A stretch of 64,000 nt of DNA from Patescibacteria group bacterium (GTDB taxonomy: Bacteria; Patescibacteriota; Patescibacteriia; UBA10025; JAHIVO01). The stretch covers positions 8,354 to 72,353 of the forward strand of contig JAHIVO010000001.1 of assembly GCA_018816445.1 (NCBI GenBank), read 5' to 3'. The translations under genes were made by a program, and so were the position numbers. A model generated the notes under the pieces. That model was not told the DNA's origin, searched no databases, and saw only the letters and a list, made by a program, of their open reading frames with translations. Shown piece by piece: positions 1 to 64,000 of the stretch. How positions within the stretch are numbered: position 1 is the stretch's first letter; every line of letters begins with the position of its first letter.

Positions 1-246
1 TGCGGAGCTAAGGTATTTAAAAAGAAGGTTATAAAAGCAATATTGCCACAGTTACGTGTAAATAATATGGCCTTTGATGTAGAACTTTTGTATACTATTC
101 GGCGTGCTGGATTTAGGGTTATTGAAGTTCCTTCAAAATGGGAGGATAATAGCAGCAGCTCAGCTATGCTGGGATCACCAAGCAAGGTCATAAAAAATTC
201 TATAAATATGTTTTTTACACTATTAAGAATAAGATTAATGAAATAA
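1..246 (+). CDS. 3' end of a GT2-family glycosyltransferase (dolichyl-phosphate-sugar synthase-like). The CDS starts upstream of the window.
   Basis: The open frame runs from base 1 (…AKVFKKKVIKAILPQLRVNNMAFDVELLYTIRRAGFRVIEVPSKWED…) to a stop at 246. The C-terminal F-D-x-E and 'IEVP' region is typical of DPM1/ArnC-like GT2 enzymes. Confidence 0.45.
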   Translation, partial: CGAKVFKKKVIKAILPQLRVNNMAFDVELLYTIRRAGFRVIEVPSKWEDNSSSSAMLGSPSKVIKNSINMFFTLLRIRLMK

Positions 247-250
247 ATTT

Positions 251-1297
251 ATGCCAAGTCCATCAAATATTTATTCCAGGAAGAATATATTAGTAACTGG
301 CGGAGCCGGATTTATTGGTTCTCATTTATGCGATGAACTCATAAAAAAGTATAATGTAATTTGCATTGACAATTTTTCATCTAGTAAGGTGGATAATATT
401 AACCACTTATTCGAAAATCCAAATTTTGAGTTTATAAAACATGATATTAGCAAGCCTATAAACCTGGACGAACTTCATGAATTAGACAAGTTCAAAGTAA
501 AATTTCATGGCCTTCAGGAAATATACCACTTGGCCTGTCCAACTTCCCCAAAAAATTTCAATCAGCTGAGGATAAAAACCCTGCATACAAATGGCTTAGG
601 CACAATTAATGTATTAGAATTAGCACGCAAATATAAGGCAAAAATTTTACTGGCCTCCTCAGCAGTGGTATATGGCCCACGTTATAAAGAAGCATTAAAC
701 TATACTGAAGATTACCAGGGTTATGTAAATTTTACCGGTCCTAGGAGCTGTTATGACGAGGGCAAGAGATTTTCTGAAACAGCGGTTATCACATATAAAG
801 ATATGTATAATCTAGATACAAAAATTGCCCGAATATTCCGTACCTATGGGCCTCGTTTATTGCTATTTGATGGCCATATGATCCCTGATTTCGTCTTGCA
901 GGCGCTAAATAACCGCCCGCTGATTATTTATGGCGATGCGAATTTTACCACCTCACTGTGCTATATTGCTGATATCATTGAAGGATTGATCAAATTAATG
1001 AAATCAAAAGAGGCCGGTCCATTTAATTTCGGTCATTATCAGGAGTATAAAATGAATGATATTGCTGAAAAAATATTGACAATGACCGGTTCACAGTCAA
1101 AGATTGAATTTAAAAAGTCACTTCTTTTTATGACACCTCTGGGACTTCCCGATATCAGCCTGGTGAAAGAAAAGATTGGGTGGTACCCCTTAATTTCGCT
1201 GGATGTAGGCCTGGAAAAAACTATTGAATATGTAAAAGCCGGACAGAATGTTTTACAGCCGTTATTATGGAAATATGAAAAGGAGGAAAGCGAATAA
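251..1297 (+). CDS. UDP-glucuronate decarboxylase (UDP-xylose synthase, UXS-like SDR)
   Basis: N-terminal Rossmann motif VTGGAGFIGSHLCDEL, then 'ICIDNFSS…NI' and 'NPNFEFIKHD'. 'GPRSCYDEGKRFSETAVITY' and 'RIFRTYGPR' match conserved UXS/ArnA-decarboxylase blocks. Confidence 0.7.
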   Translation: MPSPSNIYSRKNILVTGGAGFIGSHLCDELIKKYNVICIDNFSSSKVDNINHLFENPNFEFIKHDISKPINLDELHELDKFKVKFHGLQEIYHLACPTSPKNFNQLRIKTLHTNGLGTINVLELARKYKAKILLASSAVVYGPRYKEALNYTEDYQGYVNFTGPRSCYDEGKRFSETAVITYKDMYNLDTKIARIFRTYGPRLLLFDGHMIPDFVLQALNNRPLIIYGDANFTTSLCYIADIIEGLIKLMKSKEAGPFNFGHYQEYKMNDIAEKILTMTGSQSKIEFKKSLLFMTPLGLPDISLVKEKIGWYPLISLDVGLEKTIEYVKAGQNVLQPLLWKYEKEESE

Positions 1298-1299
1298 AT

Positions 1300-2208
1300 A
1301 TGAGCAGAGTATTAGTCACAGGCGGAGCTGGATTTATCGGCAGCCATCTGGTAGACCATCTGATAAAAGCTGGCCACCGGGTAATTATTATTGATGACTT
1401 AAGCTCCGGTTCCCGTCAAAATTTAAATAAAAAAGCAAAATTCATAAAACAAAAAGTTCAGCATCAAACTATGCCAGGGATATTCAAGGCCAATAAAGTT
1501 GATTTTGTTTTTCATTTAGCGGCTCAGATAAAATTGCAATTTTCAAAAAAATATCCGGCAGAAGATGCGGAAACTAATATTATCGGCAGCTTAAGGGTAT
1601 TAGATGCGGCTCGGCAGGCAAAAGTAAAAAAATTAATATTTTTCTCCAGCGCTGCTGTTTATAATATCCAAGATAAACCACTTAATAAGGAAACTGATAT
1701 CATCCTTCCTGAAATACCATATGGCATCGCCAAGCATGCTGTTGAGCAGTATATAATCAAATCTGGCTTAAAATATTCAATCCTTAGGCCCTCAAATGTG
1801 TACGGATCCAGGCAGGGAGCTTTTGGCGAAGGGGGCGTAGTAGCCATATTTTGCAGTCAGGCGGCTAAAAATCGAGCCTCGGTAATAAATAATACTGGGC
1901 ATCAAACCCGTGATTTTATTCATGTATCGGATATAGCAGCTGGAGCGTTAAAAACGATAAATATGGCTCATAACCAGGTTATTAACTTAAGTACTGCCAG
2001 AGAAACCACCATAAATGAATTATATGATTTAATATATTCGTTAGTAGCAAAAAAGATTAAGCCAATACGCGGAGTTTATTTAGATGAACAGTATCGAAGT
2101 GCTCTTAACAATAAATTAGCAAAAAAGAGGCTGAATTGGCAGCCTAGGATGTTATTAGCAGAAGGTTTAAAAGAAACATATAACTGGTTTATTAAAAAAT
2201 ATGAGTAG
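1300..2208 (+). CDS. NAD-dependent nucleoside-diphosphate-sugar epimerase (GalE-like UDP-hexose 4-epimerase family)
   Basis: VLVTGGAGFIGSHLVDHL Rossmann motif, 'FHLAAQ', the catalytic YxxxK (YGIAKHA) and a 302-aa length. Confidence 0.7.
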   Translation: MSRVLVTGGAGFIGSHLVDHLIKAGHRVIIIDDLSSGSRQNLNKKAKFIKQKVQHQTMPGIFKANKVDFVFHLAAQIKLQFSKKYPAEDAETNIIGSLRVLDAARQAKVKKLIFFSSAAVYNIQDKPLNKETDIILPEIPYGIAKHAVEQYIIKSGLKYSILRPSNVYGSRQGAFGEGGVVAIFCSQAAKNRASVINNTGHQTRDFIHVSDIAAGALKTINMAHNQVINLSTARETTINELYDLIYSLVAKKIKPIRGVYLDEQYRSALNNKLAKKRLNWQPRMLLAEGLKETYNWFIKKYE

Positions 2209-3529
2209 AGATATTAAAAAAAATAAATTTAAAGTTAAGAGAAAAAAAAGAAAAAGTATGATGATCACGATTGTCGGGATTGGCTATGTTGGCTTGCCCC
2301 TGGCTTGTTTGTGCGGTGAAAAGGGTTATAAGACATTCGGTATTTCTAAGGATAGGAAAAAAATCAATCAAATAAATAATGGCATTTCTCCAATTAAGGG
2401 CGATATTTATTTGGAGAAAATGATTTCAAGAAAGTTCTTTACTGCCACCTCAAGCTATGATTCAATTTCAAAATCTGACATTATAATAATCTGCGTTCCC
2501 ACTCCGGTTGATGAGAGGTATAATCCTGATTTAACGCCAGTTAAGCAATCCTGCAGGAATATTGCCAAACATCTTAAAAAGGGGCAGTTAATAATTATTG
2601 AGTCAACCGTGAATCCTGGTGTTTGCGAAGAAGTGGTTAAACCTTTGCTGGAAGAAGCAACAGGCCTTCAAGCGGGGAAGGATTTTTATCTGGCTCATTG
2701 TCCGGAAAGGATCAATCCTGGCGATCCGCACTGGAATGTGCGTAATATCCCGCGCTGCGTCGGTGCCTTGAGCAGGCAGGGCTTATTAAAATCTTTAAAG
2801 TTTTACCGCCATATATTAGAAGGGGAAGTAAGGCCGATGAAATCCATTAAAGAAGCCGAGGCTACTAAAATTATTGAAAATTCATTCAGAGACATTAATA
2901 TCGCCTTTGTGAATGAATTGGCTAAGTCTTTTGAGGTGTTAGGCATTGATCTGATGGACGTTATTGAGGGTGCCAGTACAAAACCTTTTGCCTTTATGGC
3001 CCATTATCCGTCTTGCGGCGTGGGCGGACATTGCATTCCAGTCGATCCTTATTATTTAATTGAGCGTGCCAAGTTAGCTGGTTTTGACCACCGTTTTTTA
3101 AAGCTAGCGCGTGAGATAAACAATAGTATGCCGTCTTATACGGTTGATCTGCTGATCAAATCTTTAAATGATTTAAAAAAGTCAATTAGAGGCACTAAGG
3201 TCGGTTTACTGGGCATGGCTTATAAAGCCAATGTAGCTGATATGAGGGAAAGTCCGGCCGTTGATATTATGAAGATATTAAAAAAACAAGGAGCTATGGT
3301 TGAAGTTTTTGATCCATATTTGCCTGACCAGTCAACAGTAAAAAATCTGGAAGAGTTATTGAAGAAATCCGAAGCTTTAATCATTGCCACTGATCATAAT
3401 GAATTTAAACAACTATCACTGTCATTATTGAAAAAGAACGGAATTAAAGTCGTTATTGACGGGAAAAACTGTTTAAATAATAAATTGATAAAAAAGTCAA
3501 AAATTATTTATAAAGGCGTCGGCAGATGA
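2201..3529 (+). CDS. Nucleotide-sugar dehydrogenase of the WbpA/WecC/Cap5O family (UDP-GlcNAc or UDP-ManNAc 6-dehydrogenase)
   Basis: IVGIGYVGLPLA dinucleotide fold, 'IIICVPTP', a catalytic Cys context (GGHCIPVDPYY) and a C-terminal UDP-binding domain. The first 19 codons are Lys-rich; the more likely start is the MM at 2258. Confidence 0.75.
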   Translation: MSRDIKKNKFKVKRKKRKSMMITIVGIGYVGLPLACLCGEKGYKTFGISKDRKKINQINNGISPIKGDIYLEKMISRKFFTATSSYDSISKSDIIIICVPTPVDERYNPDLTPVKQSCRNIAKHLKKGQLIIIESTVNPGVCEEVVKPLLEEATGLQAGKDFYLAHCPERINPGDPHWNVRNIPRCVGALSRQGLLKSLKFYRHILEGEVRPMKSIKEAEATKIIENSFRDINIAFVNELAKSFEVLGIDLMDVIEGASTKPFAFMAHYPSCGVGGHCIPVDPYYLIERAKLAGFDHRFLKLAREINNSMPSYTVDLLIKSLNDLKKSIRGTKVGLLGMAYKANVADMRESPAVDIMKILKKQGAMVEVFDPYLPDQSTVKNLEELLKKSEALIIATDHNEFKQLSLSLLKKNGIKVVIDGKNCLNNKLIKKSKIIYKGVGR

Positions 3530-4866
3530 TTAAGATAAAAAAAACAAAAAAAAGCAGTTATAACATCGGCATTATTGGCGTTGGTTGGGTTGGGCTGATT
3601 ACGGCTGCCAGTTTAGCTGATTTGGGGAATAAAGTAAGATGTTTTGACGTTGATTCAAAAAGAATGAATAATCTGCAAAAGGGATCCTGGCTGCCTTTTT
3701 ATGAACCTCATTTAAAACAATTAGTCGATAAAAATTTAAAAGCAGGCAGATTGAGTTTTTACATAAATTTAGAGCATGTTGTTGAAAACAGCCAGGTGAT
3801 ATTTATCTGCGTAGGCACGCCGTCAAGAAAAAATGGCAGTGTTGACTTAAGTTACATTAAGAACGCCTGCCAGGATATTGCTAAGTATACAAATGAGTCT
3901 AAAATCATTGTAATTAAAAGTACTGTTCCTACTGGTACTGCAGAAATAGTTAGTAAAATTTTTAAGAGGTATTATAAAGGCCAGACGGATATTGTGTCAA
4001 ATCCTGAATTTTTACAGGAGGGCAGGGCAGTGGAGTCATTTTTAAAAGCTGATCGGATAGTAATTGGCTATCCTGGCTTATGCAAGCCAGCTACTAAAAA
4101 AATTATGAAAGATATTTATAGTCCATTAAAAGTTTCAATTTTTGAAACAAATAATCGTACCGCAGAAATGTCAAAATATGCAAGTAACGTATTTTTAGCC
4201 ACTGAAATCTCGTTTATTAATAATATTGCCAATTTATGCGATGAAACGGGAGCAGACGTTAAGATTATCTCAGATATTATGAAGGCTGATAAAAGGATTG
4301 GCTATAAAGCTTTTTTAAATGCGGGTGCTGGCTATGGAGGTCTCTGCTTCCCAAAAGACATGAGAGGCTTCATTCGTGCTTATGAAAGAAATGGTTATGA
4401 TCCTACTTTTTTAAAGATGGTTGAAAAAATTAATTTAAGTCAGAGAACTATAATTGTTAAAAAAATAAGAAAAGCACTAGGTAAGTTAAAAGGTAAAACA
4501 ATAGTAATATTGGGCATCTCATTTAAGCCCAATACTGATGATATTCGTGATGCACCATCACTTACTGTGATTGAAAAATTATTGAGTGCCGGTGCCCAAG
4601 TCCGGTTATGTGATCCAGTGGCCTTACACAACGCCAAGGCTGTATTCAATAACAGGGTTACTTATAATTTTGAGACTTATGAGGCTCTAAAAGGCGCCCA
4701 TGCCGCAGTATTAATAACTGAGTGGGATAGGTACAAGAATATAGATTTTATGAGAGCTAGAAAATTAATGAAAAAAAATATAATAATTGATGGACGTAAT
4801 ATTTATGATCCGTTAAAATTAAAAAAAGCTGGTTTTAAATATTATGGCATCGGAAGAAATAATTAA
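3526..4866 (+). CDS. ugd: UDP-glucose 6-dehydrogenase
   Basis: IGIIGVGWVGL, 'FICVGTP', 'NPEFLQEG', 'GAGYGGLCFPKD' (catalytic Cys) and 'FKPNTDDIRDAP' are classic Ugd/UDPGDH blocks. Start overlaps the upstream stop (ATGA). Confidence 0.85.
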   Translation: MIKIKKTKKSSYNIGIIGVGWVGLITAASLADLGNKVRCFDVDSKRMNNLQKGSWLPFYEPHLKQLVDKNLKAGRLSFYINLEHVVENSQVIFICVGTPSRKNGSVDLSYIKNACQDIAKYTNESKIIVIKSTVPTGTAEIVSKIFKRYYKGQTDIVSNPEFLQEGRAVESFLKADRIVIGYPGLCKPATKKIMKDIYSPLKVSIFETNNRTAEMSKYASNVFLATEISFINNIANLCDETGADVKIISDIMKADKRIGYKAFLNAGAGYGGLCFPKDMRGFIRAYERNGYDPTFLKMVEKINLSQRTIIVKKIRKALGKLKGKTIVILGISFKPNTDDIRDAPSLTVIEKLLSAGAQVRLCDPVALHNAKAVFNNRVTYNFETYEALKGAHAAVLITEWDRYKNIDFMRARKLMKKNIIIDGRNIYDPLKLKKAGFKYYGIGRNN

Positions 4867-4875
4867 TATATAAAT

Positions 4876-5829
4876 ATGAAACTTATTGTAACAATTCCTG
4901 CCTATAATGAGGAGGAATCAATTAAAGATGTAATACATAGCATTCCCAAACAGATGCAAGGTATTGATCGAGTTGAGATTCTAGTTATTGATGACGGCTC
5001 TACTGATAATACCAAAGTGTCAGCGCATGAATCAGGTGCAGACCATGTAATATCAAATAAAGTTAATAGGGGATTAGCTACTACTTTCAGAAGAGGTATA
5101 AATAAAGCCTTAGAATTAGGTGCTGATATTATTGTTAACACGGATGCTGATAATCAATATGACCAGACAGAAATTCCAAAATTAATTGCACCGATTTTAA
5201 ATGGCCAAGCTGATATTGTTTCGGGCGATCGTCAGATAGAAAAATTAGACCATATGCCTTCGTCAAAAAAATACGGCAATATGCTGGGTAGCTGGGTGGT
5301 CAGAAAAGTATCCGGATTGCCGATTAAGGATGCTTCAAGTGGTTTTCGGGCTTTTTCCAGGGAAGCGGCTTTACGGCTGAGTGTTTTATCGCATCATACG
5401 TATACCCATGAGACAATAATTGAAGCGCAGGATAAGAAACTTGTTTTTATAGAAGTTCCCTGTACTTTTCGGGCACGTGTCGGCACGTCTTCCCGGCTTA
5501 TTAGTGGTGTTTTCGGGCATATTAAAAAATCTGGAGCGACTATCGTCAGGACCACCATCAGGCACCGTCCGTTAAAAACATTTGTTTATATTGGTGGATT
5601 TTTATTACTGCTTGGTATAATAATCGGTGTCAGGTTTATATATTTTTATATGACCGGAAACAGCAGCGGCCATATCCAGTCATTAATATTTGTGGCAATT
5701 CTAATAATGCTGGGTTTTCAGATTGTTGTCTTGGGTTTATTGGCTGATAATATTAATGCAAATCGTCGAATTAATGAAGAAATATTGTACCGTTTAAAAA
5801 AGGAACAAATTAAGAAACAACTGAATTAA
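4876..5829 (+). CDS. GT2 polyprenyl-phosphate glycosyltransferase (DPM1/ArnC-like) with two C-terminal TM helices
   Basis: 'IVTIPAYNEEESI', 'ILVIDDGSTDNT', 'VNTDADNQY' (DxD) and a hydrophobic C-terminus (FVYIGGFLLLLGIIIGV…ILIMLGFQIVVLGLL). Confidence 0.75.
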   Translation: MKLIVTIPAYNEEESIKDVIHSIPKQMQGIDRVEILVIDDGSTDNTKVSAHESGADHVISNKVNRGLATTFRRGINKALELGADIIVNTDADNQYDQTEIPKLIAPILNGQADIVSGDRQIEKLDHMPSSKKYGNMLGSWVVRKVSGLPIKDASSGFRAFSREAALRLSVLSHHTYTHETIIEAQDKKLVFIEVPCTFRARVGTSSRLISGVFGHIKKSGATIVRTTIRHRPLKTFVYIGGFLLLLGIIIGVRFIYFYMTGNSSGHIQSLIFVAILIMLGFQIVVLGLLADNINANRRINEEILYRLKKEQIKKQLN

Positions 5830-5831
5830 AA

Positions 5832-6920
5832 ATGAAGGTACTGTTTATTTCCAGAAAATACCCGCCAAAAATTGGCGGGATGGAAAATTATACCTATAAT
5901 TTATTAAAATATTTTCCAGGGGATAATATATCCATATTGCTTAATAAGTCGCAAATACACCTGCTATGGTTTCTGCCATATGCTTTTGTTAAAGGATTAA
6001 TTTCATCCAAAAAGGTTGATGTTTATTATTTATGTGATTGCCTGATTGCTCCGGTCGGTCGGTTGTTAAAAATTTTAACAGGCAAGCCAGTTCTAGCCAC
6101 AGCACATGGGCTTGATATTACTTATAATAAATGGTTTTATCAAAAAATAAATGTTAGTTCAGCAAGAAGTTTAGATGGAATTATTTGCGTAAGCCAATCT
6201 ACTTTTGATGAGTGTAAAAAAAGAAATTTTTCAAGTAAGAAATTATCATTAATTTCCAATGGTGTTGACATTGAAAAATATTCAGGAAAAAGGCATAAGG
6301 ATTACTATAGAAATATAGTTGAAAAAAAATACAATTTTGTATTAAAAAATAAACTTGTTTTACTTACAGTTGGAAGGCTAGTTCCTAGGAAAGGTGTTGA
6401 TTGGTTTGTAAAAAATGTATTACAAAATTTGCAAGATAATATTGAATATTTAATTGTTGGTAAGGGTCCTGATAAGCAAAAAATTGATTGTAGTATCAAC
6501 CAATTAGGATTAGTAAAACGAGCTCATTTATTAGGATCAATATCTGACGATGAATTAAAAATTGTGCTTAATTCCTCTGATTTGTTTATTATGCCTAATA
6601 TTAAAGTCAGGGGAGATTGTGAAGGTTTTGGTTTAGTAGCCTTAGAGGCCGCTTCCTGTGGATTGCCAGTTATAGCTTCAAATATTGAAGGAATAAATGG
6701 CGCAATAATTGATAGAAAGAATGGTTTTTTAGTTGAGTCCGGTAATGCCCATGAATTCATAAAGCTGATTAATGAATTATTAAAAATGGACGATCGTGAA
6801 GAATTAATGCAAAAAATTAAAAATTATACCATTCAAAACTATAGTTGGAGAAATATTGCTAATCAATACTTTAAAAAAATTAATAGCATTGTACTAAAAA
6901 AAAGTTATGGATCAAACTAA
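5832..6920 (+). CDS. GT4 (GT-B) glycosyltransferase
   Basis: C-terminal 'EGFGLVALEAASCGLPVIAS' E-x7-E motif region. Confidence 0.75.
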   Translation: MKVLFISRKYPPKIGGMENYTYNLLKYFPGDNISILLNKSQIHLLWFLPYAFVKGLISSKKVDVYYLCDCLIAPVGRLLKILTGKPVLATAHGLDITYNKWFYQKINVSSARSLDGIICVSQSTFDECKKRNFSSKKLSLISNGVDIEKYSGKRHKDYYRNIVEKKYNFVLKNKLVLLTVGRLVPRKGVDWFVKNVLQNLQDNIEYLIVGKGPDKQKIDCSINQLGLVKRAHLLGSISDDELKIVLNSSDLFIMPNIKVRGDCEGFGLVALEAASCGLPVIASNIEGINGAIIDRKNGFLVESGNAHEFIKLINELLKMDDREELMQKIKNYTIQNYSWRNIANQYFKKINSIVLKKSYGSN

Positions 6921-7761
6921 GAAAATTACAACTATCATCCCAATATATAATGGTTTAAAATATCTAAAAATTTGTTTAGATTCTTTAAATCAGCAAACCT
7001 ATAAAAATTTTGAAATTGTATTGGTTGACAATGCCTCTACTGATGGCAGTCCTGATATGATTAAAAAATCATATCCAGGTGTGAAAATCATTTATAATAA
7101 AAAAAATCTTGGTTTTGCCAGAGCCAATAATAAAGGAATTAAATATGCTCTTGAAAATAATAGCGATTATATTGTAATAACTTGTCAGGATGATAGATTT
7201 GAACCAAATTTTCTAGAGCAAGGGATAAAAGTCTTGGAACAAAAAGGTGTTGGCATGTGTACTCCCAAGGTAATTTATGATGAAACAAATCGAATCTGGT
7301 GGGCTGGTGGAAAATTGCTACCACTAAAAGAGTTATTAAAATCTACTTCAATAAAAATTAGTGAACATACAGGCAAGGGAGATGAAGATGTTGGGCAGTA
7401 TAATTCTCCCAGGTTAGTTGATATTCTCACCGGTAATGCGCTGTTTGTTAAAAGAGAGGTGATTGAAAAAGTTGGATATTTTGATGAAAAATATTTTTTG
7501 TATGGTGATGATATTGATTACAGTATTCGCGCAAGAAAAGCTGGATATTCACTGATTTATTTTCCCGATACAACTGTTTATCATATGACGCCCTTGGTCA
7601 GACGGGATAAAAGAACACTAAAGCAGTTAATATTAAAATTTAAAAGGTACCTAACTGGATGGATATTGCTTGCCGCCAAGCATCTTAAGTGGTATGTAAA
7701 AATAATTTGGTTTGTTAAGCTACCAATTACTTTATTATTTACGTTGTTTAAAGATAAATAG
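6907..7761 (+). CDS. GT2 glycosyltransferase
   Basis: 'TIIPIYNGLKYL', 'EIVLVDNASTDGS' and 'DDIDYSIRARKAGY'. Confidence 0.75.
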   Translation: MDQTKKITTIIPIYNGLKYLKICLDSLNQQTYKNFEIVLVDNASTDGSPDMIKKSYPGVKIIYNKKNLGFARANNKGIKYALENNSDYIVITCQDDRFEPNFLEQGIKVLEQKGVGMCTPKVIYDETNRIWWAGGKLLPLKELLKSTSIKISEHTGKGDEDVGQYNSPRLVDILTGNALFVKREVIEKVGYFDEKYFLYGDDIDYSIRARKAGYSLIYFPDTTVYHMTPLVRRDKRTLKQLILKFKRYLTGWILLAAKHLKWYVKIIWFVKLPITLLFTLFKDK

Positions 7762-7768
7762 CTTTCAG

Positions 7769-9004
7769 CTAGTAAAGTTGTTTAAAAAATTTGTTTACTG
7801 TTTTTTTGATATAGCCAATCTGTTCATCGTCCATCCCTGGCCATACCCCGATAAAAAATGTATCAAGCAAAATCTTATCTGAGTTTTTTAGTGAACCAGA
7901 TATTCTATATTTGACATTTTTATAGGCTGGATGACGAATAATATTGCCGGCAAATAGAGGCCTAGTTTGGATATTATGATCTTCTAGGTAAATTGAAATG
8001 TCCCTTCTTGAAAATGGCGCTTTATCTTTTACTGTTAAAGGAAATGAAAACCAGGATGGCTTTGCTTCTTTCTCCCATTTCGGCAAAATAAAGTATTTTT
8101 CAAATTTTTTAAAGTAGTTATATAGTTTAGTAAAATTCTGCCTTCTTTTTTTAACGAAAAAGGGTAATTTTTTTAATTGCTCCAAGCCCATAGCGCATTG
8201 AAATTCAACCGGCTTTAAATTATATCCAATACTGGTATAAGTATAGCGATGGTCATACCCTTTTGGTAGATCCCCGAGTTGAAAATTAAAACGATTTTTG
8301 CATGCACCATGAGGATTTTTTTGGTCCCATTTACAATGACAGGCTCTGCCCCAGTCTCTGAGCGATCTAATTTTTCTTTCTCTTGAATTACTGTTCAAAT
8401 AAACCATACCGCCTTCTCCTATAGTAATGTGGTGCGCAGGGTAAAAACTGCAGGTAGCAACATCACCAAAGCTGCCGGTTTTTTGGTTATTATATGTTGA
8501 GCCTAAAGCATCACAGTTATCTTCAATTAATTTTAAATTATACTTTTTTTTAATTTTCATTATTTTTTTCATATTGCACGGGTTTCCTAAAGTATGAGGT
8601 ATTAACAAGGCTACAGTTTTTTTTGTTATGGCCTTTTCAATTAATTCAGCTTTAATATTATATGTACCAAGATCAACATCAATAAGTACAGGTACTAAAC
8701 CTAATTGCACAATAGGATTGAATGAAGTCGGAAAATTACAAGCCGGAGTGATAATCTCTAATCCTGGTTTAAAGCCAAATCCAGCCACAGCTAGCAGGGT
8801 AGCTGATGAGCCAGAATTAGTAACTATTGCATTTTTTACTCCGATGAATTGAGCAAATTCTTTTTCAAATTTATCCGCTTTTTCGCCAACACCAAACCAG
8901 CCTTTTTTTATTGATTTAATCATGGCATCAACTTCTTTATTGTCATAATATGCACCTGCATATTGCACTTTAGTTTTTCCCGGAATGAATTTTTTTTTGT
9001 TCAT
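7769..9004 (-). CDS. DegT/DnrJ-fold NDP-4-keto-6-deoxyhexose 3-dehydrase, RfbH/DdhC (E1)- or ColD-like
   Basis: 'NSGSSATLLAV' block. His replaces the usual PLP-binding Lys in 'SFYPAHHITIGEGG', the diagnostic E1/ColD signature. A Cys cluster 'RACHCKWDQKNPHGAC' follows, possibly Fe-S. Confidence 0.65.
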   Translation of the reverse strand: MNKKKFIPGKTKVQYAGAYYDNKEVDAMIKSIKKGWFGVGEKADKFEKEFAQFIGVKNAIVTNSGSSATLLAVAGFGFKPGLEIITPACNFPTSFNPIVQLGLVPVLIDVDLGTYNIKAELIEKAITKKTVALLIPHTLGNPCNMKKIMKIKKKYNLKLIEDNCDALGSTYNNQKTGSFGDVATCSFYPAHHITIGEGGMVYLNSNSRERKIRSLRDWGRACHCKWDQKNPHGACKNRFNFQLGDLPKGYDHRYTYTSIGYNLKPVEFQCAMGLEQLKKLPFFVKKRRQNFTKLYNYFKKFEKYFILPKWEKEAKPSWFSFPLTVKDKAPFSRRDISIYLEDHNIQTRPLFAGNIIRHPAYKNVKYRISGSLKNSDKILLDTFFIGVWPGMDDEQIGYIKKTVNKFFKQLY

Positions 9005-9009
9005 ATTTA

Positions 9010-9957
9010 TTAATCACTTTTATATTTTAAATCGTTTTGAATATAATCTTTAAGTGCTACTTGCCATTTTCTCATAAGATCTAGATTAATATCCTGCAAT
9101 TTACCGTTGATGGCTGTTAAGTTTTTTGCTCGTGGGGCTTTTTCCTTAAATTGACTAGAATTGATGGGAATGACCTTAATATTTTTTTTTCTAGCGTATT
9201 CAATGATTTTTTTTGCATATTGATAATAAGTAGCTGAACCATGACCGACTATATTATAAGTTCCGTAGTTTTCTGACATTATTAATTTTAACATGTTGGT
9301 TACGAGATCTTTAACATAGGTTGGCTGGATAAATCTATCATTAATCATTTTTAATTCATTTTCCTGTTCAATTAATTTTAGGATTTTACCGACAAATTTT
9401 TTATCGCGTTTTCTGCCGCCGAATAAAGCACCAATCCTAATCACATAATACTTATTTATTTTATATTTCTTTATTAGTTGTTCACCGAGCAGCTTGGTTT
9501 TTGAATAGTATCCTATTACTTTATTAAGTTTCGGTTGGTCCGTACGATCATCAAATATTTTGCCATCCTTACCATTATATACATAAAAAGTGCTTGGATA
9601 TACTAAGGTAGTGTTGATTTCTTTAACCGCCCGGCAGATATTTTTAACTCCATCTACATTAACATCTTTACATTTAGCTGGATTTTCTTCACACCAGTCC
9701 ACGTTGGTTATGGCTGCTAAATGTATTACAGTATCCGGCTTATATTGTTTAAACTTTTTTAATACTTGTTGATAATTAGTTACATCCATCTCTTCCAAAC
9801 CCAAATCAATATGGTTAATCCAGTGGTAATGGTCATTAAGCTGGTTAATAATTTCCTCACCAATTATTCCTTTTGCTCCGGTAATTAAATATGTCTGTTG
9901 CTTATCATTTTTTTGTTTTATCATAAAAAGAAAGATCAATATTATGCTCATCCCCAA
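9010..9957 (-). CDS. RmlD-family NDP-sugar 4-ketoreductase with a ~90-aa C-terminal extension
   Basis: 'VIHLAAITNVDWCEENP', 'VYPSTFYVYNG' and 'YSKTKLLGE' mirror RmlD blocks (VxxAA-T-VD…STDYVFDG…YGxTKLAGE). Confidence 0.55.
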   Translation of the reverse strand: MGMSIILIFLFMIKQKNDKQQTYLITGAKGIIGEEIINQLNDHYHWINHIDLGLEEMDVTNYQQVLKKFKQYKPDTVIHLAAITNVDWCEENPAKCKDVNVDGVKNICRAVKEINTTLVYPSTFYVYNGKDGKIFDDRTDQPKLNKVIGYYSKTKLLGEQLIKKYKINKYYVIRIGALFGGRKRDKKFVGKILKLIEQENELKMINDRFIQPTYVKDLVTNMLKLIMSENYGTYNIVGHGSATYYQYAKKIIEYARKKNIKVIPINSSQFKEKAPRAKNLTAINGKLQDINLDLMRKWQVALKDYIQNDLKYKSD

Positions 9958-10759
9958 GCTCGTTGATTTTATGCTTGTTCTTTTGGTAATATCTTAATGT
10001 GAAAAGCTTGATATGGATCATAAATTCATACCAAGCCATCATGCAGGCAATATAAAAACCATGCCAGCCATCTAGTAATCCTTTTTTGATAAAGTAGCGT
10101 CCAAAAAATTGTTTTGACATGTTTACACACATTTTTATAAAAATTATCCAATAACTTCTTGAACTTATTTTATTTATTCTTTCATACGAATCTAGGTTGG
10201 TATATTTTTTAAATCCCTCCAAAGTATCATTAACAGTAATATGTGAAAAATGAAGATGGGGAGATTTTAGTGTACCAATTTTGTATTTTTGATTATTATG
10301 TGGTATTAGTTTTTCATGAACAAGTATCTCCCCGTCCATGTGGAGTATTTTTTTATTGTATAATCTAGTATGGTATTGCGGATACCAATCACCGTGTTTA
10401 ATCCAGCGACCATAAAAAAAATCTAGGCACGGTACGTTATAGCCTACAAATTCAGCCATAGAATCTATATTTTTTAGCTCTTCTTTGAGATCATCTGGTA
10501 TAAACTCATCTATATCGAGCTGGAAAATCCAGTCATATTTAGCCTTTGAATTAGCTAAGTTTCTTTGTTTTGAATAACCCGGCCAGCAATTCTTATAAAT
10601 TCTGACATTTTTATACTTTTTCGCCAGCTCAACTGTCTTGTCAGTACTATAAGAATCAATTATAATAATATCATCGGAAATATCATAAATATTCTCAAGA
10701 CAACGTGAGATATTCAGTTCTTCGTTATAGGTAATTATACAGATTGAAAATTTTATCAT
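9905..10759 (-). CDS. GT2 glycosyltransferase
   Basis: 'FSICIITYNEELNI', 'IIIIDSYSTDKT' and 'LDIDEF'. Confidence 0.7.
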   Translation of the reverse strand: MIKFSICIITYNEELNISRCLENIYDISDDIIIIDSYSTDKTVELAKKYKNVRIYKNCWPGYSKQRNLANSKAKYDWIFQLDIDEFIPDDLKEELKNIDSMAEFVGYNVPCLDFFYGRWIKHGDWYPQYHTRLYNKKILHMDGEILVHEKLIPHNNQKYKIGTLKSPHLHFSHITVNDTLEGFKKYTNLDSYERINKISSRSYWIIFIKMCVNMSKQFFGRYFIKKGLLDGWHGFYIACMMAWYEFMIHIKLFTLRYYQKNKHKINELGDEHNIDLSFYDKTKK

Positions 10760-10892
10760 ATTGTTATTATCGAATATCCATTAATAGTGTGTAACTATAA
10801 AAAAGTATATCAGATTTTAAACTCATTGGAAACCTCGAGAGTTAGCACGGAAAAACGTACCAAAAAGAGACTCTTATACTTATCTCGCAAAA

Positions 10893-11861
10893 ATGAAAAA
10901 AACAACAAATATAAATAATTGTCCGATATGCAATAGTACATTAATTAATCGGGTAATTATTGCATATGATAAAACGATGCGAAGTCTTAGCTCATTATAT
11001 CCTTCAAATTTATTTTTTAAGGATTATAAAAAAATCTCGCTTCAAATCTATCAATGCCAAAGGTGTAGCTTTGCATTCTTGAATCCAAGATTATCAAGAG
11101 AGGGATTGAATCAATTATATGGGAATCTTTATAAAACAGTTTATTATGATGACAAAAGGCGTCATAAAGAATTCCAATATCAAGATTATTTTAAAAAACT
11201 AAAACATTTAAAAAAAGACGGCCCCGGGAAACTATTAGATTTTGGTTGTAATACAGGTGTATTCTTAAAGATTGCCCAAGATAATTGCTGGGACGTCATG
11301 GGTATAGAATTATCTTATCAAGCATCTCAGATAGCTAAAAAAAGGTTGGGAAATGATAGGATCATTACTGGTGCTATTGATGAATTAAAAAATCTAGACA
11401 TACAATTCGATATAATTTCGTTTTTAAACGTTCTCGAACATCTGCCAGATCCTAATTTATATATAAAAATTGCATCCAGAAAGTTATCTCCCGGCGGATT
11501 ATTATTTATCGTTGTTCCAAATTACGACAGTATCAGAAGAATTTTAATCGGTGAAAATTGGTCTCTCATTCTCCTAGAGCATATTAATTATTTCACTCGG
11601 GATTCCGTTGCGTATCTGGCATCTAATAATGGTCTAATTCTGAAACAAGGAGGTCCCATCGATTATGAAATATTTAACAGAGGATTTTTTGAAAAAATAA
11701 AAAAGATGTTTCGGAAAAATGAGGGCTCAAGTTATTCGTTTAGTTACGGACGCGATGCCTTAATAAAATTAGCATTCTTAGCATTAATAACTGATTTTGC
11801 GGGCCTGGCCATCAACCGCGGCGATTTTATTTATTATGTGATGGCTAAGAAATCCCTATAG
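10893..11861 (+). CDS. SAM-dependent methyltransferase with an N-terminal Cys4 zinc ribbon (NDP-sugar C-/O-methyltransferase-like)
   Basis: CPICNS…CQRCSF zinc ribbon, then 'LLDFGCNTGVFL' motif I and 'FDIISFLNVLEHLPDP'. Confidence 0.6.
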   Translation: MKKTTNINNCPICNSTLINRVIIAYDKTMRSLSSLYPSNLFFKDYKKISLQIYQCQRCSFAFLNPRLSREGLNQLYGNLYKTVYYDDKRRHKEFQYQDYFKKLKHLKKDGPGKLLDFGCNTGVFLKIAQDNCWDVMGIELSYQASQIAKKRLGNDRIITGAIDELKNLDIQFDIISFLNVLEHLPDPNLYIKIASRKLSPGGLLFIVVPNYDSIRRILIGENWSLILLEHINYFTRDSVAYLASNNGLILKQGGPIDYEIFNRGFFEKIKKMFRKNEGSSYSFSYGRDALIKLAFLALITDFAGLAINRGDFIYYVMAKKSL

Positions 11862-12572
11862 TTAATGTTTATTTATTATCGAAACCATACTACTGTCCCT
11901 GAATGGTACTGGTTCGGTAAAGGTATAATCAGGAAATCTTAACTTAATATCTTCCAAAGACCAAAAGTGTACATAAAAAAGATGTTTTTTACCAACTTTT
12001 TTAATTGGTGCCAAAATAAAAACGCCGTGATCAGCCAAACAATTTTTAACATTATTCAATGCAAAAGACAATTTAGAGTCTTTAACAATGTGTTGGATAA
12101 CGTCAATCATTAAAATTAGATTAAACCTACCGTTTATTTTGTCGGTACTGACATCCTTTTTCGTAAATTCGAAGTTGAGAAATTTTTCTTTTAGATTTGG
12201 AAACAGCGAATCGGTTATATCCAGTCCCGTATAATTTTTTACGCCTAAATCATAAAGCAGCTGGGCGTAGAAGCCATTTCCACAGCCGATATCCAAGACC
12301 GATGCTGATTTGAAGTCTATGTTTTGTTCTTGACATAAATCTACTACAACTTTGGCAGCCTCAGCATACATAATCTTATTATCCTGTTCAGGCAGACCTT
12401 CATCGCCCACTCCCCTAATAGCCATCTTGTATTTTGAGAATCTATCGTGCCAATACCGAGACGCATTGTAATCATCACCACTACCATATTTCATGGGTCC
12501 AATTATTAGTTTATAAATTACATTCTTAATAAAAACCAGGGGATTTCTAATAAATTTTGGTATGGAGTTCAT
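11862..12572 (-). CDS. Class I SAM-dependent methyltransferase
   Basis: 'VLDIGCGNGFYAQ' motif I and 'FNLILMIDVIQHI'. Confidence 0.7.
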   Translation of the reverse strand: MNSIPKFIRNPLVFIKNVIYKLIIGPMKYGSGDDYNASRYWHDRFSKYKMAIRGVGDEGLPEQDNKIMYAEAAKVVVDLCQEQNIDFKSASVLDIGCGNGFYAQLLYDLGVKNYTGLDITDSLFPNLKEKFLNFEFTKKDVSTDKINGRFNLILMIDVIQHIVKDSKLSFALNNVKNCLADHGVFILAPIKKVGKKHLFYVHFWSLEDIKLRFPDYTFTEPVPFRDSSMVSIINKH

Positions 12573-12600
12573 ATTATTTATCTTTAATTAATTTAATATA

Positions 12601-14469
12601 TTATTGAAATTCATAAATGAAATATTTTAGTTCATTTATTTTAGGAATAGCTGGAGGAAATTGAGTATCATCGTAAGTAACAAGTAGCCTAGTGAAATTT
12701 AATGAAAAATCATCAATTTTGTTTAGATTATCATTATTAAATAAATAATTAATATTGTCCTCGGAGTCATTATCAACAGAGGAAATTACATATATGTTTT
12801 TATTTGATGATTTATTTATATATTCTTTTATAGCTGAAATATCAATATAGGGAGTTTTTTCTTGATGATAAGCTGGCCAAATGATACCGTCTAAGCCATA
12901 GTGGTATTTTAATATGGCAGTGAATCTCCCAATTGTGTCATAATAATTTGTTGGCATAATTACAATATCGTTTGGAGTAAATTTATTTGCAATATTTGAC
13001 AATTGTTTGCCCTGGTTACGATTTTCTGAATAGAAAAAAATTTTAGATAAGAATATAATATTTAATAATAAAATAATTATTACTAAACTTATCGGTATTA
13101 TATTAATTTTATTGAATTTTTTTAATGCTTGGAATTCAATTCTTTTTATATCTACAATAACAATAGAAGCTAATAACATTACGTAAGGGATAAAGATAGC
13201 CCAATATCTTCTAAGGGCCCAGGGTTGATCCCTGGCGATTAAAGGATCGTAAAGATAAAGAAAACTTGGCAAAACAATTATAGTTATTAAAAAAATAATA
13301 AATTTATATTGTCTTTTGTAGAGACCAATTAAAGAAAGTATGATATAGGGAAGAATTAGATAGAAAAATAAAATTGAGAATACATAATTTATATCACCAA
13401 GTTTATCAACCTCTTTGATCCTATATGTACTTGTACTAATAAAATTTTCTTGTATAAAAACATTATCTGCCATAGTAGGAATGATTTTCGTAGAGAAAAC
13501 TACCAATGGGCGTACAACAAATCTAGCTACATGCATAATTTGAGCGTAAGAGGGGGGCAGAAAAAATACTATATATCCGATAAAAATACAAATCAAAAAT
13601 AAAATAACTAGCAGAATATTTTTATTGATTTTTTGATTGGGCCATTTATTTTTTTGATAATTATTTATTATAATTATTACTATCAAAAAGGTAAAAAGAT
13701 GGAAAATTCCCTCAACCCTTACAAAAAGTGTGACTAATATTGGAATTAAACTAGATAATACAAACGAAAGATTTTTATTATAATATCCTTTTATTAGTAA
13801 ATATATGCCAAACCAAAAGAGAAAAAGCATAATATTTTCGGAAAGTGTTTGACGGCTGAAATATATTGTTAAGTAATGGGAAGCAAAAAAGAGTACGAAT
13901 AAAATTCCCGCCCATTTATTTTTTATTGATTTTCCCAAAAAATAAAAGATACAAAGGGACAAAAATAGAAGTAAACTATTTGCCAAAAAGAGCCCTAATA
14001 GTCCGCCCCACGTATAAAATAATGCTAAATATACTGGATATCCAATAATTCTACTTAATACCAATTGATTACTGAAGGTTGATTTAATTGATCCACTATA
14101 GCTAAAGCTTGGATCAAGATTAATTTTTCCCTCGTGAGATAAAATTACCGCATTAGCTACATAACCACCATAATCCCTGGTAGCACCAAGGTTTTCATAA
14201 TAAAAAAGACCATTAACAATTGAAAATATCAGTAATAATAATATTAGAGCAACTTCAAATTTTATAACTTTATTATTACTTTTTTTACGATACCTTTTGA
14301 AATGATACCAGATTAAAAATAATATAAATATTCCAATTATTATTGGCGCGATCCATTGTGCAAAGATTTGAAAAACTTCAAAAAAAGAGCTTATTATGCC
14401 GGCGATTATCAGTCCAATTACAAAAAATGATATTTTTACAATATTTTTTTCAATAATATTTTCATTCAT
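12601..14469 (-). CDS. GT-C-like polytopic membrane glycosyltransferase (PMT/ArnT-like); paralog of 46458..48122
   Basis: About 12 or more predicted TM helices over 622 aa. The N-terminal half resembles 46458..48122 (the FYFLGKSIKNK / FYLLIKEVFNKK region). Confidence 0.45.
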   Translation of the reverse strand: MNENIIEKNIVKISFFVIGLIIAGIISSFFEVFQIFAQWIAPIIIGIFILFLIWYHFKRYRKKSNNKVIKFEVALILLLLIFSIVNGLFYYENLGATRDYGGYVANAVILSHEGKINLDPSFSYSGSIKSTFSNQLVLSRIIGYPVYLALFYTWGGLLGLFLANSLLLFLSLCIFYFLGKSIKNKWAGILFVLFFASHYLTIYFSRQTLSENIMLFLFWFGIYLLIKGYYNKNLSFVLSSLIPILVTLFVRVEGIFHLFTFLIVIIIINNYQKNKWPNQKINKNILLVILFLICIFIGYIVFFLPPSYAQIMHVARFVVRPLVVFSTKIIPTMADNVFIQENFISTSTYRIKEVDKLGDINYVFSILFFYLILPYIILSLIGLYKRQYKFIIFLITIIVLPSFLYLYDPLIARDQPWALRRYWAIFIPYVMLLASIVIVDIKRIEFQALKKFNKINIIPISLVIIILLLNIIFLSKIFFYSENRNQGKQLSNIANKFTPNDIVIMPTNYYDTIGRFTAILKYHYGLDGIIWPAYHQEKTPYIDISAIKEYINKSSNKNIYVISSVDNDSEDNINYLFNNDNLNKIDDFSLNFTRLLVTYDDTQFPPAIPKINELKYFIYEFQ

Positions 14470-14474
14470 TAGTA

Positions 14475-15980
14475 TTATACCTTCTCAATTATTGCTTCTG
14501 AAATCGGATGACCATCAAAAATATTAGATTGTTCAATATTCATTAGCTTGAATATTGTAGGCGCAATGTCTATAATATTGTTCTGCTTTAATTCCATATT
14601 TGTTTTAATATCCGGTCCGTAGGAAATGAATATTCCGTCAAGGCTGTGATATTGAAATTTTCCTTTAACAAAAGCAGGACCCATAATACTTTTTATCAGA
14701 TATTTTGAAGAATATAATATTATATCCGGCCCATTTCTCACCTGTCTGCCAGAATATATTTTTTGTGAATCTGCTACAACGTCAAATACACGATCCTTAT
14801 TGTCAGGTCCTTTTATCTTGGTGAGTTTATCAATAATCTCTTGTTTAATTTTTTTATATTCATTATCATTGTCAATAATTCCATTTGAAAATCTGCCTTT
14901 ACGGTTTAGATAGATTAAGTTTGATAAGCTATATACAGATGAATTAAGTGTATCAATGCCAATATCCTGGTCTACATATATTGGTAATATTTTTTTAATT
15001 TTGTCATATATTTTTTTCGCAAACTTGAATATAGTGGGATATTTCCACATAAAGGAAGTCAGACCAGACAGATTTAAATTTAATGCTTTTTTTGCAGATT
15101 TATCTCTGCTTTCTGAAATTTTACCGAAATCAATATGCTTTTTATTTTTTGATTTAAATTGCAGATAATTTTCTTTAGCCAGCCATTCATTCAAAAAGAA
15201 TACTCCTTTCAAATCAGAAAAACCGTGATCAGACATAACTAGTAAGTTAGTATTTGCCGGCAAGTTATCCGCGAACCACCCAAGGTAGCTATCAATATCT
15301 TGGTAAATATTTATTACTGACTGATTCTTTTTAAGATCTTGATTAATTAAATCATGATATTTTGTATGTTGTATCCAGTCTGTACCGCTAAAAAGGACGA
15401 AGAAAAAATCCCATGGTTTATTTTTGAATAGTTTTTGTGCACATTTAAACCTTGTCTGTTCAATGTCACGTATCTCATGAATATGCTCTTTCAGTTTACG
15501 TTCTTTTTTTCCTTCTGGAGCTAATTTATATTTGGTGAACTCAGGGATTTCATCAATTAATTTTTTAGGAAAAACAAAGTCATCTCCGCGCGTGAGCAAA
15601 CTTGTTATAACTATTTCAGATAATTTTGGGGGAAAAGATACAGGTAAATTAACTAAAATACATTTTTTTCCAATTTCATCCAACTGTTCGTAAAAGGTTT
15701 TTACTTTTATTGAATTACTTGAAATAGGTGCATAGTCGTCAAGATCATTCTCTGGCGTCACGAATTCAAAACAACCGTGCTGACCAGGATTTGCACCCGT
15801 TGCAAATGACGTCCAGGCAGGTGCAGTAACTGGGGGTAGGGTAGTTCTAAGGGAGCTGAATGATCCATTTTCCTTAATTTTTTTTATATTGGGCAAGAAA
15901 CCCCCGTCAATTAGTTTATTGATCAATTGCCAATTTACTCCGTCTAGGCCTATGACTATTACTTTTTTACTATTATTCAT
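14475..15980 (-). CDS. Alkaline-phosphatase-superfamily protein (type I phosphodiesterase / nucleotide pyrophosphatase, PF01663-like)
   Basis: 'VIVIGLDGVNW' and 'LPPVTAPAWTSFATGANPGQHG', the metal-ligand and catalytic Thr/Ser region of NPP/AP-family enzymes; 'SDHGF' later. Confidence 0.6.
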   Translation of the reverse strand: MNNSKKVIVIGLDGVNWQLINKLIDGGFLPNIKKIKENGSFSSLRTTLPPVTAPAWTSFATGANPGQHGCFEFVTPENDLDDYAPISSNSIKVKTFYEQLDEIGKKCILVNLPVSFPPKLSEIVITSLLTRGDDFVFPKKLIDEIPEFTKYKLAPEGKKERKLKEHIHEIRDIEQTRFKCAQKLFKNKPWDFFFVLFSGTDWIQHTKYHDLINQDLKKNQSVINIYQDIDSYLGWFADNLPANTNLLVMSDHGFSDLKGVFFLNEWLAKENYLQFKSKNKKHIDFGKISESRDKSAKKALNLNLSGLTSFMWKYPTIFKFAKKIYDKIKKILPIYVDQDIGIDTLNSSVYSLSNLIYLNRKGRFSNGIIDNDNEYKKIKQEIIDKLTKIKGPDNKDRVFDVVADSQKIYSGRQVRNGPDIILYSSKYLIKSIMGPAFVKGKFQYHSLDGIFISYGPDIKTNMELKQNNIIDIAPTIFKLMNIEQSNIFDGHPISEAIIEKV

Positions 15981-15994
15981 GCTGAATATGTGTA

Positions 15995-17458
15995 TTAAAT
16001 GTCAGTTTTTTTATTAATATTTTTACCAGTAAAAAAATTCCTTAGTATTAATATATCATTTTTTGAGAATTCTTTAAACATTACTAAGGTGATCAGATAT
16101 ATCAATACTAGTATTGAATATAATGCTAATATTTTAAAATTAGAAAAATCCAATTCGGTAATCAATACCTTACAAACTATTCCAACTACTAAGGAGGCAA
16201 TAATAATTTTAATAATGGAAATCCAGTTAGTGATTTTATTAATTTTTTTCCAAACGTAAATATATGAAAACAACAAACCAATCACCCCAACGAATGTTGT
16301 TGCCCAGGCAGCACCATTTATGCCATACTTTGGTATTAACAGCAAATTAGCGGCTATACTGGCAAGAATAAGCATGATAGTAAGGTATAATGACATCTTT
16401 TGCTGGCCTATAGAAATAATAATTGTCATCATAACCCTGGTTAAGGCTAACAATGACATGCCAAATACCAGAATACTAAAGGACGTTATGGCAGGGTTAT
16501 ATTTGTCGGAAAATATTAACGGAATTAAATTACCTGCGGTTAAGCTAGCAATAATAGTTAAAGGTCCAAGAATAATCAAACTTAGTCGGATGGCTTGCTT
16601 AATATTTTCCCTAACTTTTTCAATAAGGTTCTTATAATAATAGCCTGAAATAATTGGCAGTAAACTGATAACAAAGCCAGCTAAAATTATATATAAAAAT
16701 CTAGATAAAGTAGTAGCGGAATTGTAATAGCCAGCCGAATCTTGATTATTAGAAAAATACTTTACAAGAAATAAATCTATACTCATCAATAAAGGAAAGC
16801 CAAAAGCATAAAAGGAAATAGTAATAGTTGTATTAAATAACTTTTTTCCGGGAAAATGATCTAGTCCATTTTTAATTTTTGTAAACGACATAGCGGTAAT
16901 TAAAGATACTAGGGCGGCAAGAAAATACGCTAATAATATTGCATCTAAGTCTAAGCCCATTAGTAAAAAGATTACAACTAATACCAGTTTACTTATAGCG
17001 GCAATAATAGCAATTAATGATTGTTTATTAAAACGTTTTAAGCCATTTAAAACGCCAATATATACTGTTCTGATGCCGTAGAGCGGTATTAATAGAGCGG
17101 AAAGTCTAATGTAGTATGCCATTTGAGGATCACCAAACCCCCGGCTGATCAGATCGGCTAAGCCGTAATAAATCAAGGCAATTATCGGAGTTAATATGAT
17201 CTCAATCTTTAAACTTTTTCTTAAAATTGTTTTTGCTGCAGTTTCCTTCTCAGCGATACTGCGGCTAATTCCTTGAAAAAATCCTGAGGTTAGTATAGTA
17301 TTAAGAAGATTTATCAGATATATAACAATTCCAAAAGTTCCATATAAAGCTGGATCAAAAAAACGTCCTATTAATATCTGTATAATATAACCGCTTCCCA
17401 TAAAAATTAGATTTGCAAAAGTAAGGTAAGCGGCGCCTTTAAATAATAAATTATTCAT
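15995..17458 (-). CDS. Wzx-type oligosaccharide flippase (MOP/polysaccharide biosynthesis protein family)
   Basis: 487 aa with about 12-14 TM helices and polysaccharide-biosynthesis-protein family architecture. Confidence 0.65.
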   Translation of the reverse strand: MNNLLFKGAAYLTFANLIFMGSGYIIQILIGRFFDPALYGTFGIVIYLINLLNTILTSGFFQGISRSIAEKETAAKTILRKSLKIEIILTPIIALIYYGLADLISRGFGDPQMAYYIRLSALLIPLYGIRTVYIGVLNGLKRFNKQSLIAIIAAISKLVLVVIFLLMGLDLDAILLAYFLAALVSLITAMSFTKIKNGLDHFPGKKLFNTTITISFYAFGFPLLMSIDLFLVKYFSNNQDSAGYYNSATTLSRFLYIILAGFVISLLPIISGYYYKNLIEKVRENIKQAIRLSLIILGPLTIIASLTAGNLIPLIFSDKYNPAITSFSILVFGMSLLALTRVMMTIIISIGQQKMSLYLTIMLILASIAANLLLIPKYGINGAAWATTFVGVIGLLFSYIYVWKKINKITNWISIIKIIIASLVVGIVCKVLITELDFSNFKILALYSILVLIYLITLVMFKEFSKNDILILRNFFTGKNINKKTDI

Positions 17459-17527
17459 ATTTATTGAAAACTACAATTATTCATAATTAATAAAAAGACA
17501 GAAGTTTTTTATTTAATAATTGGGGAA

Positions 17528-17980
17528 ATGATATATTATCATATGGAGAATAAAAGCAATATGATAAGGTTATTTAAACCAACAACAATTAAGAATATAA
17601 TAGAATATTTCAGAGAGATATCACGACTTATTTTTGTAATATTAATAATAATATATTTATTAAGCCTAATTGTAGATAATTACTGGGAAGGTTTTTTTTC
17701 AAGCACTTTTAGTTTAAATATTATTTTATTGATGACCGTGATAGCTGGGATATTTACCATCATTACAGGGGAGGGCAGGAAGTCTAAATTTAATGTTAAT
17801 ATCCAATCTAATTTTAAAAGAAATTTTTTAAAGATGCCGTTAGTATTATTTATCACCTTACTGGTAATTGTAATGACAGTAAATGTTTTTGAAAATATAG
17901 AATTTTTTGAAATAATTTTAACTATATTAATTGGTATACTATCAGCGCTTATTATATCAATATTATTCATTAATGAATAA
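17528..17980 (+). CDS. Small hypothetical membrane protein (3-4 TM)
   Basis: Hydrophobic ORF with no recognisable motif. Confidence 0.35.
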   Translation: MIYYHMENKSNMIRLFKPTTIKNIIEYFREISRLIFVILIIIYLLSLIVDNYWEGFFSSTFSLNIILLMTVIAGIFTIITGEGRKSKFNVNIQSNFKRNFLKMPLVLFITLLVIVMTVNVFENIEFFEIILTILIGILSALIISILFINE

Positions 17981-18024
17981 TTAACACTCATTAATTGATA
18001 TGATATGATGGTATGATGTTTAAT

Positions 18025-18309
18025 TTAGAGGTATCCCAAGCTTTTTAATCTTTCCTTAACTGATTCGTCATCATCTTTACTAAATTTTTTATCTGTATCT
18101 TGTTTTGGTTGCTTAAGAACTTCTTCTAACACAAAATTAACAAATCCCTCAACAGAAGAAAATTCACTTGAGGATTTTATTTTTTTTTGAATTTGTTGAA
18201 ATATTTTTTCGTCCAGTTTAATTGAATTCATTTTTTTATAATTAATGCTTATTAAATTATTATTTACAATAACCTCAGAAAACCAAATTCCAAATACGTT
18301 CGTGAGCAT
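18025..18309 (-). CDS. Small ribbon-helix-helix (CopG-like) protein with a CysD-like C-terminal tail; paralog of 21202..21420
   Basis: 'NSIKLDEKIFQQIQKKI…SSEFSSVEGFVNFVLEEVL' has RHH strand-helix-turn-helix topology. The C-terminus 'KKFSKDDDESVKERLKSLGYL' resembles the other RHH protein and the CysD C-terminus. Confidence 0.5.
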   Translation of the reverse strand: MLTNVFGIWFSEVIVNNNLISINYKKMNSIKLDEKIFQQIQKKIKSSSEFSSVEGFVNFVLEEVLKQPKQDTDKKFSKDDDESVKERLKSLGYL

Positions 18310-18344
18310 AATTATGCATCTCTTTTAAATTTATATTTATATTA

Positions 18345-19586
18345 TTAATTAAGTGTGATAATGCCACCTGCTACAACTGCGCCATTTCTGATTAAAATAA
18401 ATCTACCTAACTCCGGAATATTATTAAAATCTTCAATTATTACTGGATTATCAGCTTTGAGTTTGACTGTAGCAATTTCCATCTCTTTAAGTTCATTAGA
18501 TTTGTCTTCAATAATCTTAAGTGAAGATGAATTTATGCGATTGGTTATAGATTCTGCGAACACACCAATTTCCTGAGTGGCGCATTGTAGTGTGAGATTC
18601 TCTTTAATGCTTAATGGCTCTTTTGACATCCAAAATAGATTTCCCACTACCTCGTCGGTTGATTTTGGTTTATTATCACTTTGGGTGGCAATATCACCAC
18701 GATCTACAAAAATTGGGTCTATTAATGTTATTCCAATATTTTCTCCGGCTGAAGCCGATTCCAGCTGTTGGTTCATTTTTTCTATTGTTTTAATTGATGA
18801 TTTATTACCTTTTGGTAAGAAGGTTACTTCATCGCCTTTTTTAATTGTGCCAGATGCAATTTGTCCGGCAATAATGCGTATTTCGTCAAATTTATATAAA
18901 TCCTGGATTGGCATTCTAAATGGCTTATTGGAGAGATTTTTTGTTTCCTTGAACGTTTCCAGTGCTTCTAAAACTGTTTTATCTTCGTACCAATCCATAT
19001 TATCTGATTTTTTTGCAATATTATCTCCTTTGAAAGCTGAGATTGGAATAATGAAGGTAGGAGTTATTTTAATTTTTTTAAGAAATTCCAGCAACTCTTT
19101 TTTTACTTTTATGTAATTTTCTTCTTTATATTTTACCTTGTCCATTTTATTAATTACAACGATTACTTGTTCCAGACCCAACAAGCTTAAGAATTTTGCA
19201 TGTCGCTTTGTTTGCTCTTGGATACCTTCATTGGCATCTACGATTAAAATTGCTGCTTCGGCCTGTGAGGCACCTGTTATCATATTTTTTGTAAATTCAA
19301 CATGGCCTGGTGCATCAATGATGACATACTCCCTGGCATCAGTTTTGAAAAATATTTGTGCAGTGTCAATAGTAATATTCTGGTCTCTTTCTTCAATCAT
19401 GTGATCCATAAGATAAGCGTATTCAAACTGCTTGCCTTGTTGTTTGCAGATTGTTTTTACCTCAGATATTTTTTCTTCTGTTATTGATTTTGTATCACAT
19501 AATAGTCGGCCAATAAGTGTTGATTTTCCATGATCAACATGTCCTACAAAAACAATTTTAAATTTTGATTCTTTTTGATTCCTCAT
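18345..19586 (-). CDS. cysN: Sulfate adenylyltransferase subunit 1 (CysN GTPase; no APS-kinase domain)
   Basis: 'VGHVDHGKSTLIGRLL', 'NITIDTA', 'IIDAPGH', 'NMITGASQAEAAILIVDA', 'QTKRHA' and 'NKMDKV' reproduce CysN/NodQ G1-G4 blocks. At 413 aa there is no room for a CysC domain. Confidence 0.85.
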   Translation of the reverse strand: MRNQKESKFKIVFVGHVDHGKSTLIGRLLCDTKSITEEKISEVKTICKQQGKQFEYAYLMDHMIEERDQNITIDTAQIFFKTDAREYVIIDAPGHVEFTKNMITGASQAEAAILIVDANEGIQEQTKRHAKFLSLLGLEQVIVVINKMDKVKYKEENYIKVKKELLEFLKKIKITPTFIIPISAFKGDNIAKKSDNMDWYEDKTVLEALETFKETKNLSNKPFRMPIQDLYKFDEIRIIAGQIASGTIKKGDEVTFLPKGNKSSIKTIEKMNQQLESASAGENIGITLIDPIFVDRGDIATQSDNKPKSTDEVVGNLFWMSKEPLSIKENLTLQCATQEIGVFAESITNRINSSSLKIIEDKSNELKEMEIATVKLKADNPVIIEDFNNIPELGRFILIRNGAVVAGGIITLN

Positions 19587-19623
19587 ATTTTTTTAATTTT
19601 GATATTTAATATTTCAATTAGTA

Positions 19624-20439
19624 TTACATGTATCCTAATTTTCTCAAGCGCTGCATAACATAAGCAGCTTCTTTGTCTTGAGAGCGGCCAGCTCTTTCGG
19701 AGCTTTTTGATTTTTTAATTTCTTCGATAATTTTATCAACAGTATCAGCGTCTGATTTAATTGGCTTTGTATTTGGTTTGCATCCGAGGCTCCGATATCG
19801 TAAGCCATTTTTGGCAAAGTATAGTTTATTAATAGGCAGATTTTCTCTTTTTATATATTTCCAAACATCCACTTCAGTCCAATGGAGCAAAGGATGGATT
19901 CTAACATGCGTCTGATCGTCTGAAATTGACCTGTATTGGTTCCAAAGTTCGGGGGGCTGGTTCTTGTAGTCCCAGTTAAATTTTTGGTCTCTAGGAGAAA
20001 ATACGCGCTCCTTAGCCCTAATACCATGCTCATCCCGTCTAATTCCTAGAATTAGCGCCTTAAAATCATGTTTAGCCATGCATTGCTTTAGTGCATTAGT
20101 TTTAAGTTCATTACAGCACGTAAAGCCATCTCCTTCGCCGCACTTAACGCCCCTGGCCATAGCTTCTTTATTCATAGCAATTATTAGATTTAACTTCCAT
20201 TCTTTGGCATATTTATCTCTGAATTCATACATTTCTTCAAACTTAGCTCCAGTGTCAATGTGAATAACAGGGAAGGGGATGTGGCCAAAAAAAGATTTAC
20301 GGCATAATTGGATTAAAGTAGTTGAGTCTTTTCCAATAGACCAGAGAACAGCTATTTTTTTAAACTGATTATAAGCCTCACGGATGATGTAAACACTTTT
20401 GTTTTCTAGTTCATCTAAATGATTCATATTATTTGACAT
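19624..20439 (-). CDS. cysD: Sulfate adenylyltransferase subunit 2 (CysD, PAPS-reductase-fold ATP pyrophosphatase)
   Basis: 'LWSIGKDSTTL' PP-loop, 'IHIDTGAKFEEMYEFRD', and the C-terminal '…SERAGRSQDKEAAYVMQRLRKLGYM' matching the conserved CysD tail. Confidence 0.85.
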   Translation of the reverse strand: MSNNMNHLDELENKSVYIIREAYNQFKKIAVLWSIGKDSTTLIQLCRKSFFGHIPFPVIHIDTGAKFEEMYEFRDKYAKEWKLNLIIAMNKEAMARGVKCGEGDGFTCCNELKTNALKQCMAKHDFKALILGIRRDEHGIRAKERVFSPRDQKFNWDYKNQPPELWNQYRSISDDQTHVRIHPLLHWTEVDVWKYIKRENLPINKLYFAKNGLRYRSLGCKPNTKPIKSDADTVDKIIEEIKKSKSSERAGRSQDKEAAYVMQRLRKLGYM

Positions 20440-21193
20440 TAAAATAACTAATTAGTCCATTAAATACATCTATAGGTTGGTTAACCTTAAATGGAATATT
20501 TTTTGCGATGGCAATGGCATCTGGGTGATGATCGCCTTTCAATTCATTGCCTGTTGAGGTAATTTTTGGTAAAGTCTGAACTGGAGCTTTGTCATAATCT
20601 GTAAATCCATGATCAGAAAGAATCAATACTTTTTCATCAAGTTCAAAAATTTTATTTACTGCTTTATCAATTTTTATATAATAATCTATTAAGGATTCTC
20701 CTCCCCAGTGTAAATGGGACATCTTATCCAATGCGGTATATACAGCAATAAATAGTTCTGGTTTACTATCTCCTGTAACAGAGACAATTTTATTGGTAAT
20801 TTCTGTGATTTCAGTATTCAGCTCTTCTTGAGTAAGGGGGACACCATAACCAGGAGGATTAAAGTAAATATTATAATTATAAGGTGGTACAATAAAAGGA
20901 ATGTTCAATGCTTTAACCGATATATTATTTCTACTGAGAATATCCCATATAAAATCAACTTTTACGTCATTCCGAGTTTGGACTTCACCGTCTTTAACAA
21001 AATCCAGGTGGTTATGTTCTTCGGGTAGTTTTCCAGAAAACATTGAACACCAAACTGAAGCAGACCATGGTTTTTGTTGCAGGCTGATTGTATAATTATC
21101 ATGCTGTGACAATATTTTTTTAAAGGTGGGCAATTTGTCAATATTGGGTTTGATAATATCCCAAGTAGCACCGTCAAGCCCAATTATAAACAT
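20429..21193 (-). CDS. Short alkaline-phosphatase-superfamily (type I phosphodiesterase/NPP-like) protein
   Basis: 'FIIGLDGATWD', 'SASVWCSMFSGKLPEEH' and 'LSDHGF'. Overlaps the cysD start by 11 nt. Confidence 0.55.
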   Translation of the reverse strand: MFIIGLDGATWDIIKPNIDKLPTFKKILSQHDNYTISLQQKPWSASVWCSMFSGKLPEEHNHLDFVKDGEVQTRNDVKVDFIWDILSRNNISVKALNIPFIVPPYNYNIYFNPPGYGVPLTQEELNTEITEITNKIVSVTGDSKPELFIAVYTALDKMSHLHWGGESLIDYYIKIDKAVNKIFELDEKVLILSDHGFTDYDKAPVQTLPKITSTGNELKGDHHPDAIAIAKNIPFKVNQPIDVFNGLISYFNVK

Positions 21194-21201
21194 AGAACTT
21201 T

Positions 21202-21420
21202 TTATAAATAATCTAAATTTTTTAATCTATCGCGTACTCTTTTTTCATCTTCTTTGGTAAATCCCTTTTTTTCTTCATAGGAAGAAGAAACTAATTGTCT
21301 TAGCACATAAATTACATAACTGGAAACAGAATGAAAACCCGTACCGCTGATTTTTTCTTTTAATTTTTCATTAAGTTGAACTGGAATAGAGATGGTAGTA
21401 TATCTTTTTTCATTTTTCAT
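21202..21420 (-). CDS. Small ribbon-helix-helix (CopG-like) protein with a CysD-like C-terminal tail
   Basis: 'TTISIPVQLNEKLKEKISGTGFHSVSSYVIYVLRQLV' is a canonical RHH. C-terminal 'KGFTKEDEKRVRDRLKNLDYL'. Confidence 0.55.
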   Translation of the reverse strand: MKNEKRYTTISIPVQLNEKLKEKISGTGFHSVSSYVIYVLRQLVSSSYEEKKGFTKEDEKRVRDRLKNLDYL

Positions 21421-21619
21421 AGGTTTTTTAACTAATAATTGAATATGTTTATAATATAATTAATTAATTATATAGTCAAGCATTTTAATTAAATATAATG
21501 ATAATATTTGATTAATTCCTAATATTAGCTAAATATATATTTTACTAAGATATAATCTTGGTTATTGAATCGAAACTAATGTATAATTTATCTATAATTT
21601 TCAATGAAATATTTATTAT

Positions 21620-23155
21620 ATGATTAAGAAATCAACACTTTTTTTTACGGTATTCTCCATTTTGTTTGTATTGTTATGCTTCTATTCTTTTTTTATTGAT
21701 TTATACCCACAAAAAAGCAATACAGATTTATGGACACATTTGGCAATTATCAATGAATTAAAAGTTAATGATTATTCAGAAGTTAATGCGCCATTTTTTA
21801 CTGATGGAGAGAATGATCCACGTAGTGGGATATATTTAACTGGTATAGCTTTAGTGTCAAAAATATTTAATATTTCAACTATAAATACATATTTGTTTTT
21901 TGGAATAATTAATATAATATTTTTTCTAATATGCAGCTTTTTATTTAGTAAACACTTTTTAAAAAGTAAATATAATTATTTATTTCCATTATTACTAATT
22001 TTTTTATGGGGTCCCAGTAGGAATATTTATGCAGGCATGTTTTCCTTAAATGAAATTTTATGGATAGGTCCATTCTATCATTTTTTTACTTTCAGTTTAT
22101 TACTATTGTCATTGATTTATGCTGACAAGCTAATTGAGCAAAAAAGAAGCGTATCTTCTTATTTATTAGTGATAATTCCAGTATTCGTGTTATATAATAC
22201 ACATATGCTGACAGGAATTATTTTTTTTGTTGCTCTATACGCCCTGATCACTGCAAAAATAATAAATTATAAAAAAATAACAAGAGAACTTATTTTTTTA
22301 TTTAGTATTCCATTCTTATGTTTTTTATTAAATTTTTTATGGCCCTTGTATGATCAATGGAATTATTTTTTTAATAGGGGTGCAGTAAATGCCATACAAG
22401 ACGTTAATAATTCGGAAACCTATAGAGGCTTAGATTATTATTGGAAATACATTAATTCATGGATTTTGGTTGGTGGTTTAAGTTTGCTAGGAATTATTTT
22501 TAGTCCGAAAAACAAAAAATATTTTACATTTATAATATTATTATTTATTATTACTTTGATCATAATATTTTCAGGCTTAACACCTTGGCCTATACAATTT
22601 TATTGGAGATTCTTCCCTTTAATTGTCTTGGCCGGCGTTATGGGCTGGATGTCCCTTTTTCAAATTATTAATAAAAGGTTAATATTCATCCTTATTGCAC
22701 TTATTATAATAATTGGGCTACTTTTCACGATGAATAAAATGGTTGTATTTAAAGATTGGGAGCCATATACATATCAGCAATCCCAATATCAATCTGAATC
22801 AATATCTTATGATATTTTAAATAATATATCAAAAAAAAGTGTTGTTTTTACGGATGAAGTTGAATCACATATTTTATCAGGATTAACAGGGTTAAACGTT
22901 GTTGGCGTCAGACCATCTCATGCTGGCTTTAATCAAACTGATATACAAAATCAAGGCTACGATAATATTAAGGCAGCATACGAAGAACCTGAAAAAATTG
23001 ATGAACTTATCCCAAAATATCAAATAACACATATTTTATTAAAAAGAAAAATATCAGAAAAAAACTTTTTATTATCTCAGTATGTTAATAATAAATACAG
23101 GTTGATTGATATTAGTGATGATTTTTATTTGTATTACGTTGGTAATGACTTATGA
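21620..23155 (+). CDS. Polytopic membrane protein (Wzy/GT-C-like, uncharacterised)
   Basis: More than 10 TM helices over 511 aa with a C-terminal soluble domain. Sits in the GT-rich locus. Confidence 0.4.
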   Translation: MIKKSTLFFTVFSILFVLLCFYSFFIDLYPQKSNTDLWTHLAIINELKVNDYSEVNAPFFTDGENDPRSGIYLTGIALVSKIFNISTINTYLFFGIINIIFFLICSFLFSKHFLKSKYNYLFPLLLIFLWGPSRNIYAGMFSLNEILWIGPFYHFFTFSLLLLSLIYADKLIEQKRSVSSYLLVIIPVFVLYNTHMLTGIIFFVALYALITAKIINYKKITRELIFLFSIPFLCFLLNFLWPLYDQWNYFFNRGAVNAIQDVNNSETYRGLDYYWKYINSWILVGGLSLLGIIFSPKNKKYFTFIILLFIITLIIIFSGLTPWPIQFYWRFFPLIVLAGVMGWMSLFQIINKRLIFILIALIIIIGLLFTMNKMVVFKDWEPYTYQQSQYQSESISYDILNNISKKSVVFTDEVESHILSGLTGLNVVGVRPSHAGFNQTDIQNQGYDNIKAAYEEPEKIDELIPKYQITHILLKRKISEKNFLLSQYVNNKYRLIDISDDFYLYYVGNDL

Positions 23156-23168
23156 TGAAGCAAGTCAT

Positions 23169-24719
23169 TTACTTGCTTAGAGTTACGTCGATTGCATTAA
23201 TTTTTACTAAGCTTTGATTTTTCTGTAAGTCGGGAATGTTAATAGAAAAAATTATTTTTCCTTCATAAAAGTAATCACTATCTAGATTAAAACTGGTTTG
23301 TGATATATAATTATTTTCAAATTCTTGAGGCGGATTATAACTTGATAAAAGATATTCATAATTTGAAATAGCATCAATTTCTATAGTATTAAGTTTTTTC
23401 ATCCCCAATGGGGTTGGATTAAAAAATGAGTTTTCAGAAAAAGAAAAATATCCAGTGATGGCATCATTATTTTGGACTAACAAATGATTTTTTTCAAGCA
23501 CTATCTTATTTAAAGTATCACCGGAAAGATTAACAATTTTTGGGGCTTCTTCAAGTCTGGTAGAATCTAAAATTAAAATATGGTCATCATTAATTGAAAT
23601 TGTTTGATTTGAAGCGGGGATATGCCAAGCTGGAATTTTTATGGACAAAGCATTAGTATAAATTGAATGTTGATTAATTGATTCGGAAATATCGTCGCGT
23701 ATCATAACCGAATTTGCAATTACCAAGAGAGGTTGGTTAAGGATAATTTTTGTGAGAGAATCAGCTGAACCAGTTTTAATTTTATATAAACCACTTGGCA
23801 TGTTTTGAATGCTGATAATATCAGATTGTTTTGGCCCTAATTCATTATTAGCACTTATATTGCCGTCATCAGTAATTACTTGATTGCTAATAGCTTTATC
23901 GGTTGAACTTGTAATTGTAGTTTCTAAGGGATCCGCACCTTCATAATAATTAAAATCAACTTTTATTACTTCTAACTGTAGATCACCAGGTGAAGTAAGA
24001 TATGTGTAGGCGTTAAATGTCCCTTCTATGTATGGCGTAAAAGTTCTATCCTGTGTGAATGTTTTGCCCATAAGTGATTGAGCAACCATTTCTGACTGAT
24101 CTAGATTTGAATAATAATCCGCAATAGCATAATTGATTATAGGTTCTGAATTATTATCAGGTGATATTATATTATATACTTCCCTTGGTGGATTGGATAA
24201 AAAATCTTCAATAGAATTATATTTTTTGTTTTTTTGCCATAATGAAAGATCATCAGAAATGATATTTTCCCATGATAATTCGTTTAAATTAGGATTGAAT
24301 ATTGGTTTATATGAAATTGTATTATCAATATTTTTAATTCCGAGTAGAATATTGTTTGACCCATGGATGCTATAGTCAAGTTTAATATCTACCTTATTGA
24401 TTATATCTTCCTTTACGCCTGAAGGTAGTTGAATTTCAAATTCAGTTAAATCATTATTGATGATTTGGTTATCTATGCGATATTGTTGGCTGCCGTTTTG
24501 ACTAATGTATGACACATCTGATATTGGGGAAATAGGGGATATTAGTTGACTATTATCTGGATATGAATATAAAAAATGGACTTGATCCGAAAAAAATAAA
24601 AAATTTTTATTAAAAAGGCCAATAAATAGGATGATAGTAAAAATAATAATTACTTCTAAAATAATTCTTTTTAAAGTTGAAATTTTATCATTTTTTATAT
24701 AAAAGTTTGAAAAATTCAT
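23169..24719 (-). CDS. N-terminally anchored exported protein of unknown function; paralog of 48187..49728
   Basis: Single N-terminal TM (IILEVIIIFTIILFIGLF) and a large extracytoplasmic domain. Shared blocks with 48187..49728 include 'WENIISDDLSLWQKNKKYNSIEDFLSNPP' ~ 'WTWITKDDLILFQKSDKLYESIDYFLDNLP' and 'GYFSFSENSFFNP' ~ 'GFFFFSSENSFDP'. Confidence 0.5.
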   Translation of the reverse strand: MNFSNFYIKNDKISTLKRIILEVIIIFTIILFIGLFNKNFLFFSDQVHFLYSYPDNSQLISPISPISDVSYISQNGSQQYRIDNQIINNDLTEFEIQLPSGVKEDIINKVDIKLDYSIHGSNNILLGIKNIDNTISYKPIFNPNLNELSWENIISDDLSLWQKNKKYNSIEDFLSNPPREVYNIISPDNNSEPIINYAIADYYSNLDQSEMVAQSLMGKTFTQDRTFTPYIEGTFNAYTYLTSPGDLQLEVIKVDFNYYEGADPLETTITSSTDKAISNQVITDDGNISANNELGPKQSDIISIQNMPSGLYKIKTGSADSLTKIILNQPLLVIANSVMIRDDISESINQHSIYTNALSIKIPAWHIPASNQTISINDDHILILDSTRLEEAPKIVNLSGDTLNKIVLEKNHLLVQNNDAITGYFSFSENSFFNPTPLGMKKLNTIEIDAISNYEYLLSSYNPPQEFENNYISQTSFNLDSDYFYEGKIIFSINIPDLQKNQSLVKINAIDVTLSK

Positions 24720-24787
24720 AACTTGAAAATTAGGCTAAATTTTGTTATATTTATACTATATAAATATTGTAATGTTAATTTAAATAA

Positions 24788-25210
24788 ATGTCAAAAACAA
24801 ACGATAATAATAACAGTATAGCACGATCCAATCAATATCTTAGAGAGCTGGTAATTTCTATACTTGTAATTTTCCTCATTGTTTATATAATACTATTGAT
24901 TATTGAATTTAGTTTCAAAGGTTTTGTTAGTAATACAATTAATCCAAATTACCTACTATTAATAATAATTCCATTGGGAGTAATTTCGTCATTGCTATCA
25001 AGAAATCCATCTATAACTATAAATAGAAGAGCTACTACGGCAGTTAATTATTTATTGATATTTCTTCTATTAATTATCAATTTTTTTATTCTATATAACC
25101 AAAGGTCAAATTTTAGTAATAATTACCTAGTACTGTCAGTATTTACTGGTTTAATAATTTTTTTATTAGGTATATTCATCCTCATCCAAGATAATAAAAG
25201 TGAGAAATAA
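24788..25210 (+). CDS. Small hypothetical membrane protein
   Basis: Three to four hydrophobic helices with no motif. Confidence 0.35.
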   Translation: MSKTNDNNNSIARSNQYLRELVISILVIFLIVYIILLIIEFSFKGFVSNTINPNYLLLIIIPLGVISSLLSRNPSITINRRATTAVNYLLIFLLLIINFFILYNQRSNFSNNYLVLSVFTGLIIFLLGIFILIQDNKSEK

Positions 25211-25212
25211 TT

Positions 25213-25899
25213 ATGGATATATTCATTGTCATACCTGCATATAATGAAGAAAAGGTAATTAGGGGTGTACTCATTGATTTAAGAAATAATTTTAAGAATA
25301 TAATAATTATTGATGATGCCTCAGATGATAAGACTGTTCAGATTGCAGAACAGTTCGATATATTGGTTTTACGGCATCTAATAAATAGGGGGCAAGGTGC
25401 GGCTCTGAAAACAGGAATTATGTATGCCCTTAATCAAAAAGCTGATGTTATAGTTACTTTTGATGCTGATGGTCAGCATCATGCTGAAGATGTAAAAAAT
25501 TTAGTAAAGCCGATTATTGATGGTCAAGTGGAGGTAGTGTTAGGATCCCGTTTTTTGAATAATGATCAGTCGAGTAATATTCCTGTTTATAGAAAGATAA
25601 TTCTAAAACTTGCAGTAATTTTTACTAAGTTCTCATCAAAATTAAATATTACTGATACGCATAATGGGTTAAGGGCATTATCTTTCAAGGCAGCATCAAA
25701 AATTGAACTAAAGCAGGATAGAATGGCGCATGGCTCAGAGATATTAGACGAGATATATAAAAATAAATTATCATATATTGAGGTGCCAGTTAATATTACT
25801 TATACCAATTATTCAATGACAAAGGGAGGCGCCAATCAAAATCCTTCAGCTTTTATGAAAATATTATTTAAATATTTATTAGGGAGATTTATTAAATGA
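25213..25899 (+). CDS. GT2 polyprenyl-phosphate glycosyltransferase (DPM1/GtrB-like, soluble form)
   Basis: 'IVIPAYNEEKVI', 'IIIIDDASDDKT' and 'VTFDADGQH'. Confidence 0.75.
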   Translation: MDIFIVIPAYNEEKVIRGVLIDLRNNFKNIIIIDDASDDKTVQIAEQFDILVLRHLINRGQGAALKTGIMYALNQKADVIVTFDADGQHHAEDVKNLVKPIIDGQVEVVLGSRFLNNDQSSNIPVYRKIILKLAVIFTKFSSKLNITDTHNGLRALSFKAASKIELKQDRMAHGSEILDEIYKNKLSYIEVPVNITYTNYSMTKGGANQNPSAFMKILFKYLLGRFIK

Positions 25900-26276
25900 T
25901 AATAAAAATATTAGTTTCAATATTTGTTTTATTCGCCGTTTCCAGGGTTTATTTAAGATATCGTGATGGGTCAGTACGAGTTATTGCTTTTATTGTTTGG
26001 TTATTGTTGTGGGGTGGTATTGCTTTTTTTGTTTGGTGGCCAAAGTTCAGTGATATTATTGCTAGCGGGGTTGGTATTGGCCGGGGTATTGACGCCTTAG
26101 TGTATATTTCAATAGTAGCCTTGTTCTATGCCATGTTTCGCGTTTATATAAAATTGGAATTTATAGAACATGAAATAACAAGTTTGGTGCGCAACCTGGC
26201 CTTATCAGATAAATTGAATAAGATAAAAGATAAACGCGACAATGAAAATGAAAAAAAGGATATTAGTAGCAACTGA
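25896..26276 (+). CDS. Small membrane protein (DUF2304/GtrA-like partner of the upstream GT2)
   Basis: 126 aa, 3-4 TM, translationally coupled to the GT2, a common GT2-plus-small-membrane-protein pair. Confidence 0.4.
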   Translation: MIIKILVSIFVLFAVSRVYLRYRDGSVRVIAFIVWLLLWGGIAFFVWWPKFSDIIASGVGIGRGIDALVYISIVALFYAMFRVYIKLEFIEHEITSLVRNLALSDKLNKIKDKRDNENEKKDISSN

Positions 26277-27390
26277 GTTTTTCCCGAGGACAAAGGAAGG
26301 AGATGCTAGGGGAGGTGTAGAAATTCGAAGCTGGCAAGTAGCAAAGCGTCTGGCTAAACAATACGAGATTATTGTAATAACATCGCTTGAGGATAGCTTA
26401 CCCAAGGAAGATATTTTTTTTGATATTAGGGTTTTACGTGTGGGGCCCAGAAGAAGATACACCCAAAAAGGTGCGTTGGTAAAAAGGATTTTGTTCATGA
26501 TTGGAGTATATAGGAAGATTATAAAGTTAAAACCCCAGCTTGTAGATGCGCAGAGTATTATTACATATCTGCCTTCATTTTATGCTGCCAAAAAATTAAA
26601 TATTAAGTCAGTCATGACCTGCCATGATGTTTGGCAAGGCAGGTGGATGAAATTATTTGGTTTTATGGGAATAATTGGAGAAATATTTGAACGATTTTAT
26701 TTAAAATTGCCATGGAATAAGTTTATTGCTAATAGCCAATATACTAAAAATAGCTTAATAAAATCCGGAATAGATAATAATAAAATCGAGGTAGTCCATA
26801 ATGGTATTGATTTTCAATTAATAAATTCAATTAATGTTGAACAAAAAAACGATTTTTCAGTATGTTCAGTAACACGACTCGTAGATTATAAAAGAGTAAT
26901 TGATTTATTGCATGCCGTGGCACTGGTTAAGAATAAATTTCCAGACGTAAAATGCAATATAATTGGCAGTGGACCGGAATTAAATAATCTTAAAAATGCA
27001 GTAAAAAAATTAAAAATTGAATTAAATGTTAATTTTTTAGGTTTTGTGGATGAGTACAGGGAAGTAATTAGCGAAATAAAAAAGTCTAATGTATTTTGCT
27101 TAACTTCCACTGTAGAGGGGTTTGGTATAGTTATAGCTGAAGCGATGGCCTGCGGCACGCCGGTTGTGGCCACTGATATTAGTCCAATAAGAGAGGTTAC
27201 AAAAAATGGTCAGGGAGCAATATTATTTAAACCCAAGGATGTACAAGCCTTATCAAAAGCCATAATTAAAATATTTGGTGATAGACAAATCGCTAATGAT
27301 CTATCTAAAAAAGGAAAAGAAATTTCCTTAAACTATAATTGGAACAATCTTGCCGAGCTTACCTTGAAAATTTATCATGATTTAATATGA
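26242..27390 (+). CDS. GT4 glycosyltransferase
   Basis: 'EGFGIVIAEAMACGTPVVATD'. Confidence 0.75.
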   Translation: MKMKKRILVATEFFPRTKEGDARGGVEIRSWQVAKRLAKQYEIIVITSLEDSLPKEDIFFDIRVLRVGPRRRYTQKGALVKRILFMIGVYRKIIKLKPQLVDAQSIITYLPSFYAAKKLNIKSVMTCHDVWQGRWMKLFGFMGIIGEIFERFYLKLPWNKFIANSQYTKNSLIKSGIDNNKIEVVHNGIDFQLINSINVEQKNDFSVCSVTRLVDYKRVIDLLHAVALVKNKFPDVKCNIIGSGPELNNLKNAVKKLKIELNVNFLGFVDEYREVISEIKKSNVFCLTSTVEGFGIVIAEAMACGTPVVATDISPIREVTKNGQGAILFKPKDVQALSKAIIKIFGDRQIANDLSKKGKEISLNYNWNNLAELTLKIYHDLI

Positions 27391-28409
27391 GAATTGCCTT
27401 ATTAACTCCAACCTTTTCTAAATTCAGCGGTATTGATAGAGTTGTTGAGAATCAATTCCGAAAATTAACTCAGGAGGGAAATGAAGTGGTTGTAATGACT
27501 CTCGAGGCAGATATTAATGATGAAGATATTAAAGTTATAACAATTAAAAGTCTCCGAGGGCAGTTCTTACATAGACTATATCGTTTAATATTTTTTTTGG
27601 ATTTTCGTAAAATTAAAAAATCTGCAGAGCAACTTAAAGATTTTAACGTAATTTATAGCCACCAGTATCCTATGAATTTAATTGCCATGAGAGCTAAGAA
27701 AAAATATGGGATCAAATTTATTTATTATAATCACGGTATAGCATCGTTAAAAACGTTTACTAGCCTTATTGACAAGTTATATATTCAACTAATAAAGTCG
27801 CTATCCAATTGGACAGTAAAAAAATCAGATAAGGTAATTTCAATCAGTAAATATTTAAGAGACGTATTAAAAAGAGAAATAGGTATTGAGAGTGAGGTAG
27901 TTTATAATCTTGTTGATAAGGAGCGCTTTAATAGCAGTATAAGCGGATTAGTTGTAAAGAAAAAATATTCTTTAGAAAGTACGCCGGTTGTGCTGTATGT
28001 TGGTAGAATTTCACCTCACAAAGGAATTCATTTATTAATTAAATCTTTTAATATAGTTCTAGATAAAATTCCAAATGCAAAATTACTAATTGTCGGAAAA
28101 AAAACTTTTAATAATTATGCAAGAAAATTAGAAACATTGGCTGAAAAATCCGTAATATTTGCAGGCTATGTAAAGGATGATGAATTGCCTTTTTATTATG
28201 CTGCTTGCGATGTTTATGCTACAGCCAGTCTTTGGGAAGGATTTGATTTACCAATTGCTGAAGCACAGGCCTGCGGTAAGCCTGTTGTAGCTTATAATCT
28301 ATGTTCACACCCAGAGATAATTAATAAAAACGGTACACTTGTAAAGCCCAAAGATATCAATTCTTTTGCCAAGGCTATTATTAATACAATTAATAAAAAT
28401 GAAAAATAA
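27387..28409 (+). CDS. GT4 glycosyltransferase
   Basis: 'EGFDLPIAEAQACGKPVVAY'. Confidence 0.75.
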   Translation: MRIALLTPTFSKFSGIDRVVENQFRKLTQEGNEVVVMTLEADINDEDIKVITIKSLRGQFLHRLYRLIFFLDFRKIKKSAEQLKDFNVIYSHQYPMNLIAMRAKKKYGIKFIYYNHGIASLKTFTSLIDKLYIQLIKSLSNWTVKKSDKVISISKYLRDVLKREIGIESEVVYNLVDKERFNSSISGLVVKKKYSLESTPVVLYVGRISPHKGIHLLIKSFNIVLDKIPNAKLLIVGKKTFNNYARKLETLAEKSVIFAGYVKDDELPFYYAACDVYATASLWEGFDLPIAEAQACGKPVVAYNLCSHPEIINKNGTLVKPKDINSFAKAIINTINKNEK

Positions 28410-29496
28410 AACAGTTTTATTGGTGACACCTTCTTTTCCGCCAGCTACTAGTGGAGCGGCAACGTATTTTAGTAATTTAGTAAATAAATTAAAAAGTCGT
28501 CAGTCGTGGAAAATTATTGTATTAACCACTTCAAATTCTGATACCAAATTAATTGAAAAGAAAGATGGATATTTCATATACCGTTTAATTCCAAATATGC
28601 TCCATAGTTTTTTTCTGCTTAGAATTTTAATTTTACCACTGTTTTCATTTATTTCTATTTTTTATATATCATTAAAGTATCGAATTGAATTAATTCATTG
28701 CCATTCCAGTACGGCAATAACATTAGGTATTAGTTTTTATAGCGTAATTAGTAGAAAAAAATTAATATTTGAGGTGCAGGATCTAATGGCCTTGAGTTGG
28801 TTAATGAAGTTAGGAAATATTCAATTTTATATTGCAACCGGGAATCAAATAAAAAATAGATTAGTATCTTTTGGTATTTCAAAACAAAAAATTTTAACCA
28901 TTACATCAATTCCTCCGGAATCTTGCAGAGGTATAAAGTTAATGAAGAAAAAAAATGATAGTTTAACCTTTATTTATGTTGGTAGTTTAGATAAAAAGGT
29001 GAAAGGCATAGATATTTTACTACAAAGTTTTCAGACTTTGCTGCAAGAAAAAAAAGATATTAGACTAAAGATAATTGGTTTTGGTCCAGATAAAGATTTT
29101 TGCGAAAACTATATAAGCACTCAAGAATTACAAGAGAAGATTTTTATGTTAGGATCAAAGAGCAATCAAGAGACACTGCATGAAATTGCGAATTCAGATA
29201 TTTTAATACTACCCTCTAATTCTGAAGGAGTGCCCCGGGTGATATTAGAAGCTTTTTCTGTAGCTGTACCAGTTATTGCCAGTGGGGTGGGTGGTGTTCC
29301 TGATATAGTAAATAATAACAATGGCATTTTGGTGCCATCCGGAGATCGAATAGAATTATATAAGGCAATGCAAAAATTAGCTAACAACACATTATTATGC
29401 CAGCAGCTAGGAGAAAATGCTGCGCGTTATGTAAAAACTTTACCTACTTGGGACGAATTAACAGATCAGATTATTGAAGTTTATAATAAGGTATGA
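28399..29496 (+). CDS. GT4 glycosyltransferase (the ORF opens at 28366; the more likely start is MKNKTVLLVTPSFPP at 28399)
   Basis: 'SEGVPRVILEAFSVAVPVIASGVGGVPD'. Confidence 0.65.
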   Translation: MKNKTVLLVTPSFPPATSGAATYFSNLVNKLKSRQSWKIIVLTTSNSDTKLIEKKDGYFIYRLIPNMLHSFFLLRILILPLFSFISIFYISLKYRIELIHCHSSTAITLGISFYSVISRKKLIFEVQDLMALSWLMKLGNIQFYIATGNQIKNRLVSFGISKQKILTITSIPPESCRGIKLMKKKNDSLTFIYVGSLDKKVKGIDILLQSFQTLLQEKKDIRLKIIGFGPDKDFCENYISTQELQEKIFMLGSKSNQETLHEIANSDILILPSNSEGVPRVILEAFSVAVPVIASGVGGVPDIVNNNNGILVPSGDRIELYKAMQKLANNTLLCQQLGENAARYVKTLPTWDELTDQIIEVYNKV

Positions 29497-29687
29497 ATTT
29501 TTTTACTATAGTTTATTTACCAGTAATTTTAATAAAATTTTTATTATCCTTGGTTATTCCAGATTTTCTCCAAACCTTTATACCATTTGCATCTTTATTG
29601 ATTGGTATTGTCATTAGTAGTGTAATAATTCTATTTGTATTATTCGCTATTGTACAGATTGGTAAACAGAATAATAAGGATATTTAA
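29493..29687 (+). CDS. Small hydrophobic ORF (two TM); coding status uncertain
   Basis: 64 aa, start overlaps the upstream stop, fully hydrophobic. Confidence 0.25.
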   Translation: MNFFTIVYLPVILIKFLLSLVIPDFLQTFIPFASLLIGIVISSVIILFVLFAIVQIGKQNNKDI

Positions 29688-31242
29688 TGCTTGGATTTTC
29701 GCGGTAATCTTTTGGATCAAGCAGGTCGCTTTCGTAAATTTTTTCAATAATGTTTTGGTTTTCAAATCTGCTGAAATCAGCTTCATCAAAATATTCTCTA
29801 GTACGTGCAGAAATGATTATATAATCGTATTTAGTTGTTGATAAATAGGCAGTGAATTCGTCATTAGTTCCAAAAAACAATTGTTGAACTGGCTCCCATT
29901 CAATAAACTTATTTCTAGTTAAATTTGTGTGTTCGTAGTTATAAGCTGGTTTCATATCTGCAATGGTGGTTAATAAGTACATGGTAGATGGATCAGAGAG
30001 GACAATTTTATTTGAGAATTTATCTTTAATTTTCAATTGCTCGTTTACGTTTTCCCTGGATAAACCATATTTAATAGGTGTAATATTGTTCGCCAGTAAT
30101 AAAGTAATAACTGGGTAGAGAGAGGAAAGTACCAAAATAATTAATACAATTATATTAGACAAATAGTTATTCCTTGATATTAAACGAATTATTTTATAGA
30201 ATCCATAGGCGCCGATAATGCCTAAGGCTGGAATTAATAAGCTAATTGCCCTGCTGGCAAAAAAGTTATAATTTATTGAAGTTTGATAAGCTAGTAATAA
30301 AGAACAGATCAGCCATGGAAAAATTACTAAAAATTTTATTTGCGTACCGCACGCTTTCCTGAGATTAAAAAGAAATATTAATAATCCGGCAATTACAAAT
30401 ATTAAAAAGAATGAATGAGTAATACTTAATAGAGGAGCTAGAAAATTTAATGGAATATTATTTTGAGAGTCAGTAAAAACCTTGAAAGAAGGATCGGATG
30501 TATCGATTGGAAACGCTTGGTTGATGAAGGATGGTAAATTTAATAAAATAAATAATAAAATTGCGATTGTAATACATATTATTATAAATAATGATTTCGA
30601 CCGTTTTTTATGAATAATAAAAAATGGAATAGCAATGGCACAAATTATTGTCGCTGCGTAAATGGCATTAATATGATGAAATAATATTAAGGAGAGCGTT
30701 AATAACGAAAAAATGATATAGTCTTTCAGGGCGTGACTATTGTTCCGAAAAATTTTAACTAGTAAAAATATCAATACCAAAAAGAGGGTTAGGACTATGT
30801 TTCTTGGCAAATAGTAATAAAAAATCTCCTGATTAAACAAAAAAATCGCAAAGATCGCTATTATACTTATAACTTTGTTATTTAAGAGAATATTTGATAA
30901 TATATAGATTGATAAAATTAATAAGATTATGAGAATTATATTCAGTATAGACATTGAAATAGGGAGTTCTAAGTCTGTGATTTGAGAAAAATAACTGCTC
31001 AATACATGAAAAAGGGGAGTGAAGCTATATAAACTTGTAGTTTCGCTAGTCGGCATATCTCCCGGAATGCTGCCAGAATTAGATATTTGATTGGCGAACC
31101 AGGTATGGAATAATAAGTCGCCTCCCTCCTGGTAAGGAAATAAAAATAGTATATAACTGTAGATTGTGATTATTAAAATAATCAAGGTAATTAAAATAGC
31201 GGTAGGAAGGTGTTTATTCTTAATAATTGATTGTATAGGCAT
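29647..31242 (-). CDS. Large polytopic membrane protein (GT-C/Wzy-like)
   Basis: 531 aa with more than 12 TM helices and a C-terminal soluble domain. Confidence 0.45.
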   Translation of the reverse strand: MPIQSIIKNKHLPTAILITLIILIITIYSYILFLFPYQEGGDLLFHTWFANQISNSGSIPGDMPTSETTSLYSFTPLFHVLSSYFSQITDLELPISMSILNIILIILLILSIYILSNILLNNKVISIIAIFAIFLFNQEIFYYYLPRNIVLTLFLVLIFLLVKIFRNNSHALKDYIIFSLLTLSLILFHHINAIYAATIICAIAIPFFIIHKKRSKSLFIIICITIAILLFILLNLPSFINQAFPIDTSDPSFKVFTDSQNNIPLNFLAPLLSITHSFFLIFVIAGLLIFLFNLRKACGTQIKFLVIFPWLICSLLLAYQTSINYNFFASRAISLLIPALGIIGAYGFYKIIRLISRNNYLSNIIVLIILVLSSLYPVITLLLANNITPIKYGLSRENVNEQLKIKDKFSNKIVLSDPSTMYLLTTIADMKPAYNYEHTNLTRNKFIEWEPVQQLFFGTNDEFTAYLSTTKYDYIIISARTREYFDEADFSRFENQNIIEKIYESDLLDPKDYRENPSIKYPYYSVYQSVQ

Positions 31243-31247
31243 TAGAT

Positions 31248-32414
31248 ATGAAAATTATTCATTTAATAGGGTATTTTCAGCCGGAATTTGGTTATAAGGA
31301 GTATTATATTGCTAGAAATCAAGTAAAACTTGGCCATGAAGTTTTTGTGATAACTTCTGATCGTATATATCCATTTCCTAATTTACCAGAACTTTGCAAA
31401 AAAATAAATATTTCCGCAGACCGTAAGCGCCAGCAAGGTTTATCTGAATTAGATGGAATAAAAATAATTCGGTTACCAACGCTAGTAGAATTTAAGGGAT
31501 TAATAATTATAAAGGGTGTAAAAAAACTTTTAAATAAAATTAAGCCGGATATTGTTCATGCTTATGAACCAGTTCAATTTACTCCATTGCTAGGCGCCTG
31601 GTATAAAAAAGAAAAATATTTTTTAATCTCCGATCATCAGCAATTTGAAATTCCTAAAACATTATTAGGTAAAGTATTTTTTTATTGCTTATCCAGATTT
31701 CTAAGCAATTACATGTTCAAAAAAGCAGATAAGGTAATTTTTCCGACACATGATTCAATTCAATTTGCTAAAAGATGGATGAAAATTGATATCAGTAAGA
31801 TTAAAATGATCCCGTTAGGATATGATCCGGATTATTTTTATTATGATGAAAATGAACGACAAGTAATAAGAAAACAATTTGAGATTAATGAAAATGAAAT
31901 ACTGCTAATTACTGCTGGCAGGGTTAATAGACTAAAAAAAATTGAATTAGTAATTAAGGCGCTCAAGAAGATAAAAGATAATCGGCAAGCTAGATTTTTA
32001 ATATTTGGTAGCGGAGACCAAGAATATATTAGTGAGTTAAAAGATTTAATAATTAAAACTAAACTTGAAGATCAGATAATTTTTAAAGATTTTATTAAAC
32101 GGGAAGAATTATTTAAATATTATAATGCAGCTGATTTTGGAATTTGGCCAGAGCAACCCTCAATAACAATTATTGAAGCAATCGGTTGCAGATTGCCATT
32201 AATCCTGCCGGATCGTAAAACTGTCAATCATTTAATACAATTTGGTAACGGTATTAAATTTAGGCGTCACGATGTCAATGATCTGGCAGAAAAGATAAAA
32301 CAAATATTGCTAAATCGGGACATTATTACCCAAATGCGTCAAAATTGCGAAAGAGCAAGAGAGAATTTTAATTATTTAGAAATTTCCAAAAGAATTGTAG
32401 ATCTTGCTAGGTAA
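31248..32414 (+). CDS. GT4 glycosyltransferase
   Basis: GT-B architecture; 'FGIWPEQPSITIIEAIGCRLPLIL' in the E-x7-E region. Confidence 0.65.
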   Translation: MKIIHLIGYFQPEFGYKEYYIARNQVKLGHEVFVITSDRIYPFPNLPELCKKINISADRKRQQGLSELDGIKIIRLPTLVEFKGLIIIKGVKKLLNKIKPDIVHAYEPVQFTPLLGAWYKKEKYFLISDHQQFEIPKTLLGKVFFYCLSRFLSNYMFKKADKVIFPTHDSIQFAKRWMKIDISKIKMIPLGYDPDYFYYDENERQVIRKQFEINENEILLITAGRVNRLKKIELVIKALKKIKDNRQARFLIFGSGDQEYISELKDLIIKTKLEDQIIFKDFIKREELFKYYNAADFGIWPEQPSITIIEAIGCRLPLILPDRKTVNHLIQFGNGIKFRRHDVNDLAEKIKQILLNRDIITQMRQNCERARENFNYLEISKRIVDLAR

Positions 32415-32499
32415 CTGTATTAATTACTTATTATTTGGATTAATAAGATCATTTATAATTATTAGTTAGTTTTTTAATAATTTTTTAATTTTTTTATCC

Positions 32500-33669
32500 T
32501 CATGTTTTTTTTAATTGTTGATATGAATTAAATAATTTTTTATTCATTAAATTCCAATTCCAATACTGGATACAATACTTGTAGCCGTTTTTACCGAGTG
32601 TCGTGGCTTTATCGGGATTTGATAGTAAATCCTTTAAGGCATTTACGAGCGCTGTAGTATTGCCAGGGGGGATTAATATTCCAGCCTTGGCTAAATTTAT
32701 ATAATGTGAAATCGGAGGCAAATCACTTCCTATGACCGGTTTTTTACAGGCCATATATTCAAAGATTTTTTGGGGAATGTTTTTATTGAGCTTGGGTGTG
32801 TTCCGAAAAGCCACCATTCCCAGATGGCATACATTGATATAATAGGCAATTTGTTTATGATCAAGATGATGAATAATGGATATATTATTTTGGCTTTTAT
32901 ATTGTTGGCAAATACTATGCATAGCTTTTCGGAGGGAAGAATTTATACCAGTGCCAATTATGATGAATTTAATGTTTTTAATTTCTTGAGCTACTATTGA
33001 AACCGCCTCGATCATTTCAAGTATGCCTCGTTCAATAGTTATCCCACCGTGGTACATAATACATTTCCAATTTTTATATTGCTCTGATATTTCATGACTT
33101 TTCAGGTCAGGATTAAAGTAAGCCAATATTGGATAGTTGTAAATAATTTCAACATTCGGGTGTTTATCCTTATAATCATTCGCTATTGCATTATCTGATG
33201 TAATTATTAAGGATGTTTTTTTTAAAAACACCGCTTCGGATATAATAATAAATAAATCCGCTAAGATGCGCGTTACCCAGCTGATGTTTTTATTTTCTTT
33301 TATCCCTGCCCGATAATCTTCTAAGACAACATAAATTGCAGGTTTTTTGGTTAATATTTTCAGCATAATGCCAAACGGCAGCAGGTATGGAGAGTAAAAA
33401 TGGTAATAATCAGACTTTGATTTAAGAGCGCTTATAAACTTACTGAAATTTGTAAAAGGATTTATGGGTAAATACCTTTTTGCTTTAACGATATTTATAT
33501 TTATACCACTGGCTATAAAACTTTGCGCTTTTTGACCATGGGTTACGTAATGAACTTCATAGTTGTTTTTGGATAAACTAACAGCGTCTTTGTAAAATTT
33601 TCGGACATCAAAAACATACTCAGAATCTGATATGATGCAAACCTTTTCTTTTGTTTTAGAATTTGACAT
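32500..33669 (-). CDS. GT4 glycosyltransferase
   Basis: GT-B fold; 'YHGGITIERGILEMIEAV…ACKKPVIGSD'. Confidence 0.65.
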   Translation of the reverse strand: MSNSKTKEKVCIISDSEYVFDVRKFYKDAVSLSKNNYEVHYVTHGQKAQSFIASGININIVKAKRYLPINPFTNFSKFISALKSKSDYYHFYSPYLLPFGIMLKILTKKPAIYVVLEDYRAGIKENKNISWVTRILADLFIIISEAVFLKKTSLIITSDNAIANDYKDKHPNVEIIYNYPILAYFNPDLKSHEISEQYKNWKCIMYHGGITIERGILEMIEAVSIVAQEIKNIKFIIIGTGINSSLRKAMHSICQQYKSQNNISIIHHLDHKQIAYYINVCHLGMVAFRNTPKLNKNIPQKIFEYMACKKPVIGSDLPPISHYINLAKAGILIPPGNTTALVNALKDLLSNPDKATTLGKNGYKYCIQYWNWNLMNKKLFNSYQQLKKT

Positions 33670-33999
33670 TAAATTATGTAAATAACTGCTTTACTGTTAA
33701 AAATTTCCCTATGCTTAGTTTACCAAATTATTTTACTTTGTAAAATTAAATTTTCTAGAGTTCTTAAAATATCCGTTATTGATATTTTTCACTAAGTCGG
33801 TAAACACGATACCTGAAGAACTAATGCCTTTATAATTTTAGTAAATTTTCAATGGGATATGTATAACGAAATGATTTTCTTCTGATATTTTTTCTAAGTG
33901 GTTCCAAAATAAATTCCATCTAATCTGGCGGAGAACGTCTTTTCTTTGATCAGACAAGTGTTCGGGTGTTGGTTGCGATTCCGAGTCGTAACGACATAA

Positions 34000-34887
34000 T
34001 TATATTTCATCTACCATCTGCTTAAATGAAGGAATTTTTAATTCACTGCATAAGCTATGAATAGTGCTTAAGCGCCGGTCAACAGGATTTGGTCTGGTCG
34101 ATTCTATTTTAACATTGACTTTGTATTTGTCTTTAAAGGCAGTGATCATTTCATATTTTGAAACATCATTGGAAAAAATATGGAACAACCCGTTTTTTGG
34201 AAATGCATTACGTTCAGTAATTATCTTATCGCAGATTCTTCCAAACTGCCGCGTGGTGATTCCGTTCCACATATGCGTGGTGAATCCCTGTATTGTTTGA
34301 CCTTCCTGTTTTTTAAGCCATTCAATAAGTGATACAAAACTATGTATTTCAGGGCCTATTATTGATGTACGCAATACTAAAGAATCCCTGGAAGGCTCTC
34401 CAAGGCTCTTAGACAGGCCGTACAGGTCATTTGGGTTATGTTGTGCATGTTCATTGTAAGGCGCGCCTTGCAGGCCATCGTAAACGCAATCAGTGGTAAT
34501 CTGAATTAACTTATCCTTGTAATAATGACTCAAAATATGGGGGAGGCAGCTATTTATAAATAAGGTAGTGGCAGGTTTTTTTGTGCTATATGGCTTGATA
34601 ATCCCGGCACAATTTATAAAAGCGTCAATGCTTCCCACTTGGTCAAGGAATTTTTTTGTATTGGGCCCGATATCGTCTTTTGGAAACCCATCAAGATAGT
34701 CTTGATATATATCATTTAGATCAAATTGAATTTTTTTATGTTTTTCAATATCACCATATACTTTATTTAATATATTAATTTTTTCTGCGTTCCGGAAAAT
34801 TAGCACCAGATTATATTTATCTTTTAATACATTATAAACGGCGCCGCCAAGCATTCCAGTGGGGGCAGTTATGGCGATAGTTTTCAT
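34000..34887 (-). CDS. RmlD-family NDP-sugar 4-ketoreductase (WbvR/Cap5F-like candidate)
   Basis: 'IAITAPTGMLGGAV', 'FINCAGI', 'ITTDCVYDG' and 'YGLSKSLGE' follow the RmlD pattern. Confidence 0.55.
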   Translation of the reverse strand: MKTIAITAPTGMLGGAVYNVLKDKYNLVLIFRNAEKINILNKVYGDIEKHKKIQFDLNDIYQDYLDGFPKDDIGPNTKKFLDQVGSIDAFINCAGIIKPYSTKKPATTLFINSCLPHILSHYYKDKLIQITTDCVYDGLQGAPYNEHAQHNPNDLYGLSKSLGEPSRDSLVLRTSIIGPEIHSFVSLIEWLKKQEGQTIQGFTTHMWNGITTRQFGRICDKIITERNAFPKNGLFHIFSNDVSKYEMITAFKDKYKVNVKIESTRPNPVDRRLSTIHSLCSELKIPSFKQMVDEI

Positions 34888-34964
34888 GATTGATTATTTA
34901 AAAATTCTTAAAAATAAGTTTTCGTTTTGATAAACTTTTTATGTCCAAGGCGTTGTGAAATAAA

Positions 34965-35621
34965 TTATTTAATAATTGATAAGATCATATTTTGTCTATC
35001 TTTCTCGTCTAATTCTTTCGATATTTGACCATATTTATTTTGATAGTAAATATCTGAATTCTCAGGAAGTATAAAACTTTTTTCATTTAAATTGAAATGT
35101 TTATGATGAGGGTTATTGGATTGTTTTTCACGATATGGAACAGAAAAAATAAATTTATTTATTGTTAAGTGTAGTAAATGTTTAAACATATCCTGCATAT
35201 CATTAATATGTTCTAAAAATTCAAAAGCAATTATAATATTAAATTTGTTACGTGGTTCATGAGTTGTAAATGTAATGTTAGATTTTTTAAAATGTGTGTT
35301 TGCGTATTGTATTGCTTTCTCAGAAATATCAAAACCAGTAATGGATGCCTTTTTATATGATTTCGCTATCGTATGGCAGCCATATCCCGCACCGCAAGCA
35401 TAATCTAATACGGTATCATTATTTGAAATAAACTTGGTCGCAAAAAGGTATCGTTCCTTATGGGTTTTTGTGTTTAAATTTAACTCGCACCCTAAAACTC
35501 TTTCGCCATTATTGAGAACATCGTGGTATTTATTGCTAATTCTGATTTGTCGTTTCTCGCGTAATATATGTATAAATTCTCCTATAGTTAAAAGTAGCAC
35601 ATTTTTTATTCGGGTTATCAT
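34965..35621 (-). CDS. Class I SAM-dependent methyltransferase
   Basis: 'VLDYACGAGYG' motif I and 'FNIIIAFEFLEHI'. Confidence 0.65.
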   Translation of the reverse strand: MITRIKNVLLLTIGEFIHILREKRQIRISNKYHDVLNNGERVLGCELNLNTKTHKERYLFATKFISNNDTVLDYACGAGYGCHTIAKSYKKASITGFDISEKAIQYANTHFKKSNITFTTHEPRNKFNIIIAFEFLEHINDMQDMFKHLLHLTINKFIFSVPYREKQSNNPHHKHFNLNEKSFILPENSDIYYQNKYGQISKELDEKDRQNMILSIIK

Positions 35622-35759
35622 ATATATTCTTTCTTTTTATACTCTCATCAGTTCTCTATTAAAATTGATGCGCGTATGTATTGCCGTACATTGATTTTAT
35701 TAGCAGCGCTTAGTTTAAAAATAGTTTATCATTGTATCAAATGACGAGATTTTAAGTTT

Positions 35760-35939
35760 TTAACAGAGTGTATGAACTGTTCGGAGTCTTCTGTCTATTG
35801 GAGCCGGTATAGCCGATTTAATGTTAACGTTGACATTAAATTTCTCTTTAAATGCTTGCAGAATTTCAAGCTAAGTTACGTTGCTTAAAAATATATGGAA
35901 AAGCCCATTCTGGGGATAATTATTTCTGTTGCTAATAAT
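35760..35939 (-). pseudogene. Decayed 3'-terminal fragment (~60 codons, internal TAG) of a paralog of the RmlD-like reductase gene 34000..34887
   Basis: The reverse-complement translation 'IISNRNNYPQNGLFHIFLSNVT*LEILQAFKEKFNVNVNIKSAIPAPIDRRLRTVHTLC*' aligns with the C-terminus 'IITERNAFPKNGLFHIFSNDVSKYEMITAFKDKYKVNVKIESTRPNPVDRRLSTIHSLC' of 34000..34887. Confidence 0.6.
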
Positions 35940-35944
35940 CTTGT

Positions 35945-36931
35945 TTAAATAAATCCACCTTTTGCTAATAATTCTTTGACCTGAGTTTTATTCATCAACT
36001 TGTCTTTTGAGGAGTACTCGGAAAATTTTACTTTAGGAAATTTTTTATATTTATCTTCAAGGTTATCAAGTTTTAATTCTGGTAGTATTACATAATAATT
36101 TTCATCAAATTTATATGTTCTTGGTGATTCATAACGGGAGATGAGTACTTCATCAATTTTTTCACCAGGCCTGGTCCCTGTTTCTTTGATTGGAACAGAT
36201 TTTTTTGATACCTCTTCAGCTAGTACCCGGGCTAGATCTATAATTTTACAGGCCGGCATTTTCATAACAAATGTTTCTCCGCCATGACTCATTTCACTGG
36301 CTTTGAATAATAAACCTATGGCTTGTTGAAGTGTAAGGAAATACCTAGTCATGCGTTTATCTGTCAGGGTTATACTTCCATTATTTTTAATTTGATCAAT
36401 AAAAAATGGCACCACACTACCATTTGTACCTAAGACATTTCCACCGCGGATACATACAAAAGTGGTATTACTTGGCTCTAAATTAGCCTGGATGATTAAT
36501 CTCTCTCCAATTGCTTTGGTCATACCATAAAGATTAAGTGGGTCTACGGCTTTGTCCGAAGATATATCAATTACTCTTTTTACATTATTTATTTTAGCTG
36601 CTTCAATAATATTTTTTGTTCCGACAATATTTGTTTTTATCGCCTCATAGGGTTGCTCTTCACAAACGGGGACATGTTTTAATGCAGCCAGGTGAAAAAT
36701 ATAATCAACTTCTTTAGTAGCTTCTATTAATCTATCGCGATCACGAACATCACCGATTATGAATTTAATTTTACCATTTTTAAATTTTCGTTCCATGTTA
36801 ACTTGATGCAGTTCACTCCGCGAAAAAATAATGATTTGTTTTGGATTTTTTAAGAGCAATTGAGCCGTTAATTCATTGCCCCACGATCCAGTGCCACCAG
36901 TTATAAGTATAATTTTATCTTTAAACATCAT
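35945..36931 (-). CDS. UDP-GlcNAc 4,6-dehydratase of the PseB/FlaA1/Cap5E/WbjB family
   Basis: 'KIILITGGTGSWGNEL…IIIFSRSELHQVNMERKF' closely matches the PseB/Cap5E N-terminus; 328 aa. Confidence 0.75.
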   Translation of the reverse strand: MMFKDKIILITGGTGSWGNELTAQLLLKNPKQIIIFSRSELHQVNMERKFKNGKIKFIIGDVRDRDRLIEATKEVDYIFHLAALKHVPVCEEQPYEAIKTNIVGTKNIIEAAKINNVKRVIDISSDKAVDPLNLYGMTKAIGERLIIQANLEPSNTTFVCIRGGNVLGTNGSVVPFFIDQIKNNGSITLTDKRMTRYFLTLQQAIGLLFKASEMSHGGETFVMKMPACKIIDLARVLAEEVSKKSVPIKETGTRPGEKIDEVLISRYESPRTYKFDENYYVILPELKLDNLEDKYKKFPKVKFSEYSSKDKLMNKTQVKELLAKGGFI

Positions 36932-36935
36932 ATAA

Positions 36936-38027
36936 TTATAATAAATTTTCCTTATTAGTTAATAAAAAATTAATTACTTTATCTGATACATTTTTATCAA
37001 GATATCCTATTGGATATTCCCAGTGGTTATTTTTTTGAAGCATAAAATTTGTTGCTTCAAATATTTTATTTTTATCCAGATCAGATAAAATATTACTGCC
37101 GCAATCCACTGTTTCCGGTCGTTCAGTAGTCCTTCTGATTGTTACAGTGGGGACATTAAAGATACAGCATTCTTCCTGTACAGTTCCGCTATCAGATATC
37201 GCGCAAATTGCATTTTTTTCTAATTTTACAAAATCAAAAAAGTTAAAAGGACTTGATAATTTGATTAATTTTGATTTAGGCCTTATTCTAAATTTCTTTA
37301 TTTTTTCCTTTGTGCGGGGGTGAATACTGCAGATTATTGGAATTTTATATTTATTAGCAATAAGATTAAGCCCCAAAAAAATATTTTTTAGCCTGAGTTT
37401 GTTATCTACATTTTCTGCACGGTGAGCAGTTACGACAAAAAATTTATTTTTTGAGAGCTTTAGTTCTTTTAATATATTACTTCTATCAATTTTTGTTTTA
37501 TTTTTTATCAGTACTTCATTGATTGGATTTCCTGAAGCCATGATACGCTGGGCAGGGAAACCTTCACGCAATAAGTTTTCCCTGCTTCTTGGCGTATATG
37601 GGAGATTATATGTCGATACTGCATCAATAATTTTACGATTTTTTTCTTCAGGAACCAGAGGATCGTAGCATCTATTTCCTGCTTCCATGTGATAAACAGG
37701 AATTTGCATTTTTTCAGCAATAATTGAAGCAAGACCACTATTAGTATCTCCAAGAATTAGGATTTTATCAGGTGATATTATTTTTAAAATATCGTAAGTT
37801 TTTTTAAAAATAATAGCTAATTGCTGACCAATGTTTGATGTATCTGCTGATAAATAATAATCTGGCTGACGTAAATTTAAATCTTTAAAAAAGATATCTT
37901 TTAAATCTGGTGAATAATTTTGATCAGTATGAATGATTTTGTGATCACATAGTTTATCAAGCTTTTGCATTATTATGCTGAGCCTGATGATTTCTGGCCT
38001 AGTACCCAAAATTGTAGTAATTTTCAT
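36936..38027 (-). CDS. UDP-N-acetylglucosamine 2-epimerase family (WecB/Cap5G/WbjD-like)
   Basis: 'ILGTRPEIIRLS' signature and a 363-aa GT-B-like epimerase fold. Confidence 0.8.
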   Translation of the reverse strand: MKITTILGTRPEIIRLSIIMQKLDKLCDHKIIHTDQNYSPDLKDIFFKDLNLRQPDYYLSADTSNIGQQLAIIFKKTYDILKIISPDKILILGDTNSGLASIIAEKMQIPVYHMEAGNRCYDPLVPEEKNRKIIDAVSTYNLPYTPRSRENLLREGFPAQRIMASGNPINEVLIKNKTKIDRSNILKELKLSKNKFFVVTAHRAENVDNKLRLKNIFLGLNLIANKYKIPIICSIHPRTKEKIKKFRIRPKSKLIKLSSPFNFFDFVKLEKNAICAISDSGTVQEECCIFNVPTVTIRRTTERPETVDCGSNILSDLDKNKIFEATNFMLQKNNHWEYPIGYLDKNVSDKVINFLLTNKENLL

Positions 38028-38125
38028 AGAAATGGTTTAAATATTTAGATTCAATATTTGTTGTATTATAACACATTTATGCTAGTAATCAATACCATTT
38101 TAATTGTAGCTTTTTAAATTATTTT

Positions 38126-39397
38126 TTATTCATCAATTATATCAGCTAGAATCTTCGCATTTTTATCAAGATCATGATTTTTATAAAAAGTTTCTTTTGA
38201 GTTATGAATAAAAGTCTTTGCTTGTTTTGGATTTTTAAAAAAATCAACAATAGCTTTTGCCAATAATGATATATCATTTTCATCAACTACAAGACCTAAT
38301 TTATTTTCTTTTGCATATTGTGAAACATAGGCGTATTCAGGCGCATGTACTAACATCGGTCTTCCCGCAATTAAATAGTCAGTGAATTTACCAGGCGTTG
38401 CGGTTTGAATAATTTCCGGAGCATCTGTATCCCATGATAGCGGAAGGAATAGTAAATCCGCATTATTTTGGATAGCCGGTATTTCTTCCGGGGATGCTTT
38501 AGAGATGATTATATTATTATAATTTTTGATTAATTTTTTAATACTATCAGGGCATTTTGGTAAATACAATTTTAGGTTAACTTGGATTTTATTAATTCTT
38601 CTGATTGCGTTAATGAGATTAATTACACTTTGCTCTTGCGCCCAATAGATATGGCCAGTAAATACAATATTATAAGGTTCAACAGGGTCATATTCACTAT
38701 TTAGCCCTTCATAATTATCTGAAAAAATTGCATTATGAATTATTTCAATGGGAATATTGCCATACCTTTTTTTATATAGGTTCATGGTGCCTTCATTGGT
38801 GACAATAATTTTTGAGGCATTTCTAACCAAGAGTGGTTCAATAAAATTCGCTAGCCATCTAATTGAAGGTGAATACTTGTTGCCTTTATAAATGTCAAAC
38901 AAATATATTTTATATTTCTTTTTAGTGATTTTATGAATTATATAGGCTGATATCAGGGCAAGCCCATCTCCGGAAATGCCAATTAGTACATCAATTTTAT
39001 TTTGCTTTACTACTTTAACGCCTTGGCGAACAACAACCACTAACTGTAAAAACATATTTACCAGAAGATCAATCCGTTTAATATACAATAATTTCGTGAT
39101 AATTTTTGATATTGGTGCCCACCATTTTGTATTTGCTTTTTTAACAATCGTTCCTGAATGTTTTTGAGCATTATCCTCATTAATCATGTCTCGTTTGGTT
39201 TTATGAGGTTCATCATAAAAGTAATATTCACAATCTAGCCAGTATTTATTGTCATGCGGTTGTGTTTTAATGGCCGAGTATCCAGTTAAAAAAGAATATT
39301 TATCTTTCGGAAACTTGGAAAGTAGGTTATATAAAATCATGGGCCCGCCCATCATCGGAGGGGCATAAGTTGTAATAATAAGAGTTTTTTTATCCAT
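38126..39397 (-). CDS. GT-B-fold glycosyltransferase (GT4-like, divergent)
   Basis: C-terminal domain resembles GT4 but has no canonical E-x7-E motif. Confidence 0.45.
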   Translation of the reverse strand: MDKKTLIITTYAPPMMGGPMILYNLLSKFPKDKYSFLTGYSAIKTQPHDNKYWLDCEYYFYDEPHKTKRDMINEDNAQKHSGTIVKKANTKWWAPISKIITKLLYIKRIDLLVNMFLQLVVVVRQGVKVVKQNKIDVLIGISGDGLALISAYIIHKITKKKYKIYLFDIYKGNKYSPSIRWLANFIEPLLVRNASKIIVTNEGTMNLYKKRYGNIPIEIIHNAIFSDNYEGLNSEYDPVEPYNIVFTGHIYWAQEQSVINLINAIRRINKIQVNLKLYLPKCPDSIKKLIKNYNNIIISKASPEEIPAIQNNADLLFLPLSWDTDAPEIIQTATPGKFTDYLIAGRPMLVHAPEYAYVSQYAKENKLGLVVDENDISLLAKAIVDFFKNPKQAKTFIHNSKETFYKNHDLDKNAKILADIIDE

Positions 39398-40595
39398 TAT
39401 TTGTGAGATTACGGTAAATATAAATAGTTTTATTTATAATTTTATCCCAAGTTAATGTTTGAGCAGTCAAATAACCTGCTTGACCCATTTTCTCGCGTTG
39501 CTGCTTGTCGTTTATCAAAAGCGTTAGTTTTTCAAGTAATTGATTTTGGTTATCAGGATCAATTATATATCCCTGTTGGTCATTTGTAATATATTCAGCA
39601 ATACCTGTACTAGCTGTGCAAATAAATGGTTTTTTTAAAGACATTGCTTCCAGGCAAACCATGGAAAAACTTTCAACCACACTTGGTTGAATTAATACAT
39701 GGCAGCAGGCCATAAAATTAATTAACTGCTTTGGCGGTAATTCATTAATAATATATACATTATTGTGTAGTTGTTTGCTCTGAATCAATTCTTGGTAATA
39801 TTTTTTTTTAGGACCTTTGCCGATTATTAATGTAATAAAATTGTTAATCTTATTTTGAATTAGCTGATGATTTGCTTGAATAACCATTTCGATTCTTTTT
39901 TCAGGGACAAATGACCCGATGGTCATAAGTACGATTTTATTTTTCATGACATTTTGCCAATAAGGAGTAATTGATTTCGGGGATGGAATATTTATGCCAT
40001 TTGGTATGATGTGAATTTGCTTATTTACGATTTTTTGATAAGTATTTGCCGCATTTTTTGAAACACATATTAATACGTTCATATTTTTAAGATTATCAAC
40101 GGCTTGCTTAAGAACGCCTTTACCGAATGTGGCAAGATGTTGAGGATAAAGGCCATGAATGGTAATAAGCGATGGAATTTTTAATATATTACCGATTAGT
40201 GAAGCTTCATCGCCAATATAAATCTCATGTCCGTGTACCAGGATAAACCGTTTTTTATTATGTAATTTTTTTGCTTGCTTAATTATTTTATATCTAACAT
40301 AGCGCTTATTAATTAAACTCGCCTGTTTATTTCTAATTATCCGCAACCATTGAAGCAATGAAAGCCAAAATGGGTGGTACTTAATGTAATAAATTTCAAG
40401 GCCATTATCATTTATTATAGATTTTTGTTTATTTGATAATATAAATCTTAGTGATACGGAATAAGGTGTAATTACGGTGATATTAAAGTATTGCTTTAAT
40501 GCATGAAGCTGATCAACTATAAATGTTCCAATTGCAGGATTGTATGCATTGGGGAAAAGCTGGGTAATGATAAGAATATTAGGTTTTATTTTCAT
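39390..40595 (-). CDS. GT4 glycosyltransferase
   Basis: 'VESFSMVCLEAMSLKKPFICT'. Confidence 0.7.
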   Translation of the reverse strand: MKIKPNILIITQLFPNAYNPAIGTFIVDQLHALKQYFNITVITPYSVSLRFILSNKQKSIINDNGLEIYYIKYHPFWLSLLQWLRIIRNKQASLINKRYVRYKIIKQAKKLHNKKRFILVHGHEIYIGDEASLIGNILKIPSLITIHGLYPQHLATFGKGVLKQAVDNLKNMNVLICVSKNAANTYQKIVNKQIHIIPNGINIPSPKSITPYWQNVMKNKIVLMTIGSFVPEKRIEMVIQANHQLIQNKINNFITLIIGKGPKKKYYQELIQSKQLHNNVYIINELPPKQLINFMACCHVLIQPSVVESFSMVCLEAMSLKKPFICTASTGIAEYITNDQQGYIIDPDNQNQLLEKLTLLINDKQQREKMGQAGYLTAQTLTWDKIINKTIYIYRNLTNNG

Positions 40596-41947
40596 GTTGA
40601 ATTGACTAGCGACCCTTTACTTAATTGTGACATCTTTTTTAGTTCTAAACGAATTTTTATGAACAAAACAACATTAGATGTAATATATGAAATAACGGTG
40701 ACCCAAACAGCTCCCATGATGCCATATTTTGGAATAAAGATGATATTCCCTATAATATTTAGTACAAGTATTGCAGCTGTAACCATGCTCATGAATTTCA
40801 CTTTTTTTAATACCAGGAGCATATTAACTATCGGGTTTAGAATAATACTAACAACTAAACTTATCAGCAAGACATAGAGTACGGGCATAGATTCAGTAAA
40901 TTTTTGTTGGAAGATTAATATAGTTAATGGTTTAATAAAAAAAAATGTGGGTAAAATTATAATTGTTATCAAAAAACTAAATTTTTGTATTTTTTTAGTA
41001 GCACCAATAAATTCTTGAGGTTTTTGGAAACTCGAAATTTTTGGCAATAGTACAGTATTAATTGCAGTAAGTATTATTAAGAAAGTCGCATATATTGTGT
41101 TTGCAAAAGAGTAGTAGGCTACTTGATCAAGACTAACCATGGAAGTTAACATAAAAATATCTGTTTTTTGAAAGAGAAGCGAAGCTATTGCCATGACGAT
41201 CAACCATTTACTGTAGTGGAACATTTCTTTTAATAATCCACGCGGGAGAATACTACCCGTTTTGACGATAACCCGATATTTTAAAAAATAGAACAGTCCT
41301 ATAAAAATAAAAATTAAATTTGATGCAATTCCGATATATATTACATTAACTGCCGTCAACATTTTCAATACAGTAAATAGTATAATAACAAGAGTAGTGA
41401 GAGTCGCCTGTGAGAACGTTAGTACAGAGAAGAGAGTGAATTTTTGTTGAGATTGAAAAAGAGTTTTAAAAAACGAAAAGACAATACTAAACAGGATATT
41501 AATGCCAGCTAACTTGATAAATAATGCTAATTCAGGTTTGTGGAATATTGAATTAGCGATTGTTGGAGCAAATATGAATAAAATTATTAATGAAACAACT
41601 CCAAGCAGGAATTCTAATATAAATATTTTTTTTATAAGAAGACCCGCTACATTAGTATCTTTTTTTAAATAAAGACTAAGATATCTAACAAAACTGATAT
41701 TTATTCCAGATAATGCAATACCTGCAACTATAGCACCGATATTGTTGTATGCTACTAGAGAACCTATAGCATTAACTTCTAAAACTTTAAGCGTTACCAA
41801 ACTACCGATAAAAGTAATACCAGTAGCCAAAATACTGGAAGAGAAAACTTTTCCAGTATCTTTAACAACTTTTGAGGATAGAGTACCCTTAATATCTGAG
41901 AAGTTGAAGAAGGTAAGTAGTAACTTGAGATAATTCATCTGGTACAA
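40592..41947 (-). CDS. Wzx-type flippase (MOP superfamily), the second copy in the locus
   Basis: 451 aa with 12-14 TM helices and polysaccharide-biosynthesis-protein architecture. Confidence 0.65.
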   Translation of the reverse strand: MYQMNYLKLLLTFFNFSDIKGTLSSKVVKDTGKVFSSSILATGITFIGSLVTLKVLEVNAIGSLVAYNNIGAIVAGIALSGINISFVRYLSLYLKKDTNVAGLLIKKIFILEFLLGVVSLIILFIFAPTIANSIFHKPELALFIKLAGINILFSIVFSFFKTLFQSQQKFTLFSVLTFSQATLTTLVIILFTVLKMLTAVNVIYIGIASNLIFIFIGLFYFLKYRVIVKTGSILPRGLLKEMFHYSKWLIVMAIASLLFQKTDIFMLTSMVSLDQVAYYSFANTIYATFLIILTAINTVLLPKISSFQKPQEFIGATKKIQKFSFLITIIILPTFFFIKPLTILIFQQKFTESMPVLYVLLISLVVSIILNPIVNMLLVLKKVKFMSMVTAAILVLNIIGNIIFIPKYGIMGAVWVTVISYITSNVVLFIKIRLELKKMSQLSKGSLVNST

Positions 41948-41963
41948 ATGTTAAATTGTGCTT

Positions 41964-43055
41964 TTAATAAAAACTACTAATTGATTTTGTGATAATATTC
42001 TGGTCATCTGCAGATAGTTCCGGATACATTGGTAGTGACAAAACTTCACGGCTAGCTCTTTCTGATTCTATTAAATCGCCTTCTTTATATTTCAAATATT
42101 TAAAAGCTGGCTGTAGATGGAGGGGGAGTGGATAGTGAATCGCAGTTGGTATACCTTTCTCTTTCAGGTTTTTTTGCAATTCATCTCTTTTTTTAACCCG
42201 TATTGTATACTGCTGGTAAACAGTTTTTGTATCTGGAAGAGTGGAAGGAGTAACCACCTCAGTCTGCTTAAACAGTTCATTGTATTTTTCAGCCTTTTGA
42301 ATGCGTAAATCATTCCATTTATCTAAATGTTTCAGTTTTACCCTGAGAATAGCTGCCTGCAGGTTATCTAAGCGTGATGAATCGCCAATGAATTCATGAT
42401 AGTATTTTTTTCTTGAACCATGATTCCTAAGCATGGCTATTTTTTCTGCAATTTTTTCATCTTCCGTAACAATCATGCCGGCATCACCAAAAGCACCCAG
42501 GTTTTTGGCCGGAAAAAACGATAAACAACCAATGTGCCCGATTGAGCACACCTTTTTTCCTTTGTATTCCGCACCAATAGCTTGAGCAGCGTCTTCTATA
42601 ACATATAGATTATGTCTGGCTGCAATGTCCATAATTGGATCCATGTCTGCCGGCTGTCCATATAAATGGACTGGAATTATTGCTTTAGTTTTACTTGTTA
42701 TTTTTTCTTCAATTTTACTTGGATCAATATTGAAAGTTTTTGGGTCAATATCCACAAAAATTGGTTTAGCCTGTTCTAGAACAACAACTTCTGCAGTTGA
42801 AATAAATGTAAAGGTAGGGACAATAACTTCATCACCCTGTTTGATATCTAATGCACGTAATGCCAAAAGTAATGCATCAGATCCTGAGTTTAATCCTACT
42901 GCGTATTTTGATTGGCAGTATTGTGCAATAGCAGATTCTAGCTTTTTTATATCATCTCCCATTATAAACGCACTCCTTTTGATAACATCTTGAATTGCCC
43001 AATCTATTTCGTTTTTAATTGATTGATACTGAGCATTTAAGTCTAATAGTTTCAT
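41964..43055 (-). CDS. DegT/DnrJ/EryC1/StrS-family PLP-dependent NDP-sugar aminotransferase (WbpE/PglE-like)
   Basis: 'LNSGSDALLLALRAL' and 'DAAQAIGAEYKGKKVCSIGHIGCLSFFPAKNLGAFGDAG' with a canonical Lys (…FPAKNLG…). Confidence 0.8.
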   Translation of the reverse strand: MKLLDLNAQYQSIKNEIDWAIQDVIKRSAFIMGDDIKKLESAIAQYCQSKYAVGLNSGSDALLLALRALDIKQGDEVIVPTFTFISTAEVVVLEQAKPIFVDIDPKTFNIDPSKIEEKITSKTKAIIPVHLYGQPADMDPIMDIAARHNLYVIEDAAQAIGAEYKGKKVCSIGHIGCLSFFPAKNLGAFGDAGMIVTEDEKIAEKIAMLRNHGSRKKYYHEFIGDSSRLDNLQAAILRVKLKHLDKWNDLRIQKAEKYNELFKQTEVVTPSTLPDTKTVYQQYTIRVKKRDELQKNLKEKGIPTAIHYPLPLHLQPAFKYLKYKEGDLIESERASREVLSLPMYPELSADDQNIITKSISSFY

Positions 43056-43627
43056 TTTTTTTCAATTTTATTATTATTTTTTGAATATTTTAAACCGCAT
43101 TTTAAACATTCACCTGATTCATCTTTAAAATGCAGGTGTTCTCCGCATTCGCACATCCAGCCTTCAACTTTTGCCGGATTGCCGTAAACTAATGCATAAT
43201 CCGGGATGTCTTTTGTCACAACCGATCCAGAGCCTATAAAGGCGTGCTTGCCAATGGTGTGGCCGCAAATTATAGTGGCGTTTGCGCCGATAGTTGCTCC
43301 TTGTTTAATAGTGGTTTTCAAATAGCGGTTATGTTTTGGGTATTTTGAGCGGGGATTAATATCATTTGTAAAGACCATAGAAGGACCGCAAAATACATCG
43401 TCTTCCAGGGTTACTCCATCAAATACTGATACATTGTTTTGAATTTTTACATTATTGCCAATAATTGATTTACCGCCAATATAGACGTTTTGGCCTAAGA
43501 TGCAGTTACGTCCTATTTGAGCTCCTTTCATAACATGGCAAAAATGCCAAATTTTTGTTTCTTTGCCGATCTCAACCGGTTCATCAATGAAACTTGATTT
43601 GTGTAAAAAATAATCTTTATTATCCAT
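43052..43627 (-). CDS. Hexapeptide-repeat (LbH) sugar N-acetyltransferase (WbpD/PglD-like) with a C-terminal Cys4 zinc ribbon
   Basis: Hexapeptide repeats (IGRNCILGQNVYIGGKSIIGNNVKI…) and C-terminal 'CECGEHLHF…CLKCG'. Confidence 0.7.
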   Translation of the reverse strand: MDNKDYFLHKSSFIDEPVEIGKETKIWHFCHVMKGAQIGRNCILGQNVYIGGKSIIGNNVKIQNNVSVFDGVTLEDDVFCGPSMVFTNDINPRSKYPKHNRYLKTTIKQGATIGANATIICGHTIGKHAFIGSGSVVTKDIPDYALVYGNPAKVEGWMCECGEHLHFKDESGECLKCGLKYSKNNNKIEKK

Positions 43628-43735
43628 TGTTATCCATATTATTTATTTATTCTAAATTTAGGTTCAAAATTGCTTAATTTATCAAAAAAGGTTGGTCATA
43701 TTATACCAACCTTGTTTCTTATTCGCAAGTAAGTA

Positions 43736-44956
43736 TTATTGGAGTTTATCGCTAAAAAGATGGTTAAATAATCTATTATCAAATTTAGTAAATTTCACTT
43801 GCCTCCTGCTCATTACTTTTTTGGCGGTATCCATAGCTTTATCAAGTTTATATTTAATTGGTCCTTTCTGGGCGTCAAACCAAGCAAAAGAGGGGATACA
43901 TTTTGGTAAGTAGCCGGCACCGAAAACATTAGCAGAAAATCCAACTACTGTGCCCGTATTAAACATAGTATTTATGCCGGTTTTTGAATGGTCACCCATA
44001 AAAAGACCGACAAATGTTAAGCGAGTGTTAATTTTATTATTTCCCATTATTACTGTCACAGGCCCATAATTATTTTTTAGATCACTGTTGTTGGTATCAG
44101 CGCCAAGATTGCACCAGCTGCCTATGTAAGAATGCCCCAGAAATCCTTCATGCTGCTTATTGGAAAATTCATGTATTATCGATTCTTCAATTTCTCCGCC
44201 GATTTTTGAAGCCTGGCCAATTGTCGTACCAGGATATATTTTCGCACCGCTTTTTATCAGACATTTTTTGCCAATAAATACAGGTCCTGTAATAGTACAT
44301 AGCGGAAGTATTTCTGTGCCTCTTTCTATGACAACTGGCCCTTTTTCTGCATCAATGACAGCACCTGATTTTATCTTTGAATTTTTTTCAATAAAAATCC
44401 TTTTTTTATTAATCAGAGTTACTTGGGGATAGATTTTACCGTTGATTTTCCCAAGTTCATAGTTATTTTCAGCATCATTGATGACTTCAGTTTCATTATT
44501 TTCAACTAAATCCCAGATGTATTCAGCTAAGGTTACTTTTACGTTTTTTCTCTTTGCTTTAATATCTTTAAAATCCAGCCAGTCTTTTTTTAAATTGATT
44601 TTTTTTAAATTTTCTTTAGTAATATAAGCTGCAATTATCTCTCCCTTAAAAGTAAAAATTACGTCATCTTTTAATGGCCAAAGCTTATTGGCTAGTTTCT
44701 TGTCTGCGATTATGCGGCCATTAATAAAGAGGCACGAATTCATTTTTTTTGCGGACAGAATATTTGTGTTTTTCCGGAGTTTTAGTAATGGCTGGATGTA
44801 TAGCCGGCAATGGTAGTAAACTGCAGATCCCGGCATGCATTTTTTAATTTTTTCAGCCAAACTGAAAATTCCGCAGCGTAGCTGGTAAACAGGCCGGGAT
44901 AATGACAGGGGATGAAAGTTTTTTACTTTTTCATCTTCAAATATGCAAATATTCAT
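43736..44956 (-). CDS. GlmU-like putative sugar nucleotidyltransferase/acyltransferase (NTP_transf_4-like N-domain plus LbH domain)
   Basis: N-terminal 'MNICIFEDEKVKNFHPLSLSRPVYQLRCGIFSL' resembles the 'alternative bacterial GlmU' family; C-terminal hexapeptide repeats. Confidence 0.5.
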   Translation of the reverse strand: MNICIFEDEKVKNFHPLSLSRPVYQLRCGIFSLAEKIKKCMPGSAVYYHCRLYIQPLLKLRKNTNILSAKKMNSCLFINGRIIADKKLANKLWPLKDDVIFTFKGEIIAAYITKENLKKINLKKDWLDFKDIKAKRKNVKVTLAEYIWDLVENNETEVINDAENNYELGKINGKIYPQVTLINKKRIFIEKNSKIKSGAVIDAEKGPVVIERGTEILPLCTITGPVFIGKKCLIKSGAKIYPGTTIGQASKIGGEIEESIIHEFSNKQHEGFLGHSYIGSWCNLGADTNNSDLKNNYGPVTVIMGNNKINTRLTFVGLFMGDHSKTGINTMFNTGTVVGFSANVFGAGYLPKCIPSFAWFDAQKGPIKYKLDKAMDTAKKVMSRRQVKFTKFDNRLFNHLFSDKLQ

Positions 44957-44957
44957 G

Positions 44958-46010
44958 CTACTTTATTATTGGTAATTCTACCTGTTGTTTTGTCTTGGCT
45001 GATTCGTAAATGGCCTCAATAATTTCTACTGACTTGCGCGCTTCACGTCCGTCCATGGCTACATCTTTGTAATTACTAAAATGATCAATAATACTTCGGT
45101 AAACAAAGATATGCCTTGGCGAGGATCCCTGAAATAATCCTAATTCATATACCTGAGGCGGAATATTATTTTGTATTTGAGGTTCAGGATAGTCTTCAAC
45201 TTCCCAAGTTTCAAATTTATCAATAGCTTTGCCGCCGATTTTTATCGTACCTTTACTGCCCATGACAGTCAGGGAACATTCCAGGTTTTTTGGATACGTA
45301 TTTATTGAAAATTCAAGAGTAGCATAAGCTCCATTGGTGAATTGGAGTATGGCATAAGCTTCATCTTCGGTTTCTGTATTGTGGGCAACAGTATCAATTT
45401 TAGCAAAAACATTTTTAACTGGCCCAAAAAACCATTGCAGAATATCAACGTAATGATCGCCTTGGTTTAATAGTGCTCCGCCATCAAGCTTTTTTGTGCC
45501 GCGCCAATTAACTTCATCAAAATACGCTTGCGGTCTGGTCCAGCGGATTGTTAATGCTCCGGAATATAATTTACCAAATTTCCCTTCTTCTATGGCTTTC
45601 TTGGCAATAATTACTGCTGGGTTGTATCTGACTTGTTTAACTACAAAAAGTTTTTTCTGATTTTTTTCAAAAGCTTTGATAATTTCATCAATTTCTGTTG
45701 TATTCAAAGCTAGAGGTTTTTCTATCAACGCATGCTTGCCTGCATTAGCTGCGGCAATTCCCATTTCAGCGTGCAGTCCGTTGGGCGTGCAGATTGACAC
45801 TATATCAATATCATCTTGTGTTAGCATTTTATTATAATCCGTATACCATTTTGTTTTATATTTTTCTCCATACTCCTTTGCTTTTAACTCTGTTTTATCA
45901 CAAAGGGCGGCGAGATTTAATTCATCTTTATAGAGTTGTATAGAACCAAAATGCTGACTAGAGATTCTGGAACAACCAATAATTCCAAAATTAATTTTTT
46001 TATTCTTCAT
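44958..46010 (-). CDS. Gfo/Idh/MocA-family NAD-dependent sugar oxidoreductase (WbpB/GnnA-like 3-dehydrogenase)
   Basis: 'INFGIIGCSRIS' Rossmann motif, 'IVSICTPNGLHAEM' and 'EKPLA'. Confidence 0.75.
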   Translation of the reverse strand: MKNKKINFGIIGCSRISSQHFGSIQLYKDELNLAALCDKTELKAKEYGEKYKTKWYTDYNKMLTQDDIDIVSICTPNGLHAEMGIAAANAGKHALIEKPLALNTTEIDEIIKAFEKNQKKLFVVKQVRYNPAVIIAKKAIEEGKFGKLYSGALTIRWTRPQAYFDEVNWRGTKKLDGGALLNQGDHYVDILQWFFGPVKNVFAKIDTVAHNTETEDEAYAILQFTNGAYATLEFSINTYPKNLECSLTVMGSKGTIKIGGKAIDKFETWEVEDYPEPQIQNNIPPQVYELGLFQGSSPRHIFVYRSIIDHFSNYKDVAMDGREARKSVEIIEAIYESAKTKQQVELPIIK

Positions 46011-46455
46011 ATATCGTTTTTTTAGAGATCCCCTTTTTATTTTTAAAGATTAGCAATATTATTCCAATTAAGCAAATAACAAAAATTTCAATGATTACAT
46101 CAAGTGTATTGATAAGTAAACCGATTTTATTTAATATAAAGACCAATAATGGTACGATGGCAATTGAGAAAACGATTGACAAAGTAGTCCGTTCAAGATT
46201 ATCTATTTTATCTTTAGACCAAATAACCCAAGTCCAAATGAAACCCGGAATAAAAATTACAAATACAGCCCCAAACACAAGTCTAAATGATTCATTAAGG
46301 GGAAGTGATATTCCCAGAATAAGCGAAACAACGACTAAAACCAGAACAAAGGCTAATATATAAGTCATCCAATTTTTTTTCATAAAGATAATGATATAAT
46401 ACCAGGAATATTTTATTTTGAGAAGACCATTTTTTAATGATATAATTAAGTACAT
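46000..46455 (-). CDS. Small membrane protein (likely true start MKKNWMTY… at 46383)
   Basis: Three TM helices; overlaps the upstream gene by 11 nt unless the internal start is used. Confidence 0.4.
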   Translation of the reverse strand: MYLIISLKNGLLKIKYSWYYIIIFMKKNWMTYILAFVLVLVVVSLILGISLPLNESFRLVFGAVFVIFIPGFIWTWVIWSKDKIDNLERTTLSIVFSIAIVPLLVFILNKIGLLINTLDVIIEIFVICLIGIILLIFKNKKGISKKTIYEE

Positions 46456-46457
46456 CT

Positions 46458-48122
46458 ATGATTAAGTCAATATTTGTCAGTAAAAATATCTATTTGCTAA
46501 TTTTAATTGGTCTGGGGATAATTTTTTTTGTGGTATATGCTTGGCAATATTATGGATTAGATACATTATTCACTTCTCCTGACGAAACGGCAAATTATTT
46601 TTTTATAGAATTATTTGCCAACCAAGGTCAATTAAGCTATGAGGAGCCATTAAATGTTGATGTTAATAATGTAATCAAGCCCAGAAGCATGGGTGTCAAT
46701 GGTGATAATGTTGTGCCCGGGAGCTTTTTAGGGATTATCTTGTTATATGGCTTGATAGCAAAAATTTTTGGTTTGAAAATCGTATTATATTTAACTCCAT
46801 TATTTTCCGTTATATCTGTAATATTTTTTTATTTATTAATCAAGGAAGTTTTCAATAAAAAAGTTGCTTTTGTATCTTCAGTATTTTTATTTTTTTTACC
46901 ACCATTTTGGTATTACAGCGCACGAGGGATGTTTCATAATGCCTTATTTATTTCTTTATTAATTATTGGTTGTTATTTTATTGTTAAATCGATTAAAAAT
47001 TCAAATGCTACAGTTAAAGCTATAAGTAATTATTTTTTAGCTGGTTTATTTGTCGGTCTGGCGTTAATCACACGTACTTCCGAAACCATTTGGATTTTTG
47101 TAGTAACTATTTTACTTTTTTCATTTTTTAGAAAAAACATCAAATGGTATTTTCCTGTTATCTTTTTTGTAGTTATTATGCTAGTTTTTTCTCCAATTCT
47201 TTTTTTAAATAATCAATTATATGGTTCGCCATTTTCATTTTCCTATTCATCCCAGACCATTGATTCCTCGTCTTTACAAACATTTACTCAATCGAGCCTA
47301 GAAAAATTTAAACAATTAATCTGGCCATTTAATTTTGATTTTAATTACGCTAGTCAATCTTTTTATAATTATATTTTATTAATATTTCCATGGTTTTCAA
47401 TATTTTTTGTTATTGGTTTTATTCGACTTTGGAAAAATGTCATTAATAGTATATTTTTTAAAATGCGAGGCCTCAAATATCAGGCATCGATATCAGAAGC
47501 ACAAAAAAAATACGGGATTCTATTCACCGTTATATTGATCTGGCTATTTTTATATTATGGATCATATTTTTTTATAGAATATTTGGATCCTACAAGAATT
47601 ATTTTAGGGTCTTCATACTTACGTTATTGGTTACCTATATTCGTATTTGGTTTGCCGTTTGTGACAATAGGTATTTCTAAAGTAACATTTTTATTCAGGC
47701 AGCCATTAATAAAAAAAATAATTATTAGTACATGTTTTTTATTTTTTTGTTCCTTTTCTGTGATAACTGTTTTATCTGATCCGCTTCAAGGATTATACGC
47801 ACTTAAAACCAATATTTCTCAAGATATCCAAAAAAATAGGCTAATAATTGCTCAAACTGAATCCAACTCGATTATTATAAGCGGTTATAATGATAAAGTT
47901 TTTTTCCCAAGCAGAAAAGTAATTGTAGGTTGGCCAGCGGAAGATACATTATTTGATAAATCCATGAAAGTAATGATCAGGGAGCATCCTGTATACTTTT
48001 TTTACAATCCCTTAGATGAAAACAGTTTACGTACTAAAAATTTAATTCACAAATTTAACTATAATATTGAAGAAGTTACTAATAATAATAGAACCGAAGA
48101 AGTATTATATAAAATTCAATAA
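46458..48122 (+). CDS. GT-C-like polytopic membrane glycosyltransferase (PMT/ArnT-like); paralog of 12601..14469
   Basis: 554 aa with multiple TM helices and a C-terminal soluble domain; shared blocks with 12601..14469. Confidence 0.5.
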   Translation: MIKSIFVSKNIYLLILIGLGIIFFVVYAWQYYGLDTLFTSPDETANYFFIELFANQGQLSYEEPLNVDVNNVIKPRSMGVNGDNVVPGSFLGIILLYGLIAKIFGLKIVLYLTPLFSVISVIFFYLLIKEVFNKKVAFVSSVFLFFLPPFWYYSARGMFHNALFISLLIIGCYFIVKSIKNSNATVKAISNYFLAGLFVGLALITRTSETIWIFVVTILLFSFFRKNIKWYFPVIFFVVIMLVFSPILFLNNQLYGSPFSFSYSSQTIDSSSLQTFTQSSLEKFKQLIWPFNFDFNYASQSFYNYILLIFPWFSIFFVIGFIRLWKNVINSIFFKMRGLKYQASISEAQKKYGILFTVILIWLFLYYGSYFFIEYLDPTRIILGSSYLRYWLPIFVFGLPFVTIGISKVTFLFRQPLIKKIIISTCFLFFCSFSVITVLSDPLQGLYALKTNISQDIQKNRLIIAQTESNSIIISGYNDKVFFPSRKVIVGWPAEDTLFDKSMKVMIREHPVYFFYNPLDENSLRTKNLIHKFNYNIEEVTNNNRTEEVLYKIQ

Positions 48123-48186
48123 TATATTGATTTATTTATAAAAGTATTATACATTTATTGATACAGATTAAAATCAGCTTATTGTA

Positions 48187-49728
48187 ATGATTAATATAAA
48201 AAGAAGTAAAATTCAATTAGTAATCAAGATTATAATATGGTTAATTCCAATAATTATTTTAATTTGGGTGGCCAATAAGCAATTTGTACCAGGAGGAAAA
48301 TTGGAAGTAACATATAATGTTCCGGAAGAATCAAAGTTCATTAAAAATTTCGCCTCAAAGGAACCAAATCAATATATCGGTACAAAAAATGAACTAGGAA
48401 ATAATGACTATACCCATTTAATAACTGTTTCTCCGGTTTATTTTGATGTCTACGTACCGCGGGCTTTTCCAAAAGCCACTATTACTTTAAGGTATGATAA
48501 TAAAGACGAGCAACCGCTTATCCAATTAGGTTCAAAAGTATCCAACGACGCTTATTACTATGAAGATATGGCCATGTATAATAAAGAAATTGAAAAAATA
48601 TTAAATAATGAATATGAAGCCTGGACCTGGATAACTAAAGACGATCTAATCCTTTTCCAAAAAAGTGATAAGCTTTATGAGTCAATTGATTATTTTTTGG
48701 ATAATTTGCCAGATCCTGACAAAATACTGCAATATAATTATAAATTAGCAAATAATATTGAGTTGCCTGGATATTTCCCGGCTTCACAAAAATCAGTAAT
48801 TAGAAAAAGTATACGTGGCCAGCATGAATTATTTACATACATTACGCGTGATGAACCTCTGAATTTTACATTTATAACCCAGGATATTAATAGAAATAAT
48901 GGTGTTGATGAAATTGAAATTACTATCTTTGATAATTCGGATAAATTGATTGACGAAATTATCTTGCCAGACGATGGAGAGATAATGGCATCGGGAAAAG
49001 TGATGCCGGAGAGAAATGTTGGAATATTTTTAAATGACATACCGGCGGGTGTTTATCGTATAAATTTAGATACTACAGATGATGTATTTATTAAAGAAAT
49101 TCAAACACAGCAACATTTGATTATGTTTAAAGATAATATTTATCTAACTGACAATGAAGAGTATAAAGACATCTTAGGAGATAAAACACATCAGTCAACA
49201 CAGTTATTTACAAATGCTAAAGAGGTTGATTTTAAAACCGCCCATGATGATGGCTGGCAAACTATTATTATTAATGGATTCCCGATACAAATAAATGAGA
49301 GCCATAAATATTTTAATATTAATGGACTTGATGGTATATCTGAAATTTCTATTCCAAAAAATGATTTATTAGTTGAAGGAGATGGGTTCTTCTTTTTCTC
49401 ATCAGAAAATTCTTTTGATCCGTATTATAATCTTACCACTAGTTTAATTGAAGTTGAGGATATAAATGAATATAATTATATAATTGCTAGGTATATACCT
49501 GCAAAAAAGAGTGGTAATTATTCAAAAGCTCAAGCAGTAGTTGAAGTTCCAAATTTATCTTATAAAACAGTCAATGACTCAACTTATTCAAGCTTTATTA
49601 TCAGTTTGCCCGGATTGTCTGAGAGTGGCAAATTATTCCACATTAAACAAATAAATATTTTGTTTGAAAAAGAACCAATAACAATTAATAATTTTTTTTC
49701 CAAGGCGAAGAATTTTATAAGTAAATAA
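48187..49728 (+). CDS. N-terminally anchored exported protein; paralog of 23169..24719
   Basis: Single TM (IKIIIWLIPIIILIWVA) and shared sequence blocks with 23169..24719 (see that entry). Confidence 0.5.
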   Translation: MINIKRSKIQLVIKIIIWLIPIIILIWVANKQFVPGGKLEVTYNVPEESKFIKNFASKEPNQYIGTKNELGNNDYTHLITVSPVYFDVYVPRAFPKATITLRYDNKDEQPLIQLGSKVSNDAYYYEDMAMYNKEIEKILNNEYEAWTWITKDDLILFQKSDKLYESIDYFLDNLPDPDKILQYNYKLANNIELPGYFPASQKSVIRKSIRGQHELFTYITRDEPLNFTFITQDINRNNGVDEIEITIFDNSDKLIDEIILPDDGEIMASGKVMPERNVGIFLNDIPAGVYRINLDTTDDVFIKEIQTQQHLIMFKDNIYLTDNEEYKDILGDKTHQSTQLFTNAKEVDFKTAHDDGWQTIIINGFPIQINESHKYFNINGLDGISEISIPKNDLLVEGDGFFFFSSENSFDPYYNLTTSLIEVEDINEYNYIIARYIPAKKSGNYSKAQAVVEVPNLSYKTVNDSTYSSFIISLPGLSESGKLFHIKQINILFEKEPITINNFFSKAKNFISK

Positions 49729-49729
49729 T

Positions 49730-50164
49730 ATGACAAATTTTGAAGAACAGATTTTTAATTTTAAAAACAGGTCAGATGCGATTTGGTTTTTTTCCACAAT
49801 TATAAAACAAGCTTTTAAAATAGGATTATCAAGCTATATAATATTTATAATAATTGATGAATTGTTTAATAATTTTATATCAGATTTTTTTAGCCTTAAT
49901 ATTTTTTTAGTAATAGTAATAATCATCGGAATAATTACATATATCATAGGGAAGTATGAATCAATTGAGTCTGGTGATATTATTAAGGAAAGTAAAAATA
50001 ATTTAATATACATAATTGTCAGCCTTGCAAGTGCCGCCTTGATTTTTTACAAAATTAATGAAATAGGTAAATTAGCATATATAATTTCAATAATTACAGG
50101 AATTTCAGTATTTTTATTAGCAAAATTATTTTTTATTAAAAAAAATATAACTAACAATAATTAA
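49730..50164 (+). CDS. Small hypothetical membrane protein
   Basis: 144 aa, 3-4 TM, no motif. Confidence 0.35.
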   Translation: MTNFEEQIFNFKNRSDAIWFFSTIIKQAFKIGLSSYIIFIIIDELFNNFISDFFSLNIFLVIVIIIGIITYIIGKYESIESGDIIKESKNNLIYIIVSLASAALIFYKINEIGKLAYIISIITGISVFLLAKLFFIKKNITNNN

Positions 50165-51439
<1,275 letters not shown>

Positions 51440-51461
51440 AATTAACTGTATTTAATTATAT

Positions 51462-51902
51462 ATGTCCATAATTGAAGAACAATCAAAAATTGTTAAACAT
51501 AAGTTGATTTGGGAAATTATTAAATATCGGAGAACTAATAAGGGCAATAGATGGCTTTCCCATTTTTGGCCTAATCAAAATGAGTGTAAGAAATTTTTTA
51601 CACCCACTTTTGCCTATCTAAACTATATCGGACCTAGTGATCAGGCTGGAGGTCATTATCATAAAAATAAAAAAGAATATTTTTGTCCTTTAGGCGATTT
51701 TAAATTGTTGATCGGCGATGTTAAGAACAAAAAGACAGAAGTTATCAAGATGTCTCTGGGAACTAAAAAATATTATTCTTTTTATTACATTCCTCCAATG
51801 GTGCCCCATGCTGTTAAAAATTGTACTGATAAGTTTCAGGCTTTAGTTGTGCTGACTAATAAAAAAGATATTTACGGAAAAACATACGATTTTAAATTTT
51901 AA
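51462..51902 (+). CDS. Cupin-fold protein (possible NDP-sugar ketoisomerase/epimerase, FdtA/WxcM-like)
   Basis: Cupin motif 1 G(x)5HxH(x)4E(x)6G is present in 'GPSDQAGGHYHKNKKEYFCPLG'; motif 2 in 'PPMVPHAVKN'. Confidence 0.4.
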   Translation: MSIIEEQSKIVKHKLIWEIIKYRRTNKGNRWLSHFWPNQNECKKFFTPTFAYLNYIGPSDQAGGHYHKNKKEYFCPLGDFKLLIGDVKNKKTEVIKMSLGTKKYYSFYYIPPMVPHAVKNCTDKFQALVVLTNKKDIYGKTYDFKF

Positions 51903-51995
51903 CTAAATTGATAACAAACTCAGCATTTGTAGTTAAATCGTATTTAGAAAACAAATATTACTTTATTGCTGCTTCTTTAATAAAGTGTTTTTTAC

Positions 51996-52036
51996 TTGTA
52001 AAAAATGCATTTTTCCGGTATGCTGTGTTTATAAAT
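51996..52036 (+). promoter_or_regulatory. Candidate sigma70-like promoter upstream of rfbB (TTGTAA, 17 nt spacer, TATGCT; an additional TATAAAT follows)
   Basis: Hexamers read directly at 51996-52001 and 52019-52024 with a 17-nt spacer, ~35 nt upstream of the rfbB ATG. Confidence 0.25.
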
Positions 52037-52059
52037 ATTTACTAACTACATAGATATTT

Positions 52060-53202
52060 ATGAAGTTATTAGTCACAGGCGGAGCAGGATTTATTGGCTC
52101 AAATTTTATTCACTATTGGCTAAAAGAGCATCCAGATGATTCAATTGTTAATCTGGACTGTTTAACTTATGCTGGTAATCCGTATACAGATAAAGATAGG
52201 AATAAAAAGCCAGCAAATTTAAAGGACTTAGAAAATAATCAGAATTATAAGTTTGAAAATTTTGATATTACTTGTCCGATAAAATATTCTCAGGCAGAAA
52301 CTTCTGATGAATATGGCCGTTTTGATAGCAAGGAATTTAATCGATTGAAGGATTTTATCAAGAATTCCGATACCGTTGTTCATTTTGCCGCTGAATCACA
52401 TGTTGATAAATCAGTTTTAAATGCTGGACCTGATAGACCAGATGCATACGATTTTGTTTTAACAAATACTTGGGGTACTCACATTATGCTTGAAGCCGCA
52501 GTTAAAGCTTGGAAAGATAGTAATTTTAATAATAAAAGATTCCATCATATTTCTACCGATGAAGTTTTTGGTGCTTTAGCATTGGATGACCCTAACAAAT
52601 TTAATGAACAAACGGCATACGATCCTCGCAGCCCATATTCTGCTTCAAAAGCTGGAGCTGATCATTTGGTTCGCGCTTATAATACTAGTTATGATTTGCC
52701 GACTACTATATCAAACACTTCAAATAACTATGGTCCTTATATGTATCCGGAAAAATTACTACCATTAGCAATAACAAATTTATTAGAAAATAAAAAAGTT
52801 CCAATTTATGGAGACGGAAAATATGTACGTGACTGGTTGTATGTAGATGACCATTGCCAAGCAATTGATTTAATTATAAAAAAAGGTAAAGTAGGTGATT
52901 CTTATTGCATTGGTGGTTTAACTGATGATATAAATAACTTGGAACTAATTAAAAAAGTTTTAAAAATTTTAAATAAAGATGAAAACTCTTTGGAGTACGT
53001 TAAAGATCGGCCTGGCCACGACCGTCGTTATGCGGTTAATTGGGATAAAGCAAAAAAAGAGCTAGGTTATCGGCCGAGGTATGATTTGGATACTTATTTA
53101 GAAAAAATGATTATTTGGTATCAAAAAAATGAAGCTTGGTGGAAACCTATTAAAGAGGGTGAGTTTAAAGAATATTATAAACGTCAATATATTGAAAGAT
53201 GA
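52060..53202 (+). CDS. rfbB: dTDP-glucose 4,6-dehydratase
   Basis: 'LLVTGGAGFIGSNFIHYWL', 'HFAAESHVDKS', 'YSASKAGADHLVRAY' (YxxxK) and 'RPGHDRRYAV'; ~25 aa longer than E. coli RmlB. Confidence 0.9.
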   Translation: MKLLVTGGAGFIGSNFIHYWLKEHPDDSIVNLDCLTYAGNPYTDKDRNKKPANLKDLENNQNYKFENFDITCPIKYSQAETSDEYGRFDSKEFNRLKDFIKNSDTVVHFAAESHVDKSVLNAGPDRPDAYDFVLTNTWGTHIMLEAAVKAWKDSNFNNKRFHHISTDEVFGALALDDPNKFNEQTAYDPRSPYSASKAGADHLVRAYNTSYDLPTTISNTSNNYGPYMYPEKLLPLAITNLLENKKVPIYGDGKYVRDWLYVDDHCQAIDLIIKKGKVGDSYCIGGLTDDINNLELIKKVLKILNKDENSLEYVKDRPGHDRRYAVNWDKAKKELGYRPRYDLDTYLEKMIIWYQKNEAWWKPIKEGEFKEYYKRQYIER

Positions 53203-53218
53203 ATTTAAGAATAATAAA

Positions 53219-54070
53219 ATGAAGGTACTAATTACAGGTGCATTAGGCATGCTGGGCCAGCAATTAGCTAAAGTTTATAAAGATCAGGATCCTATTCTTT
53301 GGGATAGGGAAGTGATAGATATTACTGATAAGGATAAGGTATTAACACAGATTTCTAAGATTAAGCCTGATATTGTCTTAAATACAGCAGCTTATAATGA
53401 TGTAGACGGAGCTGAAAATAACGAGGCTCTAGCTATGGAAATTAACGGTCATGCCATTGGACACCTGGCTAAGGCGGTTAGTACTGCAGGAGGCATTCTC
53501 GTGCATTACAGCACGGACTACGTATTTAAGGGAGATAGTGTTGAAGGCTATAAAGAAGATGGTCAACCAGATCCGCAGTCTGCTTATGCGCGTTCAAAAT
53601 ATCTAGGCGAACAGGAATTAGTTGATAATATCCAAAATTATTATTTAATCAGATTATCCAGATTATTTGGGCGCCCAGCAAAGAGTAAAAGCGGAAAAAA
53701 AAGCTTTGTTGAGATAATACTTGATTTAGCTAATAACCAAGATGAAGTTAATGTCATTGATGAGGAAGTATCCTCGCCAACATATTCTGTAGATTTGGCA
53801 TTAGCCACCAAAGCAATTATTGATCAAAAAAAATCTTTTGGAATTTATCATATTTCCAATAACGGCTCCTGCACCTGGTTTGAATTTGCAAAGGAAATTT
53901 TTTCTAATTATAATATAAAAGTAAAGCTAAATCCAGTACCCGCGGATTTTTTTTCCAGACCCGCCTTACGCCCTAAATATTCAGTTTTATTGAATAATAA
54001 GACTGAACCATTGCGCAGCTGGCAATATGCACTTAAAGATTATATGTCTGTAAAAAATCATGAAATTTAA
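53219..54070 (+). CDS. rfbD: dTDP-4-dehydrorhamnose reductase (start taken at MKVLITG; the ORF opens at 53129, overlapping rfbB)
   Basis: 'VLITGALGMLGQQL', 'VLNTAAYNDVDGAENNEA', 'HYSTDYVFKG' and 'YARSKYLGE'. Confidence 0.85.
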   Translation: MKVLITGALGMLGQQLAKVYKDQDPILWDREVIDITDKDKVLTQISKIKPDIVLNTAAYNDVDGAENNEALAMEINGHAIGHLAKAVSTAGGILVHYSTDYVFKGDSVEGYKEDGQPDPQSAYARSKYLGEQELVDNIQNYYLIRLSRLFGRPAKSKSGKKSFVEIILDLANNQDEVNVIDEEVSSPTYSVDLALATKAIIDQKKSFGIYHISNNGSCTWFEFAKEIFSNYNIKVKLNPVPADFFSRPALRPKYSVLLNNKTEPLRSWQYALKDYMSVKNHEI

Positions 54071-54605
54071 GGAAACAAAATTTAATGACGCCTGGTTGAT
54101 TGAGCCGGATGTTTATAAAGATACCAGGGGATTTTTTATGGAAACTTTTTCCAAAGAATGGTTTGAGGAAAAAGGTATTAAAGTTAATTTTGTTCAGGAT
54201 AATCATTCTAAGTCGGTAAAGTCTGGAGTATTACGTGGACTGCATTTTCAGCTACCGCCGCATAATCAAGCAAAGTTAGTGCGAGTCTGTAATGGTGCAG
54301 TGTATGACGTGGTAGTTGATTTAAGAAAAGATTCTGAAACTTTTGGTCAGTGGGAGGGTTTTGAATTGACCGCAAATAATCATTTGATGTTTTTTATACC
54401 TCGCGGATTTGCCCATGGTTATTGCACCTTGCAACCAAATACTGAGTTTTTGTATAAGATTGATAATTTATATTCTCCGGAGTATGATACTGGCATAATT
54501 TGGAATGATCCGATTTTAAACATTAAATGGCCAATATCAAATCCAATTATTTCAGATAAGGATGCTCAATTACAGTCATTTAAACAATTCAAATCTCCAT
54601 TCTAA
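54060..54605 (+). CDS. rfbC: dTDP-4-dehydrorhamnose 3,5-epimerase
   Basis: 'DTRGFFMETF', 'RGLHFQ' and 'KLVRVCNGAVYDVVVDLRKDSETFGQW'. Confidence 0.9.
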   Translation: MKFKETKFNDAWLIEPDVYKDTRGFFMETFSKEWFEEKGIKVNFVQDNHSKSVKSGVLRGLHFQLPPHNQAKLVRVCNGAVYDVVVDLRKDSETFGQWEGFELTANNHLMFFIPRGFAHGYCTLQPNTEFLYKIDNLYSPEYDTGIIWNDPILNIKWPISNPIISDKDAQLQSFKQFKSPF

Positions 54606-54622
54606 TTTTTAATTGAAATATT

Positions 54623-55345
54623 ATGAAAGGGATAATATTAGCCGGCGGTAAAGCCACTAGGTTAAGACCATTAACAAAAATTACCAGCAAACAGCTTCTT
54701 CCTATTTATAACAAGCCGATGATTTTTTATCCGTTAAATACATTATTAACAGCCGGAATAAAAGAGATATTAATTATTGTTGCTCCTGACTACGCTGGTC
54801 ATTTTTTGCATTTACTGGGTTCTGGAAAGGATTTTGGCGCAAAATTTACATATGAAATCCAGCAATCACCGCGCGGGCTGGCTGATGCCTTCATTATTGG
54901 TGAGGATTTCATGGATGAAGATAGCGTAACCATGGTGCTTGGTGATAATATTTTTGAGGATGATTTATCGGAGGAAATAAAAAGTTTTAAAAGCGGGGGG
55001 AGGATATTTGCAAAAAAAGTAGCCGATCCAGAAAGATCTGGCGTGGTAAAATTTGATGCCAATAATAAAGCTATAAAAATCGTTGAAAAACCAAAAGAGT
55101 GGATCAGTGATTATGCCATTCCTGGATTGTACGTTTATGATAAGCGTGTTTGCCAATTTGCCAAGGAAGTCAAACCATCTGACAGGGGTGAAATTGAAAT
55201 AACAGACTTGCATAACAGTTATCTGGAAATTGGAGAACTGGATGTCAGGCAGATAAAAGGTGCCTGGTTTGATGCTGGTACGTTTGATTCACTGCTTGAG
55301 GCAAATGTATTTGTGTCAAAACACAAAAGATTAAGTAAAATTTAA
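54623..55345 (+). CDS. rfbA: Glucose-1-phosphate thymidylyltransferase (short 240-aa form without the C-terminal regulatory extension)
   Basis: 'MKGIILAGGKATRLRPLTKITSKQLLPIYNKPMIFYPL', 'LGDNIF' and 'ERSGVV…EKP'. Confidence 0.85.
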   Translation: MKGIILAGGKATRLRPLTKITSKQLLPIYNKPMIFYPLNTLLTAGIKEILIIVAPDYAGHFLHLLGSGKDFGAKFTYEIQQSPRGLADAFIIGEDFMDEDSVTMVLGDNIFEDDLSEEIKSFKSGGRIFAKKVADPERSGVVKFDANNKAIKIVEKPKEWISDYAIPGLYVYDKRVCQFAKEVKPSDRGEIEITDLHNSYLEIGELDVRQIKGAWFDAGTFDSLLEANVFVSKHKRLSKI

Positions 55346-55383
55346 CCAGCCAGTCAATATATAAAATATACCTGGTTTTTTTA
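55344..55383. terminator. Weak candidate bidirectional terminator between convergent rfbA and the PEGA-protein gene
   Basis: AACCAG…CTGGTT inverted repeat followed by T7 (aaccagccagtcaatatataaaatatacctggttttttt). The loop is long, so the call is weak. Confidence 0.3.
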
Positions 55384-55391
55384 ATTATTTG

Positions 55392-56684
55392 CTAATAATT
55401 TAATGAATACAGCCCCTCATTAGATAAGAGGAAGATTTTTGTATGATTATCGTTGGATATTGACTGAAAAACATCATCAACAGTAATCTTATAAACATTG
55501 GCATTATTATTCCATGATTCCGTCATAATTATTTGATTATTTTGATAGTAAATTATGTAATTTTCATTAGCTAACCAATCAACGCTGGATATCTCAGTAG
55601 ATGTCCTGACTACTAAATTTTTTTCTGAAGTGTTAATATCATAAATAAAAATTTCATGATTATTGTTGAATAATATTTTTTCTCCATTGGCACTCCAATT
55701 CAAGTTAGTCAGGTGGTCATTAATTATATTAAATGTGTTTTGCTTGGTATCATATAAATATAGTACATCGCTGTTGATTGTAGAAAAAGGAAGATACTTA
55801 CCTTTGTATTGAAAGAAAATTATATCATCAGCGTTGATATCTGGCAGAGTATTTATTATGTCACCATCAGCATTTAAAATTGATATTGAACCATCTCCTG
55901 AAATAAAATATATTCCATTATTATATACATAGATTACGTCGTCATGGCTGAAAATTTCGTTTTTTGTTTGCTGAAATGTGTTTATACGATAAAATTTACC
56001 ATCAGCATTGATGAATATTACATCTTCTTCTGCCGAATCCCAAAATAATGATTTTATGTTCAGATTGAATTTTATTCCAATGTTAATATATTCACTTGCA
56101 TTATGAATATCATAAAGTAAAAATTCATTTTTATCTGTATTAATAATTATTTGGTTGGAATTTTGTGACCAAATAACATTATTAATTTTGTTTTCAAGCT
56201 TAATTTTCACTAAACTGGTAAAATCATCCATGGAAATAAATTCCAAGGTATTGTTGTAGTATATAGAAAATATTTTTTTATCAGGTGAGATAAATAAAGA
56301 TTGAATTTTAAATTCTGGATAAAGAAGAGTGGGGCTATCTTGTTTAGCTAATAATACAACACCCGATATAATTTCTGCTTCTGCTGATTTAATACTGACT
56401 GTCTTTGTCCAATCATAATAATTATCTTTTGAAATAATTAAATGGTAATCACCTGGAACCATGTTATTTTTTCTGAATGGTGTTTTATCTTCCAGCTGTG
56501 AGCCGTCTATTACAATATTTGCATTGCTTGGCTCAGTTTCAATGATTAATGATCCCACCTTAACAAAGTTATTAGTCTCATAATCAAAACGCCAACCTGA
56601 AGCAAATAAGATGATTAAATAGGTTATTATTAAAAATAGTATTACGATAAATAAGAAGTATAAGCGCCGAGAGGTGATATTCAT
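55392..56684 (-). CDS. Membrane-anchored PEGA-domain protein with a C-terminal beta-rich (propeller-like) repeat region
   Basis: N-terminal TM, then 'VGSLIIETEPSNANIVIDGSQLEDKTPFRKNNMVPGDYHLIISKDNY…KTVSI' (PEGA pattern), followed by repetitive Asn/Ile-rich segments. Confidence 0.5.
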   Translation of the reverse strand: MNITSRRLYFLFIVILFLIITYLIILFASGWRFDYETNNFVKVGSLIIETEPSNANIVIDGSQLEDKTPFRKNNMVPGDYHLIISKDNYYDWTKTVSIKSAEAEIISGVVLLAKQDSPTLLYPEFKIQSLFISPDKKIFSIYYNNTLEFISMDDFTSLVKIKLENKINNVIWSQNSNQIIINTDKNEFLLYDIHNASEYINIGIKFNLNIKSLFWDSAEEDVIFINADGKFYRINTFQQTKNEIFSHDDVIYVYNNGIYFISGDGSISILNADGDIINTLPDINADDIIFFQYKGKYLPFSTINSDVLYLYDTKQNTFNIINDHLTNLNWSANGEKILFNNNHEIFIYDINTSEKNLVVRTSTEISSVDWLANENYIIYYQNNQIIMTESWNNNANVYKITVDDVFQSISNDNHTKIFLLSNEGLYSLNY

Positions 56685-56796
56685 ATTTATTACAATATAT
56701 TTAATTGCGTTTTTTGTCCATATTTGCCAATAAAAACATTTCTGTTATAATTACTTTGATTTTGATTGTATACAATTACGTAATTTTATTATTGTT

Positions 56797-58059
56797 ATGC
56801 CAAAATTTATTATACAAGGCGGCTCATCATTAAAAGGTGAAATAGAAGTCAGTGGAGCTAAAAATTCAGCTCTAAAATTAATGGCCGCAGCCCTGCTGAC
56901 AAGCAAGGATGTTCTTTTGGTGAATGTGCCTGATATTGAAGATATTCATACTATGAAGAAAATCCTTGAGAAACTTGGCGCAAAAATTGAATTTAATAAT
57001 CATGAAATGCATTTAAACTGCGCTGGTGTTAATAGTTACGAGCCTGATTATAAATTAGTAAAAAAATTAAGGGCTTCGGTAGTAGTTATCGGCGCTTTAG
57101 TAGCCAGGTTTGGTAAAGCTAAGATTCCCCAGCCTGGCGGTTGTATAATTGGCTCCAGGCCTATTGATACCCACATAAATGCTTTCAAACAGCTTGATAT
57201 TGAAGTGAAAGAAGAAAAAGATTTTTACTTATTTGAATGCAAAAAAGCCAGGCTCTCAGGTGCTAAAATAATTCTTGATGAAATGAGCGTAACTGCTACT
57301 GAGAATGCTTTATTAGCAGCGGTATTTGCAGATGGAATTTCAGAAATACATTTGGCTGCTTCAGAACCAGAGATTAAAGATTTAGCTGATATGCTGGAAA
57401 AAATGGGCGCTAAAATTAAAGGTGGCGGAACCCCTGTTATAAAAATTCAGGGAGTTGATAAGCTCACTGGTGTGGAGCATAGAATTATTCCAGATCGGAT
57501 TGAGGCAGGAACTTTTGCCATTGCTGCCGCAGTTAGCAGGGGGGATGTTAAAATTAAAAATATGATCCCAGACCATTTAGCCATAGTATTAAAAAAGTTT
57601 AAAAAAGCTAATATTACATTTGATATTGAGAATAACTCTACACTGCACATTAAACCCACAACAATTTTTAAAGCAGTTAATATTGACACCCGTCCGTATC
57701 CTGGATTTCCCACTGATTTACAGGCACCAATTTCAGTTTTATTTACTCAGGCCAAAGGAACCAGTAAAATATTTGAAACAATGTATGAAGGCAGGTTGGG
57801 TTATGTAAAAGAATTAGAAAAAATGGGTGCGGATATTAAAAAAGCTGATACGCACACAATAATTATCAATGGCCCAACCCCTCTTTATGGTAAGGAGATC
57901 ACCTCGTTTGATATTAGGGCAGGAGCTACTTTAATTATTGCCGCGCTTATTGCAGATGGTGAAAGTACAATTGATAAAATTGAGTTGGTGGATAGAGGGT
58001 ATGAAAAGATTGATCAAAGATTAAATAATATTGGAGCAAAAATTGAGAGAATTGGCTAA
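56797..58059 (+). CDS. murA: UDP-N-acetylglucosamine 1-carboxyvinyltransferase
   Basis: 'FIIQGGSSLKGEIEVSGAKNSALKLMAAALL', catalytic Cys in 'PGGCIIGSRPID' and 'GFPTDLQAP'. Confidence 0.9.
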   Translation: MPKFIIQGGSSLKGEIEVSGAKNSALKLMAAALLTSKDVLLVNVPDIEDIHTMKKILEKLGAKIEFNNHEMHLNCAGVNSYEPDYKLVKKLRASVVVIGALVARFGKAKIPQPGGCIIGSRPIDTHINAFKQLDIEVKEEKDFYLFECKKARLSGAKIILDEMSVTATENALLAAVFADGISEIHLAASEPEIKDLADMLEKMGAKIKGGGTPVIKIQGVDKLTGVEHRIIPDRIEAGTFAIAAAVSRGDVKIKNMIPDHLAIVLKKFKKANITFDIENNSTLHIKPTTIFKAVNIDTRPYPGFPTDLQAPISVLFTQAKGTSKIFETMYEGRLGYVKELEKMGADIKKADTHTIIINGPTPLYGKEITSFDIRAGATLIIAALIADGESTIDKIELVDRGYEKIDQRLNNIGAKIERIG

Positions 58060-58061
58060 AT

Positions 58062-59297
58062 ATGGAAAATTATAAAGCTGGAAAATCAAGTGGTATAAAA
58101 TTTTTAATAATTATTTTAGTACTTTTCTTAATAGTAATAAGTTTTTTTGCTGGTTTTTATGCTGGTGTTGATCAAAAAACCAATCAGCAGAATTCAGCCA
58201 GCTTTGGTGATGTTATAAACAAAGCCACCAGCGTATTTGATGATAATGACGAGATTGATATAAATTTATTTTTAAAAGTATGGAATAATGTAACTGAAAA
58301 ATATGTCGATAGGCCGGTTAATGACCAGGATTTATTTTATGGTGCCTTAAAAGGCATGATCAGAAGCTTAGGTGACCCATATTCAATATTTTTAGATCCA
58401 GAAGAAACAGAAAATTTTACACAAGAACTAAGCGGCAGTTTTGAAGGTATTGGAGCAGAAATCGGCATAAAAAATGACCAACTTACTGTCATTGCCGCCC
58501 TGCCTAATACTCCGGCTTATAATGCTGGATTGAAAGCTGGAGATAAGATTTTGAAAATTAATGATTTTGATACAATTGATATGAGCTTGGATATGGCTGT
58601 TAGTTTAATTCGTGGCCCACAGGAAACAGTTGTAGTACTGACAATATTATCAAGTAATAACGATGAAATTAACGAAATTTCAATAACCAGAAATATAATA
58701 GATGTTGAAAGTGTTACCTGGGAAATACTGGATGATAATATTGCTTATATCGAATTGATCCATTTTAACAGTGATACGTATAGTGATTTTAAAAAGATAG
58801 CTAATGAGATAATTTTAAAAAATCCCAATGGTATTGTCCTAGATTTAAGAAGCAATCCCGGTGGTTACCTTGATAATGCAATTGATGTAGCTGGTGAATT
58901 TTTGGAGGATAAAGTGATTGTTATTGAGGATTTTGGAGATAGTAGAGAAGAATATAAATCAGGCAATAATGCAAAACTGAAAGATATTCCCATGGTAGTT
59001 TTAGTTGATGCAGGGAGCGCTTCGGCTTCAGAAATTGTAGCTGGAGCCATGCAGGATTATGATAGAGCAACAATTGTCGGCGAGATGACTTTTGGCAAGG
59101 GTTCAGTTCAAGATTTTGAGGAATATATTGATGGCTCGTCACTTAAAATTACCGTAGCTAAGTGGCTAACTCCGAATGGAATCTCAATAGAAGATGAGGG
59201 GATCATACCAGATGTAGAGATAATCAACACAGAAGAAGACTTTAATAATAATCAGGATCCGCAGCTTGATAAGGCTTTGGAGATATTGAAACAATAG
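58062..59297 (+). CDS. ctpA: Carboxyl-terminal processing protease (S41 family, PDZ-containing)
   Basis: N-terminal TM, PDZ ('GIGAEIGIKND…VIAALPNTPAYNAGLKAGDKILKIND'), 'LDLRSNPGGYL' and 'VLVDAGSASASEIVAGA'. Confidence 0.85.
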   Translation: MENYKAGKSSGIKFLIIILVLFLIVISFFAGFYAGVDQKTNQQNSASFGDVINKATSVFDDNDEIDINLFLKVWNNVTEKYVDRPVNDQDLFYGALKGMIRSLGDPYSIFLDPEETENFTQELSGSFEGIGAEIGIKNDQLTVIAALPNTPAYNAGLKAGDKILKINDFDTIDMSLDMAVSLIRGPQETVVVLTILSSNNDEINEISITRNIIDVESVTWEILDDNIAYIELIHFNSDTYSDFKKIANEIILKNPNGIVLDLRSNPGGYLDNAIDVAGEFLEDKVIVIEDFGDSREEYKSGNNAKLKDIPMVVLVDAGSASASEIVAGAMQDYDRATIVGEMTFGKGSVQDFEEYIDGSSLKITVAKWLTPNGISIEDEGIIPDVEIINTEEDFNNNQDPQLDKALEILKQ

Positions 59298-59301
59298 AAA
59301 T

Positions 59302-59580
59302 ATGGCAAAATATTGGCTAATTAAAGTTTATGGTATTGTTCAAGGTGTAAATTTCCGCTATAATACAAAAGAGAGAGCTGATAAATTAGGGTTACGAGGC
59401 ACTGTAAAGAATTTAGGCGATGGAAGTGTTGAAATTTGCATATCCGGTAGTGATGAATCAATTAAGAATTTAATAAATTGGCTTAAATCCAGTCCTAATT
59501 CGTGTAAAGTATCTAAAGTTATCGTTGATAAACTTGAAAATGATAAAAATATATATAATGATTTTAAAATAGTTTTTTAG
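59302..59580 (+). CDS. acyP: Acylphosphatase
   Basis: 'VYGIVQGVNFRYNTKERADKLGLRGTVKNLGDGSVEI', the acylphosphatase signatures (VxGxVQGVxFR, GxVxNxxDGSV). Confidence 0.8.
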   Translation: MAKYWLIKVYGIVQGVNFRYNTKERADKLGLRGTVKNLGDGSVEICISGSDESIKNLINWLKSSPNSCKVSKVIVDKLENDKNIYNDFKIVF

Positions 59581-59582
59581 TT

Positions 59583-60038
59583 ATGACCATGGAAGTAATA
59601 TTATTGTCAGAAATAAAGAATGTAGGGCATAAAGGTGAATTAAAAAATGTTTCCGACGGTTTTGCGCGCAATTATCTGTTACGGAAAAAAGTTGCTCTTA
59701 TTGCCACACCCGCCTTAAAGCATCAGATTCAGGTTGAACTAGCCAGGATTAACAAGAAAGAAAAAAATGAAAATGTACAGATCAATAAACTAGCTTCGCA
59801 ATTAAAGAATTTCAGCGTTAATATATCAGCCAAGGCTAACGAAGATGGAACTCTTTTTAGCGGCATTAATAAAAATAACATTTTAGAAAGTATAAACAAT
59901 AAGATCAATTCCTCATTAAAAACGGATATGATTATCCTGAACAGACCGATCAAACAGATTGGTGAACATAATGTAATAATTAAGGTAAATAATAAAGAGT
60001 ATAAGATAAAAGTAATTATAAATAATCATGACACCTAA
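59583..60038 (+). CDS. rplI: 50S ribosomal protein L9
   Basis: 'MEVILLSEIKNVGHKGELKNVSDGFARNYLLRKKVALIATPALKHQ' matches the bL9 N-domain; 151 aa. Confidence 0.8.
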   Translation: MTMEVILLSEIKNVGHKGELKNVSDGFARNYLLRKKVALIATPALKHQIQVELARINKKEKNENVQINKLASQLKNFSVNISAKANEDGTLFSGINKNNILESINNKINSSLKTDMIILNRPIKQIGEHNVIIKVNNKEYKIKVIINNHDT

Positions 60039-61719
60039 AGAATGCAAGTATATATTTGTTTCAGGCGGGGTATTATCCGGCTTGGGCAAGGGGGTAGCGG
60101 CTGCTTCTTTAGCGTACTTGCTTCAAAATCGTGGCTATAAAGTAAGCGTTATCAAGTGTGAGAATTATCTGAATATTGATTCAGGCACTATTAATCCCGT
60201 TGAACACGGAGATCCTTTTTTATGTGAGGACGGCTTAGAGGCTGATATGGACCTGGGAACATACGAAAGATTTTTAAATCAGGAAATGGGCCAGAAAAAT
60301 TTTACAACTACCGGGCAAATATACAAGACTGTTATTGATAGAGAAAGATCTTTTGGCTATAACGGCGAAGATGTTGAGGCTATCCCGCATGTGGTTGATG
60401 AAATCAGCAGAAGGATTAAGCAGGCTGGTGAAGGCAGTGACATTATTATTATTGAATTAGGCGGCACAGCCGGTGAATATCAAAATATGCTTTATTATGA
60501 ATCGTGCCGGATTATGAAAGCAAAAATGCCTGGTCGCGTGTTAAACATCCATGTCAGCTATGTGCCGATGCCTAAGCACATTGGGGAACCTAAAACCATG
60601 CCTACACAGTTATCAATGAGAACTGTCATGAGTATGGGTATTATGCCGGAATTCCTGGTCCTACGCAGCGAGGCAGAGCTAGATAAGAGACGGCGTTATT
60701 TACTAGGTTTAAAATGTAATGTCTCGGGGGATAATGTCATTATGGCCCCTGACTTAGATAGTATTTATGAATTACCCTTGATTTTTGCAAAGCAAAATTT
60801 TGATAGAAATATATTAAAGTTCTTTAAATTAAATTATCGTCAACCACATCTGGGTGAATGGAAAAAACTTATTAATAAAGTTAAATCAAAAAAGAAAAAA
60901 AGTGTAGAAATTATCATTGCTGGAAAATATTATAGTGCTACAGATTACGGATTGTATGATACATATGCCGCTTTAATAGAATCAATTAAACACGCCTGCT
61001 GGTTTCACAATGTTGGCTTGGATTTAAAAGTCATTAGCACTGAAGCTATTGAAAATAAAGGAATAAAAATTTTAGGCAAGCCAGATGGAATTATAGTGCC
61101 AATAGGCTGGGGCAATAGGGGAGTTGAAGGAAAAATCATGACAATAAAATATGCTCGGGAAAAGAAAATCCCTTATCTGGGTTTGTGTTATGGTATGCAA
61201 TTGGCTTGTGTTGAATTCGCCAGAAATGTTGTTGGCTTAAAAGACGCTAATTCTGAAGAAATTGATCCTAATACAAAAAATCCCATTATTCATAGCATAC
61301 CAATGAGCAGCAAATATCAAACCATTAAAGGCAAGGGAACCTCAATGCGTTTAGGTGCTTATAATTGTTATTTATTTGAAAAGAGTTTAGCTGCTTCAAT
61401 ATACTTAAAATATGAAGCTGGCGAAGTGATATCAGACAACAAAAAAACAAGAGAAAAGATTACGGCTAAAGGGAATGTAAAAATATCCGAACGTCATCGC
61501 CATCGTTATGAATTCAATAATAAATATAGGTCTGTATTAGAGGAAAAAGGAATGATCATTTCCGGTACTTCAGCTGATGATTTTTTCGTTGAAATGATAG
61601 AATTACCCAAAACAATGCATCCATTTTTTATTGCTACCCAAGGTCACCCGGAATATAAGTCTAAACCTCTAAAGCCGCATCCACTTTTAATAGAATTCGT
61701 TAAAGTCTGCCAAAAATAA
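60028..61719 (+). CDS. pyrG: CTP synthase
   Basis: 'KYIFVSGGVLSGLGKGVAAASL' and 'DMDLGTYERF'; glutaminase domain 'GLCYGMQLACVEFARNV' (Cys nucleophile) and 'HRHRYEFN'. Confidence 0.9.
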   Translation: MTPKECKYIFVSGGVLSGLGKGVAAASLAYLLQNRGYKVSVIKCENYLNIDSGTINPVEHGDPFLCEDGLEADMDLGTYERFLNQEMGQKNFTTTGQIYKTVIDRERSFGYNGEDVEAIPHVVDEISRRIKQAGEGSDIIIIELGGTAGEYQNMLYYESCRIMKAKMPGRVLNIHVSYVPMPKHIGEPKTMPTQLSMRTVMSMGIMPEFLVLRSEAELDKRRRYLLGLKCNVSGDNVIMAPDLDSIYELPLIFAKQNFDRNILKFFKLNYRQPHLGEWKKLINKVKSKKKKSVEIIIAGKYYSATDYGLYDTYAALIESIKHACWFHNVGLDLKVISTEAIENKGIKILGKPDGIIVPIGWGNRGVEGKIMTIKYAREKKIPYLGLCYGMQLACVEFARNVVGLKDANSEEIDPNTKNPIIHSIPMSSKYQTIKGKGTSMRLGAYNCYLFEKSLAASIYLKYEAGEVISDNKKTREKITAKGNVKISERHRHRYEFNNKYRSVLEEKGMIISGTSADDFFVEMIELPKTMHPFFIATQGHPEYKSKPLKPHPLLIEFVKVCQK

Positions 61720-61727
61720 TTTTCATA

Positions 61728-61762
61728 ACAAAAAACCGTCTTATTAAGTGACGATTTTTTTA
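61728..61762. terminator. Candidate bidirectional rho-independent terminator between convergent pyrG and rpmA
   Basis: 'AAAAAACCGTCttattaagtGACGaTTTTTTT': a short stem flanked by an A-run and a T-run. The stem is only 4-5 bp. Confidence 0.35.
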
Positions 61763-61771
61763 ATATAATAT

Positions 61772-62050
61772 TTAAAAGGGAATTACATTTACAAACATTG
61801 TAGGCGTAAGCTTGCCATTGTACTTCCGTACTTTTTTGTTAATAAATTCAACTTTACCCTTACATGTAGCAAATATTGTATCATTTCTGCCAAGTTTTAC
61901 ATTTTTGCCAGGCTTGAATTTTGTGCCTCGCTGTCGTACTATAATACTGCCAATATTGGTTGTTTGACCAGCGAACAATTTTACACCTAGTCTTTTTGAT
62001 TGACTATCCCGGCCTAAACTGGTTGTTCCGGTGCCTTTTACGTGTGCCAT
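61772..62050 (-). CDS. rpmA: 50S ribosomal protein L27
   Basis: '[29 protein letters not shown]…[16 protein letters not shown]' matches bL27. Confidence 0.9.
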
Positions 62051-62133
62051 AGTTAAATTATATCAATTATTTATAAATTATTTGATTATTATCTTAAACT
62101 AATGCAGGAAGATTGTCAAGATAATTCTCTAAA

Positions 62134-62466
62134 TTATTTAAAAGGACTTAAGATTTCCTGATTATATTGCTCTAAGCTCTCTTTCTTTTCAATAATGTTA
62201 GTATTAATTTTATTTAATAAATCTATGTTGACTTTTTGTTTTTTTGCAATAATCTCACTTTTATCAATTTCTTTTTGAGCAATTATATTAGAATACAAAG
62301 TATTATAGTTATAGTAGGCAAACCAGGCGATAATTATTAAAGAAATTAGATAAACAATTAATTTCAAATTATTCTTAATTACTTTGGTTATTTTTTTGAG
62401 AATGCTTTCAGGCTTCATTTGTTTATTGTGTATAGATATAAGCAATAAGAACGGCCTCAATATCAT
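62134..62466 (-). CDS. Small membrane-anchored protein downstream of pilO (PilP-like position; function unknown)
   Basis: One TM (LIVYLISLIIIAWFAY) and a position after pilM/N/O; no motif. Confidence 0.3.
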   Translation of the reverse strand: MILRPFLLLISIHNKQMKPESILKKITKVIKNNLKLIVYLISLIIIAWFAYYNYNTLYSNIIAQKEIDKSEIIAKKQKVNIDLLNKINTNIIEKKESLEQYNQEILSPFK

Positions 62467-62983
62467 CTCCTGAACGGTTTATTGATAAGTCGTAGATATT
62501 AACATAGAAATCAAGATTTTCTATATTAACCAGATATTTTGAAAAATTTTGCCAATTTCCTTTAGTATTTAAAGTAATTGAAATTTTATCCTTAATATCT
62601 GATTGACTTGAGATATTTAAATTAATATTCTGCGTCACTTGATTATCGGTTGCTAAGTTTTCCAGTGTTGAAATCAGATTTAGGAAATTGTTCTTGTCAA
62701 TGAATACTTTTGCAATTGTATCAGCATCACTTTTTATTTGAAAATAATCATCTCTAGTTGATTCTATGTTTTGACGCTGTTGTTCATAAATTGCAAGCTT
62801 TACTCTTTTATCGTAAATCTTTTCATCGAGCAGATTGATACTGCTGTATAATGGGAACAATCCAAAAATTATTATAGCAATTATTAAAACTCCAATTATA
62901 CCACTTAAAATTAGTATTTTTTTTGAATTATTAAGTTTGATCATAAAATTTTTCGGTAAATTCGCCAAGTATTTGAAAATCAA
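62423..62983 (-). CDS. Type IV pilus inner-membrane assembly protein, PilO-like
   Basis: 186 aa with an N-terminal TM (ILILSGIIGVLIIAIIIFGLF), a coiled-coil and a periplasmic domain; gene order pilM-pilN-pilO. Confidence 0.45.
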   Translation of the reverse strand: MIFKYLANLPKNFMIKLNNSKKILILSGIIGVLIIAIIIFGLFPLYSSINLLDEKIYDKRVKLAIYEQQRQNIESTRDDYFQIKSDADTIAKVFIDKNNFLNLISTLENLATDNQVTQNINLNISSQSDIKDKISITLNTKGNWQNFSKYLVNIENLDFYVNIYDLSINRSGDDIEAVLIAYIYTQ

Positions 62984-63488
62984 TATTTTCTTTTTTTATC
63001 AAATTGGAAATTGGAGATACGATTTTTGTAAAGAATACAAAATTTTCAAAATTTTCATTCAATTCAAGTAGATTTTCTCTGGTTAGTGCTTTTCCGGAAA
63101 TTGTAAATTTTTTATTTATGGCATCAAATTTTATGCTAGATAATACTATTCCATCCGGGATTATTGATGAAGATTTATCAATAAATCCGGACCACTCTAT
63201 GTATTCAGCCTGGATGCCTTCAATTAAGACCAGCTGCTGATTCAATTCCTCGATAGTATCTTCAATAGAGGTTATCTTTTCTTGTTCAAGTAGGCTAATT
63301 TCCCCTTCAATATTTTCATCTAAGGATTCATTTTCATTATTAAGTAGTAAATAATTAAAATAAAGGGTGATAGATATGATTAATACTAAGCTTATGGCTA
63401 AAAAAGAAATATGCTTAATAATATAGTATACTTTTAATTTGCGTAAACTATTTTTCTCCTCATGGCCTAGTAAGTTAAATGAAATCAT
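62931..63488 (-). CDS. Type IV pilus inner-membrane assembly protein, PilN-like
   Basis: 185 aa with an N-terminal TM (HISFLAISLVLIISITLYF) and a coiled-coil; immediately downstream of pilM with overlapping stop and start. Confidence 0.45.
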   Translation of the reverse strand: MISFNLLGHEEKNSLRKLKVYYIIKHISFLAISLVLIISITLYFNYLLLNNENESLDENIEGEISLLEQEKITSIEDTIEELNQQLVLIEGIQAEYIEWSGFIDKSSSIIPDGIVLSSIKFDAINKKFTISGKALTRENLLELNENFENFVFFTKIVSPISNLIKKENIDFQILGEFTEKFYDQT

Positions 63489-64000
63489 ATAATATTGCTA
63501 TCCTTTAAAGATAACCCGATAACTGTGCTGTAAGGAAGGAAATCAGTTTTCCAGTTTTTATAATTTGTAGCAGTACAATTTGTCCAGGGATTGCCGACAG
63601 ATACAGTTCTTTTGAGTTTTTTTTCTAAGTATCTAGGCAATCCATCCATTCTACTGACACTGCCGGTAATAATTACTTTATCTATTTTACTATTGTTGCT
63701 GTCCATGTAATTTTCATAATATTCAATATTTTCAATAGCTTTATTTATTAGCCTGTTAATAGCAGGTTCAAGAATTTTTTTTATCTGACCACGGGCTTTG
63801 TTGTCATTTAAACCGCAGATAACTTTTGCTTTTTCAGCGTCCTTGATATCAAGTTTGATTGACTTAGCAATGATTTTTGTCATTTCCTGTCCGCCAATAT
63901 CAATAGTAGAATTATACTGGATTGTGCCTCCGGCATAAACTATTACGTTGGTTCGGCTTTTCCCTAAATCTATTATTAAACAAGATTGCTTCATATTGTT
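63485..64000 (-). CDS. pilM: Type IV pilus assembly ATPase-like protein PilM (actin fold). C-terminal half only; the gene continues past the window end.
   Basis: 'LIIDLGKSRTNVIVYAGGTIQYNSTIDIGGQEMTKIIAKSIKLDIKDAEKAK…VIITGSVS' corresponds to the second actin-like subdomain of PilM. The frame is open to base 64000. Confidence 0.65.
   Translation of the reverse strand, partial: NNMKQSCLIIDLGKSRTNVIVYAGGTIQYNSTIDIGGQEMTKIIAKSIKLDIKDAEKAKVICGLNDNKARGQIKKILEPAINRLINKAIENIEYYENYMDSNNSKIDKVIITGSVSRMDGLPRYLEKKLKRTVSVGNPWTNCTATNYKNWKTDFLPYSTVIGLSLKDSNII

Follow-up and report, generated by a model that had tools for sequence, protein, structure and literature searches.

Background

Biological sulfation is taught as a PAPS-dependent process, aryl-sulfate exchange being the exception. 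In rhizobia, sulfate activation by NodP-NodQ feeds the sulfation of Nod factors, and in Mycobacterium tuberculosis activation by CysD-CysNC feeds sulfolipids. In both, CysDN-type activation serves a surface or secreted glycoconjugate and not cysteine synthesis (PMC4373884), and the CysDN of ANME-1 archaea has been noted to lack downstream assimilation enzymes (PMC6286981). Agl30 (VNG1056C) and Agl31 (VNG1057C) of Halobacterium salinarum are N-glycan sulfotransferases in vivo that belong to the alkaline-phosphatase (AP) superfamily, on the genetic criterion that glycan sulfation disappears when the gene is lost and is gained when it is expressed in another host (Zaretsky et al. 2025, PMC11980604). 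They sulfate sugars of lipid-linked glycans on the cytoplasmic side, and one of them is soluble; their sulfate donor is undefined (PMC11980604). Agl7 (HVO_2046) of Haloferax volcanii, which "contributes to sulfation" of a dolichol-phosphate hexose, is an unverified lead whose protein family is not stated in the text of its source.

The locus described here lies in a 64-kb window, by which we mean the whole stretch of DNA that was analysed. A cysD-cysN pair is accompanied there by a small AP-superfamily protein, the short AP, and by two proteins of a ribbon-helix-helix (RHH) family. Hundreds of genomes of archaea and bacteria contain this package again, which suggests a glycan-sulfation route that has not been described. 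Literature searches found no APS-dependent or AP-fold sulfotransferase linked to CysDN.

The ATP sulfurylase subunits

The two sulfurylase genes had been identified in an earlier note made from the sequence. Their open reading frames are there on the minus strand at the coordinates given, and family models and alignments to the E. coli proteins agree with that identification. CysD (19624-20439, 271 amino acids) is the catalytic PP-loop subunit of the heterodimeric enzyme, with the motif SIGKDS (WSIGKDS, residues 33-39). It matches PF01507 in the Pfam scan (E = 2e-44) and scores 356.7 bits on the NCBIfam CysD model NF003587, above the cut-off of 195. Scores on TIGR02039 (270.7 against 396.6) and NF009214 (279.1 against 413) fall below cut-off because a missing 29-residue insert splits the match into two stretches. 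Except for this deletion, the protein aligns with E. coli CysD over its full length at 40% identity, and its top PDB match is the CysD chain of 1ZUN (E = 4e-67). The C-terminus is an invariant tail, MQRLRKLGYM, of which ...RLRKLGYM corresponds to ...KKRQGYF in E. coli; the catalytic Cys motif of CysH (ECGLH) was not found in this protein. The CysD clade has a mean column identity of 76% across CPR, DPANN and other members. Two invariant segments, 135-165 and 251-271, are modelled at pLDDT below 50 in the monomer.

CysN (18345-19586, minus strand, 413 amino acids) starts 37 nt 3' of cysD and is the GTPase subunit. Elongation factor EF-1alpha is not expected to be used by a bacterium, and on two EF-1alpha models the protein stays below cut-off (380 bits against 502, and 354.5 against 540.1). 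It exceeds the cut-off of the CysN model TIGR02034 (367.5 against 336.1) and shares 35% identity with E. coli CysN across 401 residues. Its translation has intact GTPase motifs: G1 GHVDHGKS, G3 DAPGH and G4 NKMD. Alignment to the bifunctional CysNC model, 632 positions long, spans only positions 20-430, and the protein is therefore without a kinase domain, as had been argued from its length alone. Judged by gene identity, the pair is a genuine GTP-driven ATP sulfurylase; the formation of APS is inferred, in the absence of enzyme data.

The short AP and the surrounding operon

Immediately upstream, on the same strand, lies the gene for the short AP (20429-21193, 254 amino acids), a cytoplasmic protein of the PF01663/NPP branch of the AP superfamily. 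Its stop overlaps the start of cysD by 11 nt, an arrangement of translational coupling. The protein scores above the Pfam threshold for PF01663 and has the AP-superfamily fold; the predicted structure is NPP-like, with pLDDT 95. A PDB sequence search gave no match and a profile search only marginal ones, the best of these being cofactor-independent phosphoglycerate mutase (iPGM). In an alignment of 34 sequences D7, S44, D156/H160, D194/H195 and D221/H222 are invariant, such that the two-metal site is complete in all seven ligands and in its nucleophile, which is Ser where Thr is typical of NPPs. The D..H and DHG motifs align to those of iPGM, PhnA and NPP. Beyond these, H60, H62, R74 and W83/D84 are invariant residues specific to the family, and identity among short APs from different domains of life is 40-75%.

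A second AP-superfamily gene is found farther along the block. The long AP (14475-15980, minus strand, 501 amino acids) matches PF01663 at 123 bits, and for both APs this is the only Pfam match. The nucleophile in its motif PPVTAPAW is Thr, and it has an additional region at the C-terminus. It is 22% identical to the short AP; the long family, with 2,728 representatives at E <= 1e-10, is the nearest relative of the short one. Between it and the sulfurylase genes is a Wzx-type flippase (15995-17458, minus strand; PF01943, PF13440, MurJ-like). The last large gene of the block encodes a polytopic membrane protein (12601-14469, minus strand, 622 amino acids) that has no Pfam match; its position and hydrophobicity, and nothing else, prompt the guess that it could be a glycan enzyme of GT-C-like or polymerase type. 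These three genes and cysDN are co-directional. Related loci retain parts of the arrangement: Wzx lies within 10 kb in 21 of them, one (L011) has the order cysN-Wzx-long AP as in the window, and in Doudnabacterium a long-AP homologue (30% identity) directly follows cysDN. The long AP is a second candidate for a sulfuryl- or phosphoryl-transfer enzyme. Genes for glycan biosynthesis and export begin near -1.2 kb, continue to about 55.3 kb and occupy about 55 kb of the window, in keeping with the glycan setting originally proposed for cysDN. The window also carries the bacterial markers L9, a MurA-like enzyme, CtpA and PilMNO, and an identical protein in NCBI bears the name "Patescibacteria group bacterium"; both support an origin in the CPR.

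Both ends of the module are marked by small proteins with a shared tail. RHH-tail protein 1 (21202-21420, minus strand, 72 amino acids; called on the Logan copy of the contig) is read as a putative N-terminal ribbon-helix-helix, an acidic linker and, at the C-terminus, an amphipathic tail (...RVRDRLKNLDYL) similar to the end of CysD. RHH-tail protein 2 (18025-18309, minus strand) is listed as an ORF of 94 amino acids with the tail ...SVKERLKSLGYL; its homologous part begins at an internal Met near 18228, which gives 68 amino acids. The invariant tail of CysD is common to both. The family comprises 63 ORFs across 50 loci. PF01402 (RHH_1) is matched by 15 of 33 family members, with a best E of 6.8e-7, and others match RHH_5, Arc, RelB or VapB. 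Neither copy in the window matches an RHH model when taken alone, the second having no Pfam or NCBIfam match at all; their assignment is through the family alignment. The RHH proteins probably regulate the operon, a role that is inferred. As the docking helix at their C-terminus is the one that CysD itself has, they may monitor the condition of the enzyme complex. CysN as the sole docking partner of this tail is rejected because RHH-tail genes persist in nine CysD-variant loci that lack CysN.

A putative sigma-70-like promoter (21451-21479, minus strand; TTGACT, 17 nt, TATTAT; 10 of 12 consensus matches) precedes the gene for RHH-tail protein 1 by about 30 nt and may be the start of the module's transcription unit. 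This rests on the consensus match only, and in so AT-rich a region such matches are barely more frequent than expected (80 found, 63.6 in shuffled sequence). No terminator-like site was found on the minus strand between the promoter and position 11500. AT-rich repeats are numerous ahead of the gene for RHH-tail protein 1, but none makes a convincing operator.

Distribution of the module

The conserved gene order is RHH protein, short AP, CysD, CysN, RHH protein. At least 454 genomes encode a relative of the short AP, from CPR and Dehalococcoidia to DPANN, Hydrothermarchaeota, ANME-1 and Asgard. Forty loci have 3 kb or more of sequence to either side and could be evaluated: in 37 of them a CysD-type gene is no more than 3 kb from the short AP, 24 contain CysN and 29 contain an RHH gene. 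Four diverse neighbourhoods all display the linkage of short AP to CysD. The two proteins are fused in two divergent groups, one of about 570 amino acids (three clusters) and one of about 470 (two clusters), which are 39% identical to each other. The nine CysD-variant loci without CysN keep the AP and the RHH gene. Recurrent neighbours include a TauE permease, Wzx, GT2 and GT4 glycosyltransferases, a sugar nucleotidyltransferase, UDP-glucose dehydrogenase, AglB (STT3) and Alg13/14, and PF00884 genes, of which the window has none, are present in related loci. In other phyla, too, the module lies beside Wzx, GT2/GT4, AglB and similar genes. That note had also considered ATP sulfurylase unusual in CPR, a view to be qualified by the recurrence of the module in metagenome-assembled genomes (MAGs) of Patescibacteria, Kerfeldbacteria, Doudnabacteria and Saccharibacteria.

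The CysD clade is not strictly dependent on the AP, since a Phycisphaerae MAG has close CysD homologues without one, beside a DHH/DHHA1 (NrnA-like) gene. Cultivated haloarchaea were considered as hosts of the full module and rejected: Halalkalicoccus jeotgali has two CysD-variant paralogues with no AP or RHH gene nearby, and the haloarchaeal paralogues lie outside glycan loci. That cysDN belongs to a conserved, horizontally mobile module for the sulfation of cell-surface glycans is a conclusion that we hold at even chances.

A proposed PAPS-independent route

The computational observations are those of gene identity, conserved synteny, fusion, an intact active site, glycan context and the lack of a linked kinase. 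The reading that seems best to us, with its prospects evenly balanced, is a PAPS-independent glycan sulfation in which the short AP uses APS directly; the chemistry is inferred. CysD would combine ATP and sulfate into APS, with the energy supplied by CysN as it hydrolyses GTP. With no APS kinase to receive it, APS, the donor by inference alone, would pass straight to the short AP, which is translated together with CysD and probably in physical contact with it. There the invariant Ser44 on the two-metal centre would accept the sulfuryl group with release of AMP, and the group would then be transferred, on the cytoplasmic side, to a hydroxyl of a sugar precursor linked to a nucleotide or to polyprenyl phosphate, an acceptor that is likewise inferred. 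Alternatively, the sulfuryl group might be relayed to a larger AP paralogue (the long AP here, a PF00884 protein elsewhere) that confers glycan specificity. The sulfated unit would be flipped outward by Wzx. Immediate use of APS would also pull the very unfavourable equilibrium of the sulfurylase, and such a pull would explain both the AP-CysD fusions and the CysD variants without CysN. The parts of the module are the RHH regulator or regulators, the short AP, CysD, CysN and, often, a TauE-type anion permease.

The candidacy of the two AP proteins for the missing sulfuryl transfer, raised in the earlier note, gains support from the 37 linked loci, from fusion in two lineages, from the long AP that directly follows cysDN in a Doudnabacterium and from the haloarchaeal precedent (PMC11980604). 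The role of the short AP as the APS-consuming enzyme remains an inference, with no biochemical evidence for the family, and so does chemistry at a sulfuryl rather than an adenylyl or phosphoryl group. Against it, NPP-type enzymes normally attack the phosphorus of nucleotides and not sulfur, and an attack of that type on APS would give AMP and sulfate by hydrolysis. A more ambitious version, which we put forward tentatively and think somewhat likelier to fail than to hold, has the short AP founding a class of APS-dependent, PAPS-independent sulfotransferases that work through a covalent sulfo-serine on the two-metal AP fold, are physically coupled to CysD (fused to it in two lineages) as a machine of two or three proteins, have spread horizontally through CPR bacteria, Dehalococcoidia, DPANN, ANME-1, Hydrothermarchaeota and Asgard archaea, supply the donor for the archaeal AP sulfotransferases and have their complex state read by the RHH proteins.

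The strongest rival, unlikely in our judgement, is that the short AP is an accessory hydrolase, for example one that removes PPi, which pulls the equilibrium while the long AP, a PF00884 paralogue or an unlinked enzyme transfers the sulfuryl group. Neither fusion nor synteny favours direct transfer over this reading, and fusions of ATP sulfurylase with pyrophosphatase are known in some eukaryotes. The fold of the short AP is closest to nucleotide pyrophosphatases/phosphodiesterases, and its high conservation across domains suggests a universal small substrate, so that PPi or pAp is equally possible compared with a glycan. Eight of 20 well-flanked loci do have a second AP-superfamily gene within 8 kb, and the PF00884 type has genetic support as a sulfotransferase; the other 12, however, have no such gene within that distance. 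Cells already possess inorganic pyrophosphatase, and a dedicated pyrophosphatase that is strictly linked and even fused would be unusual. The family-specific invariant residues noted above also point, by inference, to a substrate more elaborate than PPi.

No linked conventional sulfation or assimilation pathway in the DNA covered

Pfam scans of all ORFs of at least 100 amino acids in the window found neither PF01583 nor sulfotransferase families, and neither a 5'-PSB/3'-PB pair nor an APS-kinase P-loop turned up in a scan for motifs. E. coli CysC gave nothing better than E = 0.14 by tblastn against the 64 kb; with CysH and CysI the sole match, to CysH, was CysD itself, and no reductase was found. 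These results uphold the earlier statement that APS kinase, PAPS reductase and canonical sulfotransferase are missing from the window. The 10 kb to its left on the 157,685-bp source contig likewise lack CysC, CysH and a canonical sulfotransferase. Within the 74 kb of contig covered, the locus has neither a PAPS-forming CysNC/NodQ nor a classical PAPS-dependent sulfation system. Across about 90 related loci, E. coli CysC had no BLASTP or tblastn match at E < 0.01, and the classical sulfotransferase motif was not found. These negatives are limited by the large ORFs at 21620-23155, 23169-24719, 29647-31242 and 48187-49728, which, like that at 12601-14469, have no Pfam match. The window has no identified sulfate transporter, and scans of it for tRNAs and Rfam families were empty.

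It remains conceivable, if quite improbable, that the conventional PAPS route operates with cysC and a sulfotransferase elsewhere in the genome, the short AP being a pAp phosphatase analogous to CysQ/NrnA. Only 74 kb of the source genome is covered, AP-superfamily enzymes are good phosphomonoesterases, and the NrnA-like gene that the Phycisphaerae MAG pairs with its CysD clade members is of a known pAp phosphatase type. Yet cysC, which normally travels with cysDN, is absent from all of the roughly 90 loci, whereas the AP is present in about 92%, and there would be little point in fusing a by-product phosphatase to the first enzyme of a pathway. Genomes of CPR and DPANN are small, and 74 kb that include a whole glycan locus contain no kinase or sulfotransferase.

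Equally slim is the prospect that cysDN serves assimilation or sulfonate synthesis, with a reductase that is unlinked or has escaped recognition turning APS into sulfite for cysteine or for UDP-sulfoquinovose-type sugars, and the glycan bearing a C-S sugar in place of an O-sulfate. In some archaeal loci the module adjoins a UDP-sulfoquinovose-synthase-like gene, which suggests that some versions may feed a sulfite/sulfonate route and not O-sulfation. In Hydrothermarchaeales this gene (NF041015, 420 bits, cut-off 575) and a thioredoxin adjoin it, and in one locus (L042) the synthase-like gene and the module form a single co-directional operon. CysD variants, moreover, score about equally on CysD and CysH models. 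The window, by contrast, has no sulfoquinovose-synthase-like gene, thioredoxin, APS/PAPS reductase or sulfite reductase, and CysD and its variants keep the CysD tail and lack the catalytic Cys motif of CysH. On the same two features the PF01507 gene beside the AP in Hydrothermarchaeota was rejected as a CysH-type reductase, although its model scores are ambiguous. Sulfate assimilation is not expected in CPR, and no assimilation gene was linked to the module in the loci examined. With the glycan locus here and similar contexts elsewhere, this supports the preference for glycan sulfation over assimilation expressed in the earlier note.

That the CysD-like enzyme adenylates another oxyanion and the AP transfers a phosphorus-containing group, the modification not being sulfate, is very improbable: PF01663 enzymes are by default phosphoryl or nucleotidyl transferases and sequence cannot fix the substrate, but CysD resembles the E. 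coli enzyme along its length and has an authentic CysN partner, TauE/SafE-type sulfur-oxyanion permeases adjoin the module in 17 loci, and PF00884 sulfatase-family genes are co-located.

Implications

A widespread kinase-less activation module with an AP-fold enzyme, sometimes as a fusion, would amount to a second way of getting from sulfate to sulfated glycans. Such a module would account for the "orphan" CysDN kept by ANME-1 and by many CPR and DPANN organisms of reduced genome, and how tiny symbionts put negative charge on their surfaces, and may provide a source of sulfate donor for the recently found archaeal AP-superfamily sulfotransferases. A DNA-binding protein that bears the tail of an enzyme would be an unusual regulatory design, and the compact, kinase-free enzyme set has potential use in biocatalytic sulfation.

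Comparison with known systems

The sulfurylase itself is like that of E. coli and of Pseudomonas syringae (1ZUN) in its orthologous subunits, motifs, gene adjacency and CysD tail (...GY(F/M)). It differs from the E. coli system in lacking the assimilation context of cysDNC, cysH and cysIJ, in the absence of the 29-residue CysD insert and in a shorter CysN (413 against 475 amino acids); an AP-superfamily partner replaces the APS kinase, and RHH genes flank the pair. The likening of the locus to NodPQ and to mycobacterial CysDN usage, made in the earlier note, holds for the dedication of sulfate activation and fails for the mechanism, as those systems have a fused APS kinase, PAPS and classical sulfotransferases, none of which is linked to the module here.

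Among AP-superfamily hydrolases that act at phosphorus, Xac NPP, ENPP1-7, PafA/PhoK and phosphonoacetate hydrolase are 11-17% identical to the short AP, which is about 130 residues smaller, cytoplasmic, has Ser for Thr and possesses invariant residues of its own. EptA/MCR-1, LtaS and iPGM demonstrate that the AP fold can serve a ping-pong transferase through a Ser- or Thr-linked intermediate, and iPGM, like the short AP, uses Ser. Agl30 and Agl31 share with the short AP the superfamily, a glycan locus and, for one of them, solubility. They are of the PF00884/arylsulfatase type, have about double its size and have not been described beside cysD, whereas the short AP is a PF01663 protein with Ser and two metals; the precedent that they offer is therefore one at the level of the superfamily only.

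CysD and CysN in a surface-glycan locus

The genes of sulfate activation lie on the minus strand of the window where the earlier note had placed them. The 271-aa product of 19624-20439(-) is CysD: it matches PF01507 at E = 2e-44 and NCBIfam NF003587 with 356.7 bits (cut-off 195), is 40% identical to E. coli CysD over the whole length save a 29-residue deletion, and has only one relative of known structure, CysD from the Pseudomonas syringae CysD:CysN complex (1ZUN). CysN is encoded by 18345-19586(-), with a length of 413 aa, 367.5 bits against TIGR02034 (cut-off 336.1), scores below the cut-offs of all elongation-factor models, 35% identity to E. coli CysN, and intact G1, G3 and G4 motifs. Because it covers only the GTPase portion of the bifunctional CysNC model, it has no APS-kinase domain. 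The pair itself adds a new member to a known family.

Both genes belong to a co-directional block that is preceded by a putative sigma-70-like promoter (a consensus match) and in which no terminator-like sites were found. All on the minus strand, its members are a 72-aa ORF of ribbon-helix-helix (RHH) type (21202-21420); a 254-aa PF01663 protein of the alkaline-phosphatase (AP) superfamily, the short AP (20429-21193), whose stop codon lies within cysD, an overlap of 11 nt; CysD and CysN; a second small RHH-type ORF (18025-18309); Wzx (15995-17458); a 501-aa PF01663 protein, the long AP (14475-15980); and a 622-aa membrane protein (12601-14469).

The glycan context claimed for these genes holds: they sit in a single large glycan locus, spanning about -1.2 kb to 55.3 kb, that encodes SDR epimerases/dehydratases, two UDP-glucose dehydrogenases, DegT aminotransferases and rmlABCD, together with many GT2 and GT4 glycosyltransferases, methyltransferases, two Wzx flippases and a GT-C/STT3-like protein. 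Bacterial markers (L9, a MurA-like enzyme, CtpA, PilMNO) occupy the right end of the window, and an identical protein carries the label 'Patescibacteria group bacterium'. Pfam scans of all window ORFs of at least 100 aa found no APS kinase or sulfotransferase families, and no PAPS/APS reductase apart from CysD itself. The outcomes of tblastn searches of the window, for which CysC, CysH and CysI of E. coli were the queries, and of a motif scan for kinase and sulfotransferase agree with this, as they do with the original statement that the 64 kb holds no APS kinase, PAPS reductase or canonical sulfotransferase. The 10 kb past the left edge, on a source contig of 157,685 bp, add only GtrA, GT2 and housekeeping genes, and neither a TauE-type nor any other recognisable sulfate transporter was found in the 74 kb surveyed (the window plus locus L096). 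The finding is real and the glycan-sulfation reading of cysDN is supported; a role in glycan sulfation rather than in assimilation is judged probable.

Several other genes of the locus deserve mention. A DUF1616 protein (46000-46455, -) adjoins a 554-aa GT-C protein (46458-48122, +) that, in this CPR bacterium, matches both PMT_2 and STT3; DUF1616 also directly follows the short AP in Dehalococcoidia loci L006 and L039. Three ORFs match no family, namely two paralogues of ~515 aa that are 25% identical (23169-24719, -; 48187-49728, +) and a 511-aa polytopic membrane protein (21620-23155, +). In L010 and L011, the closest relatives, the first and last of these are again found beside the module. 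L010 (CAZJUO010000020.1) has the gene order of the window and a CysD 94% identical to that of the window; it is labelled 'uncultured Gammaproteobacteria bacterium' and is probably a mis-binned CPR contig.

Linkage of the short AP to CysD

Proteins of ~253 aa make up the tight family to which the short AP belongs. In all four neighbourhoods picked for diversity (Hydrothermarchaeales, a JGI contig with AglB, Chloroflexota, Aenigmarchaeota) a PF01507 gene adjoins it in a glycan or N-glycosylation context. A scan of one genome per species placed relatives in at least 454 genomes, and 80 of these loci were analysed. Complete or near-complete genomes that bear the module are CP070662.1 (832,879 bp), CP040089.1 (Ca. 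Nanohalobium constans), MTMF02000009.1 and a MAG represented by contig k141_1708912 of ENA ERZ27247128. The archaeal hosts include Hydrothermarchaeota, Aenigmat-, Nano-, Woese- and Iainarchaeota, Altiarchaeales, Heimdall/Asgard lineages, ANME-1/Methanophagales and Methanosarcinales; the bacterial hosts include many Dehalococcoidia, Patescibacteria and Saccharibacteria.

Linkage was counted by ORF calling and BLAST labelling in those 40 loci that have 3 kb or more of sequence on either side. A CysD-type gene lies within 3 kb of the short AP in 36 of them and is fused to it in a 37th (L040). Of the same 40 loci, 24 have CysN and 29 a small RHH-type ORF. Among all the loci analysed, E. coli CysC matched no ORF at E < 0.01. 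De novo clustering of neighbours recovered Wzx, GT2, GT4, sugar-1-phosphate nucleotidyltransferase, UDP-glucose dehydrogenase, DUF1616, PF00884 'sulfatase' proteins and, in 17 loci and always within 5 kb, a TauE/SafE-family anion permease.

AP-CysD fusions, with the short AP N-terminal and the CysD-type domain C-terminal in a single chain, form two groups only 39% identical to each other: three clusters of ~570 aa and two of ~470 aa. They include L040 5420-7132 from Ca. Nanohalalkaliarchaeum halalkaliphilum, P0241-P0243, and P0262 and P0264 (L092 1170-2585).

In the reverse test, neighbourhoods of close CysD homologues were examined. A Doudnabacterium has the order CysD-CysN-long AP, its AP being 30% identical to the long AP of the window; a Micrarchaeon has RHH-CysD-CysN-divergent short AP-TauE; and a Phycisphaerae MAG (L095 6001-9075) has a close CysD-CysN pair with no AP and an adjoining DHH/DHHA1 gene. 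Because of these cases, the AP partnership is taken to be the version of CPR, DPANN, other archaea and Dehalococcoidia, not of the whole CysD clade. The DHH/DHHA1 protein is NrnA-like, a possible pAp phosphatase, and suggests a conventional PAPS route in that Phycisphaerae genome, which offers a useful point of contrast.

Some individual loci are unusual. A Nanobdellati MAG (L078 11-1981) encodes a CysD of 656 aa interrupted from ~233 to ~604 by ~370 unrelated residues, possibly an intein. CysN homologues with a ~240-aa extension occur in L066 (9964-11904, 646 aa; C-terminal) and L051 (2130-4076, 648 aa; N-terminal), and neither extension matches E. coli CysC.

The short AP as an enzyme

An alignment of 34 short AP sequences spanning both domains has 38 invariant positions. 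These include the complete two-metal set (D7; D156/H160; D194/H195; D221/H222), Ser44 at the nucleophile position, and the family-specific residues N17, H60, H62, R74 and W83/D84. A sequence search of the PDB with the short AP gave no match, and in a profile search only the D..H and DHG motifs align. No more than 27 clusters in a library of 1.84 billion representatives match at E <= 1e-30. Beyond these lies a shell of 2,728 (E <= 1e-10) made up of long-AP-like proteins of ~450-550 aa, for which reason the short AP is regarded as a compact offshoot of an uncharacterised long-AP-like family.

A CysD variant without CysN

The PF01507 partner in Hydrothermarchaeota and some others is only ~22% identical to E. 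coli CysD and obtains about the same score from CysD models as from CysH models. The catalytic Cys of CysH is missing from it, and the CysD C-terminal tail is kept; the central CysD insert is absent and a different insert is present. None of nine loci with this variant has CysN within 10 kb. Examples are L002 11820-12665, L004 10763-11563, L012-L031, and L090 10001-10972 and 11518-12468. Cultivated haloarchaea often have the variant too, there on its own with no AP nearby. In L002, a Hydrothermarchaeales MAG, a HepT/MNT toxin-antitoxin pair (10900-11687) lies between the short AP and the variant.

The cultivated DPANN archaeon Ca. Nanohalobium constans (CP040089.1; L091 982-10969) has a glycan locus in which the CysD variant and an RHH gene with the CysD-like tail occur together with genes for Wzx, UDP-glucose dehydrogenase, a sulfatase-family protein (PF00884) and a divergent PF01663 protein of 287 aa; this archaeon is a possible experimental system.

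RHH-type proteins that share the CysD tail

The small flanking ORFs all belong to a single family, which numbers 63 ORFs from 50 loci and has a median length of 74 aa. The N-terminal half is of RHH type, and an acidic linker joins it to a C-terminal helix; PF01402 is matched by 15 of 33 members, with a best E of 6.8e-7. Examples outside the window are L007 1343-1558, L094 5766-5987, L091 9773-9982 and those of L010-L089 (63 ORFs). Dehalococcoidia, ANME-1 and a Halobacteria MAG have two paralogue types arranged in tandem. In 60 of the 63 ORFs the motif [VI][KR]x[RK]L[RK]xLGY[LIMFW] lies at the C-terminus or within 5 residues of it: the protein ends after RL(R/K)xLGY and one hydrophobic residue, sometimes with 1-5 more that are mostly acidic. 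All intact CysD and CysD-variant proteins terminate in [KR]LRxLGY[MFWC], and the similarity between the two families spans ~30 residues.

In a monomer model of CysD, pLDDT is below 50 in the invariant tail (helix 253-267) and in an invariant segment at 135-165, as would be expected of partner-dependent elements. Since the RHH-type genes persist without CysN, the tail more probably docks onto either CysD itself or the AP. The shared tail may be mimicry that ties a DNA-binding protein to the enzyme complex. As a purely speculative proposal, the RHH proteins would regulate the operon and compete for, or report on, the docking site.

Proposed mechanism, rival explanations and precedents

The module is classed among systems that activate sulfate to sulfate glycans by means of an AP-superfamily transferase, although the chemistry has not been shown. 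In the kinase-free route that is proposed, APS produced by CysD(N) would be used at once by the AP enzyme, co-translated with and sometimes fused to CysD, and this immediate use would pull the unfavourable sulfurylase equilibrium. The sulfuryl group would pass via sulfo-Ser44 onto a sugar precursor or, alternatively, be relayed to the larger AP paralogues. The data fit such a route; the substrate of the AP, attack at sulfur versus phosphorus, and the acceptor are not shown, and this specific chemistry is held with moderate confidence only.

Among the main rivals, one holds that the module provides the sulfite from which sulfoquinovose-type sugars are made: in Hydrothermarchaeales and in L042 the module has as neighbours a thioredoxin and a gene resembling UDP-sulfoquinovose synthase, but the synthase-like gene is absent from the window. 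Such regions are L002/L016 13244-16393, L042 4608-7371 and L024 8377-9531, and there are hints that some versions of the module feed a sulfonate sugar. The gene scores 420 bits on NF041015, below the cut-off; beside it lies a 421-aa PF01663 protein, with a thioredoxin too in L002, and in L042 the module and this gene set form one co-directional operon. The short AP might otherwise be a PPi or nucleotide pyrophosphatase that merely pulls the sulfurylase reaction. Finally, it might act as a pAp phosphatase, with the PAPS pathway being conventional in all other respects.

As far as could be found, the module around cysDN is undescribed; it is marked by a strictly linked, sometimes fused PF01663 enzyme, by the lack of a kinase, and by tail-sharing RHH genes. 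CysDN without downstream assimilation enzymes had already been noted in ANME-1, where the AP partner was not noticed (PMC6286981). Halobacterium salinarum encodes Agl30 and Agl31, sulfatase-like AP-superfamily N-glycan sulfotransferases, in its N-glycosylation cluster; their sulfate donor was not addressed (PMC11980604). By analogy, these two enzymes are the key precedent, a recent one, for sulfation by members of the AP superfamily.

Follow-up and report, generated by a model that had tools for sequence, protein, structure and literature searches.

Two paralogous exported proteins, FAM_A and FAM_B, are encoded in the 64,000-nucleotide stretch of Patescibacteria group bacterium DNA analyzed here (the window), and each belongs to a membrane module that has been duplicated. 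The duplicated unit is not a single gene but a set of three, encoding a polytopic protein of the GT-C type, a single-pass protein of the family that we call FAM, and a small protein with four transmembrane (TM) segments that we call SMALL. The reading that we favor, and to which we give about an even chance, is that FAM serves a multi-subunit GT-C transferase as an accessory subunit on the extracytoplasmic side, where it probably positions glycan. The two family members are as follows.

23169..24719, minus strand: FAM_A, a 516-aa single-pass family protein (NCBI hypothetical protein KKC06_00155; FAM HMM E=3.6e-90)
48187..49728, plus strand: FAM_B, a 513-aa single-pass family protein, identical to NCBI hypothetical protein KKC06_00265

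Both open reading frames were present as described in the first-pass annotation, which had also claimed that the two proteins resemble each other beyond their TM helices. Formal pairwise alignment was indeed significant. BLASTP returned a single collinear match between residues 37–516 of FAM_A and 30–495 of FAM_B (91 bits, E=7e-24, 25% identity), and after removal of the TM helices, the Smith-Waterman score was 333, against a background from 300 shuffles with a mean of 50.8, a standard deviation of 7.9, and a maximum of 83 (z=35.6). As this z-score was obtained without TM sequence, neither composition nor the TM segment accounts for the likeness. FAM_A and FAM_B are full-length paralogs. The two shared blocks named earlier lie inside the alignment and coincide with positions conserved across the family, namely W146, L156, and Q158 in one and G400, F404, and F410 in the other.

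The family comprises 1,525 clusters at 50% identity, mostly from Patescibacteria/CPR, and its named members are all annotated as "hypothetical protein" from a Patescibacteria bacterium. Neither FAM_A nor FAM_B matched any Pfam family, even at E≤10, or any PDB sequence profile at E≤1. NCBIfam returned nothing meaningful, with only a spurious 18-bit match for FAM_A (cut-off, 550). Across Pfam, NCBIfam, PDB sequence profiles, and Foldseek, no known domain (such as Wzz, GH, or CBM) was detected in either protein, and the earlier suggestion of a possibly new family fits these data. The family is conserved to the same degree as its enzyme partner, with identities to the window copies of 31–45%, versus 25–44% for the GT-C proteins. 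Long-form members carry a charged helical insert of ~80 aa that FAM_A and FAM_B lack.

The genes of the type-B module are arranged in a single direction.

46458..48122, plus strand: GTC_B, a 554-aa PMT_2/ArnT-like GT-C protein with ~10 TM segments; first gene of the type-B module
48187..49728, plus strand: FAM_B
49730..50164, plus strand: SMALL_B, a 144-aa protein with 4 TM segments and no Pfam family; third gene of the type-B module

GTC_B had been called GT-C-like, and this was borne out by Pfam matches to PMT_2 (E=8.5e-9, 36.3 bits; cut-off, 26.1) and STT3 (E=2.2e-6, 27.9 bits; cut-off, 24.5); PMT_2 was also matched by 8 of 13 GTC_B orthologs, the best at E=2.8e-15. Within the GTC_B family, the S40-P41-D42 motif following TM1 is invariant, as are P75-R76 and R389-Y390; E43 is nearly invariant, and conserved residues of the C-terminal part include G476, D479, K480, F483, and P484. 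GTC_B therefore combines the features of a GT-C enzyme: an above-threshold profile match, a polytopic topology, and an acidic motif in the first outer loop. FAM_B begins 64 nt after GTC_B and ends 1 nt before SMALL_B. The best promoter-like site (46418–46446) lies just 5′ of GTC_B, and no terminator-like site was found in either the GTC_B/FAM_B or the FAM_B/SMALL_B gap. The order GT-C, FAM, SMALL did not vary between the window and 12 distinct loci retrieved via FAM, and was also found in the divergent member L024; in all type-B loci examined, SMALL_B homologs come after FAM. Within the window, no GT2 gene belongs to the type-B module.

The type-A module has a different layout and includes genes for donor synthesis.

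21620..23155, plus strand: POLY_A, a 511-aa polytopic protein convergent with FAM_A; the partner of copy A
23169..24719, minus strand: FAM_A
24788..25210, plus strand: SMALL_A, a 140-aa protein with 4 TM segments, divergent from FAM_A (SMALL HMM E=5.9e-38)
25213..25899, plus strand: GT2, a GacI/PpgS-like polyprenyl-phosphate sugar synthase (Pfam Glycos_transf_2 E=2.2e-29)
25896..26276, plus strand: a GacJ/Rv3632-like DUF2304 small membrane protein (Pfam DUF2304 E=8.2e-21, 74.7 bits; cut-off, 25.5)

POLY_A was polytopic and convergent with FAM_A, as first described. It had no Pfam match even at E≤10, and its proposed GT-C nature comes from a profile-profile comparison in which the POLY_A and GTC_B families matched with a probability of 82% (hhalign, E=1e-5 over 353 columns), pairing NTD36 with SPD42, DPRS with KPRS, and YWRF with YLRY. 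On the strength of this match and the aligned motifs, POLY_A is a probable divergent GT-C. The two polytopic proteins are only remote homologs of each other, a point that the first-pass annotation had overlooked; its description of the partners as Wzy-like found no support, GTC_B being of the PMT_2/ArnT type and POLY_A probably so. SMALL_A, which cross-matches type-B SMALL proteins at 5e-5 to 7e-8, ends 2 nt 5′ of the GT2 gene, and the GT2 and DUF2304 genes overlap by 4 nt. The GT2 protein matched PpgS in NCBIfam at E=6.4e-60 (202 bits, under the equivalog cut-off of 370), and together with the adjoining DUF2304 membrane protein it corresponds to a GacI/GacJ (PpgS/Rv3632) pair, whose place beside FAM_A had also gone unremarked. 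GacI is stimulated by GacJ, itself a DUF2304 protein, and the two supply the GT-C protein GacL (bioRxiv 10.1101/180810). The whole arrangement, with POLY_A and FAM_A convergent and SMALL_A, GT2, and DUF2304 following in order, is conserved in four other loci (L006, L020, L021, and L022).

We then examined the association from the side of the polytopic protein, using 52 metagenome loci fetched through GT-C alone, 47 of which had downstream sequence. FAM lay directly downstream of GT-C in 40 of these 47 informative loci and at another place within a further 2, leaving 5 GT-C homolog loci without a nearby FAM; conversely, one FAM locus (L023) had no GT-C on its 10.7-kb contig. The synteny, searched in both directions, strongly supports the original proposal that FAM is accessory to the polytopic GT-C-like protein. 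Mean identities of the polytopic proteins were 48% within type A, 34% within type B, and 17% between types; the corresponding values were 37%, 37%, and 21% for FAM and 31%, 25%, and 22% for SMALL. All three proteins thus split into the same two types, which fits duplication of the whole module followed by co-divergence of cognate partners. Types A and B are ancient, each with its own cognate partners. FAM is almost always encoded with a GT-C and a four-helix protein, so its most likely role is that of an accessory subunit on the outer face of a machinery that adds sugars at the cell surface, and we infer that the module proteins form a physical complex. Synteny alone cannot tell a subunit from a substrate or a pathway enzyme.

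The structure of FAM bears on this distinction. Lys and Arg residues precede the N-terminal helix in both FAM_A and FAM_B, so by the positive-inside rule, the N-terminus is cytoplasmic. In the AF2 model of FAM_B (pLDDT 89.2, pTM 0.68), a helix at residues 2–32 is followed by a nearly all-beta domain, in agreement with the N-terminal anchor and exported domain claimed earlier, and the first strand begins ~5 residues past the TM helix, placing it next to the membrane. The protein can be divided as follows.

48190..48282, plus strand: N-terminal TM helix (residues 2–32), with K5, R6, and K8 before the helix and the N-terminus cytoplasmic
48298..48576, plus strand: N-terminal half of the base beta-sandwich (~residues 38–130; strands in the AF2 model)
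48577..49476, plus strand: inserted module of ~300 aa (~residues 131–430), missing from minimal forms
49477..49668, plus strand: C-terminal half of the base beta-sandwich (~residues 431–494), retained in minimal forms
49684..49722, plus strand: C-terminal amphipathic helix (residues 500–512 in the AF2 model; consensus EKEPITIxNFFxKLKNW)

Minimal forms of 175 aa reveal the nested design of FAM, in which a membrane-proximal beta-sandwich is interrupted by an insert of ~300 aa. The C-terminal strands of the sandwich vanish in a truncated model without the N-terminal half. Minimal homologs of 173–213 aa join HMM positions 1–124 straight to 414–494, keeping the TM helix and both halves of the sandwich with the whole insert gone, and they are placed between GT-C and a short SMALL. 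Because these minimal forms hold their place in the module, the anchor and base represent the conserved core of FAM. The C-terminal helix is Lys-rich and conserved in type-B homologs; FAM_A ends before it.

The polar residues with the highest conservation are carried by the insert (R210, E223, D233, N235, D241, D262, D263, D299, and Q358 in FAM_B). Among 109 diverse members, about 37 positions reach 80% conservation or more, often with Asp, Asn, Gln, Tyr, or Trp, a sequence pattern that suggests a ligand or metal site. A domain model of FAM_B residues 196–498 reached a pLDDT of 94. In Foldseek, the top single-domain PDB matches of the insert were CBMs and lectins (7zvo, 6tid, 2w3j, 2xom, and 2j1r), though these were weak (E of 1e-3 to 2e-2; target-normalised TM-score, TMt, ≤0.45), a low-score likeness to CBM35, CBM61, and CBM47-type folds. 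The cellulose synthase partner BcsB was also weakly matched (9fmt_F; E=0.016, TMq 0.26). Of the roles first suggested, only glycan binding finds support, which is weak.

FAM could instead be a dedicated acceptor, an anchored surface glycoprotein modified by an adjacent protein-glycosylating GT-C, much as, in Pseudomonas, pilin genes adjoin tfpO or tfpW. FAM is an exported protein exposed at the surface, its gene is tightly adjacent to that of the GT-C, and the partner matches PMT_2 and STT3, both protein-glycosylating families. We consider this reading improbable: there is no conserved N-glycosylation sequon (the best column has 17 of 109 members and some members have none, O-glycosylation lying outside this test), and GTC_B has no WWD anywhere in its sequence and hence lacks the WWDxG motif of STT3/PglB/AglB oligosaccharyltransferases. 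The conserved positions described above, with their suggestion of a ligand or metal site, also speak against a mere acceptor, and fusion to SMALL and forms reduced to anchor and base suit a subunit better.

We hold it just as improbable that FAM is an enzyme acting on the same glycan, whether a beta-jelly-roll hydrolase, lyase, or transglycosylase, or a ligase joining polymer to wall. The acidic and polar residues from E223 to Q358 listed above form an invariant cluster, GH and PL active sites occur in jelly-roll folds, and no LCP-type ligase was noticed in the window. Against this, FAM_A and FAM_B matched no GH, PL, or CE family in Pfam or NCBIfam at E≤10, and the Foldseek matches are binding modules, not catalytic domains. 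Moreover, the insert-free minimal forms keep their place in the module, so the core role could do without any catalytic site that the insert might contain.

The same minimal forms lend themselves to a third reading, in which FAM is purely a stabilizer or assembly chaperone of the GT-C without ligand binding. PIG-X/Pbn1 stabilizes PIG-M in this way, and non-catalytic OST subunits do so for STT3. The conserved core of FAM is just a TM helix and one beta-sandwich, and the synteny looks obligate, with cognate type-A and type-B pairs. Yet in the long forms, conservation is highest in the insert, where the invariant polar cluster lies; this points to a specific ligand or metal site in most FAM members and makes a purely stabilizing role unlikely.

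It is very unlikely that FAM is a Wzz/PCP-like chain-length regulator or co-polymerase for a Wzx/Wzy-type pathway of the same cluster, a role raised in the first-pass annotation: although FAM, like Wzz, is exported, anchored in the membrane, and encoded among genes for surface glycan, with two Wzx-type flippases (15995..17458 and 40592..41947) and unassigned polytopic proteins that could be polymerases in the window, and although long-form members have the charged helical insert, that insert is missing from FAM_A and FAM_B, the fixed partner is a PMT_2/ArnT-type GT-C and not Wzy, and membership of Wzz/PCP fails on topology (one TM helix, not two flanking ones), on fold (a beta-rich, not helical, ectodomain), and on the lack of a Pfam Wzz match.

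Returning to FAM as an accessory subunit, the pathway that we envisage would begin with a cytoplasmic GT2 loading polyprenyl phosphate with a sugar; the type-A module would use its GacI/PpgS-like enzyme for this step, helped by the GacJ-like DUF2304 protein. The lipid-linked sugar would be flipped to the outer face, possibly by SMALL, an idea based on a GtrA/ArnE-like size, topology, and operon position, with no sequence similarity to either. There, the PMT_2/ArnT-type GT-C would attach the sugar to an acceptor at the cell surface, probably a wall glycan that contains rhamnose. FAM, held by its TM helix and split membrane-proximal beta-sandwich, would lie next to the GT-C, and its jelly-roll insert, with conserved Asp, Asn, Tyr, and Trp, would hold or position the acceptor glycan.

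Such a scheme resembles several three-component systems for extracytoplasmic glycosylation. GacI/GacJ/GacL of Streptococcus pyogenes and PpgS/Rv3632/Rv3779 of M. tuberculosis share with the window a GT2 plus DUF2304 pair (25213..26276), and GtrA/GtrB/GtrC, CsbB/GtcA/YfhO, and ArnC/ArnEF/ArnT are further comparators. The small 4-TM protein of the window sits directly 5′ of GT2, where gtrA sits in GtrA/GtrB/GtrC, although SMALL has no sequence match to GtrA or SMR/ArnE. A polytopic PMT_2/ArnT-type GT-C as presumed outer-face transferase and neighboring genes for rhamnose and amino-sugar biosynthesis are also held in common. The Gac, PpgS, Gtr, CsbB, and Arn systems all lack a dedicated partner like FAM, single-pass and beta-rich, and the fusion of FAM to SMALL in some genomes further sets the module apart from those of the Gac/Gtr/Arn type.

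Partners of this kind are known elsewhere. BcsB is a single-TM-anchored, mostly beta periplasmic protein that guides glycan with jelly-roll carbohydrate-binding domains, and its gene lies directly downstream of that for its polytopic glycosyltransferase. FAM shares the single anchor, the beta-rich fold, and the gene position, but the partner of BcsB, BcsA, is a GT2 synthase, and BcsB has a C-terminal anchor and extra flavodoxin-like domains. FAM is not BcsB: it has no sequence similarity to it and no Pfam BcsB match, its anchor is N-terminal, and its partner is a GT-C. Mycobacterial EmbA/B/C and AftD have C-terminal beta-sandwich glycan-binding modules on the outer face near the GT-C active site; FAM, linked to these here by low-score fold likeness alone, is not part of the enzyme's chain but a polypeptide by itself, anchored by a TM helix of its own. 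Eukaryotic GT-Cs need single-pass partners with luminal beta-rich domains and small multi-TM subunits, and PIG-X/Pbn1 with PIG-M and ribophorin I/Ost1 with STT3 embody the same concept as the proposed complex of GT-C with FAM and SMALL, with no homology detected between FAM and PIG-X/Pbn1 or ribophorin I/Ost1.

The first-pass annotation had overlooked the three-gene unit with its small 4-TM protein, sometimes fused to FAM. SMALL proteins have 132–150 aa and ~4 TM segments, with a short SMALL beside minimal FAM and 2–4 TM segments across all proteins assigned to SMALL, and their size, four TM helices, and place beside GT2 and GT-C genes would fit a GtrA/SMR-like flippase. Searches of 20 members for GtrA or SMR/EmrE gave no consistent Pfam family at E≤1, with a single weak EmrE match (0.013) in one member. 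Five SMALL::FAM fusion proteins were found (P0081, P0085, P0123, P0124, and P0072), and the SMALL family aligned with the N-terminal extension of the fused long FAM proteins at a probability of 98.9% (hhalign, E=4e-17). In one locus (L007), the fused gene overlaps a GT-C gene. No GT-C::FAM fusion occurred among the best 150 family representatives. At loci where the HMM missed SMALL, a divergent SMALL with an E..PG(F/L/M)V motif lies 3′ of FAM.

Two further small membrane proteins are encoded near these genes.

17528..17980, plus strand: third SMALL-family paralog, 150 aa with 4 TM segments, beside a Wzx flippase and with no adjacent FAM gene
46000..46455, minus strand: DUF1616-like small membrane protein, divergent from GTC_B (Pfam DUF1616 E=1e-10)

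The third paralog, whose sequence was outside the model-building set, matched the SMALL HMM at E=1.1e-15 and both SMALL_A and SMALL_B with shuffle z-scores of ~9–10. The DUF1616-like protein covers only the N-terminal part of the DUF1616 model (2–110 of 307), and its gene recurs at this place in 8 more type-B loci as well as in additional metagenome loci. Its alignment with homologs starts at residue 25, and its true start probably lies near codon 25.

The two proteins of interest, FAM_A and FAM_B, and the genes that accompany them in the two modules of the window, referred to here as type A and type B, are as follows:

21620..23155 (+), POLY_A, polytopic protein of type A
23169..24719 (-), FAM_A, 516 aa
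24788..25210 (+), SMALL_A, small membrane protein
25213..25899 (+), GT2 transferase
25896..26276 (+), DUF2304 protein
46458..48122 (+), GTC_B, polytopic GT-C of type B
48187..49728 (+), FAM_B, 513 aa
49730..50164 (+), SMALL_B, small membrane protein

Both FAM open reading frames are present where the first-pass annotation had placed them, and the kinship that it had proposed from shared peptide blocks was borne out. BLASTP aligned the two proteins end to end (E=7e-24, 25% identity); with TM helices removed, the Smith-Waterman score was 333 against a shuffle mean of 50.8 (sd 7.9, max 83; z=35.6), and both quoted peptide blocks fall on columns conserved family-wide. The NCBI names are KKC06_00265 for FAM_B and KKC06_00155 for FAM_A (identical; "hypothetical protein [Patescibacteria group bacterium]"). 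Pfam returned nothing for either protein even at E<=10, NCBIfam returned for FAM_A a spurious match alone (blaCcrA, 18 bits vs a 550-bit cut-off), PDB sequence profiles gave no significant match to the FAM alignments (A1 and A2), and no description of the family was found in the searchable literature on DUF1616 and on CPR bacteria with GT-C or glycosylation.

An exhaustive profile search recovered 1,525 FAM cluster representatives at E<=1e-3 (786 at E<=1e-30), and each member with a source name was a Patescibacteria "hypothetical protein." Across 109 diverse members, ~37 positions were at least 80% conserved, concentrated in residues 196-310 (FAM_B numbering: Y196, R210, G211, Y218, E223, D233, N235, D241, D262, D263, G288, Y290, and D299), with W146, Q358, Y436, and P475 conserved outside that region. 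As read from the alignment, this pattern suggests that FAM may hold a metal or ligand site and not be merely a structural surface protein. Between FAM_B residues ~160 and 165 (columns ~190-290 of alignment A1, homologs P0003-P0024), a stretch of ~80 aa, rich in Lys and Glu and probably helical, is inserted in most of the close type-B homologs (577-613 aa); it is missing from FAM_A, FAM_B, and the majority of the wider family.

We then examined gene order around FAM. Three homolog loci had a common order of a ~555-aa polytopic protein, FAM, a 136-144-aa protein, and AdoHcy hydrolase. These loci, the window, and 12 loci from GTDB genomes fetched through FAM were covered by a scripted survey; the loci search used a narrower alignment (A3) than the diverse A1 and A2 and was biased towards type B. 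In all type-B loci, the order GT-C, FAM, SMALL was invariant, and eight had a DUF1616-like small membrane protein divergently upstream. In type A, POLY_A and FAM_A are convergent, and the SMALL_A, GT2, DUF2304, and GT4 genes are divergent from FAM_A, an arrangement repeated in L006, L020, L021, and L022. One FAM locus (L023) had no GT-C on its 10.7-kb contig. The convergent stops of POLY_A and FAM_A are 13 nt apart (23155..23169), with no terminator-like hairpin between them. The divergent starts of FAM_A and SMALL_A are 68 nt apart (24719..24788), with good promoter-like matches in both directions (24794-24766, -; 24723-24751, +), from promoter and terminator scans that ran at chance level overall in this AT-rich DNA (window GC ~28-37%) and from which two 11-of-12 matches were used, as weak positional hints.

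By sequence identity, all three components split into the same two types. The duplication in the window is thus one of ancient modules, two paralogous sets of three genes each, rather than of a single gene.

Mean identity of module components within and between types
Component; within A; within B; between
Polytopic protein; 48%; 34%; 17%
FAM; 37%; 37%; 21%
SMALL; 31%; 25%; 22%

As a reciprocal test, 52 metagenome loci were fetched via GT-C alone, 47 of which have sequence downstream of the GT-C. FAM lay directly after the GT-C in 40 of the 47 and elsewhere in the locus in 2, and was absent in 5. Where the SMALL HMM missed, a 2-4-TM ORF with an E..PG(F/L/M)V motif still followed FAM. Since these loci span 29-69% GC, the module may reach beyond typical low-GC CPR genomes. 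It was also seen on high-GC metagenome contigs (L041, L047, L054, and L068; 62-69% GC) and on contigs labeled as non-CPR (L010, L012, and L017: Pirellulales/Gammaproteobacteria), the latter probably mis-binned given their 36-48% GC and CPR-like gene content.

SMALL_A and SMALL_B are one family: each matches the orthologs of the other (E=5e-5 to 9e-14), and both score ~E=1e-38 with the family HMM. Searches of Pfam and NCBIfam with SMALL, up to E<=10, gave scattered spurious membrane families alone, and the PDB sequence profile search (alignment A7) gave no significant match. Six long FAM members have N-terminal extensions, the family profile beginning 80 to ~170 residues in (in P0072, the best-scoring stretch begins at residue 319), and five of these six extensions are SMALL homologs (hhalign, 120 columns, probability 98.9%, E=4e-17). 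In L007, the fused SMALL::FAM gene overlaps the GT-C homolog. A third SMALL paralog in the window (17528..17980, +; 150 aa, 4 TM; HMM E=1.1e-15, the sequence being outside the model-building set) is divergent from a Wzx/MurJ-type flippase (15995..17458, -) and has no adjoining FAM gene, which hints that SMALL might act with lipid-linked-glycan translocation independently of FAM. SMALL resembles GtrA and ArnE in size, topology, and gene position, but has no sequence similarity to them.

GTC_B belongs to the PMT_2/ArnT type of GT-C; its SPD motif is invariant, and a WWDxG motif was not found in it. These features favor a sugar donor of the polyprenyl-monophosphate kind rather than the reaction of an oligosaccharyltransferase. 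POLY_A gave nothing meaningful in Pfam or NCBIfam up to E<=10, and PDB sequence profiles of the GT-C (A5) and POLY_A (A4) alignments gave no significant match. Pairwise BLAST gave no significant match among the window's three polytopic proteins, and POLY_A and GTC_B are linked by profile-profile comparison only (hhalign, 353 columns, probability 82%, E=1e-5; SMALL vs GT-C as control, probability 0.3%). This comparison aligned NTD36 of POLY_A with SPD42 of GTC_B (first-loop Asp), DPRS with KPRS, and YWRF with YLRY.

On the other strand, the DUF1616-like ORF (46000..46455, -) starts 2 nt from the GT-C start codon. Its homologs align from residue 25, and its true start is probably ~72 nt further in; the best promoter-like match for GTC_B (46418-46446, 11/12, extended TG) falls within the first 24 codons of this ORF. 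Of the 307 positions of the archaeal DUF1616 model, the ORF matches just 2-110, at the N-terminal end. DUF1616 was rejected as a homolog of the fused SMALL::FAM architecture, with an hhalign probability of 1.8% for SMALL vs the DUF1616-like protein.

An AF2 model of FAM_B (pLDDT 89.2, pTM 0.68) agreed with the membrane anchor and exported domain of the first-pass annotation: an N-terminal helix (residues 2-32) is followed ~5 residues later by an almost all-beta ectodomain, with a short amphipathic helix at the C-terminus. Lys/Arg precede the TM helix, placing the N-terminus in the cytoplasm. Several loci encode a minimal FAM of 173-213 aa, in which HMM positions 1-124 are joined directly to 414-494, followed by a ~60-aa, 2-TM SMALL. 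This junction shows that the N-terminal (~38-130) and C-terminal (~431-494) strands form a single membrane-proximal "base" sandwich into which residues ~131-430 are inserted. In agreement, the C-terminal strands were unstructured in a truncated model (residues 196-498) lacking the N-terminal half. The TM helix and base sandwich are therefore the conserved core of the partnership, and the insert is an add-on, kept and strongly conserved by most members. At L042, L044, L049, L050, and L075, two divergent or tandem GT-C paralogs accompany one minimal FAM and its ~60-aa 2-TM SMALL; such loci may be an ancestral or stripped-down form of the module.

Foldseek with the full-length FAM_B model found no meaningful PDB neighbor (TMq <=0.16). 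Birnavirus VP2, Cry toxins, and GH31 were rejected as relatives (TMq <=0.16, rmsd >20 A) as generic jelly-roll noise; the VP2 and PRD1 matches echo the nested/double jelly-roll layout of FAM, nothing more. The domain model of residues 196-498 (pLDDT 94.0, pTM 0.83) gave single-domain PDB matches.

PDB matches of the FAM domain model (target-normalized TM-score)
7zvo; CBM BT0996-C; 0.45
6tid; BC2L-C lectin; 0.44
2w3j; CBM35; 0.41
2xom; CBM61; 0.38
2j1r; fucose-binding module; 0.35
3afg; Tk-SP jelly roll; 0.14

The nearest match of the type-A GT2 is PpgS, a polyprenyl-phospho-HexNAc synthase, at 202 bits and so below the equivalog cut-off; the DUF2304 gene overlaps the GT2 gene. In Streptococcus pyogenes, the GT2 GacI is bound and stimulated by GacJ, a DUF2304 protein, and makes GlcNAc-P-undecaprenol, from which the GT-C GacL moves GlcNAc to polyrhamnose; the PpgS/Rv3632 pair of Mycobacterium tuberculosis behaves like GacI/GacJ (bioRxiv 10.1101/180810). 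Because the GT2/DUF2304 pair parallels GacI/GacJ and GTC_B is of PMT_2/ArnT type, we read each module as a putative sugar transferase that acts on a wall glycan at the outer face. The role of extracytoplasmic accessory subunit would fall to FAM, in complex with the GT-C and anchored beside it by the TM helix and base sandwich, while the insert would bind glycan and position the acceptor; SMALL would be a structural membrane subunit or a flippase for the lipid-linked sugar. Of this picture, the analysis demonstrates the paralogy, the synteny, the fusions, and the nested domains; the complex, its binding of glycan, the flipping step, and the nature of the acceptor are inferred.

A substrate may be encoded beside its transferase, as pilA adjoins tfpO or tfpW, and PMT_2 and STT3 are protein-glycosylating families, so FAM as a dedicated substrate of the adjacent GT-C has precedents; against this stand its conserved polar cluster, the SMALL::FAM fusion, the minimal forms, and the lack of a conserved N-glycosylation sequon, which was looked for in FAM. 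The acidic cluster would allow FAM to be an enzyme, but FAM matches no catalytic family, and the minimal forms do without the insert. A pure PIG-X-like stabilizer would suit the core, though not the strongly conserved insert. A Wzz-like regulator fails on topology, fold, and partner type.

Beyond the accessory-subunit reading, it is possible, if on balance doubtful, that bacteria have a multi-subunit GT-C holoenzyme to which FAM and SMALL belong as obligate, non-catalytic subunits, in which the inserted jelly-roll of FAM selects the acceptor glycan, the ancient type-A and type-B modules provide a single cell with two specificities, for acceptor or donor, and the complex is widespread in Patescibacteria and possibly beyond (loci of 29-69% GC). 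GT-C/FAM/SMALL would then be the prokaryotic counterpart of the eukaryotic OST and PIG-M/PIG-X, which combine a catalytic GT-C with single-pass beta-sandwich and small multi-TM subunits.

Bacterial GT-Cs (ArnT, PglB, GacL, YfhO, and Pmt among them) are generally viewed as stand-alone enzymes supplied by a GT2 and a flippase, and this GT2/flippase/GT-C logic is already well known. Here, the PMT_2-type GT-Cs of a large lineage are nearly always encoded together with two more uncharacterized membrane proteins. One comes from a family of 1,500 clusters whose ectodomain is a nested beta-sandwich, and the other is a 2-4-TM protein sometimes fused to the first. The constant presence of this single-pass protein and small TM protein beside the GT-Cs appears to be undescribed, as does the existence of two cognate module types. 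That the partnership is real, widespread, and unannotated is well supported, and its proposed function is inferential. For want of Pfam or NCBIfam models, FAM and SMALL are both currently annotated as hypothetical. Should they be true subunits, they define envelope decoration in ultrasmall CPR bacteria, at the interface of the episymbiotic lifestyle, offer a tractable bacterial model for GT-C accessory subunits, and warrant the definition of two new families in annotation; if FAM is merely a neighboring glycan-binding protein, the annotation is useful but ordinary.

Surface-glycan biosynthesis genes fill most of ~6.9 to 55 kb of the window, and tRNA and Rfam scans of the whole window gave nothing relevant. 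The cluster contains:

in the cluster, GT4 and GT2 transferases
15995..17458 and 40592..41947, two Wzx-type flippases
in the cluster, DegT aminotransferases, acetyltransferases, and UDP-GlcNAc 2-epimerase
in the cluster, rml genes (dTDP-rhamnose)
in the cluster, methyltransferases and AdoHcy hydrolase

Directly after the type-B module, as in most homolog loci, come AdoHcy hydrolase and a 146-aa FdtA/WxcM-like cupin (50183..51439 and 51462..51902, +), and next RmlB, D, C, and A (52060..55345, +). The presence of an enzyme for SAM recycling within a glycan operon suggests that sugars are methylated; methyltransferases lie at 10893, 11862, and 34965. Sulfate-activation genes, for a GTPase like CysN and a PAPS_reduct protein like CysD, directly precede the type-A module on its upstream side. 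They are accompanied by two "Phosphodiest" proteins of the AlkP superfamily (501 and 254 aa); these genes lie at 14475..15980, 18345..19586, 19624..20439, and 20429..21193 (all -), in the same gene order as in L021 (L021:1..5479). No APS kinase was noticed with them, and they could signify a sulfated or phospho-modified surface glycan. The cluster may have further GT-C or Wzy-type enzymes, for which two more large polytopic proteins of no firm family are candidates. One, of 622 aa (12601..14469, -), has no Pfam match; the other, of 531 aa (29647..31242, -), matches DUF6541 weakly (E=1e-3) and aligns by hhalign with short stretches of the GT-C and POLY_A families at probabilities of 75-90%. Finally, a 430-aa PEGA-domain and beta-propeller protein with 1 TM (55392..56684, -) follows the rml genes on the opposite strand; ~440-aa proteins occupy the equivalent position in L003, L011, L014, L017, and L018, and it may be another conserved envelope component.

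Follow-up and report, generated by a model that had tools for sequence, protein, structure and literature searches.

The 323-nt spacer between a dehydratase gene and a methyltransferase gene in a surface-glycan locus of Patescibacteria contains the 3' end of a gene for an RmlD-like 4-reductase. We regard it as likely (probability about 0.8) that this segment is the non-functional remnant of a reductase gene, redA, which once completed an epimerase–dehydratase–reductase cassette, and that the locus as it now stands is a pruned hybrid of two cassettes. The locus lies within a stretch of 64,000 nt, referred to here as the window.

The spacer (35622..35944) reaches from the start of the methyltransferase gene (35621) to the stop of the dehydratase gene (35945), and no long open reading frame is present in it. 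Translation of the minus strand from 35942 to 35715 yields KIISNRNNYPQNGLFHIFLSNVT*LEILQAFKEKFNVNVNIKSAIPAPIDRRLRTVHTLC*KLKISSFDTMINYF*. BLASTP aligns this sequence with the product of the neighboring intact reductase gene, redB (34000..34887), in a single ungapped alignment over residues 221–293, in which 40 of the 73 residues are identical (55% at the amino acid level, E 4e-29); a residue-for-residue match to the 3' end of redB, as claimed in the initial annotation, is thus borne out. The stub (35715..35942, minus strand) comprises 75 codons, equivalent to codons 221–295, plus a natural stop, and superimposes codon for codon on the 3'-terminal 75 codons of redB and their stop, its terminal TAA (35717..35715) being in register with the redB stop. 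The Rossmann domain and the start codon are missing. Two stops interrupt the reading frame, a TAG at stub codon 24 (35871..35873, minus strand) that replaces a family-conserved Lys, and a TAA at stub codon 61 (35760..35762, minus strand), and there are no frameshifts. The match had originally been described as some 58 residues with one TAG; its existence stands, but it extends 15 codons further in the 3' direction and contains two stops. At the DNA level 137 of 228 nucleotides are identical (60%), with 29% expected from composition, and the best local DNA alignment scores 40, compared with 23.2 +/- 2.7 in 300 shuffles (maximum 35). The similarity therefore holds up in the comparison with AT bias that had been proposed as a check. 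Identity outside the 228 nt falls on both flanks to ~30–32%, the random level. A blastx comparison of the stub with family members from other genomes gave E 1e-28.

Homology starts 2 nt past the dehydratase stop codon (TAA-AC-AAG), so the earlier statement that it begins exactly at that stop is correct to within these two nucleotides. They form the deletion junction (AC, 35943..35944, minus strand), which joins the dehydratase stop to stub codon 221; the missing 220 codons were simply deleted. The methyltransferase gene does not occupy the place where the rest of the reductase would have been, as had been suggested, since it is found beyond the 3' end of the stub, on the downstream side. The 93 nt from the stub stop to the methyltransferase start (35622..35714, minus strand) are without homology, their 30% identity to the region past redB being at random level, and neither an Rfam match nor a terminator was found there. 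A direct repeat of 11 nt, ATTATTAGCAA, is present in two exact copies that straddle the junction (35972..35962 and 35939..35929, minus strand), one inside the 3' end of the dehydratase gene and the other at stub codons 2–5; the whole 64-kb window has just five repeats that are at least 11 nt long and lie within 60 nt of each other. The junction could not be derived from this repeat. Microhomologies picked out by eye were discarded: neither AAGA, at codons 2 and 221, nor TATTT, shared by the dehydratase end and reductase codons 217–218, reproduces the observed junction, as they give the wrong length or would retain an ATG. The stub junction showed neither an insertion sequence nor an H-repeat.

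The 75-aa stub alone matched no Pfam or NCBIfam model, and a search of an index of 5.8 billion proteins returned nothing, there being no candidate with enough shared 5-residue words. Its full-length homologue redB, however, matches RmlD_sub_bind with 48.7 bits against a cut-off of 27 bits, and from such full-length homologues we infer that the parent gene of the stub belonged to the RmlD-like family (PF04321). The 295-aa reductase subfamily is rich in Patescibacteria (2503 hits), and 120 family members retrieved with full-length redB as the query were used for comparison with the stub. Among the columns at least 80% conserved in the family, the stub keeps 17 of 24, whereas the family mean is 22.1 and nearly all members keep at least 18. 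The loss of seven of the 24 conserved residues, compared with about two in members, indicates relaxed constraint on the stub, and makes it doubtful that the rearrangement was recent, as initially proposed. Family homology, an incapacity to encode the full protein, relaxed constraint, and a counterpart that is intact in relatives at the corresponding position together mark the stub as a probable pseudogene.

That counterpart was found in loci identified by scans with the dehydratase protein. In the window, the dehydratase (35945..36931, minus strand; 328 aa; Polysacc_synt_2, E 3e-99) belongs by sequence to the PseB/FnlA/CapE class of UDP-GlcNAc 4,6-dehydratases, and scores below the equivalog cut-offs of both the PseB model (330 bits, cut-off 408) and the FnlA model (276 bits, cut-off 730). 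Its best solved relatives are 4j2o (E 2e-79), 6bwc, 2gn4 and CapE. It is preceded by a gene for a 363-aa protein resembling non-hydrolysing UDP-GlcNAc 2-epimerases (36936..38027, minus strand), which exceeds the cut-off of TIGR00236 wecB (268.8 bits, cut-off 210). We refer to the epimerase–dehydratase–reductase arrangement, to which both genes belong, as A-type. Two close relatives of the locus were recovered: L096, whose JGI metagenome also yielded one of the strain samples, with an epimerase 86% and a dehydratase 85% identical to those of the window, and L015, the Patescibacteria metagenome-assembled genome contig JBAZKE010000001.1, with 77% and 81%, respectively. Both carry an intact 295-aa reductase gene 2–3 nt past the dehydratase stop (TAA-TC-ATG in L096, TAA-TGT-ATG in L015) and no methyltransferase gene. 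Synteny between the window and L015 covers the flippase (55% identity), GT423 (71%), epimerase (77%) and dehydratase (81%) and ends at the reductase, the genes beyond being unrelated. More broadly, the order epimerase, dehydratase, reductase recurs widely: 104 loci encode a dehydratase that shares 50% identity or more with that of the window, and in 51 of them an RmlD-like reductase gene directly follows the dehydratase gene. Because L096 and L015 have an intact reductase at the same place, the stub is best read as what is left of the resident reductase gene, redA, after loss of codons 1–220. The comparison with orthologous loci that had been recommended upheld, in the two nearest relatives, the proposal that a full reductase gene once followed the dehydratase gene and was later truncated.

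The intact reductase gene of the window appears to have different affiliations. RedB (34000..34887, minus strand; 295 aa; RmlD_sub_bind, E 7e-13) matches the substrate-binding domain of RmlD, dTDP-4-dehydrorhamnose reductase (PF04321), and also the structure of Sulfolobus RmlD, 2ggs (E 1.3e-10); the part of the RmlD fold covered by the stub is its C-terminal quarter. Against the rmlD equivalog model redB reaches 46.6 bits, with a cut-off of 224. Its five nearest homologues (66–69% identity) are all encoded in the context SDR–cupin–(methyltransferase)–reductase–5xx–Epimerase_2, here called B-type. This context comprises an SDR gene (322–323 aa), a cupin gene (147–151 aa), the reductase gene and, in most loci, genes for a ~510-aa protein designated 5xx and for a ~400-aa Epimerase_2 protein; a methyltransferase gene between cupin and reductase was seen in one locus, L011. 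In a full-length identity matrix, redB and these five proteins share 65–73% identity among themselves and the reductases of L015 and L096 share 66%, whereas identities between the two groups are 55–61%. RedB is closer to the cupin group by 9.1 points (bootstrap CI 5.0–13.2; none of 2000 replicates at or below zero). Judged by these identities, redB belongs to the reductase subgroup of the cupin context and not to that of the dehydratase context.

The signal for this grouping sits wholly in the N-terminal 220 residues of redB. A chimeric redB with a breakpoint at codon 220 was considered, since its C-terminal 75 residues come no closer to the cupin group, and was rejected, this stretch lacking such signal in every family member. 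The same property bears on the stub, which is 48–63% identical to all members, while all C-terminal pairs in the family fall between 48 and 67%; an attempt to assign it to a subgroup from its own sequence was abandoned, the bootstrap interval (-9.6 to +5.6 points) spanning zero. As this C-terminal stretch is uninformative about the grouping of every member, the subgroup of the stub cannot be read from its sequence, and it is therefore the position of the stub that argues for its A-type origin. The motif KIISNR, considered as a derived feature common to the stub, L015 and L096, was rejected because it is the family consensus. As a separate observation, the GC3 of redB is 34%, compared with 21–26% in the methyltransferase, dehydratase, epimerase and GT423 genes, a weak hint of a different origin.

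Additional evidence on the surroundings of redB comes from the 330-nt spacer immediately after it (33670..33999), which consists almost wholly of three gene stubs. The window is ~95% coding, and its only gaps of at least 300 nt that contain no homologue of an intact gene are this spacer and 35622..35944. The first stub is the 5' end of a 5xx gene, the ~510-aa gene without Pfam match (33919..33997, minus strand; ESQPTPEHLSDQRKDVLRQIR versus ESMPIPEDWSEERKDIHRLIQ, 11 of 21 residues identical): its ATG lies 2 nt past the redB stop, the spacing seen in B-type loci, and it spans ~26 codons with a frameshift near codon 5. The second comprises the last ~40 codons of 5xx to the natural stop (33830..33961, minus strand), with one in-frame stop and 19 of 36 residues identical to the 506-aa protein of L005 (E 2.5e-5 against the whole window, 5e-10 against the spacer). 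The third corresponds to the last ~46 codons of the ~400-aa Epimerase_2 gene (33700..33837, minus strand; "Epi2-prime"), with three in-frame stops and 22 of 41 residues identical to the 401-aa epimerase of L013 (E 4e-7 against the whole window); no match to this region was obtained with the 363-aa epimerase that the window itself encodes. The order reductase, 5xx, epimerase is the B-type order, and therefore provides independent evidence that redB lies in a B-type segment. The presence of further gene stubs in the next spacer also agrees with the view, expressed in the initial annotation, that the locus is evolutionarily plastic.

The gene order of L011 (flippase–GT401–GT416–[SDR–cupin]–methyltransferase–reductase–truncated 5xx–Epimerase_2) is collinear with that of the window (flippase–GT401–GT423–[epimerase–dehydratase–redA stub]–methyltransferase–redB–5xx stub–epimerase stub–GT389) save for the one bracketed cassette. 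Traces of the SDR (SDR323) or cupin gene of a B-type cassette were sought in the window and none were found. Among the side observations on these loci, a conserved protein of ~506–523 aa without Pfam match is encoded directly behind the reductase and ahead of the ~400-aa Epimerase_2 in several Patescibacteria glycan loci (6894..8414 in L005, 6892..8463 in L009, 6891..8423 in L013). In L011, a 122-aa open reading frame past the reductase (6861..7229) carries the N-terminal motif of 5xx and, by eye, its C-terminal motif as well; it looks like an independent internal deletion of 5xx, a gene that seems to have been lost repeatedly.

The methyltransferase gene (34965..35621, minus strand) encodes a class I SAM-dependent enzyme of 218 aa (Pfam Methyltransf_31/23/25) that is a near-orphan: a word-indexed search of 5.8 billion proteins recovered only the protein itself and one other, 30% identical, encoded on the phage-like contig L175 beside DUF5131 and SLT genes. 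The context of this relative was rejected as a clue to the origin of the gene, its neighbors being unrelated. The methyltransferase of the window occurs in none of the 104 dehydratase-related loci. It is 26% identical over 80 aa to the methyltransferase of L011, in the generic SAM-binding motif only, and so an ancestral order with a methyltransferase before the reductase is not established.

Three other explanations of the spacer were weighed against a resident reductase that was lost. The initial annotation had called it a decayed duplicate of the neighboring gene, that is, the product of a recent local duplication of the redB 3' end. In favor of this, a distance of only 1.7 kb separates the two homologous segments, which share a strand and can be aligned residue by residue. 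If redB were the source, however, its DNA should be the closest match to the stub and decay should have struck all codon positions equally. Instead, the 60% nucleotide identity is distributed very unevenly over codon positions 1, 2 and 3 (59%, 83% and 38%). Third positions are close to the random level of ~29% while second positions are kept, which points to long divergence of two genes under purifying selection at the protein level; by this measure, the stub and redB parted long ago, while both were functional. In addition, redB ranks only fifth among the 120 family members as a match to the stub (55%), behind, among others, a protein from a Kerfeldbacteria genome (63%) and one from another Patescibacteria genome (60%), and at the nucleotide level the stub is 67% identical to the L015 reductase gene compared with 60% for redB. 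Together with an intact reductase at the exact stub position in relatives, and with the placement of redB in a different subgroup from these positional orthologues, these data make a duplication highly improbable. An artefact, whether a chance match caused by AT bias, an assembly chimera, or sequencing errors that introduced stops into a live gene, would be conceivable in an AT-rich window (32% GC) from a metagenome-assembled genome, but is still less credible and can practically be dismissed. The E value of 4e-29, the identity of 60% where 29% is expected, and shuffles that never reach the DNA score argue against chance. Three more assemblies made independently (ENA, Logan and JGI) carry the spacer at 100% identity, and a fourth contig covers part of the region. 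These assemblies represent the same population, sampled and assembled differently, and are 99.85–100% identical over 1.8–12.9 kb; the stops are therefore not sequencing errors. Furthermore, removal of the stops would restore no gene, as a start codon and the Rossmann domain of 220 codons would still be lacking.

The stub might alternatively have been retained for a function, serving the methyltransferase and reductase genes as a 5' leader or internal promoter, or as a source of a small peptide or RNA. Its lack of indels despite point decay is compatible with such a role, as is its persistence in a genome that is otherwise tightly packed (~95% coding), and two weak sigma-70-like matches (9 of 12 positions; 35776→35749 and 35740→35712) lie within it, upstream of the methyltransferase start. 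Promoter-like matches are nevertheless about as frequent as in shuffled sequence (20 versus 16.6 +/- 4.1). The spacer has no Rfam match and an RNA fold z-score of -0.36, and checks for a terminator or tRNA were negative. It contains no open reading frame longer than 38 aa, and none with a start codon in the homologous register. We therefore consider a retained function unlikely, if somewhat less so than a duplication or an artefact, and favor a remnant of redA.

With redA as the resident reductase, the observed homologies and coordinates, the gene order in relatives and the subgroup of redB can be accommodated by the following history. An A-type cassette (epimerase–dehydratase–redA) would have come to adjoin the right half of a B-type cassette (…redB–5xx–Epimerase_2), taking the place occupied by SDR–cupin in relatives. 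The merged locus would then have had two reductases and two 2-epimerases, and one copy of each redundant gene would have been lost through deletion and point decay: redA would have lost codons 1–220 and later gained its two stops, the B-type epimerase would have been cut to its last ~46 codons, and 5xx to both of its ends. The surviving set would consist of the A-type epimerase and dehydratase, the B-type redB, and a lineage-specific methyltransferase. In this scheme, the order of events is deduced from the present arrangement, redB would now probably carry out the 4-reductase step that follows the dehydratase, and the stub would serve as an untranslated operon spacer. No genome was found with the intermediate that this history predicts, which would have the methyltransferase and redB downstream of an intact redA. 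A more speculative extension, which we advance only tentatively, is that the three stubs record the merging and subsequent reciprocal pruning of two complete nucleotide-sugar cassettes in a streamlined CPR genome. The hybrid pathway might then make a sugar produced by neither parent, possibly a methylated 6-deoxy-L-HexNAc, and the exchange of reductases might have been adaptive, through stereochemistry or the surface antigen, instead of a neutral loss.

It is textbook knowledge that O-antigen and capsule loci harbor gene remnants where cassettes meet. A close parallel is provided by the Salmonella group B1/D1 O-antigen clusters, where wzy was functionally replaced and then degraded through serial deletions (PMC3715488). 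As in those clusters, the gene at issue here appears to have been replaced by another copy and degraded, and its stub lies between intact genes; in both cases stubs mark the junctions of blocks of different ancestry and serve to reconstruct the history of the locus. Unlike the Salmonella case, the host belongs to the Patescibacteria (CPR) and is known from metagenomes only, the replaced gene encodes a nucleotide-sugar 4-reductase and not a polymerase, and the replacing gene is located in the same locus, 1.7 kb away.

With respect to the pathway, the window and its relatives combine, in one operon, a PseB/FnlA-class dehydratase, an RmlD-like reductase and a WecB-like 2-epimerase. The same protein classes make up the WbvB/WbvR/WbvD pathway, one of the three-enzyme 2-acetamido-2,6-dideoxy-L-hexose pathways, to which the CapE/F/G pathway is related, as is FnlA/B/C. 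A passage in PMC6765297 describes WbvB, WbvR and WbvD of Vibrio cholerae O37 as a three-enzyme route to UDP-L-QuiNAc. The window differs from this route in its additional methyltransferase. At the equivalog level only the epimerase passes (wecB); the dehydratase falls below the PseB and FnlA cut-offs and the reductase below that of rmlD, and the sugar product is consequently not established. A canonical set of rmlB (380 aa), rmlD and an rmlC-like cupin gene (181 aa) is present elsewhere in the window (52060..54605), with rmlD in an open reading frame at 53129..54070 and its probable start at an internal MKVLITG; the genome thus encodes a separate, standard rhamnose-type pathway. The segment 53203..54059 was initially considered a non-coding gap and then rejected as such, as it is covered by the intact rmlD, whose reading frame overlaps rmlB. 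Because redB scores far below the RmlD cut-off and the canonical rml set lies elsewhere, the 295-aa proteins form a distinct subfamily.

Patescibacteria are uncultured organisms with tiny genomes, whose surface chemistry is almost unknown, and the stub provides a clean, datable footprint of the rebuilding of one of their surface-glycan loci. The stubs reveal former gene neighbors and a slot at which sugar cassettes, either SDR–cupin or epimerase–dehydratase, may be exchanged, and they suggest that a reductase of one subgroup took over from that of another. For annotation, the 323-nt and 330-nt "intergenic" regions are better treated as pseudogene remnants than as search space for regulatory RNAs. 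General principles are unchanged by this, the stub being an ordinary gene remnant of an already known kind. Elsewhere in the window, an apparent gap of 426 nt (21194..21619) contains on the minus strand a 72-aa stretch that is 32% identical to the product of a 94-aa open reading frame at 18025..18309 (E 4e-6), and which, judged by this similarity, may represent either an unannotated small paralogue or one more remnant.
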